A stretch of DNA of 64,000 nucleotides from Amoebophrya sp. A120. Its lineage: Eukaryota > Protista > Dinoflagellata. The translations under genes and the position numbers were made by a program. This document shows, piece by piece, positions 1-64,000 of this stretch. The stretch spans positions 1,244,492 through 1,308,491 of the forward strand of contig CAJINV010000012.1 of assembly GCA_905178155.1 (NCBI GenBank). Reading direction: 5' to 3'. Positions within the stretch are counted from its first letter, which is position 1. Every line of letters starts with the position of its first letter. The notes beneath the pieces were generated by a model. It saw only the letters and a program-made list of their open reading frames with translations, searched no databases and was not told the origin of the DNA.

Positions 1-60
1 TCATGCCAGGCTAGCATCTCAAATATCGCAATCTCCCAGACCCAGAAATGTTTGCATTCG
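1..60. mobile_element. Introner family A (partial, right end)
   Basis: CCAGACCCAGAAATGTTTGCA TIR. Confidence 0.75.
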
Positions 61-3000
61 CTAAACGCGCTTTTCGTTTTCCCGAACAAACCACCGGCGG
101 TGGTCCTGGCAGAATTGCCCGCCTGGCCGGTTTTGTTCGTCATTGCGGTCGTACTCGTTTCCGAGCCGCGCACGGAGCTGCCTCGGCCCAGCGGCACCAC
201 GGTCGGGGTGTACTGTTCCTGGAATTTCTTCTTGTCGCGGTCCGACCACTGGTCGTAGTTCACGGAAAACATTTGCACGTCGCTCTCCGACTCAGTGACC
301 GTTTCGTGAATGACTTTCCGGCTGTCCACGCCGAAGGTGTTGATCATAATCAGCGAGTTTTCGTGGTACTTCCGGTAGAGCTCAAACCAGCTCCGGACTA
401 TCCCGCCCTTCGTTCGCTTCAGCAGCAGTGCGTACTCGTGGTAGAGCAGGTCAAAATCCTCGATTTTGGTCATGGTTTTCCCGTAAATCTTGATGTTTCC
501 CTTCAGCAAGCAGTATATGACCTGCTTAAACATTACAGTCTCAAACGTTACAATAGAATGTCGAAATCTCTGATGCAAGAGTGCATGATCTAGCCAACTC
601 ACGTAAGATTGCGCATGACACGTTCCGGAGCCCCAAACCCCACTACAATCTGACGAAATTTGTATTGCAAAAGGTGGAACGCTATGCGAGTCTGTCATGA
701 CCATCATGCAACACAAATTCCAGATTCTATTGTAACGTGGTTTGAGATTGTAACGCTTGAGCAAGTTGTACAGTACTGCAGCAGCTTCTTGCAGTTCTCC
801 GGTTTCCAAAATTTTTTGTAGGCTTCCCGGTCGTTTTGCAATAGGAAATTCTTCACCAGCTTTTTCAGCGCTATCTGCCTCCCCTTCTGGCACTCGCAAG
901 AACTGGTGGTTGATGATGATGCAGCAACTCCGCTCGGCGCGGCGGTTGGTGTTGCCGCGGGATAGTCCTTACGTCTTCCGCTAGAAGAAGTAGTCGCTGT
1001 GCTAGTTCCCGTGCCGGCGCTAAAAGAACTGACACCACCACCAGCATGCAAAGAAAAACGTGTTACAGTTACACATCTGTTGTCAATTCAGCAGCACAAA
1101 TTTCTGCGCATGAGGAAGAAAACTTGCAATGCAGAAATCCTACGGGAAAACACCTATGAAACGAGGCTGCTATGCATATTCGGCATGACAGAGCTTGTCT
1201 GTCTTGCTTGGAATGCAACACAAAGTGTAACTGTGACACTTTTTTAGCGCGATAACCACTCGATTCGTAGTTCTTGTTTGGGTCGTAGTCGAACACGAAC
1301 GTTTCCTTGGGCTGCAGTATCAAAATGAAAAATCCCCCCTCTCCATACTAAAACGGAGACTTGTGTAGCGTGATTTGCTACCACAAATTATCGCGTTGTC
1401 ATGCTAGAAGGCAAAAGATGTAGACACTGTAGTGCTGGCTGGCGTGGGAACAAAGCCTTGCATCTTCAGCATGACAGGAGGCAACTGGGAGTGGTGCGAG
1501 ACAGCATGACAAATTGCCTGCAATTCAGGCCACAACAAACTGCGTCTCTTGGCCTTCTAGCAATACAAGTCGATTTGTGTACGCAAATCCAGCATCACAA
1601 ATGTCCTTTTCAATATGGGGAGGTGGGATTTTTCCTCGCAATATGCAGAATGATCGCTTCAAACAGCGTGGAGAGCAGCACGAAGTCTGGGTCTTTCCCG
1701 CTCATCAGGTCGCCGAACACGATGGTCGAGTTGACGTCCATGAAGATCATGATGCGTTCCTTGGGCCGCGAAAACCGCTCGATGATGCGCGTGAAAAACT
1801 CGTCATCGGTCATGGCATCCAAGATGCAGACCTTGCACAGCACCACATTGTACTCCTTACTGTACAGGATCGGCGAGCACGTGGTCTCGCGCGTTGAAGA
1901 TGTCGCGGAGTTTGCGGCTACTTGATCCCCCGCCGGGCGGTCGTCGTTGTTCATCGGGTTTATTTTGCTACTGGTGCTACTGTAACCGTCCTCATACACA
2001 CAGCTCGAAACCTCCTCGAACCCGTTTTTCCCGATCGAAAAATCAACAAACCGCCCGGACACGTCCCGCAAGTTCAAAATCCCGGGCAGAAACTCCGTAC
2101 TCAGCTGCGGCTCGGGTAAGAGTTGCGAGGACCTACTACAGGAAGCGTCGTAGACGCCGCCAGCATAATTTCCGATATTTCCCGACGCATTGATATTGTT
2201 CTCTCCTCCCTCGCCTGCAGAGGTCCGGGCTGAGGACGCTGCTGCTGCTCTTCGGGATTTGATCTTGGTAATACCCAAAGTAGGTGTTTTGGTCACCGAC
2301 TTCTGACTGGATGTTTTCAAGCCCTGTTCTACTCCTTGAAGGTTCTTGTCGTCTGCTGCTGTACTAGTTGCGGCCGACGTGCCTACATTAGTAGTACTGC
2401 TGCTACGATTGCCAGGATGAACATTGTTCCCGCCCGTGGCTATAACTTCCTCTTCAAAAAATTCCAGATTATCGTCGAAGAAGAACACGCAGGTGCGGCT
2501 ATCCCGTGTGAAAACATCTCCACTCCAGAGCTGTCGTGCAATTCTGCATGCCAAAAAGGTTTCTCATGCGGAGCCCTATGAGAGGCATTTGCTTTTCGTG
2601 TTTTGGGATTTGTGATGCTAGGATCAGCATGCTGTGCTAGATCTGTGATGCTTCTGAGCTAGCGAAACAGGATCTCACTACGAGGACAAACTTGTCATGC
2701 CAAACAACCAAAGCTGTGTGATTTGTCTAGCAGATTTCCCATCTTGATTCTGGTGTGGGGACGTTTTTGATCATGATACCGGCTCGCGTAGGAAAAAGCC
2801 GGAATCACCTTCGCGCCGCCGTTCTTGAAAGTTATGGATTGCAAAAATGTCTGGGTCTGGAAGTGGAAACTTGTAGTGCTAAAAGTGAATGATAGAGGCA
2901 CTGCAGTGCGCAGCTATGCATGACAAATTTTTTGGCTACTATGTCTTACGTACTCCGCATGGCAAACTGCATTTTTCCATGACAGGCAAGAGGGCTTTTT

Positions 3001-6000
3001 CGTGCCTATGCAACACAGATTGTCGAGTCATGCCAGGCAAGCATGACAAACTTGCATTCTACTTCCAGATCCTGACCCAGACATTTTTGCATTTGATAAA
3101 AGTCTGCTGCTTCCAAAAGTTGTAGCAGGAAGTAGTCACGTGCAGGCCGTAAAGGTCCTTGATTTTGTGCAAATAGGCGGCGAAGTTGTTTGCGAACTGC
3201 CGCCGCGCCGGGTGAAAGCGGCACGTGGACTATGCAATGCAAAAGCATCGTACTCGTATTGCAATCATGCATTATGCTTCTTGAGGTAAATCAGCATTAC
3301 AAATTTCATTTCTCATGATGTAATGCATTTAATATACGAGTACGATACTTTTGCAATCCATATGGACAGCTGCTTCGCGATCTTGTTGTTGCCGTTGTTT
3401 CCACCAGCCGCACCTGAAACGGATAATTTCGCACTTTCGGTAATGCTTTTCTGTTTCGTTACCACGCTACCTGGTCCTCCCGGCGCCCTCACCATTTCGC
3501 CGCCCTCAGAAGTTGTTGTTGGGCTTCTTTTCTCATTTACATTTCCGCCTCCATCCTCGTCATACCCGCCCTGTTCAAGCGCCGAGACCTGCGGCGCAAG
3601 CACCGCGGTGGGTTTGCTCGAGTACTCGCAACAGCGCGAGAAGTCCACGTCCTGAAGAAGAATGTGCATGTTCGGCACCCCCTTCTTCTCTTTCCTTCGC
3701 TCGTACACCTGCTCGGTGCGGATCTTGTCCACCCGAATGAGCAACTCGATCCCAGTACTACTGCTCGAGGAGGGATGATCCCCCGTCTTGTCAAAACTCT
3801 CGTGCCTTTGTAGTTCAACATCTACGACATCTTCAGCTGAGGTAGCGCATGCTGATAAAAACCCTGCTTCTGCAGCTCGTTCTTCGTTCGCGAGACGAAG
3901 AGCTTCATCTGATGTACTAGCATTTCCATTTTCGTCGAGTGGACCTACATCCTCCCCCACGACCGTCGAAGCGCTGCTGGCACAGCTACTGTAGTTGGTC
4001 ATTTCTTCCAAATAGAATTGAGTGGCTTCAAACAACTTCGAGTGTGTGCAGTGCATGGCCCAGTGGACAATGTCCATCAGGTGCACATACACAATGCACT
4101 CCAGCGAGTCGCGGTAGTTGTACTTCAGGGAATCAAAAATCGCGAGGAGGAGCCGCAGCGCCCGCTCGTAGCCGATCACCTCCCCTCGCTCGCCACTGGT
4201 GCACGCCTCGAAATAGTTGGGCAAGTGATAGTATCCCACGAAAAAAGTGTTACAGTTACACATCTGTAGTCAATTCAGCAACACAAATTTCTCCGCATGA
4301 GAGAGAAAACTTGTAATGCAGAAATCCTACGGGAAAACAGCTATGCAACGAGGCTCCTATGCATATCCGGCATGACACAGCTTGTCTGTCTTGCTTGGCC
4401 TGCAACACAGTCTGTAACTGTAACACTTTTTTCTTGCGATAGATAGCTGAGAAAGCCGGGACGCTCGTGGATGCCGTCCAGGTTGAGATATTCGATGAAC
4501 CGCTTCTGCTCATCGAGAAACAGTTCCGAAAACGCCTGCTGAATCTTCTTCCCCTGTTCAAAGGTGAACACCCGGGCATTGCAGCACAGCTTGATCACCG
4601 CCTTTTTATACATTGCAAATATGTCTGGGACGTCTGGGAAGATCTATATTGGAGGAGTTTTCTCATGCACAATTGTAGTACTTACATGAACCGCGTTCTT
4701 GCCTGATGTAATCCATGCTCTAGCATCTACTTCACACCTATCGTCGCAAAGGCTTCCCTATGCCTATGATCCGGGTGCTCCTTTAATTATAATTTGCTGC
4801 ACATGCAATACAGGTGTATGTAGCATAGAAAGTTAGCATCACAAATCCCATTCTATTTTCAGACCCAAGAAACATACTTGCAATGCATACCGCTCCTTCG
4901 CGGACGAGAGTTCGGCCAGGCATTGCGCGGACCGGTTGTGCAGGTAGATGTCGTAGGCCATAAGAATCGAAGAAGCCACGTCGTAGCTCGTCCCTTGGTG
5001 TTGGTGCGAATTGGCCGCTGCGGTTTTTTTGGAAACAACCAGCTGGTGCGCGTTTTTATTTTTTGAAGATGTCCCGCTGTTCATCATGTCATTGTTTTCA
5101 TCTTCGTGCTTCTGCAGGTCGTTCTCCTGCATTCCTAGCTGTCCAGCTGTTGCTTCCCTTGTAGTTCCGGCTCCACTTGTGAGAGGATCTGCAGTTGAGG
5201 TCAATATCGCCCGCATGGCAGAGGACTCGAGAAAGTATTGCAACGCATGCCGGCCCATCTGGAAATTCCGGAAAACGTTCTCCGTCATCACATGGCCCAT
5301 ATCGGCGAAACACAGGAACTATGCATTGCAAATATGTCTGGGTCTGGAAGAGTGTAACTTGTCATGCTGCATCTGGATCGTGGAAAAATTTGTCTTGCAT
5401 GATCACCAAAAGAGGTCCACTTTTGAACAAGTTTAGAGGCAGTTTCTCATGCACGAAAGGCATGATAGAGATCTCACAGAACCTGTCATGCTAGGCAGCG
5501 CATGCCAGACCGTGTGGGCCATGGAAAACCTGCATGACAAGCCTAGCAATCTTCCAGACGCAGACATTTTTGCATTTGATAGGAACAGATAAAAATGGTA
5601 CAGCTGCATGCAGTCCGGAAGCAGGTCCGGGTGAGGAAGCGATTCTTGTTCCTGTCGCTTATTTCCGCTAGCAAAACCCATTCCTCCCGCTGCAGTAGAC
5701 GTGTGTTGGTCCGGCGTCGCTCTTCGATGCGACGAAGGAGAGGACGCCGTGCGAAGATTTTCGTCGATTCGTGTCCGCCCACTGTGGCGCGGATAACCCT
5801 GCGAAACGTCGTCCATTGTTCTTCCCGCCACCGGATTTATCTTTGTACTTGCAGGTGTTGTTGTACTTCTAGCATCAAGCTGACCGACAGTATGTCCACC
5901 TGCGGTACTAGATGATCTTCCACCACGACCAGCTGCCCGGTCGTTATTTGTACTTCTACTTCCTGCCAATAAAACACTCTTGTTCCAATTCGCGCAGGTT

Positions 6001-9000
6001 TGCAGGATATAAACTGCAAATATGTCTGGGTCTGGAAAGATCCAAGGTTTGTCATGCTTGTCGGACATGCATCTCAACGATCTGTCATGCACATTACCCA
6101 AAAGTGCCACTTTTCTGTCATGCAGAAGCTCGCTTTGTCATGCAGAAAAGCCAAGACTGTAGCACCTCCAAAACTTGTCATGCTTGCCAGTCAAATGAGG
6201 TGTCCTCGTCTTCCGCAACCAGCATTACAAGTTTCCAGACGTAAACATAATTGCAATGCATACAGGAATATCCTTAAGAAATCCAGGGACGCGGGCACGC
6301 ACTCGTTCTGCAGAAACTGGTTGAAGCGAAACCGCATCTGGATCAGGGTCTCGATAACCAGCTGCCACTTTTTGGGCAGTCGGTTGAAGCTTGGCAAGAC
6401 GGCGGCGTTTGTTTTGATCACATGCGTCAACACCGTGGACGGGTCAAAGATGATTGCGTTCGCACTTTGGTCGTTGCTTTTCTTCATCTTCTTCATCTTG
6501 TGTGACTGTTGGATTTGAGACGTAGAAGATTCTGCCTTATTTTTTCCACCACCACTTGCTGACGATGTTGTCCCACCTCCCATAGCCATGCCCAAATCCT
6601 GTCGCAACAGTGGCAATTTTCCGAGCTCGTGGATGGCCAAATAGGCGAAGACCGCGTCGAGAATCTCCTTGTCGAAAATCTTCACGTTTTCCGTCGCCCA
6701 ACTCGTCAGCTCCTTCCAGGCGTAAGTGGTCAATTCCAGATTATTCTTATCCCGAGGTGGATGACCAACGGCGCTCGTAGTAGTTGATGTTGCTGTTCCA
6801 CCGCCACCGGCACCTCCACCGACGGTCATGTAATTCATTTTTCTTGTGCCGGTACTGGCCGGCACTAGATTGCAAAATTCCTCGTATTTGTCCGTCACGA
6901 TGCAAAAGACGGTGAGGAACCCGGAAACCGTGTGCTTCAAGATGTGCTTCGGCGAACGCGACATATCTGAGTACGCCTTCTTTGCCGAGGACGTCGGTGG
7001 CTTTTTACCTGACGCGATAGAATACACAGAACTGTCGCCCAAGTGGTCCTCATCTACTTCTTGCTCATAATCATTTTCATCTCCAGGTCGTGATCCGGAA
7101 GATCCACCATCAGAACTGCTGTTTTTCATCACACCATCAAGATTGTGGAACTTCTCCGCATCCACGAAAAATTCCGAATTGCGCTCGTCGGTTTCATACC
7201 CCCGGAAGTAACAGAGCTCCGGGTAATAATGCTTGATCTCCTGAAGAAATTCTTCCGGCGTCGTCCTCGGTTGACAAAAAAAATGATCCGGTCGTGCAGC
7301 TGTCGCTCGTCCTGCGCGGCCGTGTTTAGATACACTTCGTTGTGATGAACGACCCAAAGCACCAGCTGCGGCTGCGGCATGTGGTCCTCGAAAATCATTT
7401 CCACCGACACCGGAGATGTCTTTGTCTTTCCTCGCTGCTCGATGTTCATTGTGAAGATTGTCATTATTTCCCCCAGGTCGTTTCTTCTGCTCGAAGTGGT
7501 CAACAGAAGTATCTTCATCTTCACGGTCCTCGTGCGAGCTCCACCCTAAGATTTTTTTCGAAATGAATTCTCCCGCTTTTTCCGACAAATTTCTCAAGAT
7601 CCTCTCGTCCTCTATCGGCACCCAAGGGCGGGCACTGACGAGGTATTCTTGGTCATAAGCCGCGCCCGCCTTGCTCGTGTTGTGGTGTTCTTCGTGGTCC
7701 GACACGCTCCGGATGGGAAACAAGTCCAGCCCCACGTTCTCAAATTTCACGGCGGAACTATAGGATTTCGTAAACTGGGTCAAATCCCGAAACTGGATCT
7801 TTATCGGCTCATGTTTACTTCGCACAACATGTTCTTGCGGAGGACGAAACGAGGTTGAGGCTCTACTAGTACTGAGAAAGTGATTGTTCGACGAAGCCCT
7901 TGTGGTATTTTTCATCCCCGTGGTCGTTGCTGCCGATGACGATATTTTTCCGACGACGCTGCTCTGTGCAGCGTCGAAAACTTTCAGCAAGATTTTCAAC
8001 GCGTGTACCAACTCGATCCGGGGGTTCTCGATCGCCGCCTGGAAAAACAAATGCGCGTCAGAAAGAACGAACAGTGTGGATGAGGAACCACCGGCAGCTC
8101 CATAGAACGACAACCCCACACCGCGGCCCGGTTGATGAAAAGTGTTAATACTGCTAGAAGTCGTACTACCCTGAATGGTCACCAGACAACTACCTTCCCT
8201 GCTGCTGTACTTTGACAAGTACCCTTCCAGACGTTCCCACGCGCCCCGATATCAACTGCAAAGATGTCTGGGTCTGGAAGAGTGCCAGCCTTGTCATGCA
8301 GGTTTTCCATGACCCATGAGGTCTGGGATGTAGGACATAGCATGACAGATTCTGCGAGAGTTCTATCATGCCAATCCTGCATGAGAAACTGCCTCTCGAT
8401 TAGGTCAAAAGTGGACAGCTTGTGGTAATCATGCAACACAAATTTTTACATGATTTAGATATAGCATGACAAGTTGCTTTGTTCCAGACCCAGACATTTT
8501 TGCATTTGATACCCGATCCTCTTTCACCATGGTCGCGATCGCGTCCCGCAGCAGTTCCCCGTGTATCGCTATCCTGAGTAAAAACGTCCCTACACCAGAG
8601 CCAAGGTGGTAAATCTGCTAGACAAATCAACCAGCTTTGGCTGTTTCGCATGACAAGTTTGTCCTTGTAGTGTGATCCTGCTTAGGTAGTTCAGCAGCAT
8701 CACAGGTCCAGCACATCATGCTGATTATAGCACCACAAATCCCAAAACACGAACAGAAAATGCCTCTCATGGGGCCCAGCATCAGAAACTTTTTTCGCAT
8801 GCAGATTTGCATGGCAACTCTCAGGTGGGGACGTTTTTGCAAAGGATACTCGCCCCGATTTCCGTGCTGACACTGGTTGCGCTCGTCAGGCACGCGAGCC
8901 GCACCATCGCGGGGTTCACGGTTTTCGGGGTTCCGATCGATTTCAATTCGATGAGCACCGGGACCGACGTCGCTAGCCGGATCAGGTAGTTGTAGTAGAT

Positions 9001-12000
9001 TGCGTCCTCTGTCATTTCGGAATCGTAAAAGTCCAGCAGAACGAGGAGCGCCTTTTCGATCTCATCGAAACTTTTTTGTGACTTTCGCGCAGATGGAAAA
9101 GCGGATGATGTTACGTGGTCAACACGACGACCGGTTTCACTGTCATTGTCTTTCTCTTTGACTTTGTCTGCTGCTGTGCCTCCTGCATCAAAATTCGTAG
9201 TGCTTGTCACCTTGCTCTTCCTGTAGTTCTCCGTTCCATAGGTTGCTTTTTCATTCCCGCCATTTCGACTTGCAGTGCCACTCTCGCGCTCGCCAAAAAC
9301 GACTGCCTTGTCAGAAGTGTGATAAAAATTCGAGCAAAACTGGCACGCCTGTTCTAGGGTTAAAACCGCGAGAAAGAAGGCCAAGCCCGAAGAGGATTGG
9401 TCGGCTATGCTGAGCAAAAACGTCCCCACATCAGAGTCAAGATGGGCAATCTGCTAGACAAATCAACCAGCATTGGCTGTTTCCCATGACAAGTTTGCCC
9501 TCATAGTCTAATCCTGTTCAGCTAGTTCAGCAGCATCCCAGATCCATCTAGCACATCATGCTGGTTCTAGCATTACAAATTCCAAAAGACGACTAGAAAA
9601 TGCTTCTCATGGGGCTCCGCATGAGAATCTTTTTTGGCATGCAGATTTGCATGACAAGTCTGGGGTGGGGACGTTTTTACTCAGAATATCGGTGTAAGCA
9701 AGGTCTCCCTCCGGTTCACCCGAAATAATCCCTGCGTAGCTGTCGACAGCAGGTGGACCACGAGCCAGCTCATCTGCATCGAGTTTCATGATGTTCCGCA
9801 TGTTATACAAATCCACCAAGCTATCCCCTACGGTTTCCCCGCGAATGAACTGCTCAAAAGAGAAGTCCGAGTCCAGCGTTTCGTACACGAATCTCTTCAA
9901 CGGGCCATCCAATCTGGCAAAACTGGGGAACAGGTTCGGAATCTGCGTTTCCAGTGTAAGTTTCTTTCTCTGGTGTACAACACCTTCGTTGGTCGTTGAA
10001 AAAGTCGTGTGCCCGTCGTCGTCTGTTTTATTTTTGCCATTCGGGATACTGCTGTCACAGTCACCGTGGCCATGCTCCTCAACGAGCCCGAGTTCAAGAA
10101 TTTCCAGCACGAACGCGTTTTTCTGCCAGGGGGGTCGAGAGGAAGTCACAGGACTTTTCATCACTGAATCACCTTTAGAAGAAGAAGTAGTTCTACACCC
10201 GCCAGTTGTCGTGCCTTCTACCTTCTTGTCCACCTCCGTACTAGAGCTACAGCACTTCCGCAGTAGCCTCTTCACGTCCTTCCTGAATCTCGCCACATTG
10301 TGCAGCCGCGAGAGAATCAAGCACACAAAAACCGCGTCCAGAACTTCCGGCCCGGCCTCTGCGATCGGTTCGATAAAGCACTTCTGCAGGTTCTTGAAGG
10401 AACGCTTCGAAATCATTGAAGGAGCTCTCGAAAAAGCGGAGGTTGTGCCGCTACTACTCTCGTTGGCTGCACCACTTGCTGCTTCATGAGGAGCGGGGTT
10501 AACATCTCTAGGCGGCGTGCCGGTCGTAGTCGTTGACGGTTTGATATAATTTCCCGTGGACGTCGCAAACACGAAACCGTTGTAATCGTCAGATAATAGG
10601 TAGTAAAAAGCGGCACAAAGCCGCCGCACCTCGTCTCTTGCGGCACTTGCAACATTGATGTAGTAGTTCTTTGACTTTTCTGGAAGTAGATGTTGTGTGT
10701 TTTCATTGTCACGCGGCTCCAAATTATGTTGAGCGACGTCCGACTGAGTCCAATAGTACCCGAGTTCCGGATAGACATTTTGCAACCTCGTGAACAAGAG
10801 AAATGTTTCGGCCTCGTACGATGTCTTCTGTCCGCCATTCGCCAGAAGCTGCAGACCGGCGGAGTACAGTACCCCTGTCCGCATATTAAACCGCCTACGT
10901 TTGATCATATTTCCGGTGCTTCCCAGCCTAGGAATTCGTGACGGATTATCTTCCGGGCGGGAGGAAGCTGACTCCATGAGTTCGTCGGCAGAGGAAGTAA
11001 AATCTTCGTATTTATTTCCACTCCCAGAACAATCATCTGAGCCCGCAGACGTTGACTCATTTTTCATCTCGTATGCTGTTTCCTCATCCTCGACATCTTC
11101 ACCTTCATCCCCATGATCTTCTTCTTCCGACAAACCATCATCAGCGGTTTCCTGCCGACTCAGGGACCCCCGCGCCCCAGCTTCCAGCATCTTCGCAACC
11201 AGAGTGTCGGCAAACTGCAACGCAGAAGTTTGAATTTCGCTGATCTCGACCGGATCCAGGAAAAACCGCCAGGGAGAGAGCTTTGCGACAAATTGTCGAG
11301 TTTGATGTTCGTCGGCTACGGTCGCCCCTATTCTTGCGGGTTCATCGTCGTTCACGCGGGTCGTCGTCGTCGTGTGATTTTCGACATAGAAAAATGTGCT
11401 ATGCTCGTAAAGGAAGGAGGCGACCTGATGCGAAAAGTTGTCTTGCGCAAGTCCAGCAGTATCGTTTTCGTTGTTCTGAACTGCCGGTACGATTGTGTCA
11501 GTTTCAAAGGCGTGAACGTGATCGTCTGTTTCCTGAGAAATAAACTCGTTTGAAGACGAGGACCTCTGAACTGGGTCGACGACGTTTTCTTCTCCATTGG
11601 TCCAGATGACATTACGCAAGTCGTTCCTGTGCAGTGCGCCGATACCGATTAGGAAAGCCAGGTCAACACAAATGTAGTTGGACTCTTGAAGTTCGTGTTG
11701 ATGCGCCACCACATCAACTCCGTCGATGTTGATGTCGTTTCCTCGCTCCTGCTGCAAGGGCGGCTGCTCTACTCCCCCTACGGTCCGAGAAGTTAAACGC
11801 CACAGCCTTTCCGCCTCGTCGCACACTCGCAAGAGCAGCTTCAAAGCACGTTCGAGGCCGATGAAAGTAGAGTTTCGGGCAGATTTCAAAAAAACCGACA
11901 GTTCTTGGATCAAGAGTTGCGGAGGTCCGGAGAAATTCTGTTGCTTTCTGTGTGTTGTTGAAGATGCAGTAGCTCCACTTGCCATGCTTGGAGGAGATGT

Positions 12001-15000
12001 TGTCCCGTTATTAGCAGTGGGTAGTTGTTCAGATGACCCGCCACCAGCCGCCACTGAGAAATTTTTGCCCAACATGAAGTCGCCATTATTCAAGAGCCGA
12101 CTGAGGCGAAAGCGCTCAGGTGGTGAAAGACCGTGGAAAAACGCGGTCTTCAGTTCTGCTACGGAGCCGGAGATCCTTTTTTGTTTAGAAGCAGCTGCAG
12201 CTGCTGCTCCACCGCTAATTTCAGTTGTTTCCTCCACACCGCCGATGATGGTGCTGTCGTCCTCTTCTTCAAACGCTGTGAGGGCCACTGCCAGTCTCGC
12301 TAGCGCCCGGTTCTGGAGTGCTGCCTGGCCCATTCTTCGCTTTTCGAACTCTTCCCGATCTTCGTCCTCATGGCAGCTGCCCTGGTGGTTAATATTTTGA
12401 TTTTCGGTCATGCCACTCTTAAAAACACCGCTGCTCGTATCATGATTTCCGCCGGTGCTTTGCTGTTGAGCAGGACTCTCGTCCTGTCGAGCCTCGTCTA
12501 CATCCAATTCTGCCCAAAGCCGAATCCGTTGCTCGTGAGACAATTTAGCGTAGTTTTGCTCCTTTGAGTTCTTAGTGCCTGGTATGATGGTGGCTCCGTC
12601 GATGATCTTTTTCGCGGTAGGACTACTGATGCCAACAGAAGTTTTGTCTTCCTGCTCTTGTACCACGCCTTGTCCTTGCAGTTCGTGGTCACTTTTCGTT
12701 TGCAGTCGCTCCGTCGTTTCCTTCACAAATTTTCCGCGTGTTTTCTGCCAACTGTGGTACAGGACCAAATCGGTGGCCGTCATAGGTACAAGGTGGCTAT
12801 GTTGGGTGCTGACGGTGTCAGCACAAGTGGCGGCGTGACTTTTCGGTAGTACGCTTTCTTGCACTGCTCCAGCACCTCCGTGGCCCACAAGACCTCCACC
12901 TGGAATACTAGCAATAGGAACTATCAGTGACTCCATCAACACCTGAGCCCCAAAGAAAAACCGCTGAAAAACGGACTCCGTCATGGCCAACGAGCCGGAG
13001 AGAGACTCCGCCCCCCGCGAGCCGGCCAGGTCGAGAAAAATCGTGAAAAGAAAAAACGCGAGGGTTTTTCTAGCTGATAAGGTGCTGTGTGGTGGCGATG
13101 CTCCGGTAGATGAAGTGCTGCTGTTAAACGAGAACCCCCCGTCCGGCGATGATGTTTTTCTTCCCTCCGATGTGTAGTGGTTCGTACGATCGCCAAGCAA
13201 TTCCTTTCTCAACTTTTCGACATTCGCCGCCACATTCTCCCCGGCTAGAAACTGCCGGAAGCTCCACTGAATCGAGAAGCATTTCCGCAAAAGGATTTGG
13301 TGCTCGTGATCCAGCCGCGCGAAACTGGGCAGGAGATTGGAGGTTGTGCTGAAACTAGAGGAAAATTGCTGGGGTTCTTGGGAAGCAAGACCAGGAGCGC
13401 CGGAGCCCGCCCTCGTCATCGCGTTATTTGTTGCACTACTACTACTACTCGCAGTATTCTTAACGCCGATCACAGAGAGCAGTTTCCCATTGCGTCCTCG
13501 ATCGTCAGCCACGCGCCAGAGACTGTCACTTAGCTCAACTTCTGCGGGATGCAAATTGGTGACATAATTACCATCGTAGCTGCTACAGGGTCTTGATCTT
13601 GTTACATGCGAGGTGGAAAAATATGAAGCATTTCTTCCCTGAAATAAACTGTCGCTCCCGTCAGGTCCAGGACCACGTGCTTGCCGAAGATACCCGTTGT
13701 GATCGCTGCTAATAAACGGTCCTGATCTACTCCTCCCAAATGGATGCTCATCTCCTCCGTAAGTGACGTCCCCACTTGTCGGCCGCTCTTGGAGGTCGTG
13801 CTGCCCACCTCCGAATGTTGTTGTTTTCCTCGCAACAGAAGCCGTCCTGGTCGTGCCGCTGCCAGCACCACCAGCAGTACCACCACCTCCCTCTTCGAAG
13901 GAGCCTGGTTTAAAAATCCCCAACGCGCTCAACACCTCCGCGCTCTTCCCCGCGCAGCGAAAGTCTGCGTTTTCCTGGCCCAAATTGCGAAGAATCACGT
14001 ACGTGCACAGTGCGTTGAACGTCTCGGGATGCGCGAGGCCCAGGGTATGAAAATGCATAACTCCACCTCCCCCTCATTTGGATGGCGTCCGCAGCAACAC
14101 AAGTCCTGGCACAGATGCAGCTTTTGCATGACAAATTTACGACTGGTTGTAGTGCTGTTTCGGCTTTGGGAATCTGTCATGCATAGTATCGGCAAAGGGC
14201 AAAGGGTGGCTTTGGTGTTTTGCATGAGAAATGAGAACGAGGGGGAGTTGTGCACTGTCATACAGGGTTTCTTCCCCGAAAAAGGGCTGCAGGAGGTCGG
14301 TCCAGGAGGAAAGCGTGAGTTTGGTGGACGAAACATTAGGGCCATTTTTCATCTTCGGATCGTTTATATCCCCACCGCCCGCTGCATTATTCATTTTCTG
14401 GAAGGCCGCCGGTGCCGTCAGATTCATCTCCTGTCCCTGCGTAAACAAGTCGTACCGATCTGCAGCAACGTGGTACAGAGACAGCAGGCTGCAAACCGTC
14501 TGCAGATACTTCTCTTGCGCTCTGGCGTTCACCGTATTGTTCATTGCGGCGGACATTCTTGTCGGGTTGTAGGGGGAACAACTTAAAAATGCGCGCGACT
14601 TTTGCCCGCCCATTTGAGCGTCTTCACTCTTGTTAGAATTTCCAGCAGCATTTATTCCAGCTCCTCCACCCACAGAGCGGGACGATTGCTGACTCGTGCC
14701 CTTTTGCGTGTCACTTATCAAAATGAAAAATGCCCCCACCCCGGAACTTGCAATTATAGTTTCTCATGCAAAGTTTGCAAGTGAAAGCTTTTTGTCTTGC
14801 ATGAAAGGACTACGAGCCTTTCTGATGCAGAACCTAGACTGCGCAAGGTATCGCTTGCGTAACAGATCCGGCTGCTGTTGGGCGCCTTTGCAACACAGAT
14901 TTGAGCTATTCAGCATGGAAAATTTCTGATGCTGATATATGCAAGACGGGGAGCGTTTCAATTGGAAAGGTTTGCAATACAAATGCTGCCAAGTTGTGGA

Positions 15001-18000
15001 CTGGGGGCATTTTCCATTGTAATATCACCAGACACTGCTTTCCGCCACACCGCGTCCAGACCGATCGACTGCGTTGCCACATTGATGTTTCCTGAGTAAA
15101 AACGTCCCCACACCAGAGTCAGGATGGGGATTTTGCAACACAAACCTAGGAGCTTTGTGAGTCACGCATGACAAGTTGCGCTCCGCAGTGTAGTGCAGGT
15201 TAGCAAGTGCAGCCGCATCACAGATTCATCTGCTCATCCTGTTCACAGCATCACAAATCCCACAACACGACTGGAAATGGCTCTCATGGGGATGCGCATT
15301 ACAAGTCTTCCTGTCTTTGCAAATCTGCATTACAACTCTGGTGTGGGGACGTTTTTACTCAGGATATGATGTTGTTGTGCAGCACGGGGTCATTGGGTGA
15401 GCCACCACCGCCCGACCGCTCTTCAACACTGTCCGCTATATTGGACGTGCTTGGAGGAAGATGGCCGCCGGTCGGTTCCTGTAGTGCTGACGCAGCTGAA
15501 ATGGAGTGTTGATCTTGATGGGTATTATCCGTATAATCTTCTTCAGCTCCCCCACTTCCTACGCGGCCCGACGAGCAATCATTTCTCTTGCCGTCCCGCA
15601 AAACGTCGAAACCAGAATTACCTTCGGTGCAGCAGCTCGACGCAATGCTATTGAGGTTTCTTGACCTTTCTTCACTGATGATCGACAGAAAAGGCAGGGC
15701 GGTAGTTGGATCATGATCCTGAGTACTATGCAGTTGGAGATTTTTAGGCTCGAACATTCCGTGGTCGTGGTACAGAGTATCACTCCGTGCTCCATAGACG
15801 GAACCCATGAAGACTCCCCCTGGCGCACCCCCGCTCGGTCCCGCTGCCATGCGCGATAAAAATCCACCGCCCGTCGATCTGTGCGCGGCAGCGGACGCGG
15901 AGGTTGGGCGGAATAGTAAGGAACCGGCTCCTGCTGCTTCAACAGCTGATCCGTAGTAAGATTGAGGATACGCACGTGAAGATGAAGAGGTGTGAATCTT
16001 CGCACTGTTTCTCCCCGCGGACTGGCTGTCCCATTGGAAATACGAGAGTTCGGGAAAAATTTGGTGTACCTGCACAACAAATTCCGTCTCGTCTATCGCG
16101 TTCCACTCGCACACTTCCGCGGCAAACGCGGAGCCACGAATATTCAAGTGGTGCAAAGGGTTTCTCCGGTTCGCATAATTCGCCGCTGCGGACGTCGCGG
16201 AGTAGCCGAGCTGTGGCCCACCTGTGGTAGTACTTGCTGGTGGTGCACTGGAAGTCCTAGACCAAGCGGCAGAAGATGAAGTTCTTTTTCCCGCTATACC
16301 CGCAGAAGCTTTCTTACCACCCTCAAAGAGACCATCTTCCGGTGTTAGAGGTGCGGAAATGCGCCGCGTGTGGGGCACGATTGCTGTACTGGCTGCAGAT
16401 GAAAAATTACCACCTGCTTGGTGGTTCATGAGCGAAAGCATTTTTCGGTTGTAGTCTTGCAGCAATAAGTGGACGACGCTGCTGTTGCCCTGCAGGCAGG
16501 CGTAGTGCATCGGGAGCCAGCCGTTCGCGTCCTGCACGAAGCTGTCGGCGTTGCAATCCAGCAGTATCTGGCAGATCTCGGCCGCGTTCAACCGCGCGGC
16601 CGAATGAAGGGCGGTTAAGTGTGCCGTGGCCGAGGTGTTGACCAGTCCTGGTGCGCTTATTTGCTGGGGAGATGAGGATGCAGCCACATCATTCGCCGAC
16701 GTGTCAACAGTGTCGTGACTGCTGCCTCCTGCCTGAGCAGCCGCTTGCGTCTGCCGACTCCGGCTCGTAAAAGTGGAAGCAGCTTCTGCAGCAGCCTCTC
16801 GTTCTTGTTGCTGTTCAGACTCTATTAATACCTGACTCTGATATAATCGTCCACCTCCTGCTGTACTACTGTTGTAATTGCTGAGCGACAAAAGGCAGGG
16901 CTCGTCGATGTACTGCACAAATTCGAAGGGCAGATCTCGTAAAATCTGGAAGAACGAATCGTAGCTGTACTCGATGGCCAAATAGAAAATCATCGACAAC
17001 CGCTGTGCCTTCGTCGTGTTGGCTCGTATCGCCGTGCTGTATGCGGAGAGGACTGGTTGAACTGGGAGTTGCTGTTCATCCACTTCTGCTGGAACCGCGG
17101 GAGAACCAGCGACTTGTTGCTTGCCCATCTCTACTTCTGGGCCGGTAGCTTTATTCGCGTCCTCCGCTGTTAGAACTTGTTCCGCGCGGCCGTCGTTATT
17201 TTCCTTGTCCTCGGTAGTGCGCTGCTCGACCCGTCCCGCGGCTGGTACAACCGCCGAAGTTGTGGTCACGCGACCCGGTTGTAGTTGGCTGCTCCAGTAG
17301 GCACTAGTACTCGCATGATTTGCACTTTCGCCGGAGCAGCAGCCCTGCTGGCAAAAGGCGTGGAGTTGTTTGGTGACGATTTTGAGGAAAATTCTCGGCC
17401 ATTTCTCCACCAGCATCTCAACCAAATCGCGCCACCACGGATCCAGCATCATCGTGATGAAATTCGGAAGCACTAGAGAGGACGTCGACGCGGCGACTTT
17501 TGACCTCGACGAGGGAGTAGATTTCCTCTTCGCATCTTCCTTGCCCACGACGGCCCTGCTTGTTCTTTCCATGACTGATTCGGTGCTTTCCGGCTCTTTT
17601 GGTTTTGATTTTGTTTTGTCGAACGACTCATCATTTCCTCGTCGTTCCTGTTCCGCTTCCGCACTACCTCCAATTGCCAAATTTTCTTCTTTTTCGGTCC
17701 CAGGCGCGGCACTATTGGTATTTTCGGAGCCATAACTGCTTATCTCAAGACTTACCCCATTCAGATAATCCACCCAGTTTTCAGCGATCACGATTTCTTC
17801 CGCCTGGTTTACCTCTTCCACCAAGCAGCTCGCGGCCATGTACTTCTGAAAAGCGAATAGAGAAAACGAAAACTGTTCCGATGCAGTTGCGGCTTTGCTC
17901 GTTTGTTTATGTACTGGTGACATACTAATTCCGCCGTTCGGGTGGCTGCTGCTTGAGCTTCTCGTAGTGGTGGAACCACCATAATTCGTCGTAGCAAACA

Positions 18001-21000
18001 AATTGGAAGCCCCCGCAGGTGGTTGTCCCATGATGTTGCTATAAGAACTTCCCCCGCCCCCCGATGCGCTTGTAGTTCCCCCGCCACCGCCCGCTCTGCA
18101 ATTTATCAAGGTGACCTGACCCAGACGAATGGTCTGCGCAAAGTCTTCCCACAACGACAACAGCTTCGTTTTACTACTACTACTACTTCCCGTTGAGGAA
18201 GCTGCACCACTTCCTCCTCCCGCGACAGGCCCCTTTTTCCGCAACTCCACCCTCTTCTTCCGGAAAACCCACCGCAGCCACTTGTGCGAGAACTCCCGTT
18301 TGTGGCGGATCTGAAGCTGATACGCGATCTTCTGCAGAAGAATTTGAAACAGTTTCTGCTGCTCTTTCAGCTTAAACCGGTCCGACTGCTGCCGCGTTTT
18401 GACCCGCGAAAGCAAGACGTCGATGGAAACGCGGAACACTTCGGTAATCGCAACTGTCGTGTTCAACGGTACGGCTTGCTGTTGGTGGGGATCAAGTAGA
18501 CCATTTTGGCTCTTCATCTCAGCAGAGCCGAGACCGCTGGCGGACCGCTGTTCTAGTACTCTCGCGACGCCTCCTTTCGACGTTGTGCTGTTGCTGTTTA
18601 CAACACCTGCTGCACCCGCGGAAGTAGAAACACCCGAGGCTGGTGTTGTGATTTTTCCCGCTGCTGCTGATGCGGATGATGTTGAATCTTGCTTGCGCAC
18701 AGCACTGCTGTAACTGGAGTCGTTCGAGGCCACCGCTTCACTGCCGATGGAGGACCTCGCACGCAAAGACGAAGAGGACCCAATCGCAGCTGTTGGAGCA
18801 GCCGGCGGCCCGCCCGAGATCGAGCTCCGTGCAGCTCCCGCTTGTAGCTGCTGTTTAGTACTGCTATTTTGCGCAGCCGTACTAGCTGCAGCAGACCCAC
18901 CACCATTCGCCGCGTTCGCTCCGGCAACTTGCCAGTAGCACAGCACCATGGAGAGCATAGTTGGCGATTTTAACAGTCCGCGCTCTCCGTCTTTCAGTAG
19001 TTTCTCCTCGACCTGCTGTAAAAACTGCAAAAAAGCCGTCACGACGTCCTGCTCAGAGTTCTTATTTGCTGCCGTTCCCCCTGCTGCGGTGCTTTGCGCG
19101 TTTACCGCTGTGAGATGATCTCCTCCTCGACTAGTCGCGGCTCCTCCGGGCGCGAGACGGGCGTTGATGATGTGCCGTTGCTGCTGTTCGTCAAGTTCCT
19201 CGAGATGATACACTTGGAAAAAGGAGCTGAAACTCTGGCTCATTTGCTCCGAAAGCGGTACTACTGCGACCGGCACGGCGAGGGGTCTGGCACTGGGCGG
19301 TGGGTATGGAGTGCCTATTCCAGTCATCGAAGAACTCTTACTTGGTCCAGTTGTACTACTCACAGTTGTTGTGCCCCCTCCGACAACAGCAGTGGATGCC
19401 GCGCTAGGTTGCTGCGCTATCCCGGCCGCCCCTTGTTGCAGTTGCATCGCGGCGGCCATAGCTCCCTGCTGCTCAGCGTCGTTGTAGATAAATCCTTCTG
19501 TCGTCGTGCTATTTTCATAGAGGGCCGTATATCCGGATGAGCCTCCTGCCGACGCTCTCGTCGTCCCCGAAGGTACTTCTAAACCATAGTCATGGTACAG
19601 GTCATGCTTTCCCAGAAACCCTCCTCCTGCTTCCCGTCCCAGGTCGCGCAACTTTGCCGAATTCGTCCGACTGCGCTGCCGGTAGGCGGACGAAAGAACT
19701 TTGCACACCGTGGTGCAAACGTCGTCTTCGGAAGGATGGAAATAATCCGCCTCTTCAGAACCACATCCACGGGCGTCGGCGTTGACAAAGGTGACCATAG
19801 ACTGCTTCTTCCCAACCACCGGGATAGAAGACGTCGCGCAGGAGGCCTCGTTCGCTGCTGCAACAGCAGTCCCCGCAAAATTATAGGCGCCTTCGTTGTT
19901 CATCGCACTGCCTGGCTTCAGGATGGACTTTGTCTGGTTCGCGATGGTGGCGGTGCGAGTGGAGACCAGGTTTGATGGCGTGTTGTCTGCTGTATTCCCC
20001 GTGGTGCCGGCGGTTGTCGGAGGCGTGGAAGGGTACAAAGGACAAGGTTGAACTTCATCATGATCCCCGTTGTACCCATTCAATATTTTGTCCTCATTTC
20101 TCAACAAACTGGCGTCGTGCTGCATGGTGCTAGCAGCCGCTGCAGACAAAATCTCGTCGCCAGATGTACTTAATGAATTCCAGTTACCGAGAACAGCAGC
20201 ACCAACATCTTCTGCAAAACTAGCTCCCGTTTCGCATACGGACGGCAATGGATTTATTCCTGTACTACAGTCCGCAGAAGTCGTGCTCCCCCGAGAAAAA
20301 GAAGAATTCTGACTGTGCATATTAGTGTAACGCTGCCAGTGCTGGTGAACAAGCGGCGCTCCACCGAAACTGCCACCGAGAGGTCCTGCAGTAGTCCCGC
20401 CCCGCAACCCAAAGACCCGCTGTCCCGCGGCGACGACGACCGCTTCCACGGTAGAGGCGCGGATTTTCTGAAACGAATCCGAATTCGAAATTACATTCCG
20501 TCCCGCAGAAGAGGGGGAAATACTAAAGGTTGTCAGCTGCTTCTGCACCGTGATGTGATCGCTGCTCCTCTGGGGCGACACTGATAGAATAGAGGAGGTA
20601 GTTGCGTCCGACACAGTTTTGGTGCTCGCAAACGGAAAGAACGAACCGGTGGTTGAAGATGAGGATGAACTGTTCTTCCGAAGTAGATGATTTGATGTAC
20701 TACTGCTACTTCTCTGCACATCGACCAAGGGCGCGAGAACGGCGTCGCATGCGATACGCAGAACTTCCAGCTCACGGTCGTTGTTCAGGGAGCTGGCGCT
20801 GTCTTGCTGCGAGGAGTGTTGATTTATATTTATTTGGTCCTGCTCCAATGCAGATAGCATATGGTCTGCTGCGGGAAGAACAATATTATCGCCTCTGGAC
20901 GTCGAACTACTCCCCCCGCCGAAGCGTACTCGGTGCGGCTGCTGCGCGTGCGCACCTCCCCAGCGGGAACTGCGATGCGCAAAGTCGTCCAAGGCCCCGC

Positions 21001-24000
21001 GAAACGTGTTCTGCTTCAGCATTTGCAGCCCGGTAGAGCAGGTGCCAAAATGAAGATCAGTGGCATGATCGCTAGTCCCCGGTTCTTGGCGGAGATGCTC
21101 CTGGTGGTGAAAACTCCTACCCCCGGCGGAAGTTGCCGCAGAAGGAGCCAACATGTAGTTAATACCCGCCGTCATAGCTGCACTAGTACCGGCTCCCAAA
21201 AAATCGTCCACCCCCGTCGCGCTCGACGGCCGGAGCGCTACACAGACGCGGTGGTGCGCAAAGTTCAACGCGAAGAGGATCTGCTCGAGCTGAGGAGACA
21301 AAGTGTCAGTATCGTTGTCGAATAGAAAAACCACCCTGCGACAGTCAATGGCGTGGCGGAAAAGCTGGTACCGGGTGGAATCTTCCCCGTGCAGGATCTT
21401 CAAATAGCGATCGATCAAATCAATCGACAGTGTCGCCGAAAAATCCTCGGAGTCCTCCGGGGAACCCGGTCCACCCGCGGAGGTGGTACAATATTGTTCC
21501 TCCGCGGCGGAGTCGCGCTTCGAGGTAGTGAGTCGGGAAAAGTTGTTGGGAGCAAAGTGATGTTGCTGGTGTGTAGACGAACTGGTTTTTGGATAGGTGT
21601 TTGAGTGTGGCCCGGTTTGCTGCAGGGCAGAGGGACTAGTACTACTTCCAGCTGATGTAGTTCCACCTGCTAGTGTTGTGAAGGAGTTGATATGATCACG
21701 TTCACGACTAGAGGGATAAGCTGTAGCAGACGTGGGCTTGTTGTAACGACCCACATCACTCCCGTTCTTCTTGGTACTATTGTGAATGAACCCAGTGTAG
21801 GCCTCGGATTCCGTATCAGACTCGAGTGAAGATGATGACTCATCGTAGTTATTCGCCGTTTCATCCATACCCCCTGCTCGTGGCGATGATGAGCCATCTT
21901 TTGGTAGTGACGGGGGATTCCCGTAGTTCTCACTCCCATCACTCCCACCGGATATCCTATGTAAAAACATCCCCACCCCAGAGTTGTCATGCAGATTTGC
22001 AAGCACAAGAGCATTTGTAATGCGCATCCCCATGAGAGCCATTCCCCATCTTCGTGTTTTGGAACTTGTAATGCTGTAAACAGGATAAGGAGACGGATTT
22101 GTTATGCGGCTTCCCTTGCTAAACTGCACTACAGTACAGCCTGCAACTTGTCATGCGTGACTCCCAAGAGGTCTAGGTTTGTGTTGCAAAATCCCCATCT
22201 TGACTCTGGGGTGGGGACGTTTTTACACGGGACACCAGATTTGATCTTGTTACCCCTGCACGATGAACTCTCCGCAATCGTAGTGCCAGAAGTTGTGTTG
22301 TAGTTCGACGACGCATTCGCGCGTCCGGGCAACGAGGGGGGGCCCTGTGTTGAAGACCACTCGGAAGGAGCAGGAGCGTATTTCTTGTTGTCACTGGTGT
22401 TATTTTCCCCGGCGAAAGAAGTTGTGGCAGAAGAAAATGCAGCGGACGTCGTGGAATTCGCATTCGTTCTCGCCAAGAACTCCGAAACCGGGATCAAAAG
22501 CGGGATTAATTCCTGATATCGCAAGAAAAAACTGTTTCACTGTGAACTTGTGATGCAGAAAATGGAACACAGAACTATTTGTCTTGCTACACCTGAAACA
22601 CATTGGATTTGCAAGCGTGTTTTCCCTTGGGAAGCGCGCATAACAGACTTTCAGTGTCATGTGTAACACACTTGTGATGCAGATCTAGCAAAATCATCAC
22701 AGTGAAACAGTTTTTTCGTGGGATACCTGACTCGCATCATTCAACACGGTCAAAATCAACTGCCGCAACAAACACGACTTCCCGCTCCCCGAACTTCCCT
22801 TGATCACGAACGACCGGGGGAAGGACTGCGCACACGAACGGTACTGCTGCGGGACGACTTTGATTTTCGCTGGTTTCATTTGCATTCCCGGCTGCCTGTT
22901 TTTCAGTTTCACTCCGCGCCCGGCGCTCGTTTTGCTTTTGACGGTGTCGTTCCTCGGCGTCCTGGCACTAGTGCTGGAAGTTGTTGTTGTTGTTTTTTTC
23001 ATGTTCAACTCTACTTCTGCACTAGGAAAATAGCACACGGTTTGTATCAACGGAGCGAGCTCTGGCGGGATGTGGAGCTCCTGCTGCTGTGGTAGCTGTT
23101 GTTGTTGTGTAGATGCACCGTACGCGAAACGGGTGGCCCCAGACCTGCCTTGCCCCGTGAAGATTTTCCGCATCAAAAACGTCTCTCCCTCAGCACTGCT
23201 CGTTTTCGCTTGCCGAACATCTTCCCTTCCGGACGACGAGAGCAATTTTTGCAGGTTATCGTCTACTCCGTATGTTGTTGTGCTCATCGGTCCTCTTCTC
23301 GTCGTTAATATCCAAAAAAAAACTGTGTAAGTGTAGGTCTTTTGGGAAAACAGCATCACAAGTTTGTCTGCCATGACAGGAAAAACTTGTCATGCGCAGA
23401 TAGGATGGGAAAACACGTAGGAAGCGAGCCTATCACGCATGTGGAGCATGACAAGCGTAACTGTTTTGCATTTTCTGCACCACAGACTTACACTTACGCA
23501 GCTTTTTTCTTGCATAGTCGTCGAAACATGATGCTGCCCACGAGGACCACCTCCCAGGTAGTTGTAAGGACGAGCTTCCGGTGCCCCGTTAACGCCCCGC
23601 AGTCGGAAGCTGGCGCAGTCCACTTTCAGGTCGAGCTTCAATCCTGAAATAGCGTCGATGATAAAGCCGTAACGCGCCTTCAGGAACGACCGGAGCCGGT
23701 GTGCCTCCTCGGAAAATTGCCTCGCGGTCATCGTGTTTTTACGCACGCAATGGTTCCAGGAGTTCAAATCGACCAGGAAAGCAGCCGCATCGCCCTCGGT
23801 AGGCAAATTTTCTTCATTTTCGTGCTCGACAGATAACGTGCCCGTCCTTGTACTAGTAGCACCATCTGGAAGCACACCGCTACCTCCCGGGGGCTTGTGT
23901 TGTCCTCCTGCCGTCGCCGACGACGACAGGACAGGATCGGTGTCAGCATCGACCTCTCGTCCCCGTGCTGCATCATTTCGTGGCGAAGGCCCTTCGTGAT

Positions 24001-27000
24001 CGGTGGTGTCGCTCCGATAATTTATTTTGGGATTATGAATTCCCTTATTCGGGGATCCGATTGTTGATGTTGTTGTACCAGCGGCGATCGACGCACCATA
24101 ACCAAATAAATGGGACCAATCACTAGTGCGACTACCAGACGAGGACTTCTCGGTCCTGTACAACTCTCTTGCCGATGGAGATTCCACTCTGTCGTCCATT
24201 GTGTCGTTAGTAGACGCGCCCCCGCTGCTACGATCTACTTCAACACCAGACAGTAGTTTCACTAAGTGTCGGTTAGAATTCGCAGATTCCCTTTGCACCA
24301 CCACGGCATCCTGCCATTCGTTTTGCACGAACAGCAAAATCTCCGTTTGGGGTGGGTAGTGGTAGGAGTTGGCCGTGGTGTGGTTGCCAAAACAGGGATT
24401 GAAGCGAATGTTCGCTTCTTTCAGGATTTTCGACGCGTCATTGTGGTATTGCTGGTGGTGGTGTTGGTGATTCTGCTTGTTCGAGCGGGTTGTTTTTGTG
24501 GACGTAGTTCTACTTTCAAAAGTTGTAGACGTCTGCGTATTTATTTCCACATCTTCGGCGTCTTGCGTAGTTGAAACAAAAGACCTCGTTTTCGCCGCGT
24601 TGTTCTCGGTGCTGTTCGGAAGATCCAAATTGTCAAGAACAACCGAGTAAGTCCCGAACTCCGGCTGATAGCTTCCGATGCTGACTTCGTAGAAAGAGGA
24701 GGTGGCACTTGATGCAGGGTGATCTGATGAAATAAAGCACTGCTGTTGCTCGACCTGCTGCGTCCTCTGGTAAAAATTCGACCCCATCAGCTTCCACGCG
24801 TACAGAAATTTCTCTTGCGCTGTGGGCATACAACTACCCATCCCTGCGTTCGTCCCTGAAACACGGTTCGTGGAGTCGCGACTGTTGGTCTTCCGCGCCG
24901 CCGCTCCTGGGCTGAGCGGCAAGGAGTCGCGAGGGTTGTGTATTTCGTGCTGGTGCTCTATCAAATGTAAAAATGTCTGGGTCTGGAAGAGGAGAAGTTT
25001 GTCATGCACATTTTCCATTATCCATGATGTCTCTGATGTATGCAATAGCATCACAGATTTTTTGAGCGCCTATCGATGCGCGTCGTGCATGACAAATGCC
25101 CTTTCCGCGTAGCCAAATTTGACTCCTCTTGCTGCTCATGCAATACAGATTTTTTTAGCATCCAAATGCAGCATCACAAGTTTGGCTCTTCCAGACCCAG
25201 ACATATTTGCAATCCATATGCTCGAAAGAAGCGCTGTAGTTGCCCCCTCCAGGAGAGGATGAAAACCAACTTCTTTTGCCGTTTTGCATCTGGTTGGCGA
25301 AGTCGCTAGTAGTTCTTGTGTGATTCAGCGGTTGCATGTGATTGTTGTTGACCACGCTAGTACCTCCAGGATGAAAGAACGATGAAACAGTTCTTCCCCG
25401 CTGGTCGGGATAGCTCAAGAACGCCGGCGGGGGAGCAGGGAGCACCACCGGTAAAAACTGCAACACCTTTGTACTTTTAGAACTACTCACGACTCCACCT
25501 GCCCGACCGCCTGCGGACGACTTCGTTCCCCCGACACGGGAACGCGTCGTCGACTTCTTCCCCGTGATCGTCCTCTCATGGAAAACTTTCTTCGACGCTG
25601 CGCTTTGCTGCCTCTGAAACGCCGCAGAGGAGCTGCTCTTGTTTTTCTTGACACCTGTAGTGCCACCAGGACTGTAATTGTCCTTGTATGGGTCGTGGTC
25701 TACTTGAGGGAGTAGGTCTTCTCGTTGCTCCTGAGAGGACGGCGCGTGTTGAATTACATGTTGGTGCTCGAAAACCCCTATGAACTGCAAAAGTATCCTA
25801 TCGTACTCGTATAAATGCATTACAAATTGACTTAGCATTACAAATTAAATTTGTAGTGCGGATTTACCTTGAAGCAAAGATTTGTAATGCATAATCGCAA
25901 TTAGTACGAGTACGATACTTTTGAACAGGATAACCCCCATCCGGACCCGGATTCGATCCCCGGGGTTGTAGCAAAAGACGGGCTCGGATAACGTCAACCT
26001 GGCACTCAATCGCTCCACCAGATCCTCGTAGTCGTCGTCAATCACCTCCAGTTCGATATTTGCAAAAATCGCGGCCCCCGCGGCACCACTACTGTAATTG
26101 CCCGCTTGCTGATGCGCAGACTGCTGATTTTGATGCACACCCTGTGAAGATGAAGATGCTCCGGTGGGCAGGGAGGAGAAACCAAAATTGTTTGCGTGGT
26201 GGTTTTGCGTAGAACCAGAAGTAGAACCACTGGCTGTACTATCAGTTTTTGTTGTAGTAGAAAAAAGCATTTGATGTTCATCAACCCCCGCAAGGTAGTT
26301 CGCACACACCGCATGGTCGATCTTCACGACGCGATCGATGATTATCTCAATGGATTCCGGCAGGGCGTTCTCTCCGTCCGCCCGCTCAACCGGTGGAGGT
26401 TTTTCTTCTTCTTGACCGGACGAAGATTGCGCAGCGCAATCCTCTGCTTCCTCAGCCGCGAAGTGAAAGCGCACCGCCCCAACTACCTGTTGCTGTATCA
26501 AAAGGAAAAATCCCGCCTCCCCATATTGAAAAGCTATGTTTCCGAAAATTTGTGTTGCTGATTTGAGGTCACAAATCGTGTCTGTCTTGCAAGAAAGCAA
26601 CGGCATCCGCTCCGTCCCATTATGCTGGCGGTTTGTAATGCTGTTGGTCTTACAGCATAGGCGTTCCCCATGCTAAGCGCCTAGGCCAAAATCTCTGCGC
26701 ACTGACATGATATGAGCCTGCAGTCCCCTACTGCAAGACAAATCTGATTTGTGTACGCAAATCCAGCATCAGAAGTTTGGTTTTGATATGGGGTGGGGGC
26801 TTTTTTCACTTTGATATGCTGATGGTTTTCTTTCAGCGAAAAAACCGCGTGCGCGTCCGGAAGCGACCGATTCAGGTCCCCGAAGGACCACTGCACTGTA
26901 ACCGGGGACGAGGAAAAAGCAGGTCCTGCAGGAGAGGAACCTCCCCCGCCCGAAGAACTTCCTAAAACGCGCTTGTGCTGCGGTCCAGAGGTAGTTCCGC

Positions 27001-30000
27001 TTCCACCTGCCGTATCTTTGTCCTTACAATAATGGTCTCTACTGCAGCTGTAATCACCAACCATGTCTTCCTCGCTCTGAAACTTCACCTGCACGTCCTT
27101 GACCTCGGCAAACAACCCACGCAAGTTGGACTTCGACCCGTTGCCAGTGGCGTTGCTTTCTACTTCAGCGCTCTCGGAAATCAGCTTCGTATGGTGCAGC
27201 CGAATCCTCTTCACGAGGCTCGTCGCCACGGGGCAGCCGTTTGGCATGAAGAAGTTTGTCTTTGTCGTCACGTTTGCCGCCGCGTCAGGAGAAAACGACC
27301 CAGCAGAAGCACCTTGCTGGGCGGACCGTCGGATGCTGTGGTACGTGCCCGACGGGGACGGGAATACAACTACATTACCCGACGAATAGTTCAGGTCCAA
27401 ACCCTCTTTCTCTGTCGAAGACACAGAGCCAGTAGCTGCAATAGTAGCAGACCCGCCCTGAACATAGTTCGGTGACTGAAACAATAAATTGTCGCTGTCG
27501 GGAGATGAAATTACAAAACCGGCCCCCGCCTGCTCCGCAGCACTTCTATCCGCCACAGCAGGAGGACCACCTGTCGGGGAGGTAAATTCACTCGCGGTCG
27601 ATTTCATCCTCCGAGCTGCTCCTGGACTACCGCAGTCACCGTCAAGTCCACCGGCATTGATAGAAGCTGTCCAACTTTTCCTGTTCGCAGTGCCTGATTG
27701 ATGTTGTCCACCGCCGATGTGCCAGTACAGGCTGTTCCACCCGAACCAGAACTTGTGCTCGCGGAATAGTTGAAACACACTCGGATTATATCAAGTGCAA
27801 ATATGTCTGGGTCTGGGAGATTGCGAGACTTGTCATGCTAGTCTGGCATGACTCTGAGCTCTGTATTGCGTGCCCGCGAAGAGGTCCTCTTCTCTGTCAT
27901 GCAAACACGTAGTTTCTCATGCGGGCTGCGCAACTCTGAACCACGGAAAAACTTGCCATGCTGGGGAGCGCATTACAGTGTGCTCACTATTCCCTTCCTT
28001 GCAACACAAGTTTCCAGACCACCCAGACATACTTGCAATGCATAGATTATCGAAGAAAGCAAGATTTTCCAAGTGCGTCGTCGCACACATGGCGCCCAGG
28101 ACGTGGCTATGCATTGCAAATATGTCTGGGTCTGGAAGGATGCGAACTTGTCATGCACGTTTCGCATGAGCCATGATGACTGTGATGTACACCCTAGCAT
28201 CAGGACAGATTTTTTGAGGCCGTCTTGATACCTCTCCCGCATCACAAATGCCCTCTTCGCGTAGCAAGATTTAGATCGATTCCTTTTGCTGCTCATGCAA
28301 TACAGATTTTTTTAGAATCCAAACACAGCATCACAACTTGCACTCTCCCAGACCCAGACATATTTGCAATTGATAGTGGTACTGGTTGTACATAATTTTC
28401 CTACTGTTCCGCGAGTACACCACGTCCCGCAAAAGTTATCAAATGCAAAAATGTCTAGATCTGGAAGACTGTCATGCTAGTCTGGCATGACTCTGCACTC
28501 TGTATTGCGCGGCCACTAAGAGGTCCTCTTGCCTGTCATGCAAAAGCGCAGTTTCTCATGCGAAATACGCATCACAGAAGCACGAAAAAACTTGTCATGC
28601 TTGGCGGCGCATTACAGGGCACTGATTGTTCACGGACTTGCATCACAAGTTTCCAGACCCAGACATTTTTGCAGTTGATAACAGTTGCGAGCCGCTGATT
28701 TGCAGAAAGCACGCTTCGTCCTCTTCGTCGTAGTTCTTTTGGGGACGACCGTAAAAATCGTTTGCTAGTTTTTCATTTTCTCCACCACCAGTACCATCGT
28801 CATTCGCTTCTGTTCTAGTCCCTTGCTTATCCAATTTCGCCACCAATAGCCCCAGTGCTTTTCCACATTCGTCGACGGAGATGGAGATTTGCTTCACAAG
28901 CAATTCCACGTAGAAGGCGCACATATCCCACAGAAAAAAGCTGGCAGGGCATGTTCTTTGTAATGCAGAAATAAATACACAGAAAAATCTGTCATGGGCG
29001 GCCTCATAGCATGCTGTTTAGGATACGCAATACAGATTTTTTTGTGTATTTATTTTTCGCATTACAGATGTGACCTGCCAGCTTTTTTCTGTGGGATGGC
29101 ACACCACCTTCACCCAAGGCGCAATGTCCCGGTAGCCCAGGAGCCGGTATCGCAAGAAAAAAGCGTTACAGTTACACATTGTCATGCAAGACTGGCAACA
29201 GAGACAACCTTTCTCATGCAGGAAATGCTTCGGAGCCTCGTTTCCTTCCTGTTTTCCTTTATGATCATCGCATTACAAGTTTTCTCTGCCACACAGAGAA
29301 AATTTGTGATGCAGAAACTCCAACAAATGTGTAACTATAACACTTTTTTCTTGGATAGCCGGTAGGCTTCGCGCAGTAGCGGTAAGTACAGCTGGAGGGA
29401 CAAACCATCCACGTATTTGAGTGCGGTCGTGGAAGCAGCTGCAGCTGTCCCGGCAGTCGTAGTACCACAGGTGTCCCCGGGGGCTCCTCCAGGCCTTGTT
29501 TCATCATCTTCGGGGTGCGAGGAACCTAAACCCCGTCCGGTTTTTCCGAAGATGGTGCCAGCTGTGGTAGTTGTTGGCGCGGCGTGTTGCCTTTGAGCCA
29601 CCGCCAGCTGCCCGGGGCTAAAGGACCGCGACGTGCTTGCGTTCGTCAACGTTTTCTCGACTGCACTAGTCGCACCGTAGCTCGTGCCGAGCAACCCACT
29701 GCTGGGCAACGACGGCGAGGGCGGGAGTCCAACTCCACCGCCCGGGGGAAAACGCGCGCTCTGGTCGTACGAACCAAACTGTTCCTGGTGCAACCACTGT
29801 GCCACGCTCGGCCGTGCGCGCTGAGTACGGACCGACGGCGTTTTTGTGGCCGAAAACGAGGCAGGCAGCACCGTGTTCCGCGGAAGTGGAACTACTCCTG
29901 CTCGCATTGACGAGGAAGTGAACGGCGGCTGCGCGCTGGCGATCCGGGTGACCCGCGAAGACGTGGTTCGTGACGCCGCCTTCTGCACGACCTGCAGCCG

Positions 30001-33000
30001 CTCCTCCTCCTGTTGCGACTTCGCAAAGGTGGCAACTTTCTTCAGGGAGATCTTCCAGTCATCCCCGGAAAGCTTCTATGAATTGTAAAAATGTCTGGGT
30101 CTGGAAGATTGCCAGGTTTGTCATTCATATTTCGCATGAGCTATGATGCCTGCAATGCATGACCTAACATGACAGATTTTTAGAGCGTTTCCTGTTGCCG
30201 ATTCCGCATGAGAAATGCCCTCTGCGCGTAGCGCAAACTGCGCTCTTCTTGCTCGTCATGCAATACAGATCTTTTTGGAATCCAGAGACACCATTACAAG
30301 TTGCAACCTTCCAGACCCAGACATATTTGCAGTTCATAGCTTCCGCAGCCGAGCGATTTGCCGCAGTGTGAACAAAATGAACTGCAAAAGTATCGTACTC
30401 GTATAAATGCATGACAAATTTCCTCAGCATGAGAAACAAAATTTGTAAATGCAGATTGACCTTAAGAAAAGGATTTGTAATGCATGTTTGCAATACGAGT
30501 ACGATACTTTTGCACAGGATAAACAGAACCGAGTCGGCCGAAGTGGGGTGTGTGGATGAATCTACTAATTCCGCGTTGTGGCAGATGGTTTTCTGTAGAG
30601 ACACCGAGGAAGTCAGCAAGCGGACCGCCTCGCACATGCGCTGGAACTATCGCGAGGAGAAATGAATCCCCCCTCCCCATATTGACGAGGTACGTTTTCG
30701 AAAATTTGCGTTGCTGATTTGTGGCCACAAATCGTCTCTGTGTTGCATGAAGGCAACTCCGCAGGCTCCGCCGCATTCTACAGGCGGTTTTCCATGCTGA
30801 TGCTCCTACAACAGCGCAGACGACGTCTTCCATGCTAAGCGCCTAGGACCAAACCTGTCTACTCAGGCTTGATATGGGCCTGCAGTCCTCGCCAGCAAGA
30901 CAAATCTGATTTGTGTACGCAAATCCAGCATCAGAAACTTCGGTTTGACATGGGTAGAGGGGATTTTTCGTTTTGATAGGAACGACTTAGCAGCCTGTGT
31001 CTCGTCCACGGTCAGTCGCGCCTTCAGCTGGCGCACGGCCTTCTTCCACTTGTTTTCCTGGTGTGCGGCGCTAGCCGCGTTCACACTGCTACTTGCTTTT
31101 GCCGATGAAGATGCCCCAATGTTGCCAAAGATCAAGCTGGCTTCCTCATTGCAAAAAGCGTTGCCAAGATGACTGCTGTGCACCTTGGTGACCGCCTTCA
31201 CAATCAATTCGTCGAGCTCCTTCTCCGTTCGCGGAAGTTGCGGCTCAGCACAAGAGGATGTTTGTGATGATGAGGATGAAGATTTTGCCCCGATATTACC
31301 AGGTGAAAATTTGTTTTCATCCAGTAATGCTGTGATTAAGTGCACCAAGATCTCTTGGTCCACGGAAAACCAATCGCCCACGTTGAACTCCTCAACGATT
31401 TTCCGCACTTTGGCTTCTTGTCTCACATTGTCCTCTAGGTCACCAACGTAGTTCCTTTCTTGTTCTTTCTCGTCTGCAGGGCCTTGCTCCTGCTGTGCTT
31501 CAATCGTTATTTCGTCTTCCTTCTTCTCACGATGCCCTCCTGCGGTCCAGCCGCCCGGTTTTCTGAGTTGCTGGCCCTGCTCCTCGTCGGGTTTCTTTCT
31601 TATCAAGCCGCAGAACTGCAGCAGTTGCTGACAGGTAACCGGCAGAATCGTGTACTCGAACAACAAGGCTACTTCCAATTTGGCCAAATCGTTGAACAGC
31701 GGCATGTCTTTGCTGGTCGCGAAGTCAATCATCCACACCGCATCCATGGCGTCCACCAAAATGTTAGCCGCATTCAGATCCCCGTGCCCCAGCGCCAGAA
31801 GGGGCTGGTACTCCTGCTGCAGTAATTGAATTCTCCTTTTTATCGTGGCCGAATTCATTCTTGCATGGAGGTTTTCCCGATCATTATCTTCTCGTGAAGA
31901 AGTCGTGTGTTCCTCGAAAAGATCTGATATCTTACGCATTTTCTGCTGCAGCGTCAACACGCTGTGTCGGACGTCGGGCCAGGCTGGTGGCGCACTGGGG
32001 CGGTATTTGTTTTCCTTTCCTACTTCCTGGTGGTCGTCCGTCTCTGGTCCTTCTGCCGGTCGTCCAGCAGTCGATTCTCCATCGCGATGATCGTCTCGTG
32101 CCATATTGTTCTCATGCTGTTGAGTGGTCGTCCCAAGACCACCAACCTCTTTCCGCGATAAGGCGACGACATTCTGGTACAGTTCTATCAGGTAGTCCCT
32201 ATCAAATGTAAAAATGTCTGGGTCTGGAAGAATGCAGGAGTTTGTCATGCAGATTTTGCATGGCCCATGAGGTCTGTGATGCATGCCCGAGCATCAGAGA
32301 TTTTGCGAGCGCTTTCTGATGCTCATACCGCATGAGAAATGCCCTCTCCGCGAGGCACAAATTACACCTCTTTTGCTGTTCATGCAATACAGATTTTATG
32401 TAGATTCCAAAAGTAGCATCACAAGTTGTATCCTTCCAGACCCAGACACTTTTACAGTTGATAGTCCCTTCCTGGAAACGATTCCGTATTCCACCAGGGG
32501 TTGAACTTCGTGTCCTTCCCCTTCAACTTGTACACGGTAAAGATCGTCGCGCTCCGGCTCCGTCGGATGCTCAAACTCGGCCCAGAAGAGGCGGATTGAT
32601 TTACTATTTGGGGGTGTTGCTGAGTAGTTATAGACCTCGTGTGTAGTGCCGGCAAACTGGACTGCTCCACAGCAGAAGTGCTGGTTGGTGTGAAAAAGGG
32701 TCCAGCGGATGCTTCGCTTCCTTCGCGGCCGTGGCCACCGGTGGGCGCGTTGGTAGAAGCGCCACCGAAGGAAGCGCCAGCTGTTGTGGTGTAGTTGTTT
32801 TGTTGAAAGTTTAGAAGGTTCACGACTCGCGAAACCCGCTATAGCAGTGCACAACAACTCGTCCCCTGCTCATACTCATTTGTCACATACCAAATCCAGG
32901 TCTTGCCTTTGAGCACATTCTGCATAACAGAGCTTGAAGGAACCACCTCACACAGCACTACAATTATCCGACGTATGGAGAAATTAAGTTTCCTCATGCA

Positions 33001-36000
33001 GAAGCCCTATCTAATCCGCTGTCATTTGTATTGCCGCTCATGCCCCGCAAACGAGGGGGCCAGGGAGTGTTGCGCTCTCATACCCGCTTCTGGCTTTCCG
33101 CGACGCGGTTGCTGCTCACGTGCCGCATCTGGCGGAGCATGCCCCCGGTGCCGAGCAGTTCCGTGACCACCATTATCAAGAGGAAAAATGGCCCCTCCCC
33201 ATATCAAAAGAAAATCAGAGAAAATTTCCGACGCTGGATTTGCGTACACAAATGAGGTCTGTCTTGCTGTAAGGAATTGCGGGCAGCTTCAGGTGCGCAA
33301 GGATCTAGCTGTTTAGCATGGGAAACGCCTGCCCCGTAGGCCAAGCAGCATGACAAACCGCATCCATAATGTCGCGCATCCCTCACCGCTTGCCTTTTTG
33401 CAAGACAAAAATGATTTGTGACCCCAAATCTGCATCACAAGTAGCGACGGATGCCTTTTCAATATGGGGAGGGGGGATTTTTCTTCACAATAACCATCTG
33501 CACGTTCCCAAACGGCGGAATTTCCTCCACCGGGAAGTGTTTCGGCAGGAGCTGCGACGCAGATTCGTAGAGAAACAGGTCCTTAAAAGTCGACAGGTAT
33601 CGTGAGGAAAAATCCCGCCTCCCCATATAGAAAAGGCATGCGTCCTAAAATTTGTGTTGCTGATTTGAGGCCACAAATCACATTTCTGTTGCAAGAAGAC
33701 AAGGGCAGAGGCTTTCGCCCCATTATGGAAGCGATTTGTCATGCAATTGGGACTAAAGGGGAGCCGCCTGCCATGCTGAACAACTAGCCCCATACGTCCC
33801 TACCTAGCCTGGGGATCTGGCCGCAATGCCTCTCTGCAAGCTGATTTGTGTACACAAATCCAGCATCAGAAATTCCGTTTTGATATGGGGAGGGGGGATT
33901 TTTCCTTTTGATAACAGGAGCGAGGTGTTTGCGTGCGCGGCGATGCTGGCGAACTCGGGCACCTGCCAGCACGCCCCTTATGGCGTTCTCAACTGTTACA
34001 TTCTCAGCTGTTGCATGGATTTGTGATGCAAGAATGGCAAGAGTGCAAGGCGGAAGATTGCGCCTTTTGCATTACAAGTTTGGCGCAGATTCTAATGCTA
34101 TCTAGTGCGACGTCGAGAACCTGTCATGCAAAGCGGCTTGATCCTGTTGTAGACTAGACATGTATTGCACTTTTCCATTACAAATTTTTTTTTTTTTTTG
34201 CAAAGAGGGGCGGATCACGGCCCTTTTTAGACGGGCTAGCCAGGCTACGGAATCATCATCACGACAATGAAAGAGAAAACTAGAAAAAAAATCTATTGAC
34301 CCCCCGGATTCGATGCCTCGCGGCAGTTGCGGACGCACGGACTGTACCTTTCAAACCCGACCGCATAGGACGCGCCCGCGTATGGAAGACGACTGCAGCT
34401 TTGGCTTCTTGTTTATGAATTGTTCTATTCACCGATAGGAAAGAGCACCGGATCTGCCGGGGCCTGGCAGCCAGGCCTACAAAAACTATGCAAGAGCCCC
34501 CGCTCTACCGCACTATCTTGGTAGAGCAATTCGCAAACTCTGCAAAGCGCAACGATGTTCTATATATCCGCGCCGGTTGTTGGTCTTGTCTGGTCTCCTC
34601 GTCGGTACTCTGACTTGCCCCCTTCCAGTGTCTCTCGCCCTTACAAAAGTCACATGCTGATTGGGGTTGTAATGCAAATCAATAGCACAGGTGTCCGCGC
34701 GGCCGGCGACTCAAGCGCTTCAAATAAAAACTACATGCCATTGCCCTCTATGAGCGTCTGGCAGCTGCACGAAGACCCCTTTTTTACTCGGCAATCGAGG
34801 CGCATCCGCTGTCCCCCCATAGGGTCAATGAATGTAGGCAACCCAATCATCATGCTTTCTACCAAGTCCAGTCTACTGCCTGTGGCTGTGGGCCTTCATG
34901 CATATGAGACAGAGTCAAGCCCGAGTATTTGGAGTATGCAATATCTTATCCCCGAGAAAAAAAAATATAGTGCTGCTACTTGTTTTTGGAGAATGAGTCA
35001 TCTTCAAGGATGCGCCTCCTCATCGATGAGGAGGTGCTTGCATCCTGTTCTTTTCCTTTCTCTTTATTTGCCTGCTTATCCATACAAAAACATGTCACAC
35101 AACTTACAACCAGTCGCAGGAAATGACGAAAGTAACGCATCGCAGAAGAGGGCCATGTGAGTGTATCTGTATTTTACACCGACCTGTAAACGTAAAACGA
35201 TGACCGATTTTTTCCCTTATCATTCACGACCCTATGATCTACCCTACGAGTTTGCTCATTACAAATTCAAATCCATGTACCAGTTGAGAATGTAACATTT
35301 GAGAGTCCCATACCCCCGCGAGCTCGAGTTTGAAAGCGCCGAGCTCAATTGAGGAGCCTGCGGCCTCGCTGTCCTGCTTCACTGACTGTTGTTCTCCTGA
35401 CAGCTGCTGCTGCGCGCTGCTCGTGTTGTTACTTCTTGTTCCTCCAGCACTGTGATCTTCCACCACCTCGGTCGGGGCCGAGAAACAAAAGACCGGGTCC
35501 CCTAGAACCTTCGCCGCACGGTCTTGCAGCACCTCGTACACCTTCAGGGAGTTCTTGACCTCCTCGCGAATGGAGCTCGCATGGTATCATTTGTAAAAAC
35601 GTCCCCACCTCCCCAGGGTTGTAATGCAAATCTGCATGCTGAAAATGTTTCTCATGCGGAGACACATGATGAGAAGCAGTCTTTATTGGCGTTTTGCAAT
35701 TTGTGATTCTCGCATCCGCATGGTGTGCTAAATTTGTGTTGACGCTGCTTCACTAGCTAAACACGACTACATTGCAAGCCAAAATTTTTCATGCGTAAGA
35801 GCCAAAGCTGGGTGATTTGTGTAGGAGTGAGGTAACAAACTAAATCTGGAACTTCGCGGTTGAGTTCTCATCCGGCCGGTGGCCGGATGAGAACTCAACC
35901 AGATCGGCGGCGGCCGGTATCCGGCCGGCCGGCCTGCCCGATCCTCTTCCCCCCTCCTCCAATTGTCGACCCGCTCTTCTCCCCCACCCACCCCCGAGCC

Positions 36001-39000
36001 GCGTTGCTTCACTATGCAAAAAGCCCCACACTTGTCACGCAAGGACAGCGGAGCAAAGTGCTGAAACCCACCAAGCAGATGCTTGCGCTTTCGTCTCTTA
36101 GCTTTGATCTATGCTGCTCTTTCCGCTTATATTTCATGCAGTTTGCACTTTCTATTTTTCATTTGCGCTTCTGTGTTTGCGGCCTCTACTTCCGCTGGGG
36201 GTGCTCGAGTCTCAGGAGCTGGCTCCACCGATAAACCACTGGCATTGAAACGATAAGCCGCTTAATAAAGCGAGAAGCCGCCGAAAGTGGGGACCCGCTT
36301 AAAGCGGGGAGCCGCTGAAAGCGGAGGAACCGCTGGGGGCGGAGAACCGCTGAAAGCCGGTAACCGGTGACAGCGGGCTACCGCTGAAAACGCGCATCCG
36401 CTGGAAGCGGGCCACCGCTGAAAGCGGGGAACCCGAGCGGGCAACCGCTGAAAGCCGCGAAGGCATGGCTTCCCATTTTTCGCGCCTCCCCGCTTCCAGC
36501 GGTTGTCCGCCCGCTGCCAGGGGTCTATCGGTGGAGTCTGCTGAGACTCGACCACCCCCGACGGCAGCAGCGTGCTGGCGTCTGTCTCCCCCTGGTTGTT
36601 CCTATGGGGCCCCGCATTTGGACAGAGACAGGAGCGGGCGGTCTCCGCCAATAACCTAGGGCGCGCGAGTGCCACCATCGTGGTATCCTGGATAAAAACG
36701 GAGGCTGTGACTCCGCCCCGAAGCTGCGAGGCCCAGAAAAAACGCAGTGGCGGTAAAGGCGTGCCTGATATTACTTACGTAGCAGTAGCGCTGAAGCAAA
36801 GCGCAGTCGCTCCGTTTGCATTGGATAGAGCTGCCGGAAGTACATCAAACCCAGAAGCACAAAGTAGAAAAAATGGAAAGCACAAACCGCGTGAAATAAT
36901 AATAGGAGCGGAAATTATGGCCGCTGCACAGATAAAGAATAGAAAGCGCACGCGTCTGCTTTTGGGGTTTCGGCGCTTTCCGCTGCCTTTGCATGGCAAA
37001 GCTGGGGCTTTTTGCGTTTGCCTAATAAAACAACGCGGCCCGTGGGCGGACAGGGGAGAAGAGTGGGTCGACCGGTTGAGGACGGGGGAAGAGGACCGGG
37101 CCGGCCAGCCGGATTCCGCCGGTGATGTGGTTGAGTTGTCATCCGGCCGCCGGCCGGATGAGAACTCAACCGCGAAGTTCCAGATTTAGTTTGTTACCTC
37201 ACTCTAGCAGATTTTCCATCTTGACTCTGGGGTGGGGAAGTTTTTTGCTCACCATACGTGGTCAAGCTTCACGATGACCGCCTCTTCCGCAATGTTTTCC
37301 GAATCGAACGGCTGCACGCGCAGGACCAGCGACCCCGAAAACCCGCCGCACAGCTTGCTCGCCTCGAACTTCCGCCCAAACATCTGCAGCAGGAGCGTCT
37401 CGTACGCCTGGCGGTACTTGTGCTCCCCAAAAATGGTCTCCATGAGCTTGTGCAACTGAACCGAGGTGGAAGATCCCTGCCGGTCCACGCCCGTGCCGGA
37501 CCCGCCCAGCGTTCCCCCCGCGCCGAAGGCCGAATGCAGGCCATGATGCGCAGCAGTACCGGCACTGTTCCGCGTGCAGAGCGACATCACACAACTGGAC
37601 TTATACCAGGAGTAAAACGAAGTCATGTTCGTTCGCTTGTCCGTGGTGGTGAAGTATCAATTGCAAATATGTCTGGGTCTGGAAGAGTGCAGATTTTTGT
37701 CATGCTATTTTTGCATGACACAGCAGGTCTGTCATGGAAGCCCTAGCATCACATTTTTGAGAACGTTCCGCAATGCTCATTCCGCATGACAAATCCTTCT
37801 TTTTGGTGACAGGAAGTGGGCACCTTTTGCTGCCTATGCATGAGAGAATTGCGCGTGTAGTGGAGTTCGCATTACAAGTTTGGAGGACCCTTCCCGGCCC
37901 AGACATATTTGCATTTGGTATGAAGGATTCGGGCTGCGGAACCAGGTGGAGTTTGCGCAAAAACCACTCTCGTCGTTTTTGTCTACTGATTTGATGATGT
38001 AGTTCCTTGTGCTTGCTGATGTTGCATGTAGCAGGAACGAGTTGCTGCTGGTTCATCTTCGTGCCTCCTTCCTCAGATACTGGCTCCGCAACACGTTGCT
38101 GCTCAATGAGGCGTGCCTGTTCGACGCCGCGGTCCACCGCCGGAAGATCTTCATCATGTTCATGTTTCGGGCCGTAGTCGACGACTTGGTAACACACCTC
38201 GTGCTTTTGGATCACGGTGGGCAGAAAAATCCTCGACGTTGCTTTTGTTGCAGCCCCATCGGATTTTGTGGTAGATAATGTCGATGTAGTGCCGCTTTTG
38301 GTGTAGAAATGTTGATGGCCGCTTTGCATCCCGGTGTAGGAAAAAGAACTGGGTGGCCAGTAACAAACACCTTCGGCCGAGCCCCCATCGATAGTAGGCC
38401 CCGCTGCACCTCCAGCCGGTCGACCACTCGACGTAGTTGTCACCGCAAACGCGTAGTTGGTGCGCGAGGGTTGATGTGCAGCAGTGCCAGAAGAAAAGAC
38501 TCCTGCCGGCGGTCGTCCGGTCGTGGTGCTGCTGATATTAGAAGAAGTCCCGGCGTTGCTGGACAGCGGCTGCAGAAAGCTGCCAGTCCCTTTCGGCGCA
38601 ATCGCCTCCCGCACGACGTCTGCGTCCGTCTCGGGCAGGTCAAATTCTTCGAGGAAAAACCGGACCACCGCGTCCTCGCACGTTTCATCCGTTTTTTTCC
38701 GGATTTCAAATGCAAAAATGTCTAGGTCTGGAAGATTGCCAGGTTTGTCATGCATTTTTTGCATGACGCCTGATGCCTGTAATGCATGAAAGAGCATCGC
38801 AGATTTTTAGAGGGCTTCCTGATGCCTTCTATTCCGCATGAGAAACGCGCTCTCCGCGAAGCACAAACTGGGCTCCTCTTGCTGGTCATGCAATACAAAA
38901 TTTTTTTTGAATCCCAAAACAGCATGACAAGTTGCGACCTTCCAGACCCAGACACTTTTGCAATCCATACCGGATTTCCGGCAGCAGCTGGCTTTGATTG

Positions 39001-40481
39001 GTAAAAAACAGCCGCCCGTTGCTCGCCTGCTGGTGGGAGCGCACGAGATATCCTGATCAAAAACGTCTACACGCCAGAGTTGTCATGCAAATCTACATGC
39101 CAAAAAAGTTTCTCATGCGGAACCCTATGAGCAGCATGCTCCCGTCGCGTTTTGGGGTTTGTGATGCTAGAATCAGCATGATGTGCTAGATCTGTGATGC
39201 TTCTGAGCTAGCTTCTAAAGAGGACTACACTACGAGGACAAACTTGTCATGCCAAACAGCCAAATGTGGTTGATTTGTCTAGCAGATGTCCCATCTTGAC
39301 TCTGGTGTGGGGACGTTTTTCCTCAAGATACAAGAGTCTGGTTGTTCGCGGTTTCCAGCCGAATAGCGACCACTTCAATCACCCGCTGCAGATTTGAGGT
39401 CGTGGAGCACGGAGGTAACGCACCATCGTCTGCCGAATCTGGCGCGGCCGGGTAGAAGTTCGGTGTAAAACTATCCTCCCCCTGCTGGAATTTTCTCGCT
39501 GCCGTCGTCCCCGCCGGCCTTTTCATCTCCTGTCGCAAGAGTTTATTCTCCTGCTGTGAAACAACAAGTTGTTGTTCCACCGCCGCTTTACTCTTCGCCG
39601 TCGCATCGAGGTTCCTCTGTAAGGAGCAGTATTTCGCTTGCAACTCGTCCCAGAGCGAAGAGACCGCGTCGGTTCCTGGGGGAAAAGCGGTGGAGGGTAT
39701 TGTGAAGAAAATTTCCCCACCCCAGAGCTGTCATGCAAAATGGCATGCCTAAAAATATTTCTCATGCGCGGCCCCATGAGAGCCATTTTCTGGCGCTATC
39801 TGGAAGTTTGTGATGCTACAATCAGGATAAGGTAGTCAATTTCTGATGCGTCTACACTGCCTCAAACGGCACTACACTACGAATCCAGATTCGCCATGCA
39901 AAACAGCCACAAGTTCTGGATTTGTGTTGCAAGATCCCCATCTTGCCTCTGGAGTGGCGGTGGGGACGTTTTTACATACGATAGAGGGTGCGGTGCCCCC
40001 CTTGCGGAGGTTGCCTGGTGTCGTGTGGGTGCATTGAAATGGAAATTCGCGATGGAGGGTGCTGGCGTAGCAAGTGCAGCTCTCGGTGCGGTGTAAGTAG
40101 ATCGACAAATAATCCTTCTTTTTCTCGAGAACGAGAAAGAAGAGGAACTCCAACTCGAATCGATGCAATAAAAACAAGAAAGTTAAAACCCTGCATGGAA
40201 AAGAGCATTGATTCTCGTTCTTCATGATGCAGAACGAGAGAGCCATCATTTTTTTCTTGTTTGATAAACAGCTTACTTTTATTCTCGTGCGCGTGGTCCT
40301 CTCCACCACCAATCGATTCTGAGTCGTCCACGCGCAGAACATTTTCCGCGATCAGGAGCTGCCTCAGATCCTCCTCGCTGTCAACCCGCAACGCAAACAG
40401 TGACTTGAGTTCCCGGAGCTCCTTCCGCAGTTGCTCGTTTTGCGCCTGCAGCCGCCGGTCTTCTTGCGCGGTCATGGTCAT
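61..40481 (-). CDS. Giant multi-exon gene (~9,000 aa, 3' end runs off the window): APH-like kinase - NACHT - ankyrin - 3x DUF6829-like - HAD-like
   Basis: I joined 40 consecutive introner junctions from ~40030 down to 61 (element + one 5-bp TSD removed), and each stays in frame (e.g. VIVKLDH|ASSIREE, SQ|ELIPLLIP, FGEETL|GLAHPE, KLLQYC|LLKGNIK). The link to the first exon (~40270-40481) is unresolved. Confidence 0.85.
516..770. mobile_element. Introner family K
   Basis: Long imperfect TIR; TSD CAGTA. Confidence 0.85.
1045..1254. mobile_element. Introner family D
   Basis: TIR GTGTTACAGTTACA; TSD ACCAG/ACCAC. Confidence 0.85.
1318..1643. mobile_element. Introner family C
   Basis: TIR GAAAAATCCC..CCATA; TSD TGCAG. 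Confidence 0.9.
2500..2778. mobile_element. Introner family B
   Basis: TIR AAAACGTCCCCAC-like; TSD GCGGC/CCGGC. Confidence 0.9.
2833..3098. mobile_element. Introner family A
   Basis: TIR TGCAAAAATGTCTGGGTC; TSD AAAGT. Confidence 0.9.
3231..3362. mobile_element. Introner family E
   Basis: TIR TGCAAAAG(C/T)ATCGTACTCGTA; TSD TGGAC. Confidence 0.9.
4232..4441. mobile_element. Introner family D
   Basis: TIR; TSD GATAG. Confidence 0.9.
4607..4889. mobile_element. Introner family A (diverged)
   Basis: TIR; TSD decayed (CTTTT/CCGCT), but removing element + 5 nt is in frame. Confidence 0.8.
5320..5581. mobile_element. Introner family A
   Basis: TIR; TSD GGAAC. Confidence 0.9.
6008..6262. mobile_element. 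Introner family A
   Basis: TIR; TSD CAGGA. Confidence 0.9.
8250..8511. mobile_element. Introner family A
   Basis: TIR; TSD CCCGA. Confidence 0.9.
8570..8848. mobile_element. Introner family B
   Basis: TIR; TSD ATCGC/CTCGC. Confidence 0.9.
9406..9688. mobile_element. Introner family B
   Basis: TIR; TSD TCGGC/TCGGT. Confidence 0.9.
14046..14262. mobile_element. Introner family L
   Basis: TIR TATGA..TGCA..CTCATTT; TSD CAGGG. Confidence 0.9.
14716..15024. mobile_element. Introner family F
   Basis: TIR AATG(A/G)AAAATGCCCCCA; TSD TCACT/TCACC. Confidence 0.85.
15088..15366. mobile_element. Introner family B
   Basis: TIR; TSD TGATG. Confidence 0.9.
16455..16625 (-). other. Two ankyrin repeats
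   Basis: TALHSAARLNAAEICQILLDCNADSFVQDANGWLPMHYACLQGNSSVVHLLL. Confidence 0.9.
21953..22234. mobile_element. Introner family B
   Basis: TIR; TSD CCGGA/CCAGA. Confidence 0.9.
22517..22725. mobile_element. Introner family H
   Basis: TIR AAAAAACTGTTTCACTGTGA; TSD CCTGA. Confidence 0.9.
23306..23516. mobile_element. Introner family I
   Basis: TIR CTG(T/C)GTAAGTGTA; TSD GTCGT. Confidence 0.85.
24959..25218. mobile_element. Introner family A
   Basis: TIR; TSD TGCTC. Confidence 0.9.
25779..25932. mobile_element. Introner family E
   Basis: TIR; TSD ACCCC. Confidence 0.9.
26496..26816. mobile_element. Introner family C
   Basis: TIR; TSD TGCTG. Confidence 0.9.
27789..28044. mobile_element. Introner family A
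   Basis: TIR; TSD GATTA. Confidence 0.9.
28108..28375. mobile_element. Introner family A
   Basis: TIR; TSD GTGGC/GTGGT. Confidence 0.9.
28437..28680. mobile_element. Introner family A
   Basis: TIR; TSD AAAGT/ACAGT. Confidence 0.9.
28924..29098. mobile_element. Introner family G
   Basis: TIR ATCCCACAGAAAAAAGCTGGCAGG; TSD GCACA. Confidence 0.9.
29148..29357. mobile_element. Introner family D
   Basis: TIR; TSD GCCGG. Confidence 0.9.
30077..30338. mobile_element. Introner family A
   Basis: TIR; TSD GCTTC. Confidence 0.9.
30376..30521. mobile_element. Introner family E
   Basis: TIR; TSD AACAA/AACAG. Confidence 0.9.
30648..30978. mobile_element. Introner family C
   Basis: TIR; TSD GGAAC. Confidence 0.9.
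32200..32463. mobile_element. Introner family A
   Basis: TIR; TSD GTCCC. Confidence 0.9.
32840..33082. mobile_element. Introner family L
   Basis: TIR; TSD CCCGC. Confidence 0.85.
33174..33492. mobile_element. Introner family C
   Basis: TIR; TSD ACCAT. Confidence 0.9.
33598..33913. mobile_element. Introner family C
   Basis: TIR; TSD ACAGG. Confidence 0.9.
33979..35312. mobile_element. Introner family M carrying a retroposed insert
   Basis: TIR TGTTACATTCTCA(G/A)CTG; TSD CCCCT/CCCCC; junction ELAG|ACWQ in frame. Confidence 0.85.
34187..35256 (-). mobile_element. ~1.07-kb poly(A)-tailed retroposed insert (SINE-like or LINE 3' fragment), nested in an introner
   Basis: T-run at 34185-34199; 11-bp TSD CATTACAAATT at 34176 and 35257. 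Removing it returns the host to ~253 bp. Confidence 0.8.
35825..37204. mobile_element. 1380-bp non-autonomous TIR element (MITE) with 3-bp TSD TAG, nested in a family B introner
   Basis: Near-perfect TIR GAGTGAGGTAACAAACTAAATCTGGAAC..., imperfect out to ~200 bp. TAG at 35822 and 37205; uninterrupted B copies have a single TAG at this site. Confidence 0.92.
36295..36460. repeat. Tandem array of ~17-18 bp palindromic units CCGCTGAAAGCGG
   Basis: About 9 degenerate copies inside the MITE. Confidence 0.85.
37655..37920. mobile_element. Introner family A
   Basis: TIR; TSD TGAAG. Confidence 0.9.
38704..38969. mobile_element. Introner family A
   Basis: TIR; TSD CCGGA. Confidence 0.9.
39049..39330. 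mobile_element. Introner family B
   Basis: TIR; TSD CGAGA/CAAGA. Confidence 0.9.
39698..39983. mobile_element. Introner family B
   Basis: TIR; TSD GAGGG. Confidence 0.9.
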
Positions 40482-43400
40482 AGTCCAAGCCACAGCTCCA
40501 CCGCTGCACGCCGGACTGCGGCCCGAGACGAAACGAGAACGCAGAGCACGCTTCTACGGCTAGGGCGTCATGCTTTGGTCGAGTTACTCGAACAGTTACA
40601 GTGTCCGTATTTTCATAGGTATTTGTTCATTACCTCTCGAAGCTGCCACCCTCCTCGACTCGTTCTTAGATTCCCTCACAGAAAAAAAAAACTGAAAAAA
40701 CGGGGGGCAGAACTCGTCCGCAATGTTAGCTCTCAGGTCCCTCCCTCGTCATTGTTTAAAAAAAAACCGAAAAGCCGCCAGCCAGTTTGGAAAAAGGAGA
40801 AGGAAACGAAAAAAGAACAATTTGAATACGTGTCTCAGGACCTGCAGGCCGCAAAATGAGTCTGCAGACCACTCGTGCGCAACTTCATCGCCGTTGTAGA
40901 TCAGAGACAACCTTCGGTACATAATTGAGAAGTTTCACGCATCATACAATCGAGGGTTCTTACAGGAGCGCCGAGAAACTTGTACATTAGAAACAAGAGT
41001 TGTTTATTTTGTACATGAGAAACAGGAGTTCATTTTGGTAATGGTAAGTTGTGTACAGTACATCTTAATTCGTTAATTTTTGGGTAAAAGTACAATCAAG
41101 AAGATTAGTAAAGTACTTTTCAACAATCGTTATCGACGAATTTTTTGCCTCATCGACGAACAGGACAATTTGCCTTCAGTCGCTTTTCGCCCTAGTAATT
41201 TATCAACTGTCATACGGGTGCACTTCTTCGAATTGGGTGTTCTTGCTCTGCTGAAACAAAAGTAAAAGTTACGTTGCGATATATAAAATCAAAATGTTAT
41301 CAAGTGGATACAACATTAATTCAATAATATTTCTAGGTTCCCACCGGGCGGGGGACAGCTTGGAAATCCACTTCATTTCTACTTTCATCCTTATTCGGCC
41401 ATTCAACCATCGGGTTTACCCAGCAAACAGCGCAGGCACGGAATCTGTGAAGTTGTATTTTTGAAGATGACAGTCAGGAAGCGCGACACTCGAATCCAGT
41501 CACTTACACGACACATCACGTATGCATTTGCTCTTGGTTTTGCATGCAAACGAAAAGAGCTATTTAATACGCAATAAATACTATCTTAATCTTTTTCTAC
41601 CTTCGTTGCATGGTCCACCACAAAGCCGTTGCAGGTTCAAACACGACCCCTTGCAAATGTGACAAGGAAGCGAGGGATGAAGTCGTCCGATGTCGAAAAA
41701 CCCGTTGTTTTTCAAGCGCAGTTCTTTTACCTCCTATGGTCCAGGCGTTTTATCTGGCGCTAAGTTTTCGGAGACTGTCGGTGCGAACCACCGGAAACGA
41801 AGGTGGTGCGCGGCCTGTTTATTTTTTCTTGGGTTTCATGTTGGTCAACCTTCAATCAATAGCACCATGATGTTGGGACGTCCGGGCTTCTCACCCAGAG
41901 CAGTAGGTCATGCACGACAACAAGCGAAGAGAAGCTAATCGGAGCTCCTGTTTTTTGTATTGGTCGTGTAAGTATAGTACTTGAGTACGTATCCCAACCG
42001 AAAGAAAAAAATCCCTTCAATACCTAATCACCATCGATTCGTAGAAGATTTTCTCAAAATTCTTCAACCGTGACCAGAATCTCGTACTCTTTATCTGCGG
42101 AAGCCAGGAGCACCAGAACAAGCTGCTGGTGACAATAACGACTCCGGTGCGAAGACGTAATTGGCAACTTCCATGGTGCTTGCCGGTGAGAGATGCTCCC
42201 GAAACTACCCCTTTCATCTTCGTTCCGATGTCGAGAGCGCGAGGGTGTGTGGCTTCTACAAGTACTGCTGCACGACCGGGTACGAAATCGATACAGTGGA
42301 CTCAGGTACCGGCGGAGCAAAGACGGAGCATCGACGCCCTGTTTTTGGAAAGAAAATGAGATGAATCACAATTATCCTCTAGTCTCTTCATCTTTTCACC
42401 GAAGTGCATTTTGACGCAAAAAGATCAACGGCCGCAAAAAAACAACAAACATAAACAAACCTGTATTCAGGTTCTATCCATCGATACACGACCATATCTC
42501 CATCGCCTCGACTTTGTCGCACGAGCAAACAAGAATCGTCAGGCTCGACCGCAATTGCTTCAGATTGAAAAATTGCCCGCGTTGAAACAGCTTCCGAAAC
42601 AGCGCTTGAAACTTGTCGGGAGTTGGAGTCCGTGTGGTAGTAGTACTCGAAGTGAAATGTGGAGGATGTCGTAGGCCGGACTCTGTGGAACAAAGATGTA
42701 GTGCGTCATCACCGTGCGCGAGTTTATTTTGATACAGTCATGAATTGGTAAGCTCTCGTAATTCCAATCGGTCATTTCCGGTGGGTACTAAAAGTGAAGG
42801 ATCGAGACCGGAGAAACGGTCCTGTTGTGTGTAGTTTCTCTTTTCATTGTTTCGATTGGAGTAGTTTGTCTTTTTGATGTTTCAATCCCAATCGGAGACC
42901 ACTTTCTTGTCATGAAAAAAGATCCCATCTCAAGTGAAGAATGAATATCAAGCTGTAGAATGACGCTAAGTAACATTTTGCAAACTCTGAAAAAATTCAT
43001 ACCTTCTCCTAGTTCAACTTCTTGAAGTTCGTCAATTATGTTTCAGTCGAAACAGCGATCTTCCCCTGAAGGTGTTGTCGCCTTCAACGGCTTCCGTTGT
43101 AATCACCATAAAAATTCTCGTAACGTAGTTGTAAACCCTGCTTCTTCGAAATGCTTTGTTCTCTCCGTCAAAAATTATCTATCTGGCTGCAAGAACCGGA
43201 TAGTGCGTAGTTGTAGTTGTAAGTACCGCAGAAGTGTGTCGGGTAATAGAGCAGGTGGTTTGTCCGTCGTTTTTCAAAACTTCTCGTGCAAATCCTTCAT
43301 CATCTTGTAGTGGTGCAATAAGTTGTCGACACTGTTGGTGGCGCCTGCTCTGACTGGTGCTATAAACAGTGGTCGTAAGTAAATTCATCAGTTTTTATCG

Positions 43401-43568
43401 GGGAGGGGACAGTTTGTCGTTGTTCGTTGTGGATGGTAAATCGATGTGCTCCTCCTCGGTTGTGAAGACTGTTTGCTGCTGCTCGTGCCCAACAAAAAGC
43501 CTTTCCTTTTCTACAGCAGCTCCAACTCTAAGTACTTCAGTTTTTCAAAAACTCGTTTCTTCCTTACA

Positions 43569-43830
43569 TATCAAATGCAAATATGTCTGGGTCTGGAAGA
43601 GTGCCAGCCTTGTCATGCAGGTTTTTCCTGACCCATGAGGTCTGGCATGGAGGACATAGCATGACAGATTCTGTGAGAGTTCTATGATGCCTATTCTGCA
43701 TGAGAAACTGCATCTCGATTAGGTCACAAGTGGGCAGCTTTTGGTAACCACGCAACGCAGATTTTTACATGATTCAGATTTAGCATGACAAGTTCCAACC
43801 TTCCAGACCCAGACATATTTGCAATGCATA
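43569..43830. mobile_element. Introner family A, apparently in a 3' UTR
   Basis: TIR; TSD TTACA; closely similar to 8250..8511. Confidence 0.9.
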
Positions 43831-43849
43831 TTACACCCCCGTCAACCAT

Positions 43850-46800
43850 TCACGGCGAGACCGCTGTCCCCGAAACGTTGCTGCTGCTGCCGCGCCCGGA
43901 CGAACCAAAGGAGGTGGACCTGCAAAGGAAAAAGAAAAAAAGTTGAAAAATCAACTATAAATCAAGACCCTAGAGTAAATATGAAAACTCTGCTCTTGAT
44001 CAGTCCAAATCCGTATCATCTCTCCGCGTTTCGTATGAAGTACAAAAAGCATCAGCACAAATAAAAATACCCGATCCGCTTCTCCTCAATCTCTTCTTCC
44101 CCTTCTTCCCCAAACACGCCAATCCTCCGGCGGAAATCCTCGTCGTCCTCTTCGCACGGTGAAGTATGCAAGTGAAGCACGCGGACCGCTTTCCTGTAGC
44201 AGAGCCAGCTCGGGCTTGCGGTCCCATGCATATTATGCATGTATATCCATATTATGCATGGGACCACAACGATGCATATTGATGTCGTCCTTAAAAATAT
44301 CAAAGGCGTAGTCCTCAGGAATGAAAAGTAAGCCCTTCTTATTCCCAGCAAGCACGACGCTTTCTCATGCTTTCGAGAGCGCTAAGTTTGTGCTTCGCTT
44401 CCATAATGTCCCACCACGTCTCGGAGCTCTGTTTCGTCTTCCGAACCTGATTCCTGCTCCGAATCGTCCGACTCCGACGCTGAATCCTTATCAATTGCAA
44501 ACACGTCTGGCTCTAGAAGAATGGACGCGTTTGTCATGCATCTCGTGGACCATACAGATGGTCTGGAATGTTGCACACAAAAGCACCACTACAGATAATT
44601 GTTGCAAAAAAATTGAAATTTTTGCACGATCAAGACACACCATGACGAGTTCGAGTTGCCATGTTCCAGAGCCAGACATTATATTTGCAATGGATAATCC
44701 TCCTCGAAGTCCAAGACTGTGTCGTGGCGGTACGCTTGACCGTCGTCTTCTATCGCGACCTCGCGGTCACCTGAATCTTCGCACAGCACGGAAGAAGATG
44801 TTGCGGCGCCATTTGCGGCGGAAACCGTCGAACCGTAAGTCGGCCAGCTGTTAACGCCGTTCGAACTATTCCCCAGTAGACTGCTACCGTTCAACACGCT
44901 CTCGTTCTGTGTCCCCAGTAAACTGCTTTCCTGCTGGTGCTCGATCAACCGGCTCCCGTTGACCGACGTGCTCCCCCCGTCCCCCGAGCTTGAGCACTAT
45001 CGTGAGGAAAAATCGCCCCCCCCATACTCAAAAGGCAAGCCAGTAATGCTGTTGATTTGTGTACACACATTCAGCATGAGCAGTCTTCCTTTGAATATGG
45101 GGAGGAGGGATTTTGCATTTTGATAATGTGTCACGGTTTCGCCCTTGCTGTTTTGCGTCGGTATCGTTCTTGGAGCGCGTCTTCCGTTTGACCCTCTTCT
45201 TGTTTGGTCTGCAATATCCAAGAGAAAAAAACTAGAATAATGCAGAAATAAATACGGCGAGAAATAAATGCGACCACGATCCTGCATAGCTATACTCCTT
45301 TTATTTAGCATTACAAATATGCTACGCAAGGTTTTTTCTCTGCGATACTTTGCAACAGCAACCCTCGAAGCAGCGACTTTTCCAGCAGTTGTACAAACAG
45401 TTGCGCCCGTAGAAGTAAAAGATGAGCAGCAACATTACGACGCCGAGGCACGCGAGGACGGCTAACAGCCAACCGGGGGCGTGGGAGTGATGCTGGTAAC
45501 TGGAGTTGGAGGACCACATGTGCAGCTTGTATTGGTCGTGAAATTGCTGCTCGATGACCGTGTCGAAGGACATCAGGTTGTTCTGTATGTTGGAGAAGGC
45601 CGCGCCACTACTTTCCGAAATCTCCAGTGCAGAGGACGCTGCCTTCCGACTGTTCCACCAGTCAATTCCGATGACTGCTTGTTCTTTTCCGTCAGGTGTT
45701 TGGAACTTTGACAAATTGACTCCCTTACCTTCCGGCGACAACCAGGGCTCACTATTCTCACTATCACCGCCTCCCTTCGTTTCCCACAGTGTTAACACAC
45801 AGCTGCTCGGATCGTTGGCGAAAGTGCCAAACTGCAATTTCCACGCGGCCGTTTTCTTGCCCTTCTCGTCTACCGTTCTTCTCATTTGCAGCGTGTTCAC
45901 GTGGGGAATTTGTTTGTTTTCTTCTGCTACACCCCATGACAGTAATTGATCAGCTACCGCAGCCCTTTCCCGGTATCCTCGGCCCCCACGGCTTTCTTTC
46001 GTTCTGAATACTTGTTTTGTTAGGAGACGTACGTACTGTTTGATGGTATACCCTAGTTCGTAGAAGAACTTCGCCCGTTCCGCAACATCTGTTTCAGATT
46101 TGTTCCTCTGCTGCAAGAGTTCCAAGTCTATCAGTTTCGCAACCTCCGGCGAAAAAGCCTGCAAATATGTGGTCATGTGCAGGACGTTGAACTCTATCTT
46201 CGAGAAGGACCCCGACTTGTCCGATGGGTTGCTGGGGTCAACGCAGCCTGGTTGAAAACCGTTCTGCTCAGTCGGCGACGAGGGAAGGACGGTGAAACCG
46301 CTTGTCGGGCGTGGGATGGCGGGTGCCTCCTGACTGTCGGGCGGGCTGTCCCCGAACGTCACGCTAGGATATGGCGCGAATCACTTCCCCACGACGCAGG
46401 ATCACTTCCCCACTTCCCCACCTTGAGGAGGTGCATCCCCCCCCCTGTGGGGTAGTACTTCCCAAGTGCTGGGGAAGTGGGGAAGCCCGGCCCCACTTCC
46501 CCACCACCCGCTGTAATCCCCTGCCGCCCGTAGCTCCGCTCCGCGAGCCTACCTATGTACGCGGCCGCAACCTGGCGGCAGGCCTAGGGGGGCAGACATG
46601 GAACACCACACCGTGCGCGCAATGGATGCTGTAAGCACACACGGCACGCAAAGCGCGGTGGGGGCATGACACCACACTGGAGGGCCAAAAGATACTAATG
46701 AGCAGGGTGGGAGAGGAGCTGGGCCGCATAGGCAGGGGGGCGGACTGGGCGAGCAGCATCGCGGGGGAAAGGGGAGCGCCGAGGCACGCCGGCTGGCCTC

Positions 46801-49800
46801 GGCGGTCGGCCCTAAGCACCGAACGCCAAGAACTAACCCCTAAAAAACCAAGTCCATCACCGACCCTGCGCCAGACCTGCGGCCGCTCCGGTAGTGATGC
46901 GGGGGAGGTCGGTGGGGAGGTGATGCGGGGGACGTGGGGTACTGATCCGGGTCGGCTGGTGGTGCGTGGGGAAGTGCGTCAAAGGAGTAGGGAAGTGATT
47001 CACATTCCTACTTTAGGTGTAGGATTAGGTGTAGGTCTGATTGTCAACAAACTACTTTCCGCGCCCTCCGGCTCCATGATCTCGATCAATTTATCCGATG
47101 ATTTTTGTTGGAGTTTTAACAAACATTGCTCTTTCAACGACGATCTCGTCAACGACGAACTACTGCCCCGGTCGCTGGTCATAAAGCGCAATCGAAATTG
47201 ATCAGTGCGCAAGCGTTCTTGTCTGAAATGCAAAAATGTCTGGGACTGGATGCGTGCAGATGTTTCTCATGCTGTTTTTGCCTGGCCCAGGAGGTCTGGC
47301 ATGCAAGAGAGACCTAGCGCCACGGGCTTCAAGAAGGCTCCCTCTTAATCTTAATGCCTAATCGTCCGCATGACAAATCCCCCTCTTTTGGGATCAGGAA
47401 GCGAGCAAAATGACAGACCCCTTGTGTGGTATTGCTCGAACGCATCGAAAGCTTGCATGTTTCCTTTTCCAGGACCCGACATACTTACTTGCATTTAGAT
47501 ACGTTGTTTATCCCCGAGAAAAAAGCTGGCGAGCGTTTCTTTCTGTATATGCAAAAACAAGTGCCAAACTAGAGCAAAAATAAACTCTTTCGATTTTTAT
47601 AAAAAAACCAAACAACGCGAACACGCGAAGAACGGAGGCTGCTTTCTGGGGCTTTTAAGCCTTTTGCATTTTTACGCGAATAGCAATTGCGCCCAACCAA
47701 TCCCAATCGCCTGGGCCCGCCTGGGCTCCTACGGTTTCCGGGTGCTTCGAATATCGAGGCAAGCGCCTCTTAGTCTGGCTCCACAGGTGCCGACCCCAAA
47801 AGAGCCAAAAGTCTTTGCGGTGTGTGCGCACTTCTAGCCAAGTTCCCAAGACTTTTGCCCATCTTACATGACGAGCCGGGCGCTTGCTGTTCGCAGAGGC
47901 GAGCAAGCCTGAAAGAACAGAAAAGCTTCCGCAGATTTCTTCCGGCCCCGCGCGCTCCGAAGGGGGCGGCTAGGGCCTCCGGGGGTCGGTTTTGGGGGTG
48001 CATAAATTACAGTCGTCGGGTTCTCATTGGAAGAAGGGAACCGCTTTTGGAGGTTGTATTTGGGGCTCTCGCTCGTAGCACATGGAAACCGGACCTGGGG
48101 AAGACGCGAGGACGAGCGCCCGGGGGCGCCGATCGTTCCTACCCGCTGGCTTTTGGCCGAAGTTCCTCCTATGTGAAACACAGCAGCCGTCAGCCAAATT
48201 GGCAAGGGAGACGGGATCCGCAAGCGGCCTTTCGAGCAGGTTGAGAAACCCAAAAAAACGGCCTTTCCTTTTCGCGTGTCCGCGCGGGATCGATTTTTTG
48301 AGATCGCAAACTTTTTCTCTTTTAATCAAGAAAGAGAGAAAGATAACCTACATAGTTGATGCTGATGCTGATGGCGAAGCGCGGGCGCAACGCGGGCGGA
48401 GGGGCACCGAGCGACCTGAAGGGTCCGAAGACGTGCCTTTTTTCGGGGGGTAGAAGAGGGCTAAACCCGCGCGCAAAACTTCGGCGGGCCTCAATCCATC
48501 AAAAAAAACAATTTGTGCGTGAACGCAGCAAAAAGTAAAAATGACGGAAGGAGGTCTTGTAAAGTAAAGCCTTCAAAAACCCGACGTCCTTATGTTCTTA
48601 ATTCTTATACTCCTAACGGTGGTAGCAACACCAGGAGTCCGCACGAAATGAAAGAGTAACGCGCAGCTACACGTGCATGGTCAGGCGCGAATCGCCGGCC
48701 ATCCACAAGCGGAGACCAAACATAGTTAATAGCTGATAGCTGATAGCGCCACGCGGACGTGACCACCGGCGGCAGGGACGACCTGAAGGGTCTGGAGACT
48801 CCCCTTTTTTCGGGGGGGTAAGAAAGCTAAATCCGCGCGCAAAACTTCGGCGGGCTTCGAACTACACAAAGATCCTGGCTGTGCGTGAGAGATGCAAAAG
48901 GATCAAGAAGTAGTAAGAAGTCGAATACTAAATAGCTTTCAAACACCGACGTCCTTACGTTCTCATGTTATTTAGCTCCCGACGGTGATCGCAGCACCAG
49001 GAGCCCGCACGAACTTGAAGAGCTAGGAAGGACAATATACGACGAACATCACGCAGTTGAGCGCTGGCCTTCCTCTCGTTCCACTGCACGCGTGATGCCT
49101 CTCCGCCAACCTCGCAACGTCTTCTAAAAATGGCCCGGCTGACTACACTCGGGTCGGATGCCGCTCCTGTTGTACTATAGCTGGGACTTGCGTTTTTCGA
49201 ATGGTAGTGGAGACGATCTAGACCGTAGACTAGACCGCCCCCTTTCTACCGTCGCGGTTTTTTGTAGTCAGTTTCGTAAAGGCCGACCGGAAGACGCAGG
49301 GGTGATTTACCTGTGGCCTTGTAGCCCGATTCCGATCATGTTTCACTCTAGGGCCTGCGCTTGTACTAACCGTTCTACGCCATGGCAGCAGCTTATCATG
49401 TGCTTTTTCGCACGGATCTTCAAAGAGCAAGGCGGACCGGAGTGAATTAACCAGAGATTTTTGAAAAAGATCGACCTGGTTCAAGTCTGCAAGGTTGCTC
49501 TTCTGCAGTGGGTGGAGGGCAGACGAACACGAACATAAGGAAACTCCCCACCGGGCGGGCTCTCGGCCGTCGTTCTGCGGGTCCCCTGGGTTGAATGCGG
49601 CGCGCGGCTATTCTACTGCTTTACCACGTAAGCACTAGTAGTAGCTTAGGCGCCTTGTCTTGTTTTTTCTTCTTGCTGTTAGGAAACTAGTGTGGCGGAC
49701 GAGCGACAGCCTCTGTACCACGATCACCGCTTGCTACATTCACCCGCCCCCGTTCGAGGACGGGTCGAGCCTCGCAGTGTCGTGCTCTCTAACTTCTTAA

Positions 49801-52800
49801 CTATGCGCGGTGGCTTCACGCTACTACCTACTTGACCGCCTCAGCAAGCGCCTCAACAAGTTCTCTACTCTGTCTCCGTTCCCATCTCCACCACCTTCCG
49901 CCTGGCGCACCCTCATTGCCCTAGACCCACCTGCTTCGATGTGCCCTGGCTGACGCAGCTGGTCACCGGTTCCGCTCCTCCCGCGCTAACACCCCGGGAC
50001 TGCTCCTGCAGCCAGAGGTGTCATGTACTCCAGATAAACCTAAAGCGAGGGGGGAAGGGTGGTGGGGTTTTTCTGGGTGCAGGTTTTTCGGAGAAGTTGC
50101 CCGGCTGAGCGTAGCCCCCTCGTTCGTAGCAGTTTGTCGGCTTTGTTCGTTTTCGTGTTGGCGGTCTCTCTCCTAGAGCTTCCCGATCCAGCTCGCTATT
50201 TTGTTCAGGTCCCTCTCCTGGACCTTGCTCGGCTTTTTCTCCGGTTGCCACTCTGCCACGTCTTTGTAGTCCGCCTCGTCAAAAACCGCCTGTCCTCCTC
50301 TGATCGCGTTCGCTAGCCCCGTGGGCAGAATTCCTCCGTGTGTCTGCGAGGCCTTCTCGTAGAAGTTCAGGATGTTCTTCACGTTTTTTCGCTCCCGGAC
50401 AAAACTTATGCATGGATCCATGGCTTTTATGCATGGCGCGCCTAGGTGTTCTCTTCGCAATTGCACTAGCGTAGGGTCTTCGCACTGAAAAAGCAAGTGG
50501 TCTGCACTTGGCACTACTTTCTTTTGACAGACTGGGCAGGTCATGTAGCTCTCTTTTGGCGTCTGTGCGTTGTGTGTCGTTCTTCCCATGCCTAGCCGAC
50601 CTGGGTGGCCCACCCCTAGCCACACTGTAAACATGACGTCGTCTACAAACCTTGGCCTTTTTTCCTCACTTTGGTACTCTCCTAACTGGCTTGACCTCCT
50701 AAGTCGGTCGGGGTGGGCACTGTTGCTGCTCTGGGGGCTGCTTTTCACGATCTAGCTCACGATCCGCCTGAGCAACTTCTCTGTGATAACTTTTCCATAG
50801 GTTCTACGTCCCTCCGACGAGTCTCCTACGTATCGCAGCCCCCTTGCTGCAAGTGCGTCTGCAAAATCGTTGAAAAAGTTCCCCAGGTGTGACGGCACCC
50901 AGTTGAAGTGAATTTCGCATCCTGGCGCCGATAGCTCCTCCAGTTTTTCCAGTTCCTTTACGATATCGATCACCATGACGCTGGACTTGTCCCGCAGTGC
51001 TTCCAGCGCCATCAGGAGACCGCTGGAGTCGATGTAGAAGACGTGTTTTGTTATGGATTTTAGTATCTGCTCTGGTGCCTTGTTTATTAATTCTCGTATT
51101 TGATGCATTAAACCAAAACACTCACCATCGAAGGAATCTGGATTGATCTCTAGCTCGTGCCAGATTGTCGATTCGACTCCGCAGAAGCTGGCCGCTACTG
51201 GCGCTGGTCGTGGTGCTGTGGGCAGCACCTTGTGCCAGGTTGTCCCGCCTCCACTACCCCGGTCTCCTTTCGCTCCTCCGTCCGTGAAGGTCGCCATTGT
51301 GTTTGGGTGTGTTAAGTGTCTCCTTGCTTCTTTCTCTATTAGCTGCGCCGGCATCTTCCTGGTTCTGTTCTTCATGCGGTGGTCTTTTGTTTCAGCTGGG
51401 TCTCGGAGCCTGTATCTTTTTGCTACTTTGTACATAGGGGAGATGCTTACTTTGTTCACCCCTTTCCAAAACTGCCGGCCGACCTGCAGGCTCTTCGCGC
51501 TATTCGCAACGTGCTGAAAGTCCTGGCTGATCGCAATGCGGTTTATTCTGTTGGTCCAGGCTTCGTCACAGTGCGCCCATAACGGATTCTCCGTGCATGT
51601 GGTTGCAGCAACTGGGTCTCGTGGAAGATTAATAACCTCGGGATCGGGGATGTCGTCGGTCACTGGGGGATCATCGTCTTCAGGGCGGCCGATGGCGGCG
51701 CTCTGGTCTTCTTCGGCGACGCTGCCACCTGTGGAGGCAGCTTCTACCTGGGAGGGGGGTTGGGAGGGGGGGGCGGGTTGCGTTCTTTCCGCCCGCTCTA
51801 CTTCTTGACTTGGCCTGTAGTCAGGTATCTCTGCCTCTTCCGTGTGGAAAGGCCAGAGACCGAGCGCTGCCCCCTTGTAGAATGTCACTAATGCTTCTAC
51901 TAGCAGACAGTCCACAGGTGGCTGCAGCCCCGTCGCGTTATACATGACCGCATTGCTGCACTGCTTCGGAATGCTGAGTCTTTGTTTTCTCTTCGATGCA
52001 AAAGCTTTCGCGATGTTCTTCTTTGCTGTTTTCGTGAAGTACGGAAATGCGACGACTGAGATGGATGTCACAGCTGGGTATGCAAATGTTTCTATTAACA
52101 TCTTTTGTTGTTTCCGACTCCATCCGCGTTCTGTTTGCAAGAATGCAAATTCTTTGCCTATTTTCTTTTCAACTTGGTCTGCATGCGTCGAGAAGGAATA
52201 TGTCCCGTCGTACGTGCCGCCGAGACTCTTCCCAATCGTCGACTTGGCTTTTGGTCTCCGCGCGTTGTAGACCACCCGCTTGTGCTTATTCGCGTCGAAG
52301 AAGATTTTCTGCTTCAATCCCATCTGCTTCATCTTCTCCGGGAGCTTCTCGGTCTCCTCGCCCTCCGCTACTACTACTGTGATGTCGTCACTGTACGCAC
52401 TTAGTGCGTTTATTATGTCCAGGGCTACTAGGTCTACTATTAGGGAGATGGTGCACCCGTTCCACACCGGGCCGCTCAGCGGTGACCCCTGTGGCTTTCC
52501 GACCCACAGGCTGTACTCTCGTCCGCCTGGAAGCTTGATCTTCCGCATCTTCAGAAAGCCTGCTACGGAGGCTCTTTGTTGTGGTGGGCAGAGCTTAGCT
52601 TCTAACTGGCCTAGTGCTTCAACATGACAAACAATATCAAAACCCGAACAACAACCATTCAAAATCACTGAGCACTATAAATTCCATTCAAAATCACTGG
52701 CCTGGCGGAAAATTCCATCTATACTAACTACGGTCGAAAACTCCTTACCGTGGGACTGCCTGTACGCGTTCGAGAACTCGGGCTGCACTGATGTACTTCT

Positions 52801-55126
52801 ACCTATTAACGTTGCTCCTTCCCATTTCCAGCCGTCAAGGTATAGGCATTGTCGTCGGTCAAGCATGTTGTCGAGGGGCTTGCTGAAAACGGAGCATAGG
52901 CCCACCGGCCTCATCAGTGACTCTAGGAAACACCCGCCTGATACTTTCGGAACCGCCGCCATCGAGATTAGCCGCCCCATCTTCGGGTATGTGCCTTCCT
53001 TCACGTCCGCTGCCATGCATTGGAACATCGCCCACTTCATCATTGGGCCTGCATGCCTAGTCATCTCATGCGTTGTCATACAAAAACCCGGGGTCCGGCC
53101 CGGCTCTAACTTTCTTACCGCTGCTTCGAATTCTTGATACGAGAGCAACCACGTGGCACCCCCTTCGGCTTCTGCGTTAACTTGCGCCTTGTTGTAGTCC
53201 TTCTCCGCGGCTCGCCACGCCGCCGCCACGTCGTCCTTCGCCGCGACTCGCTCGCCAAACTCCTCGCATACTTTGTATGGTTTTTCTCTGAAGAAGTTTT
53301 TTATTATTCTGCATATCTCCGCCGGCACTCGCGTGCATTCGTCCTCGAGCGGGGCAGGGTTTACCTTTTTCGCCTTGAGGACCTTATTTGCCTCCTGGAG
53401 GTCCTTCGCTTCGCACCCTGTCGCCCGCTTCAGGTACTTTATTCGCGTACTCTCATCCGCCTTCACCATCACTTTCGGGAAGCCCGTGCTCCATTTATTC
53501 CGTCCCTTCCGTTCACTAATTCCGGCCCAATCGATATCCTTCGGGCGGGCCGTTTCGTCGTCTTCTGCCGCCGCCGCCATCTCCTGCAAGTGATTCTTTT
53601 CGTCCAGCTCCTTCTTCTCCATCTTCTGCTCAGCCTCGTCTTTTTTGGAAACTTTTTCTTTTCTTTCTCTTTTGTATTTCAGTGTCTTCATGCCTACATT
53701 CTTAAAAATATTTCTTATTTTCATCAAAGTCTCGCCCGCTTTCGCAGTGCTGATTGTCATGCCCTGCACCCAGTCCTCCCGCGACGCGATCCCCTCCGTC
53801 CAGTAATCGACATATGTGCTCTCGCTTCCCTGTAAATTTAGTTTTTTGAAAAGCTTCTCCGCCTCCTTGTCCACCTCTCTCGTAAACCGGTCCCACTCCT
53901 TAGTCGTCGCTTCTTTTACCCGAAATACTACTCTATTTTTGTCTTTGAATGCTGGCGGCGGTTCTAGCTCGAAGTCGTAGAGCTCTAGAAAGTTGTCCGT
54001 CACACTGAACGTAGTCTGCAGCAGATTGTGGTCGCTTGATTTCATGCATACTGACTTTGTTCGCTCATGCCTAAAATATCTCGCTTCGTATACTATTACA
54101 CCGGGTGACGTCTGTGAAACTGGGCGCGTCACTAGTTTCCTGGTGTTTGCCTGGGCCCAGTTGCCGTCGTGGTCTTCTGCGGGCCCTAGGAGTCCGCTGA
54201 GTATCGCACCGGCAGGGTTGTCTTTGTTGAGCTTCTTCTCCCACTTCACCGACCGCGCGTTCAGATCGCCGAGGAGAATCATGGGGGCTTCCTGTTCAGG
54301 GTGTACCGGAAGGGAGGCTGGTCCCATCCTCCCCGGCGGGCTGTAGATACCTGCAATGCAAACTTAATCAATGACGGTCTGTCTTACATACCTGACACAG
54401 CGCGCTATGGACTTGCCCATGAAAGATTTTTCTCGGAGATGTATGCATTTATTGTTTGTTATTCTGCAACTGTGCTTATTTTTTTAACATTACAGATATG
54501 ACCTGCCAGCTTTTTTCTGTGGCATATTGCTTCCTGTTGAACAATTTGGGAGAGGTTCCACCGCTCCGGACGAGCAGTTTACTCAATTCGGACACCAGAG
54601 GCTGGAATTCAAATTTAAAAAAATTCCATTGTCCAAAATATGGGGCCATCCAGAATAATTCCACTGGAAGCCATCCAGAATAATAATTCTGGACCTCCGA
54701 GAAGGAGCCCAAAAATGCCGTTACGCACTTCTCAACTGCGGCTTCACCACCTTCTCGAGCGCCCGCGCCACCGACCTCGGCAAACTGACCAGCCTCGTCC
54801 TCGGCAAACCGACGAGCGTTCTCGCAATCCTCCGCAACTTTGTTCCTGTCTACACCCGAGGCTTCGAAGATGGGATTTGTTGTTTGTGTGTAGTCTGGTG
54901 CTGTATTCCTCTTCATGATCCAGTTGGATATCATCTTCCACGCGGGCTTTGCTAGTAGATCTCTCTTCTCATCGCAATGACCACCGGAAGGGAAACCGCT
55001 GTCGAAGCCGGCCTCCTCTGCTGATGATGCATCTGTATCATCGGCGTTAGATGATGATATATCCGTATCATCGGCGCCAGAGCTGTCGTATCCCACAGAG
55101 CCGTCGCAGGTACACAAGCTCCCCAT
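43850..55126 (-). CDS. Multi-exon gene, single-pass membrane protein with Cys-rich juxtamembrane segment; function unknown
   Basis: Exons join in frame across 7 element introns and one canonical GT-AG intron (43920..44070). Transmembrane segment GWLLAVLACLGVVMLLLIFYFY is followed by CLYNCW..CCC. The start MGSLCTC is uncertain. Confidence 0.7.
43920..44070 (-). other. Canonical GT-AG intron
   Basis: GTATTT...TTTTCCTTTGCAG with a pyrimidine tract; no TIR. Confidence 0.75.
44165..44405. mobile_element. Introner, singleton family P
   Basis: TIR TATG(C/G)AAG(T/C)GAAGCAC; TSD unrecognisable, but removing element + 5 nt is in frame. Confidence 0.7.
44489..44695. mobile_element. Introner family A (diverged)
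   Basis: TIR; TSD ATCCT. Confidence 0.85.
44998..45125. mobile_element. Introner family C (internally deleted)
   Basis: Both C-type TIRs; TSD decayed; join in frame. Confidence 0.8.
45215..45347. mobile_element. Introner, G/D-related
   Basis: TATCCAAGAGAAAAAAAC...GTTTTTTCTCTGCGATA. Confidence 0.7.
46370..47010. mobile_element. GC-rich TIR element acting as an intron
   Basis: TIR GAATCACTTCCC; subterminal CACTTCCCCA repeats; ends approximate. Confidence 0.7.
47219..47501. mobile_element. Introner family A (diverged)
   Basis: TIR; TSD CGTTC/CGTTG. Confidence 0.8.
48351..49022. repeat. Diverged direct repeat, two ~300-bp copies, period 370 bp
   Basis: CATAGTT..GACCTGAAGGGTC..CGCGCGCAAAACTTCGGCGGGC..CACCAGGAG..CGCACGAA starting at 48351 and 48721. 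Confidence 0.85.
50173..54363 (-). mobile_element. 5'-truncated non-LTR retrotransposon (APE-RT-RNase H-zinc finger; I/Ingi-like), two in-frame TAG stops
   Basis: APE: GIYSPP, LLGDLNA, SSDHN. RT: RPVGL, SGFDIVCH, GKPQGSPLSG, YSDD. RNase H: FTDGG, YIDS, WVPSH..NDFADALA. C-terminal CPVC..ADHLLFQC. Confidence 0.92.
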
Positions 55127-56255
55127 CTTCTACTAGAAGCCTTCTTCAACTATATTCACGAGTATCAGCATCAACCGACAACACACGAACCAGCTCATGC
55201 TCTGACTTTAAGTCATCCTTCGGGTCTAATTCTTCTCTCACATTTTCATTTTGTGCAGGCTTATTAATATTACTACCATATATTCACTTAGCATGTGGAA
55301 TACACAAGTAAAGCACTTTCAGAGAGGTGGTCCTACATATTACGATGACGCACCTTACTCTTCTGTTCTGCGACACGTGTCAAGGCGATCGATTTCTTCC
55401 ACTCAAGCTCGCCAAAATGCACTTCTGCTCACTCCTCCTACTGCACCGCGTTTGCGCTTTCATTCTTTCGTCGTTTACGAAATGCCCATAGTGACCAAAA
55501 GGACGCTCGTACCAGATAAGGCACGTGGACGAATCCGACCTCCAGCGATGAGATTGCGATAGGTAAGACACTATTTGTACAACACAAGGTTCCTTTCTCG
55601 TCTTGAAAGAACAGAAGAAAGCACCTGCACCCTTGCGTGCCGTATGAAGGTGGAGGCAGTTATTTTCATACTCTACCTCGTGGCTCTGGTTACCTTTTAT
55701 GTGGTTTACTTGTTCTCAAGGTACTCATGGTAACTCAGATGAGTTGATCAATTTTCTATAATCGTGCAACAAAAGCAGAGATGAAGCTACAACTTGACAA
55801 CATACTTACATCCTCTGCATGCGAGCTCAAGAAGAACAAACGCGCCTCGTTATGGACGGATTCAAGAACAAAATAAGAAGTAGAGCGGAAAATGTTGGCG
55901 ACAACAGAATCGATACGATAGAAGTAGAAAGTGGGAATTGAAATTCATAAATCAGAGTCACAAGAACCTCGAAGTAGTGTAAAAACTGCAGAGCAGCGCG
56001 TTGTTCTTATACCAGAAATTTGTGTGTAGAAAGACAAAAAAAAGCATGTGAATCCATTACAGGAACGATCAGAATACATACGAAAAACAAGTCAACGAAA
56101 TTCCACGACCAGGACTGGTACAAAACTAGTGCAGGGATTGCATTCAAGGCCTGACACCAGTTATTTGCTGCGAACCAGCGAAGTAATACAGTTCATGCCC
56201 TCAAGATCGCCTCGCAGGGCCCTCCTTTTTTGACTTCACAGCGGTTCCTTCCCCC

Positions 56256-59200
56256 TCACTTCTGCACCCGGCTGATGGCCTTCTGCGCGGCCTGGCGGAA
56301 GACTTATGCATTGTAAATATGTCCTCTGGGTCTCGAAGATTGCAAGGCTTGATATGCATCTCGTGGAGCACAAAATTGGCCTGCAAAGCACCCCGAGCAA
56401 AGGCGTCATGGATCCCGCAAGGGCAAGAGCTTCTTAAAGCCAAGACCGCATGAGAAATCCGCCCTTTGCGTGCCAAGAAGTGGGGAACACTTGCCGTCCA
56501 TGCAGCTGCAGCACAGATTTTTGCATGATTCAGATTTAGCATGTTGACAAGTTGCTGTGTTCCAGGAGGCCCAGACATATTTCTTGCAGTGGATAAAACT
56601 TCGCGAGCCGCAATCTTCCGCTTGGCAATGGCCACGCCCTGCAGAAACACCGCCTTCAGCTTATCCGCTGTAAAAACGCCTCATACTACCCGTTTTTGTA
56701 GACTCCATTCTTAGTTCCAGTCGCATACTCGTCATGCTAAACAAAATGCAGAAACCCGATTAGCCACGCAGGCCCTTTTCCAGTGAGCGGAGTTGCGTTT
56801 TTTGATTCTGTTTGCGAAAATTTTATCTTTCTCCGAAGCAAAATGACGAACTTTCTGCCCTCGTGGTGACGCGGTCATATTTTTCTAGTCGCACCCCGCT
56901 TACCATGCATATGAAGCAAAATACGCCTCCTTTTGACTCGTGTAAGTAGCACAACACAGCTCCTTTTAGTTTTGGCCAGGCGGCGTGAAAGACGTTTTCA
57001 CACAGGATACAGCTTGCCCTTCTGCTGCGCGACGCTGGCGGCCTGCTTCGCGGCGATGAGCCCACGGGCGTGCTGCATCATGTCCGATTGTCTCACACAG
57101 AAAAAAGATACTAGCGCATCACATGTGTATCACATGCAAGGATCATGACAACCCGGAAACAGCTCAACTGGGGGTACTAACCCACAGCTGCAAGTGCAAG
57201 TGTATGTATTCCACATGCTTCTAGACAGAGGAGGGTGCTCTTCGACGTGTGCTTGCTTTTATGTTTGCCATTGCAAGCCGAAAAAAGATAAGAAGTATGT
57301 TATCCTTTAACTCTAGACCGCTCGGAATGTAATCGTGATTCAAACGGAATTCAAACTGAATTCAAAAAGTTGGCATTTTCAAAAAAACGCCCCTCCAAGG
57401 GGGCGAATCGGGCGAAAAAAATGCGGCGCACGACAGCCATAGAAAACGGCCTCTAGCCGCTTTCACGCGAACGCTGCGCCCTGTGCTTGGTCCAGCGGAC
57501 CAGGCGCGAGGGGCGAGGCGATCCCCGGCCGCGATTCCCAATGCGGTCAGCCACCCAAGATCGCCCAGGCTGGTCTCGGTAGGTGAAGTCGACTGGAGGC
57601 ACAACTCTGGTGTCCCGGACCACAAAATCCCATCCCCCACCAATTCAAAATCCATCCGAATTCTGTCAGAATCCGTCCGTATCAAGAAGCCAAGTAGGGG
57701 ACAAAATTCGGACGGAATTCCGAGCTAGTACGGCGCGGAGCAGCCCGCGGGCGTGCTGCATCATGTCCGGTTGTCTCACACAGAAAAACGATAGCTAGCG
57801 TGTCACACCACTTGTATGAAGGTCGCGCCCGGAGGGCGATATTGGTAACCAAATGCGTGCGCGAAAATCTAAGCAGCGCGAAAGCCAAACCAGCCGCGCG
57901 GCGAAAGCGCGGCCCGGCGGGCCGCGCTTTCGCCACCACCATTTCTTTTAATTAGAATCCCACTTCTTCTTCTTGAGCCGCGGGCCGCAGTTTGCGGTCG
58001 CGGCCCAAGGGCCGCGGACAACTACTGTCGCCCGCGGCGGCCCGCAGGCTCCTGCGATAAGCATTGAAGGCGAAATCCGGTCTGCTATTTCGCAGCGGGG
58101 CATCCTTTCTAGCCCCCTGCATGACAAACTGGCCACCTGGCCCGGAAGGTATGAGGAAAACCGAAAATCCGGAAACCCTTCCGAGCAACCAAAATCGGGC
58201 AATTCAGACGCGGCGGAGGTGCCGAATTTGTGCCCACAACCCAGACCAAATGCGGACTTTGGGACATGCCTCCGCCCGCTTCTAGTCCGACTTTTTTTCC
58301 CCAATCGCGATGGTATGGCGCAAGCGCGCGCCCGCCGGACCGCCCTTGGTGGCCAGTTTCTAAGCCTGCCGAGGGTTCTCGACTTTCGCCTATTTTTGCT
58401 TTTTTTTCAAGTTTTTGGGCGTGCTGCATCATGTCCGATTGTCTCACACAGAAAAACGATAGCTAGCGCGACGTCGCACTACTTGTATCACATGCAAAGA
58501 TCATAACAGGCCAGGACTATCGGTCTTTTCGCGTAGCCCACAGCTGGAACTGCATAAAGTCCACATGCTAGACAGACGAGGCTGCTCTTGTTCTTCGACG
58601 TGTACTTACATCTGCAATTCCAAGCCGAAAAAAGATAAGAAGTATGTTAATCTGCTACTATCCTTTCTCTGCGTGATAGGTTTCTCGGCCTGCTTCTTCA
58701 TCACCTGCAGCTTTTTCATGGACATCATCTTCATGGACATTTTCATCGAAGCCATCTTCATCGAAGCCATTTTCATCGAGGACATCTTCTTATGCATTGC
58801 AAATATGTCTGGGTCTGGGAGATTGTCATGCATATTTTGCAAGACTCATGACGCCAGTAATGCATGCCCTAGCATCACAGATTTTTTGAGGGCTTCCTGA
58901 TCCTGATGCCTATTCCGCATGACAAATGCCCTCCCCGCGAAGCACAAACTGGACTCCTGCTATTGCTGTTCATGCAATACAGATTCTTTTTAGAATCCAA
59001 AGACAGCATCACAAGTTGCAACCTTCCAGACCCAGAGGACATATTTACATTTGATACTTCTTCATGCTCATCATTTTCATGGACGCCATCTTCTTCATGT
59101 ATGAGAGTGCACCACTCGTCCCCCTCCCCTCATTTGTAAGTATAACATCAACACCAACACAAGCAACGGCAGAGATGTGGCTTCCGCATGACAAACCTGT

Positions 59201-59410
59201 ACCCGCATTGTAGTACTGTTTGCAGTTGTTCCGAAATTTGCCATGCAAGGAGTGCGAAAAGGCAGGGTGTGGATTTGGTATTTCGCATCACAAACGAGGG
59301 GAAAAGGGAGCAGTTGTGCCCTCTCATATCATGGACGCCATCTTCATGCTGGCCATCATCTTATTCATGCTGGCCATCTTCATGGCCGACATCTTCTTCA
59401 TCGGGGCCAT
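56256..59410 (-). CDS. Small basic protein (~140 aa) with Met/Lys-repeat N-terminus, putative chromatin protein
   Basis: AAAAAAATG start; MAPMKKMSAMKMASM...MKKLQVMKKQAEK...QQKGKLKAVFLQGVAIAKRKIAAREVFRQAAQKAISRVQK*. Four introner junctions are in frame; the junction across ~57075-58660 is unresolved. Confidence 0.7.
56305..56595. mobile_element. Introner family A (diverged)
   Basis: TIR; TSD AGACT/AAACT. Confidence 0.85.
56662..57009. mobile_element. Introner, B-related
   Basis: TATCC..GTAAAAACG / CGTTTTCACACAGGATA; TSD CAGCT. Confidence 0.8.
57066..58650. repeat. Duplicated intron/acceptor block: copies 57066-57303 and 58417-58650, partial copy 57750-57818
   Basis: GGGCGTGCTGCATCATGTCCG(A/G)TTGTCTCACACAGAAAAA occurs three times; CAAGCCGAAAAAAGATAAGAAGTATGTTA occurs twice. 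Confidence 0.85.
58791..59056. mobile_element. Introner family A
   Basis: TIR; TSD CTTCT. Confidence 0.9.
59100..59328. mobile_element. Introner family L
   Basis: TIR TATGAGAG(T/G)GCAC; TSD TCATG. Confidence 0.88.
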
Positions 59411-60387
59411 TTTTTGTTGGACGCGAGAAGAGATCGCAAGAGTTTTGTCTACTTGTACTTTCTTAGTTGATGCGAAAGTAGATCTAGATCTTCGAAAGGA
59501 TGCTAACTAGTTCGTGTAGTACTACTGAAGCGTACTTCTTGTTCTTCAAACAGTTTTGGAGCAAGTTTCAGGTAGGTAAAGTTGTTAAAGCTAGCTTGTT
59601 CTTAACAGCACGAGGCGAGCTGTGAAGCGGAGCGAGAGAGTCGTCTTTTTCACTGTTCTGGGCGGGATGGAGAGAGAACCGGAATCCATTCTCGGAATAA
59701 CTGCAAGATCGCAGCGCGAAACGCATACATAACACGGAGTCAGGATTTGAGAATGACGAGGCACAGTAACTTCGGAAGAGAGGCAAAATAGCTCTTACCG
59801 ACGTTGTTGAGAAGTGATCTGACTCTGCGCATTGTCAGAACCGAAGTTTGGATCATCGCACCCGTACGCCAACCGAAATTGTATAAACGCTCACACATCA
59901 ACCGACATTTGAATCTTCGCAAGCACCAGCTGCACGATCTGTTCATAGAACAGCGCAAGAACCGCAACTGTCCTCTTGCAAAAATGTGGACCGACAAGAT
60001 AGCGAAGTAGAAGTAGAATGCACTTGTGGAACTCGATGGAGACTTCTTCAAAAGAACCGACTTTGGTTTTTCACGCACCGAGGAACCCTATCTGTCTTCG
60101 TTAGAACAAAAAGGAGCAGGTGTCTAGCGAAGGTAGGAGACCAGACTCAACAAGCGAATTTTGTTCAACATCGCAATATGTCTCTGCGATACCTTTTCAC
60201 TTGTGCGTGCATCAAATCGAAGTTTTGGGTTTCATTAAATCAAAGCCACGATCATTCGCTGTCTCATTTGCGCCACGTGAAGTTGTGTTCTCAAAGGTGG
60301 TGTTGTCCGTCGGTACAACAAGTAAAGAGAGGTGGAGCAATGCTAGGATAACGATAAACGAAAATGCTCCACGCCAAAATTACATTA

Positions 60388-63300
60388 TTATCTCCGCCGC
60401 CCCTTCTGCCCCTTCCCACTGCTCTTCCTAAAGTCCAAAACCGCTTGGGTGAGCGCCTTGTGGCTCTCTTGTAGGGAAGTCACGAGAATATCGAAGGCGA
60501 ATATGTCTGGGTCTGGAAGGTTTGTGTTGCTGAATCTTGCATGACACAGAGGTCGCTGTTTCAAATCTTGCATCACAAATCCGGTGGACGCAGACATGTT
60601 TGCGATGCATAGGAGAGCTCCAACATCATTTTTTGCAGTTCGCCCTGCTCCTCGGCTTCATCACGCTCCTCCCCGATGAATATCGACGACGAACACTGTG
60701 CTATGATTGGTGTAACTTTGTATTGCAGACCGGGGAATAAAAGAACGATATACACACGTCATGCCAGAAATCCACGATAGCCTGTCGACGTCCAGACGAG
60801 TGTTCTTGCCCCGTACCAGCGACGCATGACAGATTTTTTCTCTCCTGTAAAGCAATTTTGTCATGCGGTTACTAGGCGAATAAAACAAAAAATCACACCA
60901 ACAAAGCTATTGTTATTTTCCGGGATAATACAGAAATCCGTCGTATTAGCGTCGCTGAACCGAGCTCCACCTGTCTCGTACTCCCGAGTGCGCTTAATCA
61001 AGGTTTTTTCGAGATTTTTGTTTTCCCAAAACAGCTCGGACAACAGTTTCGCCCTCGTCGCGTGCTCCTCTCTGCTTCTAACATGCTCAAGAGCTGAAGC
61101 GGAAGAAGAAGCTACTGTAGACGACGGAACTGCATGCGGGCTGCCACTTCTCTCATCTCCTTGTCCTGCGTCAATAAACTCGTCATTGTTCTTCCTGAAG
61201 TTGTTTCCGGCCTCGGTCTCCGATGGCAAGACTCCCTGCAGCTGGTGCTTCAGGGCCTTTATCTTCACCTCGAGTTTTTTCACCGTGTTCCGCTTTAAAA
61301 ATTCCTTTCGCCTCTTCGCTTTTTGCACTTCCCCTCGCAAAAACTCGGTTTTCTTCTGCAATTCTTTTTCCCGCTCCTTCCTGGCCTGAATCGCGCGGTA
61401 GCGAGGCAGCAATTGCTCCCGTTTTTCCAAGAGCGAGAACCTCAAATGCTCGACGTCTTCTTCTAGTTGGCACACGTGCTCGTCGAAATCGAGATCGGAA
61501 TTGATCTCAGGGTCGAATGAGTGATCACTCGAGTTGCCGTCAGATTTTTCACCCTCATCACCCATATTAGCTCGTTGTAACTTTTCATCATCTCCTGCTT
61601 CATCTCCTAGTGCAGAAGTTGCGGCGCCCGCTTGCTTTGTTGAAAACAGCGTCGTTGTATGCGCCAAAAACATCTTCCGTTTCAGCGCTTTTAACTTTTC
61701 TTTCAGCATGCCGGTCCTCCGCTCCGCTTCCTGGCTCGGGTGGATCCAGTTCTGCTCCCTCTTCGCTTCGAACTGCTCTTCTAGTAGATTTTCTTCCTGA
61801 TTTATCGCAGGAAAAAATTGTTTCACTGTATTCATTGCGGCATCTGCAACAGGAGCAGGACAAGTGCGTTTTAGTACTGATAAAAAAAAACAGACCCTCT
61901 GTTGCATTGTCAGCAAAACAGATAGTTCTAGCTGCCAAATTTTGTATCACAAGCCTACACGTATGAACGATTTTTCCATGCGATAGGTTTCAAGCTGATC
62001 ACTTTTCTCTGCAACTCTTTCTCTAGCGCTTCGAGTCTGCTCTTCCGCTCCTTGATTTCCGCGACGCAGCGATTGGATTCCGCTTCGATTTTGGGCAACG
62101 TCTGCTTCAGTTCTGCAACTTCTGATCTCCGTCATGCAATACAAACACCTGACGGCGGCCCCCTCTGCCGAGATAGTTTTCAGGGGGTCAGGATGTTGCC
62201 CGATCAAATTTCTTGTCAACATCTTCTTGCGAAAAATGAGTAATCATGCAGTGTCTACTTCACTATACATGATGCGGTTGTGTTTTATTTAGTACCATGT
62301 CAAAGATAACATCCGCGCATATGTTCAGCAGGTGGAAGAGCCGCGCAAGTGCATGACATAAGATTTTGTCGACCTCGAGTTCCTCTTCCTCCCATTCCTT
62401 CTGCTTTTCCGCAAAACAAGTCTTCGATTCCTCCAGCTGATCCGCAAACTCATTCAGCTCGTTCTCCGTTTTATCCCACAGAAAAAAGCTCCGAGTAAGA
62501 AGGCCCCATCAAATTTGATGTATGCGCAAAAACGACAAGCATCTGTTTCCATACATGGATGCCTGTACCCACAGCAACAGCATACTATACCCCTGTTTAG
62601 AGCAAGCACAACGTAATACGCGAGACAGATGAGATTGTCTTGTAGTGTGTAAAGCAGTGGATAATTTGCTTACAGAACTAGTGGCTCTTGTCGTTCTACG
62701 AGCTTCTTTCTTCCCTCGGATACTTTTCCTGGTACACTGCCAGCGTGTGCAGAAATTCTTTTTCCTCATTTATGCAAAGGAAAAATCCCCCCTCCCCATA
62801 TCAAAATGGAAATTTCTGATGCTGATGCGCATACACAAATCCGATTTGTCTTGCAGTAAGGCACTCCGGCCAGATCCGCAGCCTAGGTGGGAGCGCTCGT
62901 CAGGTCTAGTTGTTCAGCATTGCAAATGGCTACCGTCTAGGACCAACAGCATGCCAAATCGCGTCACAATTGGGCGGATGCCTCTGCACTTGTCTTTTTG
63001 CAAGACAAACCTGATTTGTGCTCGCAAATCAGCAACACAATAAATTTTTGGAAACATATCTTTTAATATGGGGAGGGGGGATTTTTCCTCTCAATATCAT
63101 TTAAAAGCTGGACCCGCTCCCGCGCTAGGTACGCGGAGTTCGCGCAGACACACAACTTCAGCTTCTGCTGAATTCGCGACTTCAAGCGCTTCGGCTGCGG
63201 TGGCTGCTCGTCCGGCTGCTGGTAGTAATGGTTCCCAGGTGCTGCCACGGAAGAGGTCGGCTTGCTTTTGCAACTGGTTGGCGAATGGTAGACATTGTAG

Positions 63301-64000
63301 TGGTTTTTGTGCTGATGCCTTTGCTGTCTGTAGTGTTGTATCCCGTGCAAAAGCCCTCCCCTCTCGCTCTCCTGTCTGATAATTTTAAATAAAAAAAATA
63401 CGCGCACTCAAGTCCTTAAAATGCTCCTCGTGGGGCTGTGCATTATGAGACCCACAATTTGCACACTCATTTATACACGATAAAAATTTCCAGCACAACC
63501 ACAGGGTAGCGAGAAGAGTAGTGTTTGCACAGCGTATCCTCCAGTCCAAAGTTGCTTTGCGAAGTGGGAGATGAAGAACAGGCGAAAGAGTTCTCTCCTG
63601 CCGCTGGTGACTTTGGTGTCCAACCTCCGCGAACGCGACAGCTTGGCGTCTGGCCGCCACCCGGCTGCCCGAGCTGGTACAGAGGTTTCCGCGCGGAGGA
63701 CTGCAAGTGTGGGTTCGTTCGTTTCATCCCCGACGCGGCTAGTGCAGCACTGGTGCCCGCAAGAACCTGGCGAGCAGTGGAATCGGCTGTTATTGCATCC
63801 TCGTGGTGCGCCGCCGGTCGGGCTGTGCCACCGTCGGTGGTCGAGGCGAGCTGGAGCTGCTCGGTGGATAACTTTCTGCTTGCACCACCCCCGTAGTTTG
63901 TCCCCGAACTCGAAACAACGGAGCTGCTACTCGCGGATGAGGACGCAGGACCGCAGAGCGTCGATTATGAGAGTGCGCAAGTCCCCCTCCCCCTCATTTG
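60388..64000 (-). CDS. Multi-exon coiled-coil protein, 5' end off window
   Basis: E/K/L-rich exons (EIKERKSRLEALEKELQRK, LEVKIKALKHQL). Junctions at 60489, 60681 and 61803 are in frame; stop TAA at 60388. Confidence 0.7.
60489..60611. mobile_element. Introner family A (short)
   Basis: TIR; TSD decayed; join in frame. Confidence 0.8.
60681..60930. mobile_element. Introner family N
   Basis: Imperfect TIR; TSD ATGAA/CAGAA; join in frame. Confidence 0.7.
61803..61985. mobile_element. Introner family H (diverged)
   Basis: TATCGCAGGAAAAAATTGTTTCACTG / GATTTTTCCATGCGATA. Confidence 0.75.
62472..62722. mobile_element. Introner, G-related
   Basis: TATCCCACAGAAAAAAGCTC; TSD CGTTT/CTTTT. Confidence 0.75.
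62771..63096. mobile_element. Introner family C
   Basis: TIR; TSD TCATT. Confidence 0.9.
63966..64000. mobile_element. Introner family L (partial, left end)
   Basis: TATGAGAGTGCGC..CCCCTCATTTG. Confidence 0.75.

Follow-up and report, generated by a model that had tools for sequence, protein, structure and literature searches.

A kinase–NACHT–ankyrin gene encoding more than 9,000 residues across introners in Amoebophrya sp. A120

RESULTS

One gene interrupted by introners

The window, the whole stretch of DNA that was analyzed, comprises 64,000 nt of Amoebophrya sp. A120 (contig CAJINV010000012.1, positions 1,244,492 to 1,308,491), and its minus strand carries a giant kinase–NACHT gene that is real and is one gene (Table 1). 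The encoded protein contains, in order, a coiled coil, a degenerate NUDIX-like domain, an APH-like TCAD9 kinase, a NACHT module, ankyrin repeats, three HD-like DUF6829 domains, and a circularly permuted HAD-like module. An earlier, sequence-only reading had proposed that dozens of short open reading frames (ORFs) merge into one stop-free frame of about 27 kb once 40 introners are excised, each with one copy of its target site duplication, and for most of the locus this was borne out. Excision of the 40 elements, each with 5 nt, gave a minus-strand frame of 9,155 codons running from 40351 to 3; in a random-phase splicing control (n = 2,000), the median was 2,327 codons and the longest frame 5,482. 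Excising the element with 0, 1, 3, 4, 6, or 7 additional nt left a longest frame of at most 2,316 codons, while 2 and 8 nt, which preserve the phase obtained with 5 nt, gave 9,195 and 8,017 codons.

The 5′ end is where introner excision did not suffice. With introners alone excised, the exon beginning at ATG 40481 does not share the phase of exon 2; it is homologous to the N-terminal coil of the protein family, so one additional intron is required, and the interval 40276-40015 was picked for its GTAAG donor among 55 in-frame GT/GC-AG options. Across the resulting 41 junctions, a single splice rule yields 9,090 codons without a stop. At the other end, position 61 is not the end of the gene, as had been supposed. 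A stop at that position was rejected because the end of a 41st introner occupies bases 1-63, and a contig from sequencing run X7 that maps to 62-363 carries 99 extra letters past 62. The gene thus runs off the window, with the 41st introner carrying it past the edge, and the protein has at least 9,090 aa. The A25 protein continues for about 410 residues beyond its last aligned block, which predicts a tail of comparable length here.

Alignments with homologues cross 30 of the 41 junctions, a few of them weakly, and 11 are uncrossed. Placing the start of one element at 4603 breaks the frame and was rejected in favor of 4607, which restores it; there the alignment with the Amoebophrya A25 protein runs ungapped over the junction, at 73% identity.

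Table 1. Features of the giant gene and its introners (window coordinates)
Feature	Position	Strand	Remarks
Gene model	64..40481	-	42 in-window exons, 27,272 nt, 9,090 aa, without stop, 3′ end open
First coding exon (ATG 40481), coiled coil	40277..40481	-	Profile of 7 homologues, E 1.9e-5; start inferred from sequence
Predicted canonical GT-AG intron, 262 nt	40015..40276	-	Frame requirement; exact ends inferred
NUDIX-like domain, aa ~88-506 with inserts	37584..39667	-	Degenerate Nudix box; family profile E 1.5e-13
APH-like TCAD9 kinase, aa ~547-1106	31606..37461	-	GFSG, VKLD, HGDLN, IDF, D..KLE intact
Family-conserved helical region after kinase, with middle region	23599..31399	-	Family profiles E 2.5e-16, 2.7e-28
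NACHT module	17356..22798	-	Walker A GSSGSGKS 22777-22798, altered Walker B 21307-21337, sensor-1 Arg, P-motif helix, winged-helix region
Ankyrin repeats, two clear	16432..16645	-	Pfam Ank_2 E 1.2e-10
DUF6829 (HD-like) copy 1	11757..16156	-	HD position reads RN, distal Asp retained
DUF6829 (HD-like) copy 2	7948..10917	-	HD position reads SR, most decayed
DUF6829 (HD-like) copy 3	3996..7819	-	HD position reads HE, distal Asp retained
HAD-like module, circularly permuted	233..3172	-	FFDDN half 1786-3172 precedes DVNST/NTFG half 233-1774
40 introners, 132-1,672 nt	516..39983		TAT...ATA inverted ends, 5-bp duplications
End of 41st introner	1..63		Up to 34/40 bases match introner-family ends

The 5-bp duplications flanking the 40 introners, which are introns of transposon origin, are perfect in 27 cases, carry one mismatch in 12, and carry three in the remaining one. 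TAT-N7-AAA occurs at one or both ends of 36, and only 1 of the 40 can be written as GT/GC/GA..AG within its duplication. Introners of A120 were reported by Farhat et al. in 2021 (PMC7789003) to be non-canonical, with inverted repeats of TAT, seven variable bases, and an A-run, and with direct repeats of 3 to 5 nt at their boundaries. The motif seen here matches, and the introners therefore represent an already known phenomenon, the same in their inverted TAT/A-run ends and boundary repeats and with no difference in kind. They differ in that 41 lie in one gene, two are enlarged to 1.3 to 1.7 kb, and one contains a nested element; tens of introners in a single gene have been noted (PMC12130899). 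The nested element, ~1.38 kb long at 35825-37204, has long near-perfect terminal inverted repeats and sits inside the introner at 35585-37256. A 1,334-nt inverted-repeat element at 33979-35312, far longer than most introners, is in phase as an intron.

Elsewhere in the window, minus-strand exons at 43,500-46,400 were considered as part of the giant gene and rejected, since stops intervene; they are treated as a separate upstream gene, which has four further introners, two of them with degenerate duplications. A LINE-like element on the minus strand at 50752-54363 shows endonuclease, reverse transcriptase, and RNase H matches and is broken by a stop. Further along, at 56305-63096, the minus strand holds more introners together with repetitive coiled-coil or Met/Lys-rich coding stretches.

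RNA evidence for splicing

Splicing was followed in run X7, a probable RNA run whose RNA status is a guess. Its contigs skip 510-771, 1039-1255, 1312-1644, 3225-3363, and 5313-5581, each exactly one element plus 5 nt (5 of the 40 introners), and a single 770-nt contig spans three of these five junctions. A sixth joint, located within an introner, probably reflects a repeat artefact. Exon coverage extends to ~12,300 at a depth of 2 to 7 that declines away from the 3′ end, with nothing past 16,000, as would be expected of poly(A) RNA more than of DNA from a strain whose sites are empty. None of the listed data sets that contain the stretch is registered as RNA. Among the four runs compared on 1-20000, X8 gave little, X9 almost nothing, and X5 no exon reads. 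Raw RNA runs X4 to X6 gave no exon reads over 21000-40900, only partial fits located, where shown, at introner ends; because the strain identity of these runs is not established, their blanks are uninformative on expression.

A family in dinoflagellates and their relatives

The protein is a member of an apparently undescribed family in dinoflagellates and relatives. Its nearest named homologues are in Amoebophrya A25 and AT5, and the named sources overall are Amoebophrya, Prorocentrum, Polarella, Polykrikos, and Perkinsus. Part of the third DUF6829 copy, used as the query, matched 43 proteins. TCAD9, ankyrin, and DUF6829 were found in one chain in 11 of 18 scanned homologues; NACHT reached E<=0.001 in 6 of these 11 and exceeded the Pfam cut-off in 3. 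A second search, with the compact homologue P0048, gave 16 matches and added 6 proteins with all four families, including Perkinsus chesapeaki FOL47_010776 and a second Prorocentrum cordatum protein. The core of NUDIX-like domain, kinase, NACHT, ankyrin, and three DUF6829 copies is the same in P. chesapeaki FOL47_010776, P. cordatum CAK0894799.1, P0028, and, in pieces, A25 (CAD7960795.1 and CAD7960797.1); it is conserved in Perkinsus and dinoflagellates.

Differences lie in size and at the margins of this core. Whole homologues measure 3,080 to 4,103 aa, compared with more than 9,090 for the window protein; the HAD-like module is absent, N-terminal, or permuted and C-terminal depending on lineage, and HD is intact in Perkinsus. 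Single-ORF homologues of 2,000 to 4,500 aa share the core, and P0028, a complete transcriptome ORF of 4,103 aa, is collinear with the window protein from the kinase to the HAD-like module. Eight compact homologues from metagenome contigs (P0034, P0035, P0037, P0043, P0048, and P0090-P0092) are single ORFs of 1,970 to 2,568 aa that form one clade (98/100), and their host looks intron-poor. The great length of the window protein represents lineage-specific padding in a family of 2,000 to 4,500 aa. When long homologues of the largest exon were sought among 5,743 candidates of 3,839 to 5,000 aa, only ankyrins were found.

Gene finders were expected to fragment such a gene, and public annotations are indeed fragmentary. 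In A25, the orthologue is distributed over at least two models, GSA25T00018168001 (876 aa), which is the kinase end, and GSA25T00018170001 (5,589 aa), which starts inside the NACHT; the AT5 orthologue model has 914 aa, and a public protein of 51 aa is identical to part of one window exon. Among the openly available articles searched, none was found on this protein family or on DUF6829, and TCAD9 appeared in one.

Domain content

Profiles built from 13 homologues recover the complete series of modules in sequence, covering 37% of the protein; S, T, G, A, N, and Q are more frequent (50% versus 40%) in the ~63% outside the matched regions. The kinase, Walker A motif, ankyrin repeats, three DUF6829-like copies, and HAD-like motifs recognized by the sequence-only reading are all present in the order given, while the NUDIX-like domain and the HD-like nature of DUF6829 had been missed. 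That reading had also looked to profiles for support of its kinase and NACHT assignments. For the kinase, support came directly from Pfam TCAD9 (PF19974; E 1.8e-12, 47.6 bits, cut-off 40), in keeping with the proposed kinship to an APH-like domain of bacterial conflict systems, whereas for the NACHT it came by way of homologues, the Pfam model scoring E 0.021 on a single exon, below cut-off, and family-built profiles E 1.8e-16 and 6e-28.

In the kinase, the HGDLN-N, DF, and D-K-E residues are invariant in 14 of 14 aligned homologues and GFSG, Lys, and Glu are conserved in at least 90%; all are present and intact in the window protein. An aminoglycoside phosphotransferase (Z 8.9, rmsd 2.3, 88 aligned) shared the place of best structural match to a homologue's kinase model with a pre-40S ribosome chain; the kinase and NUDIX fold matches alike derive from a homologue model of mean pLDDT 58.5 and lie at Z 6 to 9. 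The nearest kinases outside the family are bacterial isochorismatase-TCAD9-phosphatase fusions (P0013-P0021, ~780 aa, bacterial-type), with which the window protein shares its catalytic motifs, a score above the Pfam cut-off, and phosphatase-like domains in the same chain. A kinase tree of 27 rows, which left out 2 of 9 bacterial rows and names no donor, joined the window kinase with that of AT5 (100/98) and two Prorocentrum rows with three others (100/99), with the bacterial rows apart. An association of TCAD9 with vWA-MoxR-VMAP conflict systems is given in PMC10910872, and active APH-like kinases are described among the effectors of conflict systems (PMC7159879). No vWA, MoxR, or VMAP partner was seen among the scanned exons of the window. 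The eukaryotic kinases differ from bacterial TCAD9 kinases in forming a well-separated clade, in the window without such partners in view, and in being embedded in a STAND protein.

The region between kinase and NACHT is conserved in the family. Its middle part (23599-27784, minus strand) is conserved in dinoflagellate homologues, looks absent from Perkinsus and the compact homologues, and may, from its sequence, hold two Tudor/SH3-like barrels.

Walker A (GxxGxGK[ST]) is kept in the window NACHT and in 13 of 13 aligned homologues. Walker B (hhhhDGhD[ED]) is absent from the window protein, which reads VVFLFDNDT, with FDNDT in place of DGLD[DE]; the [DE]G[LV][DE]D form is intact in 11 of the 13 homologues and altered in P0024 and P0028, and P0089 reads DGLEE. 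SPTMLSMVLCYW and FAFQKYMAA align with the family's helical domain, including its conserved Pro, and with the winged helix that follow the P-loop (profile E 1.1e-26); the usual winged-helix His is absent family-wide. Inserts of hundreds of residues split the window NACHT, which, together with the altered Walker B, suggests that it may be inactive. The NACHT region of P0043 matched two antiphage models at E 2.3e-5 and 0.022, far below their cut-offs, and PADLOC gave weak partial matches only.

The metal-binding HD pair is absent from all three DUF6829 copies of the window; it is intact in all three copies of Perkinsus P0089 and in other homologues, and decayed in proteins of the core-dinoflagellate clade. 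A DUF6829 model (pLDDT 87.6) had as its best VIA match a tRNA-processing enzyme (Z 10.5, rmsd 4.0, 198 aligned), although Z 13 is attainable by chance for helical bundles. Nuclear-receptor domains made up 25 of the 50 VIA rows, and among the 49 rows other than the best, 23 (Z 5.4 to 7.3) can be taken, by their titles or families, as proteins of HD/PDE type. The closest folds include tRNA- and poly(A)-processing enzymes. Cas3_HD matched weakly (E 1.3e-4 and 1.5e-4), and the atlas places DUF6829 in an HD cluster (score 0.92) with HD on 13% of members. Foldseek at E<=0.001 returned no match for the DUF6829 or P0012 models, and a PDB sequence search with DUF6829 returned nothing useful. Intact DUF6829 copies share HDxGK, the distal Asp, and weak fold and profile similarity with HD/PDE phosphohydrolases and the body domain of tRNA nucleotidyltransferase; the window copies differ from HD/PDE phosphohydrolases in lacking the HD pair and show no significant Foldseek match.

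NUDIX hydrolases were the top Foldseek rows for the model of homologue P0012 (E 0.003, prob 0.9-1.0; VIA Z 7.4), and MutT matched P0028 at E 0.023. The Nudix box consensus is GX5EX7REUXEEXGU; in this family its spacing is kept and the first Glu is lost, RE having become RF in the window protein and RW or RF in homologues.

The HAD-like assignment is at motif level only, with the conserved DVNST, NTFG, and FFDDN as candidates for HAD motifs I (DxDxT), II (S/T), and IV (DD) and with Asn in place of the second Asp; the region had no match in Pfam, NCBIfam, or PDB sequences. In 4 homologues, DxNxT, [RN][ST]FG, and FDDN are N-terminal and follow the normal order; in the window protein, A25, and P0028 they are C-terminal and permuted, and no match to the motifs was found in Perkinsus or the compact homologues. 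A design with a kinase at one end and a phosphatase-like module at the other, as envisaged at first, is therefore not general in the family.

DISCUSSION

The architecture of a STAND/NACHT-type family, apparently undescribed though present in databases, is what is new at this locus; introners were already known. In STAND proteins, a central NTPase connects a C-terminal sensor with an N-terminal effector (PMC4986451). On our preferred reading, in which our confidence and our doubt are about evenly balanced, one gene with at least 41 introners encodes a STAND-type switch of more than 9,000 residues, whose NACHT would restrain the APH-like kinase for as long as the predicted sensor, formed by the ankyrin and HD-like region, has not detected a nucleotide or other phosphorylated ligand. 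The NACHT would bind nucleotide and, with its Walker B altered, may hydrolyze it poorly here. The kinase would be the output, and the substrate that it phosphorylates is probably, as with APH-family kinases, a small molecule or linked to a nucleotide; the NUDIX-like and HD-like domains would bind and not cleave, at least in this lineage, and the HAD-like module may reset the signal. Such a protein would serve as a conserved cellular stress or metabolite checkpoint, not as a fast-evolving pathogen receptor. Arguing for a nucleotide-switched kinase with ligand-binding pseudo-enzymes is the observation that the kinase alone keeps its catalytic motifs in every homologue having it, while HD and NUDIX motifs decay and their domains persist.

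The sequence-only reading had likened the protein to an NLR immune receptor, and the layout agrees: kinase, NACHT, and ankyrin follow the effector-NOD-repeat order of NLRs, here with 2 to 3 ankyrins in a fixed arrangement. Fungal NACHT-ANK proteins, as outlined in PMC4986451, likewise have an N-terminal effector, a central NACHT, and ankyrins thereafter. The window protein departs from them in its APH-like kinase effector, in its few ankyrins followed by three HD-like domains, in its additional NUDIX-like and HAD-like modules, in a Walker B altered in this lineage, and in a winged-helix His lacking throughout the family. That it is a true NLR-type immune receptor, in which the ankyrin and HD-like domains would serve as decoys that a product of a virus or parasite engages, the NACHT would oligomerize, and the kinase would trigger defense or cell death, seems unlikely to us. 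The domain order, the association of TCAD9 and of active APH-like kinase effectors with conflict systems (PMC10910872, PMC7159879), and the faint antiphage matches of P0043 speak for it. However, fungal NLRs form large, shuffled repertoires with variable repeats (PMC4986451), whereas here the core modules keep one order from Perkinsus to core dinoflagellates, named lineages group with support in the kinase tree, and, within the clusters looked up, each named genome is represented by one locus or by isoforms of it.

We are marginally more doubtful that the protein is a multi-enzyme complex for nucleotide or RNA-end processing, in which the kinase would act with HD, NUDIX, and HAD hydrolases, the NACHT would be a structural relic, and the Amoebophrya copy would retain mainly kinase and HAD-like activity. 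All accessory domains have phospho- or nucleotide-hydrolase folds, Perkinsus retains three intact HD...D motifs, tRNA- and poly(A)-processing enzymes are among the closest folds of DUF6829, isochorismatase and phosphatase domains share a chain with the nearest bacterial kinases, and the window Walker B is altered. Against this, the conservation of Walker A in all 13 aligned homologues and the window, and of Walker B in 11 of the 13, suggests a working switch in most of the family, and HD catalytic residues have been lost repeatedly from domains that were retained. That the locus is instead two or more neighboring genes, or a decaying gene, whose long frame is never one protein, is highly improbable: the A25 models are distinct, the AT5 model is short, and no RNA joins the halves (X7 exon support lies below ~12,300), but the frame stays open over 41 junctions under one splice rule, both A25 models lie on 757,468-bp contigs two numbers apart with the second beginning inside the NACHT, and homologues are single ORFs.

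A further reading, unlikely in our estimate, is that dinoflagellates and perkinsids have in common an ancient and undescribed NLR-like receptor class that couples a bacterial conflict-system kinase to HD- and NUDIX-derived nucleotide sensors. Should this be so, these protists would have an innate-immune or nucleotide-alarm pathway, and in Amoebophrya the receptor would have swollen to more than 9,000 residues and more than 40 non-canonical splices.

The analysis delineates a STAND protein family that is conserved in dinoflagellates and perkinsids and in which a HAD-like module has moved between protein ends with circular permutation; with compact homologues of ~2,000 aa, the mechanism is open to testing. 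Very large genes can lie hidden, in fragments, in introner-rich Amoebophrya annotations, and the rule of one element plus one duplication recovers them. The first fold leads are offered for DUF6829, as HD-like, and for a previously unannotated NUDIX-like domain. Stand-alone DUF6829 clusters (atlas, P0045) are mostly eukaryotic with Ascomycota commonest, so the HD-like lead may extend to a fungal family.

Follow-up and report, generated by a model that had tools for sequence, protein, structure and literature searches.

The window analysed here is a 64,000-nt stretch (G+C 50.9%) of the genome of Amoebophrya sp. A120, a parasite of marine algae. We catalogued 57 terminal inverted repeat (TIR) elements in it, from 516 to 63536. 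Forty of them lie in a large minus-strand host gene, one exon of which encodes ankyrin repeats. The catalogue was partly picked by target-site duplication (TSD) and by TAT, is not a test in itself, and is incomplete by at least two more decayed members, at 47222-47501 and 46370-47010.

60..40350, minus strand, host gene that reads as a single 9,136-codon frame once 40 elements, each with 5 nt, are taken out; start codon not fixed
516..770, TAT element of cluster 11; ends TAT/GTA; TSD exact
1045..1254, cluster 2; ends CAT/ATA; TSD 1 mismatch
1318..1643, cluster 4; TSD exact
2500..2778, cluster 3; TSD 1 mismatch
2833..3098, cluster 0; TSD exact
3231..3362, cluster 1; TSD exact
4232..4441, cluster 2; TSD exact
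4607..4889, singleton with cluster-0-like TIR; TSD 3 mismatches
5320..5581, cluster 0; TSD exact
6008..6262, cluster 0; TSD exact
8250..8511, cluster 0; TSD exact
8570..8848, cluster 3; TSD 1 mismatch
9406..9688, cluster 3; TSD 1 mismatch
14046..14262, cluster 5; TSD exact
14716..15024, cluster 9; TSD 1 mismatch
15088..15366, cluster 3; ends TTT/ATA; TSD exact
21953..22234, cluster 3; ends TAT/ACA; TSD 1 mismatch
22517..22725, cluster 2; TSD exact
23306..23516, cluster 2; left end 23306 or 23309 (3-nt ambiguity)
24959..25218, cluster 0; TSD exact
25779..25932, cluster 1; TSD exact
26496..26816, cluster 4; TSD exact
27789..28044, cluster 0; TSD exact
28108..28375, cluster 0; TSD 1 mismatch
28437..28680, cluster 0; TSD 1 mismatch
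28924..29098, cluster 12; ends TAT/ATG; TSD exact
29148..29357, cluster 2; TSD exact
30077..30338, cluster 0; TSD exact
30376..30521, cluster 1; ends AAT/ATA; TSD 1 mismatch
30648..30978, cluster 4; TSD exact
32200..32463, cluster 0; TSD exact
32840..33082, singleton with cluster-5-like TIR; TSD exact
33174..33492, cluster 4; TSD exact
33598..33913, cluster 4; TSD exact
33979..35312, cluster 7 (usual length ~236 bp), enlarged by an insertion of ~1.1 kb that is nested in it and ends in poly(T); TSD 1 mismatch
35585..37256, cluster 3, containing a nested non-TAT TIR element (35825-37204); TSD 1 mismatch
37655..37920, cluster 0; ends TAT/GTA; TSD exact
38704..38969, cluster 0; ends TTT/ATA; TSD exact
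39049..39330, cluster 3; TSD 1 mismatch
39698..39983, cluster 3; TSD exact

Taking out all 40 elements between 60 and 40560, each with 5 additional nt, gave one minus-strand open reading frame (ORF) of 9,136 codons; removal with 4, 6 or 0 additional nt gave 10 ORF pieces each. The reading frame sets the additional length only modulo 3, and the RNA-like joints described below set it at 5 (10/10). The same removal restored the frame of a 135-aa gene (five elements) and a 540-aa frame (six elements), in agreement with the sequence-only reading.

That reading had also described TAT...ATA ends nearly throughout and 5-bp duplications that were mostly perfect or carried one mismatch, and both descriptions hold. 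The two triplets are intact in 45 of the 57 elements, the other 12 having a single-base change at one end, and the TSD has at most one mismatch in 48/57 (0 mismatches, n = 33; 1, n = 15; 2, n = 3; 3, n = 3; 4, n = 2; 5, n = 1). Random 5-mers would match exactly in 0.13% of cases and with at most one mismatch in 1.7%. When inverted-repeat pairs in the window were collected blind to their termini, an exact flanking 5-bp direct repeat was found for 21/56 TAT-started pairs vs 3/1,440 pairs starting with other triplets, denominators that take in cross-pairings between neighbouring copies; exact 4-bp and 6-bp repeats were each found for none of the 56. In a second assembly, whose loci were retrieved by a single family's pattern that includes TAT, with no selection on TSD length, the corresponding counts were 311/533 vs 24/9,362, with three 4-bp and no 6-bp repeats among the 533 TAT pairs. 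The duplicated 5-mers vary from site to site, and one family occurs in both orientations within one gene (5320..5581 is opposite to 8250). The elements therefore show the features that non-autonomous TIR DNA transposons (MITEs) have: TIRs, a locus-specific TSD of fixed length, noncoding content and both orientations.

Reverse splicing yields one orientation only and no locus-specific 5-bp duplication. An RNA route of spread, in which introns reverse-splice and are then reverse transcribed without a transposase, would suit the reverse transcriptase remnant in this genome and the failure to find a transposase in the window, in related loci and in the account of Farhat 2021 (PMC7789003). However, the TSDs differ between sites and a single gene holds copies in both orientations; we consider this origin highly improbable and largely refuted by the TSDs.

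The roughly 15 families first proposed are compatible with 22 blastn clusters that have a window member, 10 of them multi-copy and 12 singletons, several with TIRs like those of the big families. Clusters with unrelated interiors have a common end signature of TAT, 7 nt and AAA: T, A and T occupy the terminal positions in 936, 942 and 935 of 952 ends, and A occupies positions 11-13 in 832, 872 and 889. A 9-nt motif, GCAWBASAR, occurs at 13-26 per kb in 15/15 multi-copy clusters, five of which have no window members, vs 0.33 per kb in exons, and is polarised at the element ends (241:15 and 9:264). This polarised subterminal motif across all families is a new result. The shared ends and polarised motif in the 15 multi-copy clusters favour one mobilising system.

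Further elements lie between 43569 and 54526, including a long one that encloses another mobile element.

43569..43830, cluster 0; TSD exact
44489..44696, cluster 0; TSD exact
44998..45125, cluster 4, shortened; TSD decayed, 4 mismatches
45215..45347, singleton; TSD decayed, 5 mismatches
46370..47010, probable further member outside the 57; right end 47010 or 47019
47222..47501, further decayed member outside the 57; ends TCT/ATA
47509..54526, element with cluster-12-like ends, enclosing a nested non-LTR retrotransposon; TSD 1 mismatch

The proposed search for an autonomous partner with the same TAT...ATA ends and an internal ORF returned none in the 64-kb window and 737 kb of related loci. 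The element at 47509..54526 was rejected as a candidate, its content being the nested retrotransposon (remnants of endonuclease, reverse transcriptase and RNase H at about 50176-54363), and the longest ORF of 33979..35312 had no Pfam match. Neither 16 window ORFs nor the related loci's 143 ORFs of 230 aa or longer included a transposase; Farhat 2021 (PMC7789003) likewise reports none in A120 and rules out general mobilisation by a transposase. The earlier suggestion of a single transposase superfamily thus gains from the shared ends and motif, which favour one mobilising system, and is unproven as to the enzyme; splicing may also select the elements that persist in exons. As a separate observation, 58 contigs of other genome copies part from the window sequence exactly before 28108.

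Insertions that break the rule all sit within TAT elements: a GAG...CTC element with a 3-bp repeat, the poly(T)-ended insertion and the non-LTR retrotransposon are found only within introns. Such confinement would be expected if splicing acted as a filter on a mixture of several active but unrelated kinds of transposon, with only those that chance to have TAT ends and a 5-bp TSD persisting in exons; uniformity would therefore not indicate one mobiliser. The published A120 classes are indeed mixed, with one family listed as Mutator-like and four as non-LTR (Gozashti 2025, PMC12130899). A filter explains the missing kinds but not the shared end features, since clusters of unrelated interior have TAT, AAA at 11-13 and the polarised motif at both ends; past position 1, moreover, there is no clear asymmetry between the ends, as recognition at the DNA level predicts. 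We regard the filter as improbable and prefer a single mobilising system.

Removal from RNA was examined in the genes at the right of the window, where contigs skip individual elements. The 135-aa product is Met/Lys-rich and may be DVNP-like.

56250..59412, minus strand, 135-aa host gene; five joints, all on one RNA-like contig
56305..56595, element; RNA joint 56298>56595 (element+5); registers -1/0/1
56662..57009, element; TSD exact; RNA joint 56656>57010 (element+5)
57091..58678, element of 1,588 bp, containing insertions as well as copies of its own end; RNA joint 57085>58679; registers 0/1
58791..59056, cluster 0; TSD exact; RNA joint 58785>59057
59100..59328, cluster 5; TSD exact; RNA joint 59094>59329
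60489..60611, cluster 0, shortened; TSD 3 mismatches; RNA joint 60483>60612; registers 0/1
60681..60927, singleton; TSD 2 mismatches; RNA joint 60675>60928; registers 0/1/2
61803..61985, singleton; TSD 2 mismatches; RNA joint 61798>61987; registers 1/2
62133..62360, singleton; ends CAT/ATA; TSD 4 mismatches; RNA joint 62128>62362; register 1 only
62472..62722, cluster-12-like; TSD 1 mismatch; kept in the sole contig reaching it
62771..63096, cluster 4; TSD exact; no joint listed
63339..63536, singleton; ends TAT/GTA; TSD 3 mismatches; RNA joint 63333>63537; registers 0/1

Element+5 is skipped at 10/10 exon joints, and GT-AG occurs at none of them at any allowed slide. The joints come from Logan contigs of one run (X8) whose RNA nature is a guess, with one contig per joint at a depth of 5-7.5; three raw RNA runs gave no coverage of the joint exons. 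The allowed registers intersect at 1, so that the sole register compatible with all ten joints is an intron of 1 nt + TAT...ATA + 4 nt, the choice of register 1 over register 0 depending on two joints of the same contig. Both cuts therefore fall within the TSD copies. At all 17 mismatched TSD positions, the joint takes positions 1-4 (15 cases) from the upstream copy and position 5 (two cases) from the downstream copy. The notion that splicing excises the element plus one TSD is thus right in length and wrong in position, and splicing reverses the insertion in sequence, not in cut positions. That one register holds across families is a new result.

The joined contigs might instead be DNA of a relative with empty sites, in which case splicing would not be demonstrated; the guessed status of the run and the location of some of its contigs within introns point that way. 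Against this, one contig misses five elements of varied family and age, the pieces listed show no other letters, and one contig retains one element yet misses the next two. Of a coding stretch's words the run contains a fraction of 0.05, and the 17 mismatches draw TSD positions 1-4 and 5 from different copies. We give this possibility very little weight and read the joints as very probably those of spliced RNA.

Strand-specific conservation of U at +2 is expected of a spliceosomal donor, as known from GU and GC donors. In strand-called elements of the second assembly, the outer terminus base is changed in 0/221 at the transcript 5' end (+2 U) vs 8/221 at the 3' end (p = 0.008). Once the window is included, +2 U is changed once vs 11 times at the mirror base in 278 elements (p = 0.006), a comparison fixed in writing before it was run that would fail a correction counting all 20 scanned positions. 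The sole change, in the element at 28924..29098, is U to C. A conserved +2 U, a feature of U2-type introns, is thus present, and GT...AG ends are not: in the 1+4 register a single element of the 57 (22517..22725) reads GT...AG. There was no enrichment of G at +1 (p = 0.37), AG is absent as a rule from the intron ends, and the first exon base is unbiased. A candidate branch-point-like A at -7 was changed three times vs seven at its mirror, which is not a significant difference (p = 0.34).

Published intron ends bear on the register. The nine commonest splice-site pairs of A120 all start with NT (Farhat 2021 Table S4, PMC7789003), and the family 2 introns of Gozashti 2025 (PMC12130899) start with NT in 6,681/9,716 cases and with TA in 392. 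They end with AN in 6,598/9,716, vs 70/221 expected under 1+4 from second-assembly elements; the excess fits a mixture in which ambiguous TSDs were called partly as 1+4 and partly as its mirror, 4+1. The 1+4 arrangement is likely the common register, with a second genuine one possible from these AN ends.

The same elements and 1+4 rule could also be served by a non-spliceosomal, structure-guided endonuclease and ligase cutting at fixed distances from the TIR stem, a mechanism suspected for the nonconventional introns of euglenids. The free +1 and the missing terminal AG would agree with this, as would the lack of U1 among the snRNAs reported in A120, whereas the U2, U4, U5 and U6 reported there speak for a spliceosome; end-to-end pairing of at least 8 bp is predicted in 51/53 folded pre-mRNA pieces, and the Euglena code, as described, likewise combines a palindromic motif and spacers of fixed length. 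Yet 62133-62360 is cut exactly despite 0.1 bp of predicted end pairing, pairing of the terminal triplets is predicted (p>0.5) for no more than 25-27 of the 53, complementarity at positions 4-7 is just 37-71%, and the strand-specific +2 U is what a spliceosomal donor would show. We consider such an enzyme pair unlikely, if less so than the filter.

The motif and the 50.9% G+C make it very likely that the window elements belong to the A120 introner system of Farhat 2021 (PMC7789003), and A120 introners starting with TAT are already known. That account gives inverted-repeat motifs of TAT, 7 looser bases and at least three A, and RNA-supported non-canonical introns of about 250 nt with direct repeats (one of 5 bp, Fig. 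S19 legend); the elements here are alike in this inverted repeat, in the boundary repeat, in their repeated copies and in non-GT-AG splicing, given the guessed RNA status of the run. In contrast to its variable 3-5-nt repeats, splice sites that vary relative to the hairpin and 'no clear splicing signature', we find a 5-bp TSD throughout, a fixed register and a subterminal motif common to families.

The sequence-only reading could match TAT termini with a 5-bp TSD to no familiar superfamily. A120 family 38, however, already carries the note '5-bp TSD, TA/TA, Ginger' (Gozashti 2025, PMC12130899), and the signature is therefore not unmatched. In Dataset S2 of that study, 56/58 A120 families have the superfamily 'Unknown', and automated TSD lengths are 2-11 or none, with 5 in six rows; its main text describes family 38 (five copies, compared here by description) as lacking known Ginger termini and TSDs. 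Ginger1 and Ginger2 themselves were rejected: their TG..CA termini are not those seen here (TGT at 4/838 ends), nor are their TSDs of 4 and 6 bp (PMC6839031). IS3EU/GingerRoot elements have TA..TA termini, as here, TIRs, no target preference and an integrase-related DDE transposase (PMC10045372, PMC6839031), but a TSD of usually 6 bp, a length seen here in 0/56 and 0/533 cases.

From the observed ends, 5-bp TSD, restored frames, RNA-like element+5 joints in one register, both orientations and shared signature and motif, we consider it probable that these are non-autonomous TIR elements for whose mobility a single kind of integrase-related DDE transposase is responsible, and that a relaxed U2-type spliceosome takes them out of RNA at a fixed offset; mobiliser and splicing machine are both inferred. 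The transposase, nearest in kind to GingerRoot/IS3EU and A120 family 38, would bind the shared motif, cut at the TAT ends and insert with a 5-nt stagger. The splicing machine would take nUAU as the 5' site, with only the +2 U mattering, and would count from the far end to set the 3' site, without AG. The sum 1+4 is the length of the TSD, and the two ends mirror each other; an insertion at whatever site and in either orientation would therefore return the original mRNA, and this would account for the invasion. Such fixed-distance cutting likely explains how one transposon kind could have filled a genome with introns that lack normal splice signals. More tentatively, at somewhat less than even chances, one undescribed integrase-type lineage made nearly all of the ~30,000 non-canonical introns, and the host spliceosome counts positions and needs only +2 U; if so, the 1-nt/4-nt cut geometry matches the 5-bp stagger, and every insertion is a perfect, orientation-free intron.

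Two other systems are comparable. Euglenid nonconventional introns (N3CDG...CHGN5-6, no GT-AG, probable MITE origin; PMC12501133, PMC11282704) also place a palindromic end motif at set spacings from the two splice sites. Their type was rejected for the window elements, which read N1-TAT...ATA-N4 without the euglenid motif and purine exon start; unlike in euglenids, the spacers here add up to the length of the TSD, and the transcript strand shows conservation of +2 U. In Fritillaria borealis, non-autonomous TIR transposons likewise become non-GT-AG introns, handled by a modified U2-type spliceosome (bioRxiv 10.1101/2025.08.15.670264, PMC11282704); there the splice sites are the TIR ends and AG-AC/AG-AT is favoured, whereas here the TSD holds both sites, with +1, -2 and -1 unconstrained.

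Dense minus-strand coding sequence (50.9% G+C) is interrupted throughout the window by inverted-repeat inserts of 120–350 bp, and their end motif agrees with that described in Farhat 2021 (PMC7789003) for Amoebophrya A120 introners, which points to a genome of the A120 type. The sequence-only reading had proposed that these inserts, here called TAT elements, share TAT...ATA ends and a 5-bp target-site duplication (TSD), and this was upheld. In a scan of the window blind to the terminal triplet, for which all inverted-repeat end pairs were taken and exact flanking repeats counted, a 5-bp repeat flanked 21 of the 56 pairs starting with TAT (repeats of 4 bp and 6 bp: none) and 3 of the 1,440 pairs with other triplets. 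A set of 160 loci (737 kb) from a second public assembly, obtained by pattern search of metagenome_contigs with the TAT-bearing pattern of one family, carries the window's families at up to 95% similarity. Here the 5-bp repeat was found at 311 of 533 TAT pairs versus 24 of 9,362 others (4 bp, 3; 6 bp, 0), and a caller independent of the triplet picked out 419 elements, 403 of them carrying TAT at the left end and 406 at the right. In the window catalogue of 57 elements, which were chosen in part on TSD and TAT, both triplets are intact in 45 and one base is altered in 12, and the TSD has at most one mismatch in 48. The element boundary is fixed independently, because contigs carrying other genome copies lose their match exactly at element base 1 (39–58 contigs at three ends; flank agreement 0.36–0.39). 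No clear target consensus was found at the insertion sites of these elements, the TIR pattern was absent from viral_contigs, and the best 40 blastn hits to the second-assembly loci included no orthologue of the window.

The same reading had claimed that removing an element plus 5 nt restores the reading frame. Doing so at 40 sites yields a single open frame of 9,136 codons, whereas removal of the element plus 4, plus 6 or plus 0 nt breaks it into ten pieces in each case. All 40 introns detected in this host gene (60-40350) are TAT elements, and no phase rule is apparent among them (17/14/9). Ankyrin repeats are the sole recognised feature of the encoded protein in the two exons scanned.

Exon joints were taken from contigs of sequencing run X8, a run guessed to be RNA. 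Three of the 13 original rows (56537>59005, 56543/58824 and 58825>58906) fall within element copies and were excluded, leaving ten joints in 54600-64000. RNA junctions that keep both TSD copies or use nearby GT-AG sites had been named beforehand as evidence against the proposal; all ten joints skip the element plus 5 nt, and a GT-AG reading is possible at none. This is almost certainly the excised length. Three of the ten joints have perfect TSDs and are hence uninformative on the position of the cut. Counting the register as the bases preceding TAT in transcript sense, the other seven permit {-1,0,1}, {0,1}, {0,1}, {0,1,2}, {1,2}, {1} and {0,1}. Register 1 is the only value that they share, so the intron is the element extended by one base on its upstream side and by four on its downstream side. 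At all 17 mismatched TSD positions, the RNA carries bases 1–4 from the upstream copy and base 5 from the downstream copy. The 1+4 register is thus very probably correct, the exclusion of register 0 resting on two joints within one contig. Joint 62128>62362 fits this register with a decayed left end at 62133 (CAT, with AAA at 11-13); that end was placed after the joint was known, and the offset at the element's TAT end is independent of the placement.

Published splice-site starts lean towards the 1+4 register too: the nine commonest A120 pairs of Farhat 2021 all begin with NT, and family 2 of Gozashti 2025 (PMC12130899) has NT starts in 69% and TA starts in 4%. AN ends in that family, at 68%, exceed the 32% predicted under 1+4, and such mixed ends could come from aligners sliding inside perfect TSDs. 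Strain A25 has TT starts and a TTA motif instead. Amoebophrya introns are described in print as 1,954 families with variable repeats and no splice signature, with no general transposase and with an unknown splicing mechanism that lacks U1; Farhat 2021 reports that those of A120 start with TAT, have repeats of 3–5 nt and are spliced at variable positions, and found no transposase. The elements belong to the known A120 introners, and the feature is a genuine one of the published system, under a simpler rule than the published one. Neither the 1+4 register nor a constant TSD length of 5 bp is stated in any paper found; Figs 3 and S19–S25 of Farhat 2021 may show part of it. The one-line code N-TAT...ATA-NNNN, in which 1+4 equals the TSD length, would reduce the published variety to a single rule and permits these introns to be called from DNA alone, as in the joined 9,136-codon gene. 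It directs experimenters to the branch-point region and to the base worth mutating, and specifies the ends and putative binding motif by which the missing transposase may be traced. The rule further provides a clear example of splice sites placed in step with the stagger of a transposase, and is relevant to how modified spliceosomes and novel classes of intron originate.

In raw RNA runs X5-X7 the exons of 21900-35500 and 54600-64000 were not covered, and only TIR pieces of other loci turned up, which says nothing on expression; among the RNA datasets listed, none served 9700-19600. Joints from run X3, which behaves as low-coverage DNA, were rejected as repeat artefacts. Runs X5 and X7 contain tens to hundreds of flank-into-element reads at single other loci, and some copies are therefore retained in abundant RNA. 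Inside the intron at 57091-58678, its 3' end together with 25 nt of the exon that follows occurs twice more, near 57774 and near 58442. These internal copies resemble decoy 3' sites; the single contig joins at the distal site.

Under the 1+4 register, intron position +2 is the first T of TAT, and we predicted beforehand that this base decays less than its mirror at the opposite end. Among 221 strand-called elements of the second assembly, +2 was altered in none and the mirror base in 8; with the window added, the changes were 1 versus 11 (p=0.006), the single +2 change being to C. The strand caller was validated solely on its training window (36/36). A companion prediction of a branch-like A at -7 gave a non-significant difference (3 changes versus 7 at the mirror). 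In these elements +1 shows no preference for G, +1 and the final two intron bases are unconstrained, and AG is not strongly preferred at the intron end (22/221). Excision by a structure-guided nuclease and ligase, as modelled on euglenid introns, would draw on the end-to-end fold predicted for 51 of 53 elements; however, pairing extends to the terminal triplets in no more than roughly half of the folded elements, and for one element that is spliced exactly no pairing of the ends is predicted. On this analysis we favour a relaxed U2-type spliceosome, for which Fritillaria provides the model, and rate it roughly twice as probable as the nuclease. Removal of TAT introns by a spliceosome is graded as fairly probable. 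Neither the +2 U asymmetry nor the shared motif described below was found in print in the open literature.

The TSDs are site-specific and 5 bp long, and both orientations occur within one gene; these features are the signature of spread by DNA transposition and make reverse splicing very unlikely as the route. Families (blastn clusters) with unrelated interiors have TAT and AAA at 11-13 in common at their ends. A 9-nt motif, chosen by eye from the window and also present in five clusters without window members, has a density of 13–26 per kb in each of the 15 multi-copy clusters versus 0.33 per kb in exons, and is polarised, running in one direction near the left end and in reverse near the right end. 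Shared ends and a polarised motif have the anatomy of putative common transposase binding sites, judged from sequence. The proposal that one transposase superfamily moves all families gains from these common features, and a single mobiliser is quite likely; the transposase itself was not found. The second-assembly loci contain 173 uninterrupted ORFs with a length of 230 aa or more; setting aside 30 shadow frames or duplicates leaves 143, and in these no transposase or integrase Pfam family was detected. A transposase gene interrupted by introners of its own would account for the earlier failure to find one. The suggested search for long TAT...ATA elements with an internal ORF, run in the window and the loci, revealed no autonomous partner. 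Ten TAT pairs exceed 450 bp in the loci, and the five read for ORFs contain no long coding frame, the Pfam scan covering part of the ORFs. Long TAT elements were rejected as partners, being short family members swollen by nested insertions.

The sequence-only reading could not match TAT termini and a 5-bp TSD to a familiar superfamily. In Gozashti 2025, 56 of 58 A120 families are unclassified, and family 38, annotated '5-bp TSD, TA/TA Termini, Ginger', bears Copia/Gypsy-like ORFs. IS3EU/GingerRoot elements have TA..TA ends with 6-bp TSDs (PMC10045372, PMC6839031), and Ginger1/2 have TG..CA ends (PMC6839031), in contrast to the 5 bp and TAT...ATA of the window. The elements behave as integrase-type MITEs, yet miss each of these superfamilies by TSD length or termini; the balance tips slightly towards a mobiliser of the integrase type.

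Insertions of other kinds lie exclusively inside TAT elements, so splicing may additionally select which insertions persist in exons. A 1.38-kb TIR element with GAG...CTC ends (35825-37204; 89-bp terminal repeat, 3-bp flanking repeat TAG, no Pfam match) is nested in a TAT element, and the host frame is uninterrupted across the entire 1.67-kb intron holding it. A ~1.1-kb insertion at ~34176-35267, within a cluster-7 element, is poly(T)-ended with a direct repeat of ~11 bp, like a non-LTR retroposon; ARAGORN found no tRNA in it, despite a tRNA-B-box-like stretch seen by eye. A TAT element of 1.1 kb in the second assembly (L021:505-1608), whose TSD is perfect, has a TIR dissimilar to the window families, many short interior repeats and a longest ORF without Pfam match. 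One gene with TAT introns probably contains a canonical intron too, predicted at 43920-44070 (GTAT...polypyrimidine...CAG), whose donor is compatible with the N-TAT pattern. A 2-nt micro-exon is predicted, from the frame, at 47503-47504 between two adjoining TAT introns, and with the micro-exon retained a frame of 617 aa runs across 45322-55129. The predicted 7-kb intron at 47509-54526 is a TAT element containing a decayed non-LTR retrotransposon (endonuclease, RT and RNase H, with one stop in the RT region), whose leader recurs in part in the second-assembly loci L008-L010.

What the first reader, a model, noticed from the sequence alone, without database searches (positions are those of the whole stretch)
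6008..6262. TGTNATGC / GCATNACA motif repeated inside otherwise unrelated families
Seen: several copies per element (at least four TGTCATGC in 6008..6262) in families A, B, C, D, E and L, in both orientations, and rare in exons. Inference: a shared cis code, either a transposase-binding site or the recognition site of an introner-specific splicing factor.
Basis: partly seen in the sequence, partly recalled or inferred. Interest (0 to 1): 0.7.

Follow-up and report, generated by a model that had tools for sequence, protein, structure and literature searches.

The report
Helically phased motif in transposon introns
The short transposons that act as introns in this genome carry a shared 8-letter motif spaced in step with the DNA helix, which likely marks where their still-unidentified mobilising protein grips the DNA, rather than a splicing signal.

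Summary
TGTNATGC occurs 124 times (8 expected). 118 copies lie in TIR elements with 5-bp target duplications and none in 25 kb of exon. These elements are introns: removing 34 of them, each with one duplication, gives one 8,388-codon frame, and six are skipped exactly in RNA-type contigs. They match published Amoebophrya A120-type introners.

The motif is wider than reported (YY-TSTNWTGC). It recurs in 340 of 340 elements from a second assembly. Nine of 10 families carry a same-direction pair 31-33 bp apart (1.4 expected), and opposite-direction pairs fit a 10.4-bp period (95% 10.3-10.5), which is B-DNA rather than RNA's 11. There is little or no strand bias, one family cannot pair the motifs in RNA, and two motif-free elements sit in an open frame.

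Best reading: a subterminal double-stranded-DNA binding code for a shared, likely integrase-like transposase or its cofactor (0.62). A splicing-factor site is disfavoured (0.1). No binding protein was found, and whether the motif decays neutrally after insertion is unresolved. The elements are known; the phased motif was not found in the papers searched.

The parts
6008..6262 (.). Focal non-autonomous TIR element (255 bp), inferred intron of the minus-strand gene
   Evidence: TIR pair and perfect 5-bp duplication; the frame reopens on removing element + 5 nt; not among the RNA joints shown
6003..6007 (.). Left target-site duplication CAGGA
6263..6267 (.). Right target-site duplication CAGGA
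6008..6038 (+). Left TIR (TAT-N7-AAA start)
6232..6262 (-). Right TIR (imperfect); pairs with the left TIR in the predicted RNA fold
6050..6057 (+). Motif copy 1, inward-pointing, 43 bp from the left end
6083..6090 (+). Motif copy 2 (33 bp after copy 1)
6116..6123 (+). Motif copy 3 (33 bp after copy 2)
6136..6143 (+). Motif copy 4 (20 bp after copy 3)
6176..6183 (+). Motif copy 5 (40 bp after copy 4)
6222..6229 (-). Motif copy 6, inward-pointing, 34 bp from the right end
516..770 (.). Element of another family, skipped with one duplication in RNA-type contigs
   Evidence: joint 510>771
1045..1254 (.). Element (family 2), skipped in RNA-type contigs
   Evidence: joint 1039>1255
1318..1643 (.). 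Element (family 7), skipped in RNA-type contigs
   Evidence: joint 1312>1644
2500..2778 (.). Element (family 3; motifs almost all in one direction), skipped in an RNA-type contig
   Evidence: joint 2495>2780; map
3231..3362 (.). Element (family 1), skipped in RNA-type contigs
   Evidence: joint 3225>3363
5320..5581 (.). Element (family 0), skipped in an RNA-type contig
   Evidence: joint 5313>5581
69..33978 (-). Host reading frame of 8,388 codons interrupted by 34 elements
   Evidence: stop-free only when element + 5 nt is removed, not + 4 or + 6
62472..62722 (.). TIR element without any motif above threshold, inside an open frame
63339..63536 (.). TIR element without any motif above threshold, inside an open frame

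Best explanation
The motif is an array of sites inside short transposon-derived introns that is likely read on double-stranded DNA by the protein complex that mobilises them, with the copies phased so that bound subunits would sit on one face of the helix. Shown: the elements have TAT...ATA inverted ends and 5-bp duplications; they are removed with exactly one duplication; the motif is confined to them, conserved, placed at set distances from the ends and phased at 10.4 bp. Inferred: one trans-acting transposase (likely integrase-like, Ginger/IS3EU type) or its host DNA-binding cofactor binds the phased sites together with the ends. Only copies that keep that geometry would multiply, so families with unalignable interiors keep or converge on the same code. 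Splicing is inferred to rely on the paired ends, not on the motif.
For: A 31-33-bp same-direction pair occurs in 9 of 10 family consensuses against a null mean of 1.4 (0 of 20,000; scanning all 3-bp windows, the null never exceeded 7 in 3,000). The spacers of these pairs look unrelated between most families. Opposite-direction pairs alone: 31 of 31 lie within 2.8 bp of whole turns, best period 10.4, 0 of 500 scanned nulls. Period 95% interval 10.29-10.54 over families, stable under four motif definitions. Held-out elements: 53 of 75 pairs in phase, 31 of 36 for opposite pairs. Inward first sites cluster at about 39-40, 47-51 and 62 bp from the end. Strand: 105 vs 102 sites in minus-strand genes; element orientation against the gene 103 vs 92, with 37 copies holding only the forward and 26 only the reverse exact motif, of 195 strand-assignable copies. 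Family 3 motifs do not pair in RNA (0.08 and 0.00), and the N position is complementary in only 49 of 159 family-0 copies. Constraint is strongest on variants shared by several copies (0.23x spacer) and weaker on private ones (0.45x), like the TIR (0.33x and 0.49x). Two elements with no motif lie in a 301-codon frame and have stops in all three frames. Precedent: hAT transposases bind short interspersed subterminal repeats (PMC10368747 passages; PMC3143072 abstract). One A120 family is classed 'Ginger; 5-bp TSD, TA/TA termini' (PMC12130899 supplement).
Against: No transposase or autonomous element was found: none among 9 longer TIR-bounded stretches (6 inspected) and no integrase domain in 81 ORFs scanned. 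Farhat et al. found no transposase in A120 and argued against transposase mobilisation. Private variants are still depleted (0.45x, interval 0.37-0.52). In one search, copies with mismatched duplications showed little extra motif decay (0.33, interval -0.03 to 0.85), although this faded after matching by subfamily (P 0.10 and 0.64). Same-direction pairs other than 30-33 bp are not significantly phased (9 pairs, p 0.39), and end distances fit 11.3 best when the period is free (p 0.01 at 10.45). The three held-out multi-member families alone are weak (15 of 24, z 1.6). Exact motifs are slightly more often on the transcribed strand (324 vs 272, nominal p 0.037, copies not independent). In most families opposite motifs can pair in RNA (0.2-0.8). 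The motif-free elements are not RNA-verified.
Confidence: 0.62

Rival explanations
1. The sites are bound on DNA by a host sequence-specific protein (chromatin or transcription factor) that is not part of the transposition machine. Copies that carry them are tolerated or spliced better because the protein marks the intron on the DNA during transcription.
For: It predicts the same phasing and strand symmetry. Private variants remain depleted. Nearly all classifiable copies have open frames beside them, so they are under host selection. No transposase is known in A120.
Against: The motif is absent from exons and nearly absent elsewhere in the window. Constraint is stronger on propagated variants than on private ones. 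Motif-free elements persist in an open frame. Sites sit at set distances from the transposon tip.
Confidence: 0.15
2. The motif is an RNA element, either a splicing-factor site or a set of helper stems that fold the intron and bring its ends together.
For: The elements are introns without a fixed GT-AG (PMC7789003). Opposite copies pair in predicted folds of most families, and the focal element folds at z -3.3. About five copies per element would hide loss of single sites. There is a weak transcript-strand excess.
Against: Either strand alone suffices (37 and 26 copies). The period is 10.4, not the roughly 11 of A-form RNA (value from general knowledge), and single-stranded sites need no phase. 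Family 3 has no motif pairing, and N is not kept complementary in family 0.
Confidence: 0.1
3. The motif and its spacing are only a relic of a common ancestral element with a 32-bp repeat, or a mutational by-product such as CpG decay, with no present function.
For: The families share termini and duplication length. Elements are CpG-poor and TG/CA-rich (0.63 and 1.43). A few family pairs retain similarity.
Against: Per-element dinucleotide shuffles give 4 against 117. Motif columns are conserved while N and TGC outside motifs vary at the spacer rate (0.95x). Phase is kept across different orientations and layouts.
Confidence: 0.08
4. The phasing is a general DNA-wrapping (nucleosome- or DVNP-type) signal.
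For: The period is 10.4 bp and the motif has a T-rich 5' half.
Against: Outside the motifs, AA/TT/AT shows almost no 10.4-bp signal (amplitude 0.02), and the motif is highly sequence-specific.
Confidence: 0.05

Closest known systems
Amoebophrya sp. A120 introner elements (Farhat et al. 2021, PMC7789003; Gozashti et al. 2025, PMC12130899)
   Same: Inverted ends start TAT, seven variable bases, then A-tract; short direct repeats; non-canonical introns of about 240 nt; element sizes near 150, 210, 260, 280 and 320 bp.
   Different: In the passages and supplements searched, these papers describe no internal motif or spacing. The duplication here is uniformly 5 bp rather than 3-5. Identity of the window with that strain is inferred from the description and not tested against its assembly.
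Subterminal repeats of hAT transposons (Hermes STRs, Herves CG/AATTCAT)
   Same: Short motifs in both orientations inside the ends, asymmetric between ends, bound on DNA by the transposase.
   Different: Here the duplication is 5 bp (hAT 8 bp, recalled). One 8-10-bp motif is shared by at least nine families with unalignable interiors, and it lies on a 10.4-bp lattice across the whole element. Binding is not shown.
IS3EU/GingerRoot and Ginger-like integrase DNA transposons
   Same: TA...TA termini; A120 fam38 is classed as Ginger with a 5-bp TSD and TA/TA termini.
   Different: IS3EU/GingerRoot usually make 6-bp duplications; Ginger2 makes 4-5 bp. No transposase was found here, and the term 'subterminal' does not occur in the GingerRoot paper.

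Membership tests
Amoebophrya A120-type introner | Inverted ends TAT-N7-AAA | tested here: met
   End profile of 696 element ends: A at positions 11-13 in 639, 659 and 663; TAT and A-richness were part of the search; three small families have other bases there
Amoebophrya A120-type introner | Short direct repeat at the boundaries | tested here: met
   5-bp duplications in the window; 347 of 462 blast-found copies perfect and 77 with one mismatch
Amoebophrya A120-type introner | Removed from the transcript without fixed GT-AG ends | tested here: met
   Six joints equal to element + 5 nt among 15 shown of 27, in contigs of runs guessed to be RNA; 34 of 34 junctions keep one frame
Amoebophrya A120-type introner | Window comes from that organism | not testable with these tools
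   No genome is held; inferred from the published description only
Transposase subterminal repeat (hAT-like function) | Short repeats inside the ends at constrained positions | tested here: met
Transposase subterminal repeat (hAT-like function) | Conserved among propagated copies | tested here: met
   0.23x spacer for common variants; 0.10-0.32x on internal branches
Transposase subterminal repeat (hAT-like function) | Neutral decay after insertion | tested here: inconclusive
   Private-variant ratio 0.77 uncorrected and 0.45 corrected; private variants include inherited ones
Transposase subterminal repeat (hAT-like function) | Bound by the transposase and needed for transposition | not testable with these tools
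   No transposase in hand
IS3EU/GingerRoot | TA...TA termini | tested here: met
IS3EU/GingerRoot | 6-bp duplication | tested here: not met
   5 bp here
IS3EU/GingerRoot | Integrase-like DDE transposase | tested here: inconclusive
   Not found in 81 ORFs; the loci cover under 1 Mb
RNA splicing-factor site | Present on the transcribed strand | tested here: not met
   26 of 195 copies carry only the reverse exact motif on the transcript and 4 carry none; 105 vs 102

The most novel reading that the evidence does not exclude
One protein, a domesticated integrase-like transposase or a host factor, coats every introner's DNA on this phased lattice and both mobilises the element and marks it for removal during transcription. 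Splice-site choice would then be templated from DNA in a lineage reported to lack U1 snRNA.
Probability: 0.12. Interest if true: 0.9.

Novelty: new variant of a known kind. Interest (0 to 1): 0.55.

Why it matters
How these introns spread is an open question: the original study found no transposase in A120 and no family-specific end motif, and concluded against transposase mobilisation. A single phased motif shared by families with different interiors points to one common DNA-binding machine. It gives a concrete bait and a mutation design for finding that machine, and for separating the signals for jumping from the signals for splicing.

Tried and rejected
No whole genome was held. The TIR pattern found nothing in viral contigs. 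No RNA holder was listed on record. The 2026 raw RNA runs X9 and X10 laid only 4 and 5 reads. The second lay showed no RNA joints because repeat joints from X5 filled the table (15 of 219 shown); its summed depths are not copy numbers.

A genic versus non-genic comparison failed because no copy classed as non-genic, and the script stopped before its last tables. The TSD-mismatch age test gave a hint against my reading that did not survive subfamily matching. The near-neutral private rate (0.77) was inflated by masking and fell to 0.45 after correction.

The search for an autonomous element failed: long TIR-bounded stretches, a motif scan (only chance HHCC patterns) and Pfam on 78 of 100 long locus ORFs plus 3 window ORFs. 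CpG decay and general DNA bending were rejected. An RBFOX-type UGCAUG or PUF-type UGU site (both recalled) was considered and rejected: N is free, and UGCAUG against its complement is 147 vs 158. Earlier scan findings: none.

Full report
Observation. The element at 6008-6262 has five TGTCATGC on + and one TGTAATGC on -, inverted ends and a CAGGA duplication. The pattern occurs 124 times in the window against 8.2 expected. I curated 57 elements by hand from a TIR/duplication scan; a few have uncertain ends. They hold 118 of the 124 matches, and 25,343 bp of exon-like DNA hold none. An iterated matrix trained on 54 window elements gives YY-T[G/C]TN[A/T]TGC, with 17.7 sites per kb in elements against 0.32 in exons at score 10.

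What the elements are. They are 120-350 bp, start with TAT and have 5-bp duplications. Removing 34 elements plus 5 nt from 69-33978 yields one stop-free frame of 8,388 codons on the minus strand; removing 4 or 6 nt breaks it. Contigs of runs X1 and X2 (guessed RNA, one sample) skip six elements by exactly element + 5 nt, three of them within one contig; 15 of 27 joints were shown and the focal element was not among them. Run X5 has contigs that run from flanking DNA into the elements. These features match the introners described for Amoebophrya sp. A120 (PMC7789003: outline, passages, sections 11 and 12, and a term search of its supplement, whose figures I could not see). The organism is inferred, not confirmed.

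More copies. A scan with the commonest end pattern returned 156 stretches, held as 148 loci of 826 kb including overlaps; the listed ones come from assembly JACKZZ01. They gave 431 raw and 357 distinct elements with perfect duplications. I kept the 340 of 120-420 bp; with 54 window elements they form 13 multi-member families and 25 singletons. The sample is biased to family 0, the search bait (184 of 394). 332 of 340 have an exact motif and all 340 have a matrix site. Masked interiors of different families are mostly unalignable; families 4 and 7 are sisters.

Geometry, the main new result. Ten families had a subfamily of three or more members and so a consensus. Nine of the ten have a same-direction pair 31-33 bp apart (null 1.4). 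A scan over period and centre offset peaks at 10.4-10.45 bp. Opposite-direction pairs alone give the same period, with 31 of 31 within 2.8 bp of whole turns and 0 of 500 nulls as good; dropping family 7 changes little. The interval over families is 10.29-10.54, and four motif definitions agree. In held-out elements 53 of 75 pairs are in phase, but many of these are worn copies of the same families, and the three other multi-member families alone give only 15 of 24. Against the lattice: other same-direction gaps (9 pairs, including the 49-bp gaps of family 3) are not significantly phased, and end distances fit 11.3 best when the period is free. A 10.4-bp repeat is B-DNA and about 11 is A-form RNA (general knowledge).

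Strand and RNA structure. In minus-strand genes the window has 105 and 102 sites on the two strands. Of 462 copies, 195 could be given a gene strand (79 had short flanks, 95 were open on both strands, 93 did not join). Orientation is 103 against 92; 37 copies carry only the forward exact motif, 26 only the reverse and 4 none; totals are 324 against 272 (nominal p 0.037). Opposite motifs pair in predicted folds of most families, but not in family 3, and N is complementary in only 49 of 159 family-0 copies; the ends pair in all families (0.70-0.98). Two elements with no site above threshold lie in a 301-codon frame and have stops in all three frames; their splicing is inferred.

Selection. Motif columns vary at 0.42 (TGT.A) and 0.21 (TGC) of the spacer rate and N at 1.1 (347 copies with perfect duplications). 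TGC outside motifs varies at 0.95 (272 copies). On trees, depletion is stronger on internal branches (0.32, 0.10) than on terminal ones (0.55, 0.31). With corrected opportunity in 13 subfamilies, common variants stand at 0.23 and private ones at 0.45; the TIR gives 0.33 and 0.49. This fits a filter acting through copying. It does not show neutral decay after insertion, because private variants include inherited ones. Duplication mismatches (115 of 2,155 pairs) put post-insertion divergence at roughly 0.027-0.053, against a private motif rate of about 0.026. Neutral decay is therefore possible but so is mild constraint. One search hinted at continued constraint, and one search did not confirm it.

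Mechanism. Most likely the motif is a subterminal binding code on double-stranded DNA for the shared mobilising complex, phased for same-face binding with the ends (0.62). The binding, the protein and its identity are inferred. TA...TA ends and a 5-bp duplication fit the A120 family classed as Ginger-like (PMC12130899: passages, 38 of 58 A120 rows of supplement file 8, and a term search of 14 files). IS3EU/GingerRoot share the termini but usually make 6 bp (PMC10045372 and PMC6839031, passages). Subterminal binding is shown for hAT elements (PMC10368747 passages, PMC3143072 abstract). I found no transposase. Rivals: a host DNA-binding mark (0.15), an RNA signal (0.10), a relic (0.08), a wrapping signal (0.05).

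Novelty. The introners are known. The internal motif and its phasing were not found in eight paper searches (the three exact-string hits were unrelated by title), in passages of a review (PMC11282704), or in the supplements searched (the PMC9860276 file was cut when stored). Roy et al. 2023 (Curr Biol) was not read, and figures and bioRxiv supplements were not visible, so prior mention cannot be excluded. Verdict: a new variant of a known kind, interest 0.55.

Noticed in passing
window 69-33978 (-): One frame of 8,388 codons split by 34 introners; Pfam finds ankyrin repeats and a TCAD9/phosphotransferase-like domain in 2 of 10 exons scanned.
   Followed up: partly
window 35585-37256: A family-3 element carrying a nested TIR element of about 1.37 kb (about 35825-37203) with different ends; the host frame still reopens on removal.
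   Followed up: partly
window 47508-54526: Family-11-like ends appear to enclose about 7 kb that includes a non-LTR retroelement (reverse transcriptase hit at 50752-52671); boundaries read by eye.
   Followed up: no
window 1040-1259 and 2495-2783: Imperfect duplications plus the RNA joints place both cuts inside the duplications, 1-4 nt outside the inverted ends, if the two cases share one offset.
   Followed up: partly
window 46370-47013 and 57070-58680: Other repeat or TIR-like insertions with different ends, nearly free of the motif.
   Followed up: no
all elements, TIR positions 4-10: These seven bases vary as fast as or faster than spacer DNA among common variants (1.9x), between the fixed TAT and the A-tract.
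   Followed up: no
L019:505-1608; L063:13019-14996; L026:632-1465: Elements expanded to 0.8-2 kb by unrelated inserted DNA, with ends and duplications intact and no transposase-like frame.
   Followed up: partly
window 58690-59400: Two elements inserted in a short-period repeat region (CATCTTCAT-like units).
   Followed up: no

What the first reader, a model, noticed from the sequence alone, without database searches (positions are those of the whole stretch)
14041..14267. Frame-restoring junctions are incompatible with GT-AG splicing
Seen: sliding the boundary through the TSD gives at best GT...CT at 14046 and at 516, and no GT-AG option at 1318 (TGCAG), 4232 (GATAG) or 59100 (TCATG). No pyrimidine tract is present. 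A normal GT-AG intron coexists at 43920..44070. Inference: two splicing logics operate in the same genes, one guided by TIR pairing or a bound protein.
Basis: partly seen in the sequence, partly recalled or inferred. Interest (0 to 1): 0.8.

Follow-up and report, generated by a model that had tools for sequence, protein, structure and literature searches.

The report
Transposon introns cut by fixed ruler
Small mobile elements with matching ends fill the genes of what is likely the parasitic dinoflagellate Amoebophrya, where such odd introns are already known, and assemblies of likely RNA lack them with a cut that fits one position throughout, one base before their TAT start and four bases after their ATA end, which likely means the splicing machine reads the element's own ends instead of GT-AG.

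Summary
The element 14046-14262 (TAT...ATA inverted ends, 5-nt target duplication) has no GT-AG register, and removing 34 such elements gives one stop-free 8,401-codon frame. The system is published: Amoebophrya A120-type introner elements (Farhat 2021), whose borders that paper calls variable or unknown. This scan noted similar introns in two other dinoflagellate genomes (unchecked).

New here: in likely-RNA contigs, 14 of 14 simple joints skip element+5 nt, and only one register fits all: N|TAT...ATA NNNN|. Elements with decayed target duplications are cut at the same place. All four GT-starting ones ignore an AG 2 nt away. Both orientations of a family sit in one frame. A canonical intron is removed from the same gene. 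The A seven bases from the 3' end never varies, while its mirror base at the 5' end does (9 vs 0, post hoc), and G-U pairs are not enriched. This favours a spliceosome that reads end motifs, with a branch A and a ruler, over pure hairpin pairing; that step is untested.

Limits: one sample, one contig per joint per run, no RNA over 14046 itself, and one tandem joint unresolved.

The parts
14046..14262 (-). Introner element, 217 nt, TAT...ATA terminal inverted repeats; closest relative in the window is 59100-59328
   Evidence: folds as one long hairpin, z -2.87
14263..14267 (-). Upstream copy of the 5-nt target duplication (CCCTG on the sense strand); its last base is predicted to be intron base +1
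14041..14045 (-). Downstream copy of the target duplication; its first four sense bases are predicted to be the last four intron bases
14042..14263 (-). Predicted intron under the rule (222 nt, GT...CT); not itself covered by RNA here
   Evidence: rule; frame
1..33950 (-). Host gene (open at both ends): 8,401 codons without a stop after removal of 34 elements; ankyrin repeats and a TCAD9/kinase-like domain
   Evidence: homologs P0001-P0003, one named Amoebophrya sp. A25
512..771 (-). Predicted intron of element 516-770 (GT...CT; 5' triplet TAC)
1314..1644 (-). Predicted intron of element 1318-1643 (AT...GC)
4228..4442 (-). Predicted intron of element 4232-4441 (CT...AT)
22513..22726 (-). Element whose rule register happens to read GT...AG
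43920..44070 (-). Canonical GT-AG intron, 151 nt, with a polypyrimidine tract; removed in likely-RNA contigs
44161..44406 (-). Intron with unique register (TT...TC); no target duplication left (0 of 5 match)
44994..45126 (-). Intron at rule register; duplication decayed (1 of 5 match); registers 0 or 1 fit
45211..45348 (-). Intron with unique register (GT...GC); ignores an AG 2 nt downstream and a 5-nt direct repeat offset by 3 nt
46366..47011 (-). Intron with unique register (GT...CT, 646 nt, 5' triplet TAG); ignores an AG 2 nt downstream
47219..54526 (-). Two tandem elements (47509-54526, which carries a retroelement, and 47222-47501) skipped together; register unresolved, possible 2-nt microexon
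56301..56596 (-). Intron at rule register; mismatched duplication, registers -1 to 1 fit
57087..58679 (-). 1,593-nt intron at rule register; mismatched duplication, registers 0 or 1 fit; joint seen in X5 and X10
59096..59329 (-).
60485..60612 (-). Intron at rule register; registers 0 or 1 fit; joint seen in X5, X9 and X10
61799..61986 (-). Intron at rule register; registers 1 or 2 fit; joint seen in X5 and X9
62129..62361 (-). Intron with unique register (TT...GG); degenerate inverted repeat ending ATG, predicted terminal pairing 0.01
63335..63537 (-). Intron at rule register (5' triplet TAC); registers 0 or 1 fit

Best explanation
These inserts have the anatomy of small non-autonomous transposons (TAT-N7-AAA inverted ends, 5-nt target duplication) and are missing from likely-RNA contigs at one fixed register, one base before the 5' TAT and four bases after the 3' ATA, likely because a modified spliceosome reads the element's end motifs instead of GT-AG. 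Shown: the anatomy, the removal of element+5 nt, the register, independence from the target duplication, neglect of nearby AG, and both orientations in one frame. Inferred: insertion by a transposase making a 5-nt staggered cut; the fixed register removes exactly one duplication's worth of sequence, so an insertion at any site and in either orientation restores the original message. Predicted and untested: the donor is read as N|UA (the +2 U and +3 A of an ordinary donor, without the +1 G), the invariant A at -7 is the branch point, the 3' cut is measured 6 nt past it, the hairpin only brings the ends together, and the intron leaves as a lariat. My odds: membership in the Amoebophrya A120-type introner class 0.95; the fixed register 0.9; the spliceosome and branch-A mechanism about 0.5.
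For: Register: 14 of 14 simple joints skip element+5; the only register common to all is k=1; 4 joints allow only that register and 6 more allow 2-3; chance of a common register under random cuts about 1e-5. Two elements catalogued before the RNA was laid (44998, 61803) already intersect at k=1. All 9 'predominant' A120 border motifs in Table S4 of PMC7789003 have T second, as the rule predicts. Duplication not needed: 7 confirmed introns have 3-5 of 5 mismatches. Frame: 8,401 codons, 0 stops, 34 elements; 9 of 13 junctions reached by homolog alignments lie in conserved gap-free blocks. Orientation: 5 of 6 families occur both ways, and again in a second assembly. Strand asymmetry: intron base +4 deviates from T in 4 of 58 window elements and A(-7) in 0 of 58; in the second assembly 2 vs 0 of 72 strictly oriented, 5 vs 0 with relaxed orientation; pooled 9 vs 0, p=0.004. 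A hairpin would tolerate the unseen change (U-G) better than the seen one (C-A). Machinery: A120 keeps 83 of 89 spliceosomal proteins and U2, U4, U5, U6, but no U1 was found (PMC7789003 section 10); relatives with U1 use GT-AG (PMC12005148 passages). Precedent: TIR-derived non-GT/AG introns in Fritillaria, in a study of its spliceosome (10.1101/2025.08.15.670264 passages).
Against: No excised intron was seen, so lariat chemistry is untested. The same spliceosome would have to use AG at canonical introns yet ignore an AG 2 nt from the cut in 4 of 4 confirmed GT-starting elements (out-of-frame products could be degraded and so be unseen). Base +1 is not enriched for G (19 of 58, p=0.57). The U-run lies upstream of the candidate branch A, the reverse of the usual order. 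The A(-7) asymmetry was noticed post hoc, counts are small, the second assembly alone gives p=0.06, and strand-biased mutation could produce it. Most elements do fold end to end (31 of 54 with mean pairing above 0.5 over the first four pairs), which fits a hairpin-measured machine equally well. All RNA joints come from three runs of one sample, one contig per joint per run, and their RNA status is the tool's guess. The joint 47218-54527 as reported fits registers 2-3, and fits register 1 only if the one unlisted letter difference in that piece is at the joint. Five of the 14 elements, including all four with a unique register, were recognised only from their joints.
Confidence: 0.5

Rival explanations
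1. A separate, non-spliceosomal machine like the unknown one of euglenid nonconventional introns measures both cuts from the base of the TIR hairpin (1 nt on the 5' side, 4 nt on the 3' side) and would release circles or linear RNA.
For: Same architecture as the Euglena rule N3-CDG...CH'G-N5-6 with fixed spacers (PMC12501133 passages). Symmetric ends, both orientations, AG ignored, +1 random. 14046 folds as one hairpin. Sense strands fold slightly better than antisense (p=0.025).
Against: No G-U excess. Complementarity drops to 18-33 of 46 at positions +5 to +8, right beside the cut. 45215, 60489 and 62133 have predicted terminal pairing of 0.06 or less yet are cut on rule. Changes at +4/-7 are one-sided in the direction that pairing disfavours.
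Confidence: 0.3
2. A TIR-binding protein, such as a domesticated transposase domain, bridges the two ends on the RNA, and an endonuclease and ligase cut and join at fixed offsets.
For: Conservation is motif-like (TAT, then an A-run at +12 to +16) and not a continuous helix.
Against: No such protein was identified here; PMC7789003 reports no transposase in A120. It does not explain the one-sided A(-7) invariance.
Confidence: 0.1
3. The elements are excised from DNA in the expressing stage, and the transcripts are made from the cleaned template.
For: TIR and duplication anatomy suits DNA excision; the DNA and RNA runs are different samples.
Against: DNA contigs of X1 run from exon into element with no differences (for example 9662-14117), and none of the 15 listed DNA joints (of 695) skips an element. 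Elements with no duplication are removed at +5 exactly. The A(-7) asymmetry follows the transcribed strand. Likely-RNA contigs also hold element sequence.
Confidence: 0.04
4. Ordinary spliceosomal splicing at cryptic GT/GC-AG sites near the borders keeps the frame.
For: In-frame GT/GC-AG alternatives exist within 6 nt for 6 of 34 elements, within 12 nt for 17, within 20 nt for 27. GT-AG at the rule register in 5 of 130 elements, p=0.054 against chance.
Against: 14 of 14 simple joints skip element+5 and none has a GT-AG register. Homologs align without gaps at 9 of 13 junctions. 14046 has no such option within 12 nt.
Confidence: 0.03
5. The join is guided by the direct repeats (template switch or repeat pairing), in the cell or during reverse transcription.
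For: 32 of 58 window elements have a perfect 5-nt repeat and a hairpin, the setting for reverse-transcriptase jumps (artefact mechanism recalled).
Against: Elements with 0-2 of 5 matching bases are cut on rule; at 45215 a perfect repeat offset by 3 nt is ignored. The protein frame and the homologs require removal in the cell.
Confidence: 0.03

Closest known systems
Introner elements (IEs) and non-canonical introns of Amoebophrya sp. A120 (Farhat et al. 2021, PMC7789003)
   Same: IR starting TAT + 7 nt + AAA, 3-5 nt direct repeats, about 240 nt mean length (median 262 here), hairpins, families, genes holding both intron types, unidirectional genes; 65% of RNA-supported introns non-canonical.
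   Different: The paper's Fig. 3 legend calls the splice sites variable relative to the hairpin and the border unknown. Here the border is fixed at N|TAT...ATA NNNN|, is independent of the direct repeat, and has an invariant A at -7.
Euglenid nonconventional introns (Nomura et al. 2025, PMC12501133; review PMC11282704)
   Same: No GT-AG, inverted end motifs at fixed spacers from the cuts, slidable borders resolved with non-slidable cases, coexistence with conventional introns, likely MITE origin.
   Different: Motif CAG/CTG with spacers 3 and 5-6, against TAT/ATA with 1 and 4. Euglena needs a purine as first exon base; here 9 of 14 confirmed joints have one. Euglenid introns leave as circles; unknown here. 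Unrelated lineage.
TSD/TIR introners of Micromonas, Aureococcus, Symbiodinium and Polarella (PMC9860276, PMC11282704, 10.1101/2020.10.14.339549)
   Same: DNA-transposon origin; intron = element plus one duplication's worth, so the message is unchanged.
   Different: Those carry or co-opt GY/GA and AG sites and so need particular target sites; these need neither.
Fritillaria borealis non-canonical TIR-derived introns (10.1101/2025.08.15.670264; PMC11282704)
   Same: MITE ends serve as non-GT/AG splice sites in most introns.
   Different: Fritillaria has dominant dinucleotides (AG-AC, AG-AT); here +1, -2 and -1 are free.

Membership tests
Amoebophrya A120-type introner elements | 8-20 nt inverted repeat beginning TAT, seven variable bases, then three or more A | tested here: met
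   TAT positions 57, 57, 54 of 58; A at +12..+14 in 50, 55, 48 of 58 (partly built into the scan). 14046 reads TAT-N7-CAA/TAA.
Amoebophrya A120-type introner elements | 3-5 nt direct repeat at the exon-intron borders | tested here: met
   5 nt: exact in 32 of 58, one mismatch in 14; exact in 193 of 256 in a second assembly, other lengths 0-5.
Amoebophrya A120-type introner elements | Absent from transcripts at non-GT-AG borders | tested here: met
   14 of 14 simple joints in likely-RNA contigs; 14046 itself not covered.
Amoebophrya A120-type introner elements | Repeated in families across the genome | tested here: met
   6 families of 2-11 copies in the window; high depth over elements in DNA run X1.
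Amoebophrya A120-type introner elements | Host is Amoebrophrya of the A25/A120 group | tested here: inconclusive
   Only named homolog is an Amoebophrya sp. A25 protein at 49% identity; element signature fits A120, not A25 (TTA). Strain not established.
U2-type GT-AG spliceosomal intron | GT or GC donor and AG acceptor | tested here: not met
   2 of 58 allow GT-AG, 0 GC-AG; AG 2 nt away ignored in 4 of 4.
U2-type GT-AG spliceosomal intron | Lariat through a branch adenosine | not testable with these tools
   Invariant A(-7) is suggestive only.
U12-type AT-AC intron | AT-AC ends with U11/U12 machinery | tested here: not met
   3 of 58 allow AT-AC; U11 and U12 not found in A120 (PMC7789003).
Euglenid nonconventional intron | N3-CDG...CH'G-N5-6 and purine at exon start | tested here: not met
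   Motif is TAT/ATA with spacers 1 and 4; first exon base is a pyrimidine in 5 of 14 joints.
Euglenid nonconventional intron | Released as full-length circular RNA | not testable with these tools
   No reads of excised introns.
MITE (non-autonomous TIR DNA transposon) | TIR, fixed-length target duplication, no coding capacity | tested here: met
MITE (non-autonomous TIR DNA transposon) | Autonomous partner transposase with the same ends | not tested
   No whole genome held; PMC7789003 found none in A120; PMC12130899 reports Ginger-reminiscent TIR elements there.
Group I or group II self-splicing intron | Conserved ribozyme core | tested here: not met
   0 Rfam matches at gathering score in the window; elements as short as 123 nt.

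The most novel reading that the evidence does not exclude
Amoebophrya of this group has a splicing pathway with no required boundary dinucleotides: a spliceosome without U1 that takes a transposon's inverted repeat as both donor (N|UA) and fused branch point and acceptor (A at -7, cut 6 nt later), so that any insertion, in either orientation and at any site, becomes a seamless intron while GT-AG introns are handled in the same transcripts.
Probability: 0.4. Interest if true: 0.85.

Novelty: already known. Interest (0 to 1): 0.58.

Why it matters
The intron class is published, but its borders and chemistry are open: the describing paper leaves the border unknown and proposes no chemistry. A fixed register turns tens of thousands of 'variable' borders into one rule, corrects gene models (mismatched duplications change codons), and names the exact nucleotide (A at -7) and junction to probe for a lariat or a circle. 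It also explains how these elements can invade coding sequence with no target preference. If the spliceosome does this, it would be a spliceosome that works without G(+1) or AG(-2,-1) and ignores an AG two bases away. If it does not, it would be a second origin of a Euglena-like non-spliceosomal pathway.

Tried and rejected
No whole genome is held, so snRNA variants and a partner transposase could not be searched. The run search listed no holder on record as RNA. X3 behaved like error-prone DNA. Junction translation of 11 mismatched duplications in the long frame gave no stop in any register, so it does not choose a register. Mismatch counts by duplication position were uninformative. The G-U versus A-C test for RNA pairing was null. 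Rfam gave no match. Six scan candidates were dropped as internal or weak (6745, 8364, 33463, 43683, 58442, 61803; 61803 was later restored by its joint). In the second assembly 184 of 256 elements could not be oriented strictly and were left out of strand tests. Rejected: stop-codon readthrough (the in-frame stops at 23390 and 29018 lie inside elements), plus-strand genes, duplication-guided joining, and cryptic canonical sites. The Stentor paper (PMC5659724) is not held, so the distance of the ciliate branch A from the 3' end is recalled; PMC9004412 passages confirm only a conserved branch A in 15-nt introns. The look-up of earlier notes on this genome was empty.
Full report
1. Observation. 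The sequence at 14041-14267 is CAGGG, a 217-nt element starting TAT and ending ATA, and CAGGG again. The host gene is on the minus strand. With the element in, the frame has two stops; without element+5 nt it runs on. Sliding through all equivalent registers gives at best GT-CT at 14046 and 516 and no GT-AG at 1318, 4232 or 59100. A scan for inverted ends with a flanking repeat found 42 candidates, 36 kept, against 0, 1 and 1 in simulated windows. Similarity search, inspection and RNA joints raised the catalogue to 58 elements, covering 38% of the window, median 262 nt. Only 2 of 58 allow GT-AG. The canonical intron 43920-44070 is real. The claim of no pyrimidine tract needs a qualifier: 51 of 58 elements carry a T-run at -19..-15, but not beside an AG.

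2. The elements must be removed, by element+5. Removal lengths in the class of element+5 left at least 100 open codons on both sides for 31 of 43 elements, against 0-4 for the other two classes modulo 3. Removing 34 elements between 33950 and 1 gives 8,401 codons without a stop; the longest unspliced frame is 2,263. Three homologs were found among 6,744 candidates, one named Amoebophrya sp. A25. Of 13 junctions that their alignments reach, 9 lie in conserved gap-free blocks, 2 are gap-free at low identity, 1 is divergent and 1 falls in a gap. This excludes element+2 and element+8 at those nine.

3. DNA and RNA. DNA run X1 has contigs identical to the window that run from exon into element, including 9662-14117; none of the 15 listed joints (680 more hidden) skips an element. 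On 43901-63900, contigs of X5, X9 and X10 (one sample; RNA is the tool's guess) gave 15 listed joints, 3 hidden. X5 shows all 15, X9 two and X10 three, each by one contig. An X10 contig joins across the canonical intron, and the X5 depth in that bin (6.54) matches a contig without it (6.55 expected; 13.1 if retained), so these contigs behave as spliced RNA and one gene uses both logics.

4. The cut has one register. All 14 simple joints skip element+5. With k the number of bases taken upstream of TAT, the allowed sets are: {1} for 44165, 45215, 46370 and 62133; {0,1} for 44998, 57091, 60489 and 63339; {-1,0,1} for 56305; {1,2} for 61803; uninformative for four perfect duplications. The intersection is {1}, with chance about 1e-5 under random cuts. 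The intron is N-TAT...ATA-NNNN. Five of the 14 were recognised only from their joints, including the four unique ones; there the test is that 6 of 8 ends have the exact triplet at the predicted place. Two elements catalogued beforehand (44998, 61803) already intersect at {1}. Seven introns have 3-5 of 5 duplication mismatches, and 45215 ignores a perfect repeat offset by 3 nt, so the duplication does not guide the cut. The four that start GT (45215, 46370, 56662, 58791) each have an AG whose end lies 2 nt from the cut and do not use it. The fifteenth joint, 47218-54527, skips two tandem elements. As reported it fits registers 2-3; register 1 predicts the same length with a 2-nt microexon and one different letter, and that piece has one unlisted difference. 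It is unresolved. The named element 14046 has no RNA cover; its closest relative, 59100, is among the confirmed joints.

5. What is read. Five of six families occur in both orientations, also inside the one long frame. A pattern scan of metagenome contigs returned 145 loci, all from contigs JACKZZ01, with the same families at up to 94% identity; they hold 256 elements, 193 with an exact 5-nt duplication, 72 orientable, again in both orientations. One family is biased, 25 to 6 (p=0.0009), so interiors are not wholly neutral. The signals therefore lie mostly in the symmetric ends. Pairing is possible (14046: z -2.87; 31 of 54 with paired ends), but selection for RNA pairing is not shown: G-U is not favoured over A-C (48 vs 33; 50 vs 46), complementarity is weakest at +5 to +8, and three confirmed introns have almost no predicted terminal pairing. 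One asymmetry stands out: T at +4 changes (4 of 58; 2 of 72 strict, 5 relaxed) while its mirror A at -7 never does; pooled 9 to 0, p=0.004, post hoc, and 0.06 for the second assembly alone. Base +1 is random (p=0.57).

6. Mechanism. Shown: anatomy, removal, register, independence from duplication and AG, both orientations. Inferred: transposase insertion with a 5-nt stagger; the register returns the original message at any site. Predicted: a spliceosome reads N|UA as donor, uses A(-7) as branch point and cuts 6 nt later. In support, A120 keeps 83 of 89 spliceosomal proteins and U2, U4, U5 and U6, but U1 was not found, whereas a GT-AG relative has U1. A branch A 6-8 nt from the 3' end is recalled from heterotrich ciliate introns and group II introns; one search confirms only that 15-nt ciliate introns have a conserved branch A. 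The main rival is a Euglena-like hairpin-measured machine. I give 0.5 and 0.3; protein bridging 0.1; DNA excision, cryptic sites and repeat-guided joining 0.03-0.04 each.

7. Comparison with what is known. The elements match the A120 introner elements of Farhat et al. 2021 (PMC7789003): IR starting TAT, seven variable bases, three or more A; 3-5 nt direct repeats; 65% non-canonical introns with RNA support; genes with both types. The system is therefore known. That paper's Fig. 3 legend calls the sites variable and the border unknown, while all nine of its predominant A120 motifs have T second, as the rule predicts. I found no statement of a fixed register or a branch A in searches or in the passages read. 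Caveat: the paper's figures (Fig. 3 logos, Figs. S19-S25) are not visible, the legend of Fig. S23 places the IR 1-5 nt from the splice sites, subscription journals are not searched, and bioRxiv supplements are closed.

8. Papers seen. PMC7789003: abstract, passages, sections 10, 11, 12 and 16, supplement search and part 3 of 5. Passages only: PMC12130899, PMC12501133, PMC11282704, PMC9860276, PMC11453091, PMC12005148, PMC9004412, 10.1101/2020.10.14.339549, 10.1101/2025.08.15.670264. Not held: PMC5659724. Earlier scan notes e1-7695377 and e1-7693921 report similar hairpin introns in other dinoflagellates; I did not check them.

9. Verdict. Observation confirmed; interpretation partly supported; the system is already known; the fixed cut rule and the candidate branch adenosine appear to be new and make the open question of its chemistry directly testable. 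Interest 0.58.

Noticed in passing
window 1-33950 (-): One gene of at least 8,401 codons with ankyrin repeats, a TCAD9/kinase-like domain and a weak STAND NTPase hit, split by 34 elements and needing no canonical intron; homologs of 876-2,282 aa cover only parts of it.
   Followed up: partly
window 47509-54526: A 7.0-kb TIR element carries a retroelement (RVT_1 hit at 50755-52674; three frames separated by single TAG stops at 52675 and 50752) and is still skipped in a likely-RNA contig, so cargo of several kb is tolerated.
   Followed up: partly
window 47502-47508: Seven bases between two tandem elements; the rule predicts a 2-nt microexon at 47503-47504.
   Followed up: partly
window 35585-37256: Element with a nested 1.4-kb insert that has its own long inverted repeats (35825-35913 and 37116-37204) and a 17-nt tandem array at 36269-36435.
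   Followed up: no
window 56256-59410 (-): Small basic protein of about 136 aa with Met/Lys/Ser repeats at the N terminus and five non-canonical introns; recalls dinoflagellate DVNP-type chromatin proteins (recalled, not tested).
   Followed up: partly
window 57091-58678: Composite 1.6-kb intron holding three copies of one element end, each followed by a duplicated piece of the next exon; the joint uses the last copy.
   Followed up: partly
window 4607-4889, 23309-23516, 45215-45347, 46370-47010: Old elements with a direct repeat displaced 3-4 nt from the inverted repeat; the frame still fits element+5.
   Followed up: partly
window 43569-43830: An element lies after the stop codon of the 44-55 kb gene, so insertions are not confined to coding sequence.
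   Followed up: no
L001-L145 (contigs JACKZZ01): A second assembly carries the same element families at up to 94% identity with the same 5-nt duplication; no exon match to the window among the top hits.
   Followed up: partly
262-nt family (5320, 8250, 24959 and others; loci): Orientation bias of 25 to 6 relative to the gene, unlike the other families.
   Followed up: no
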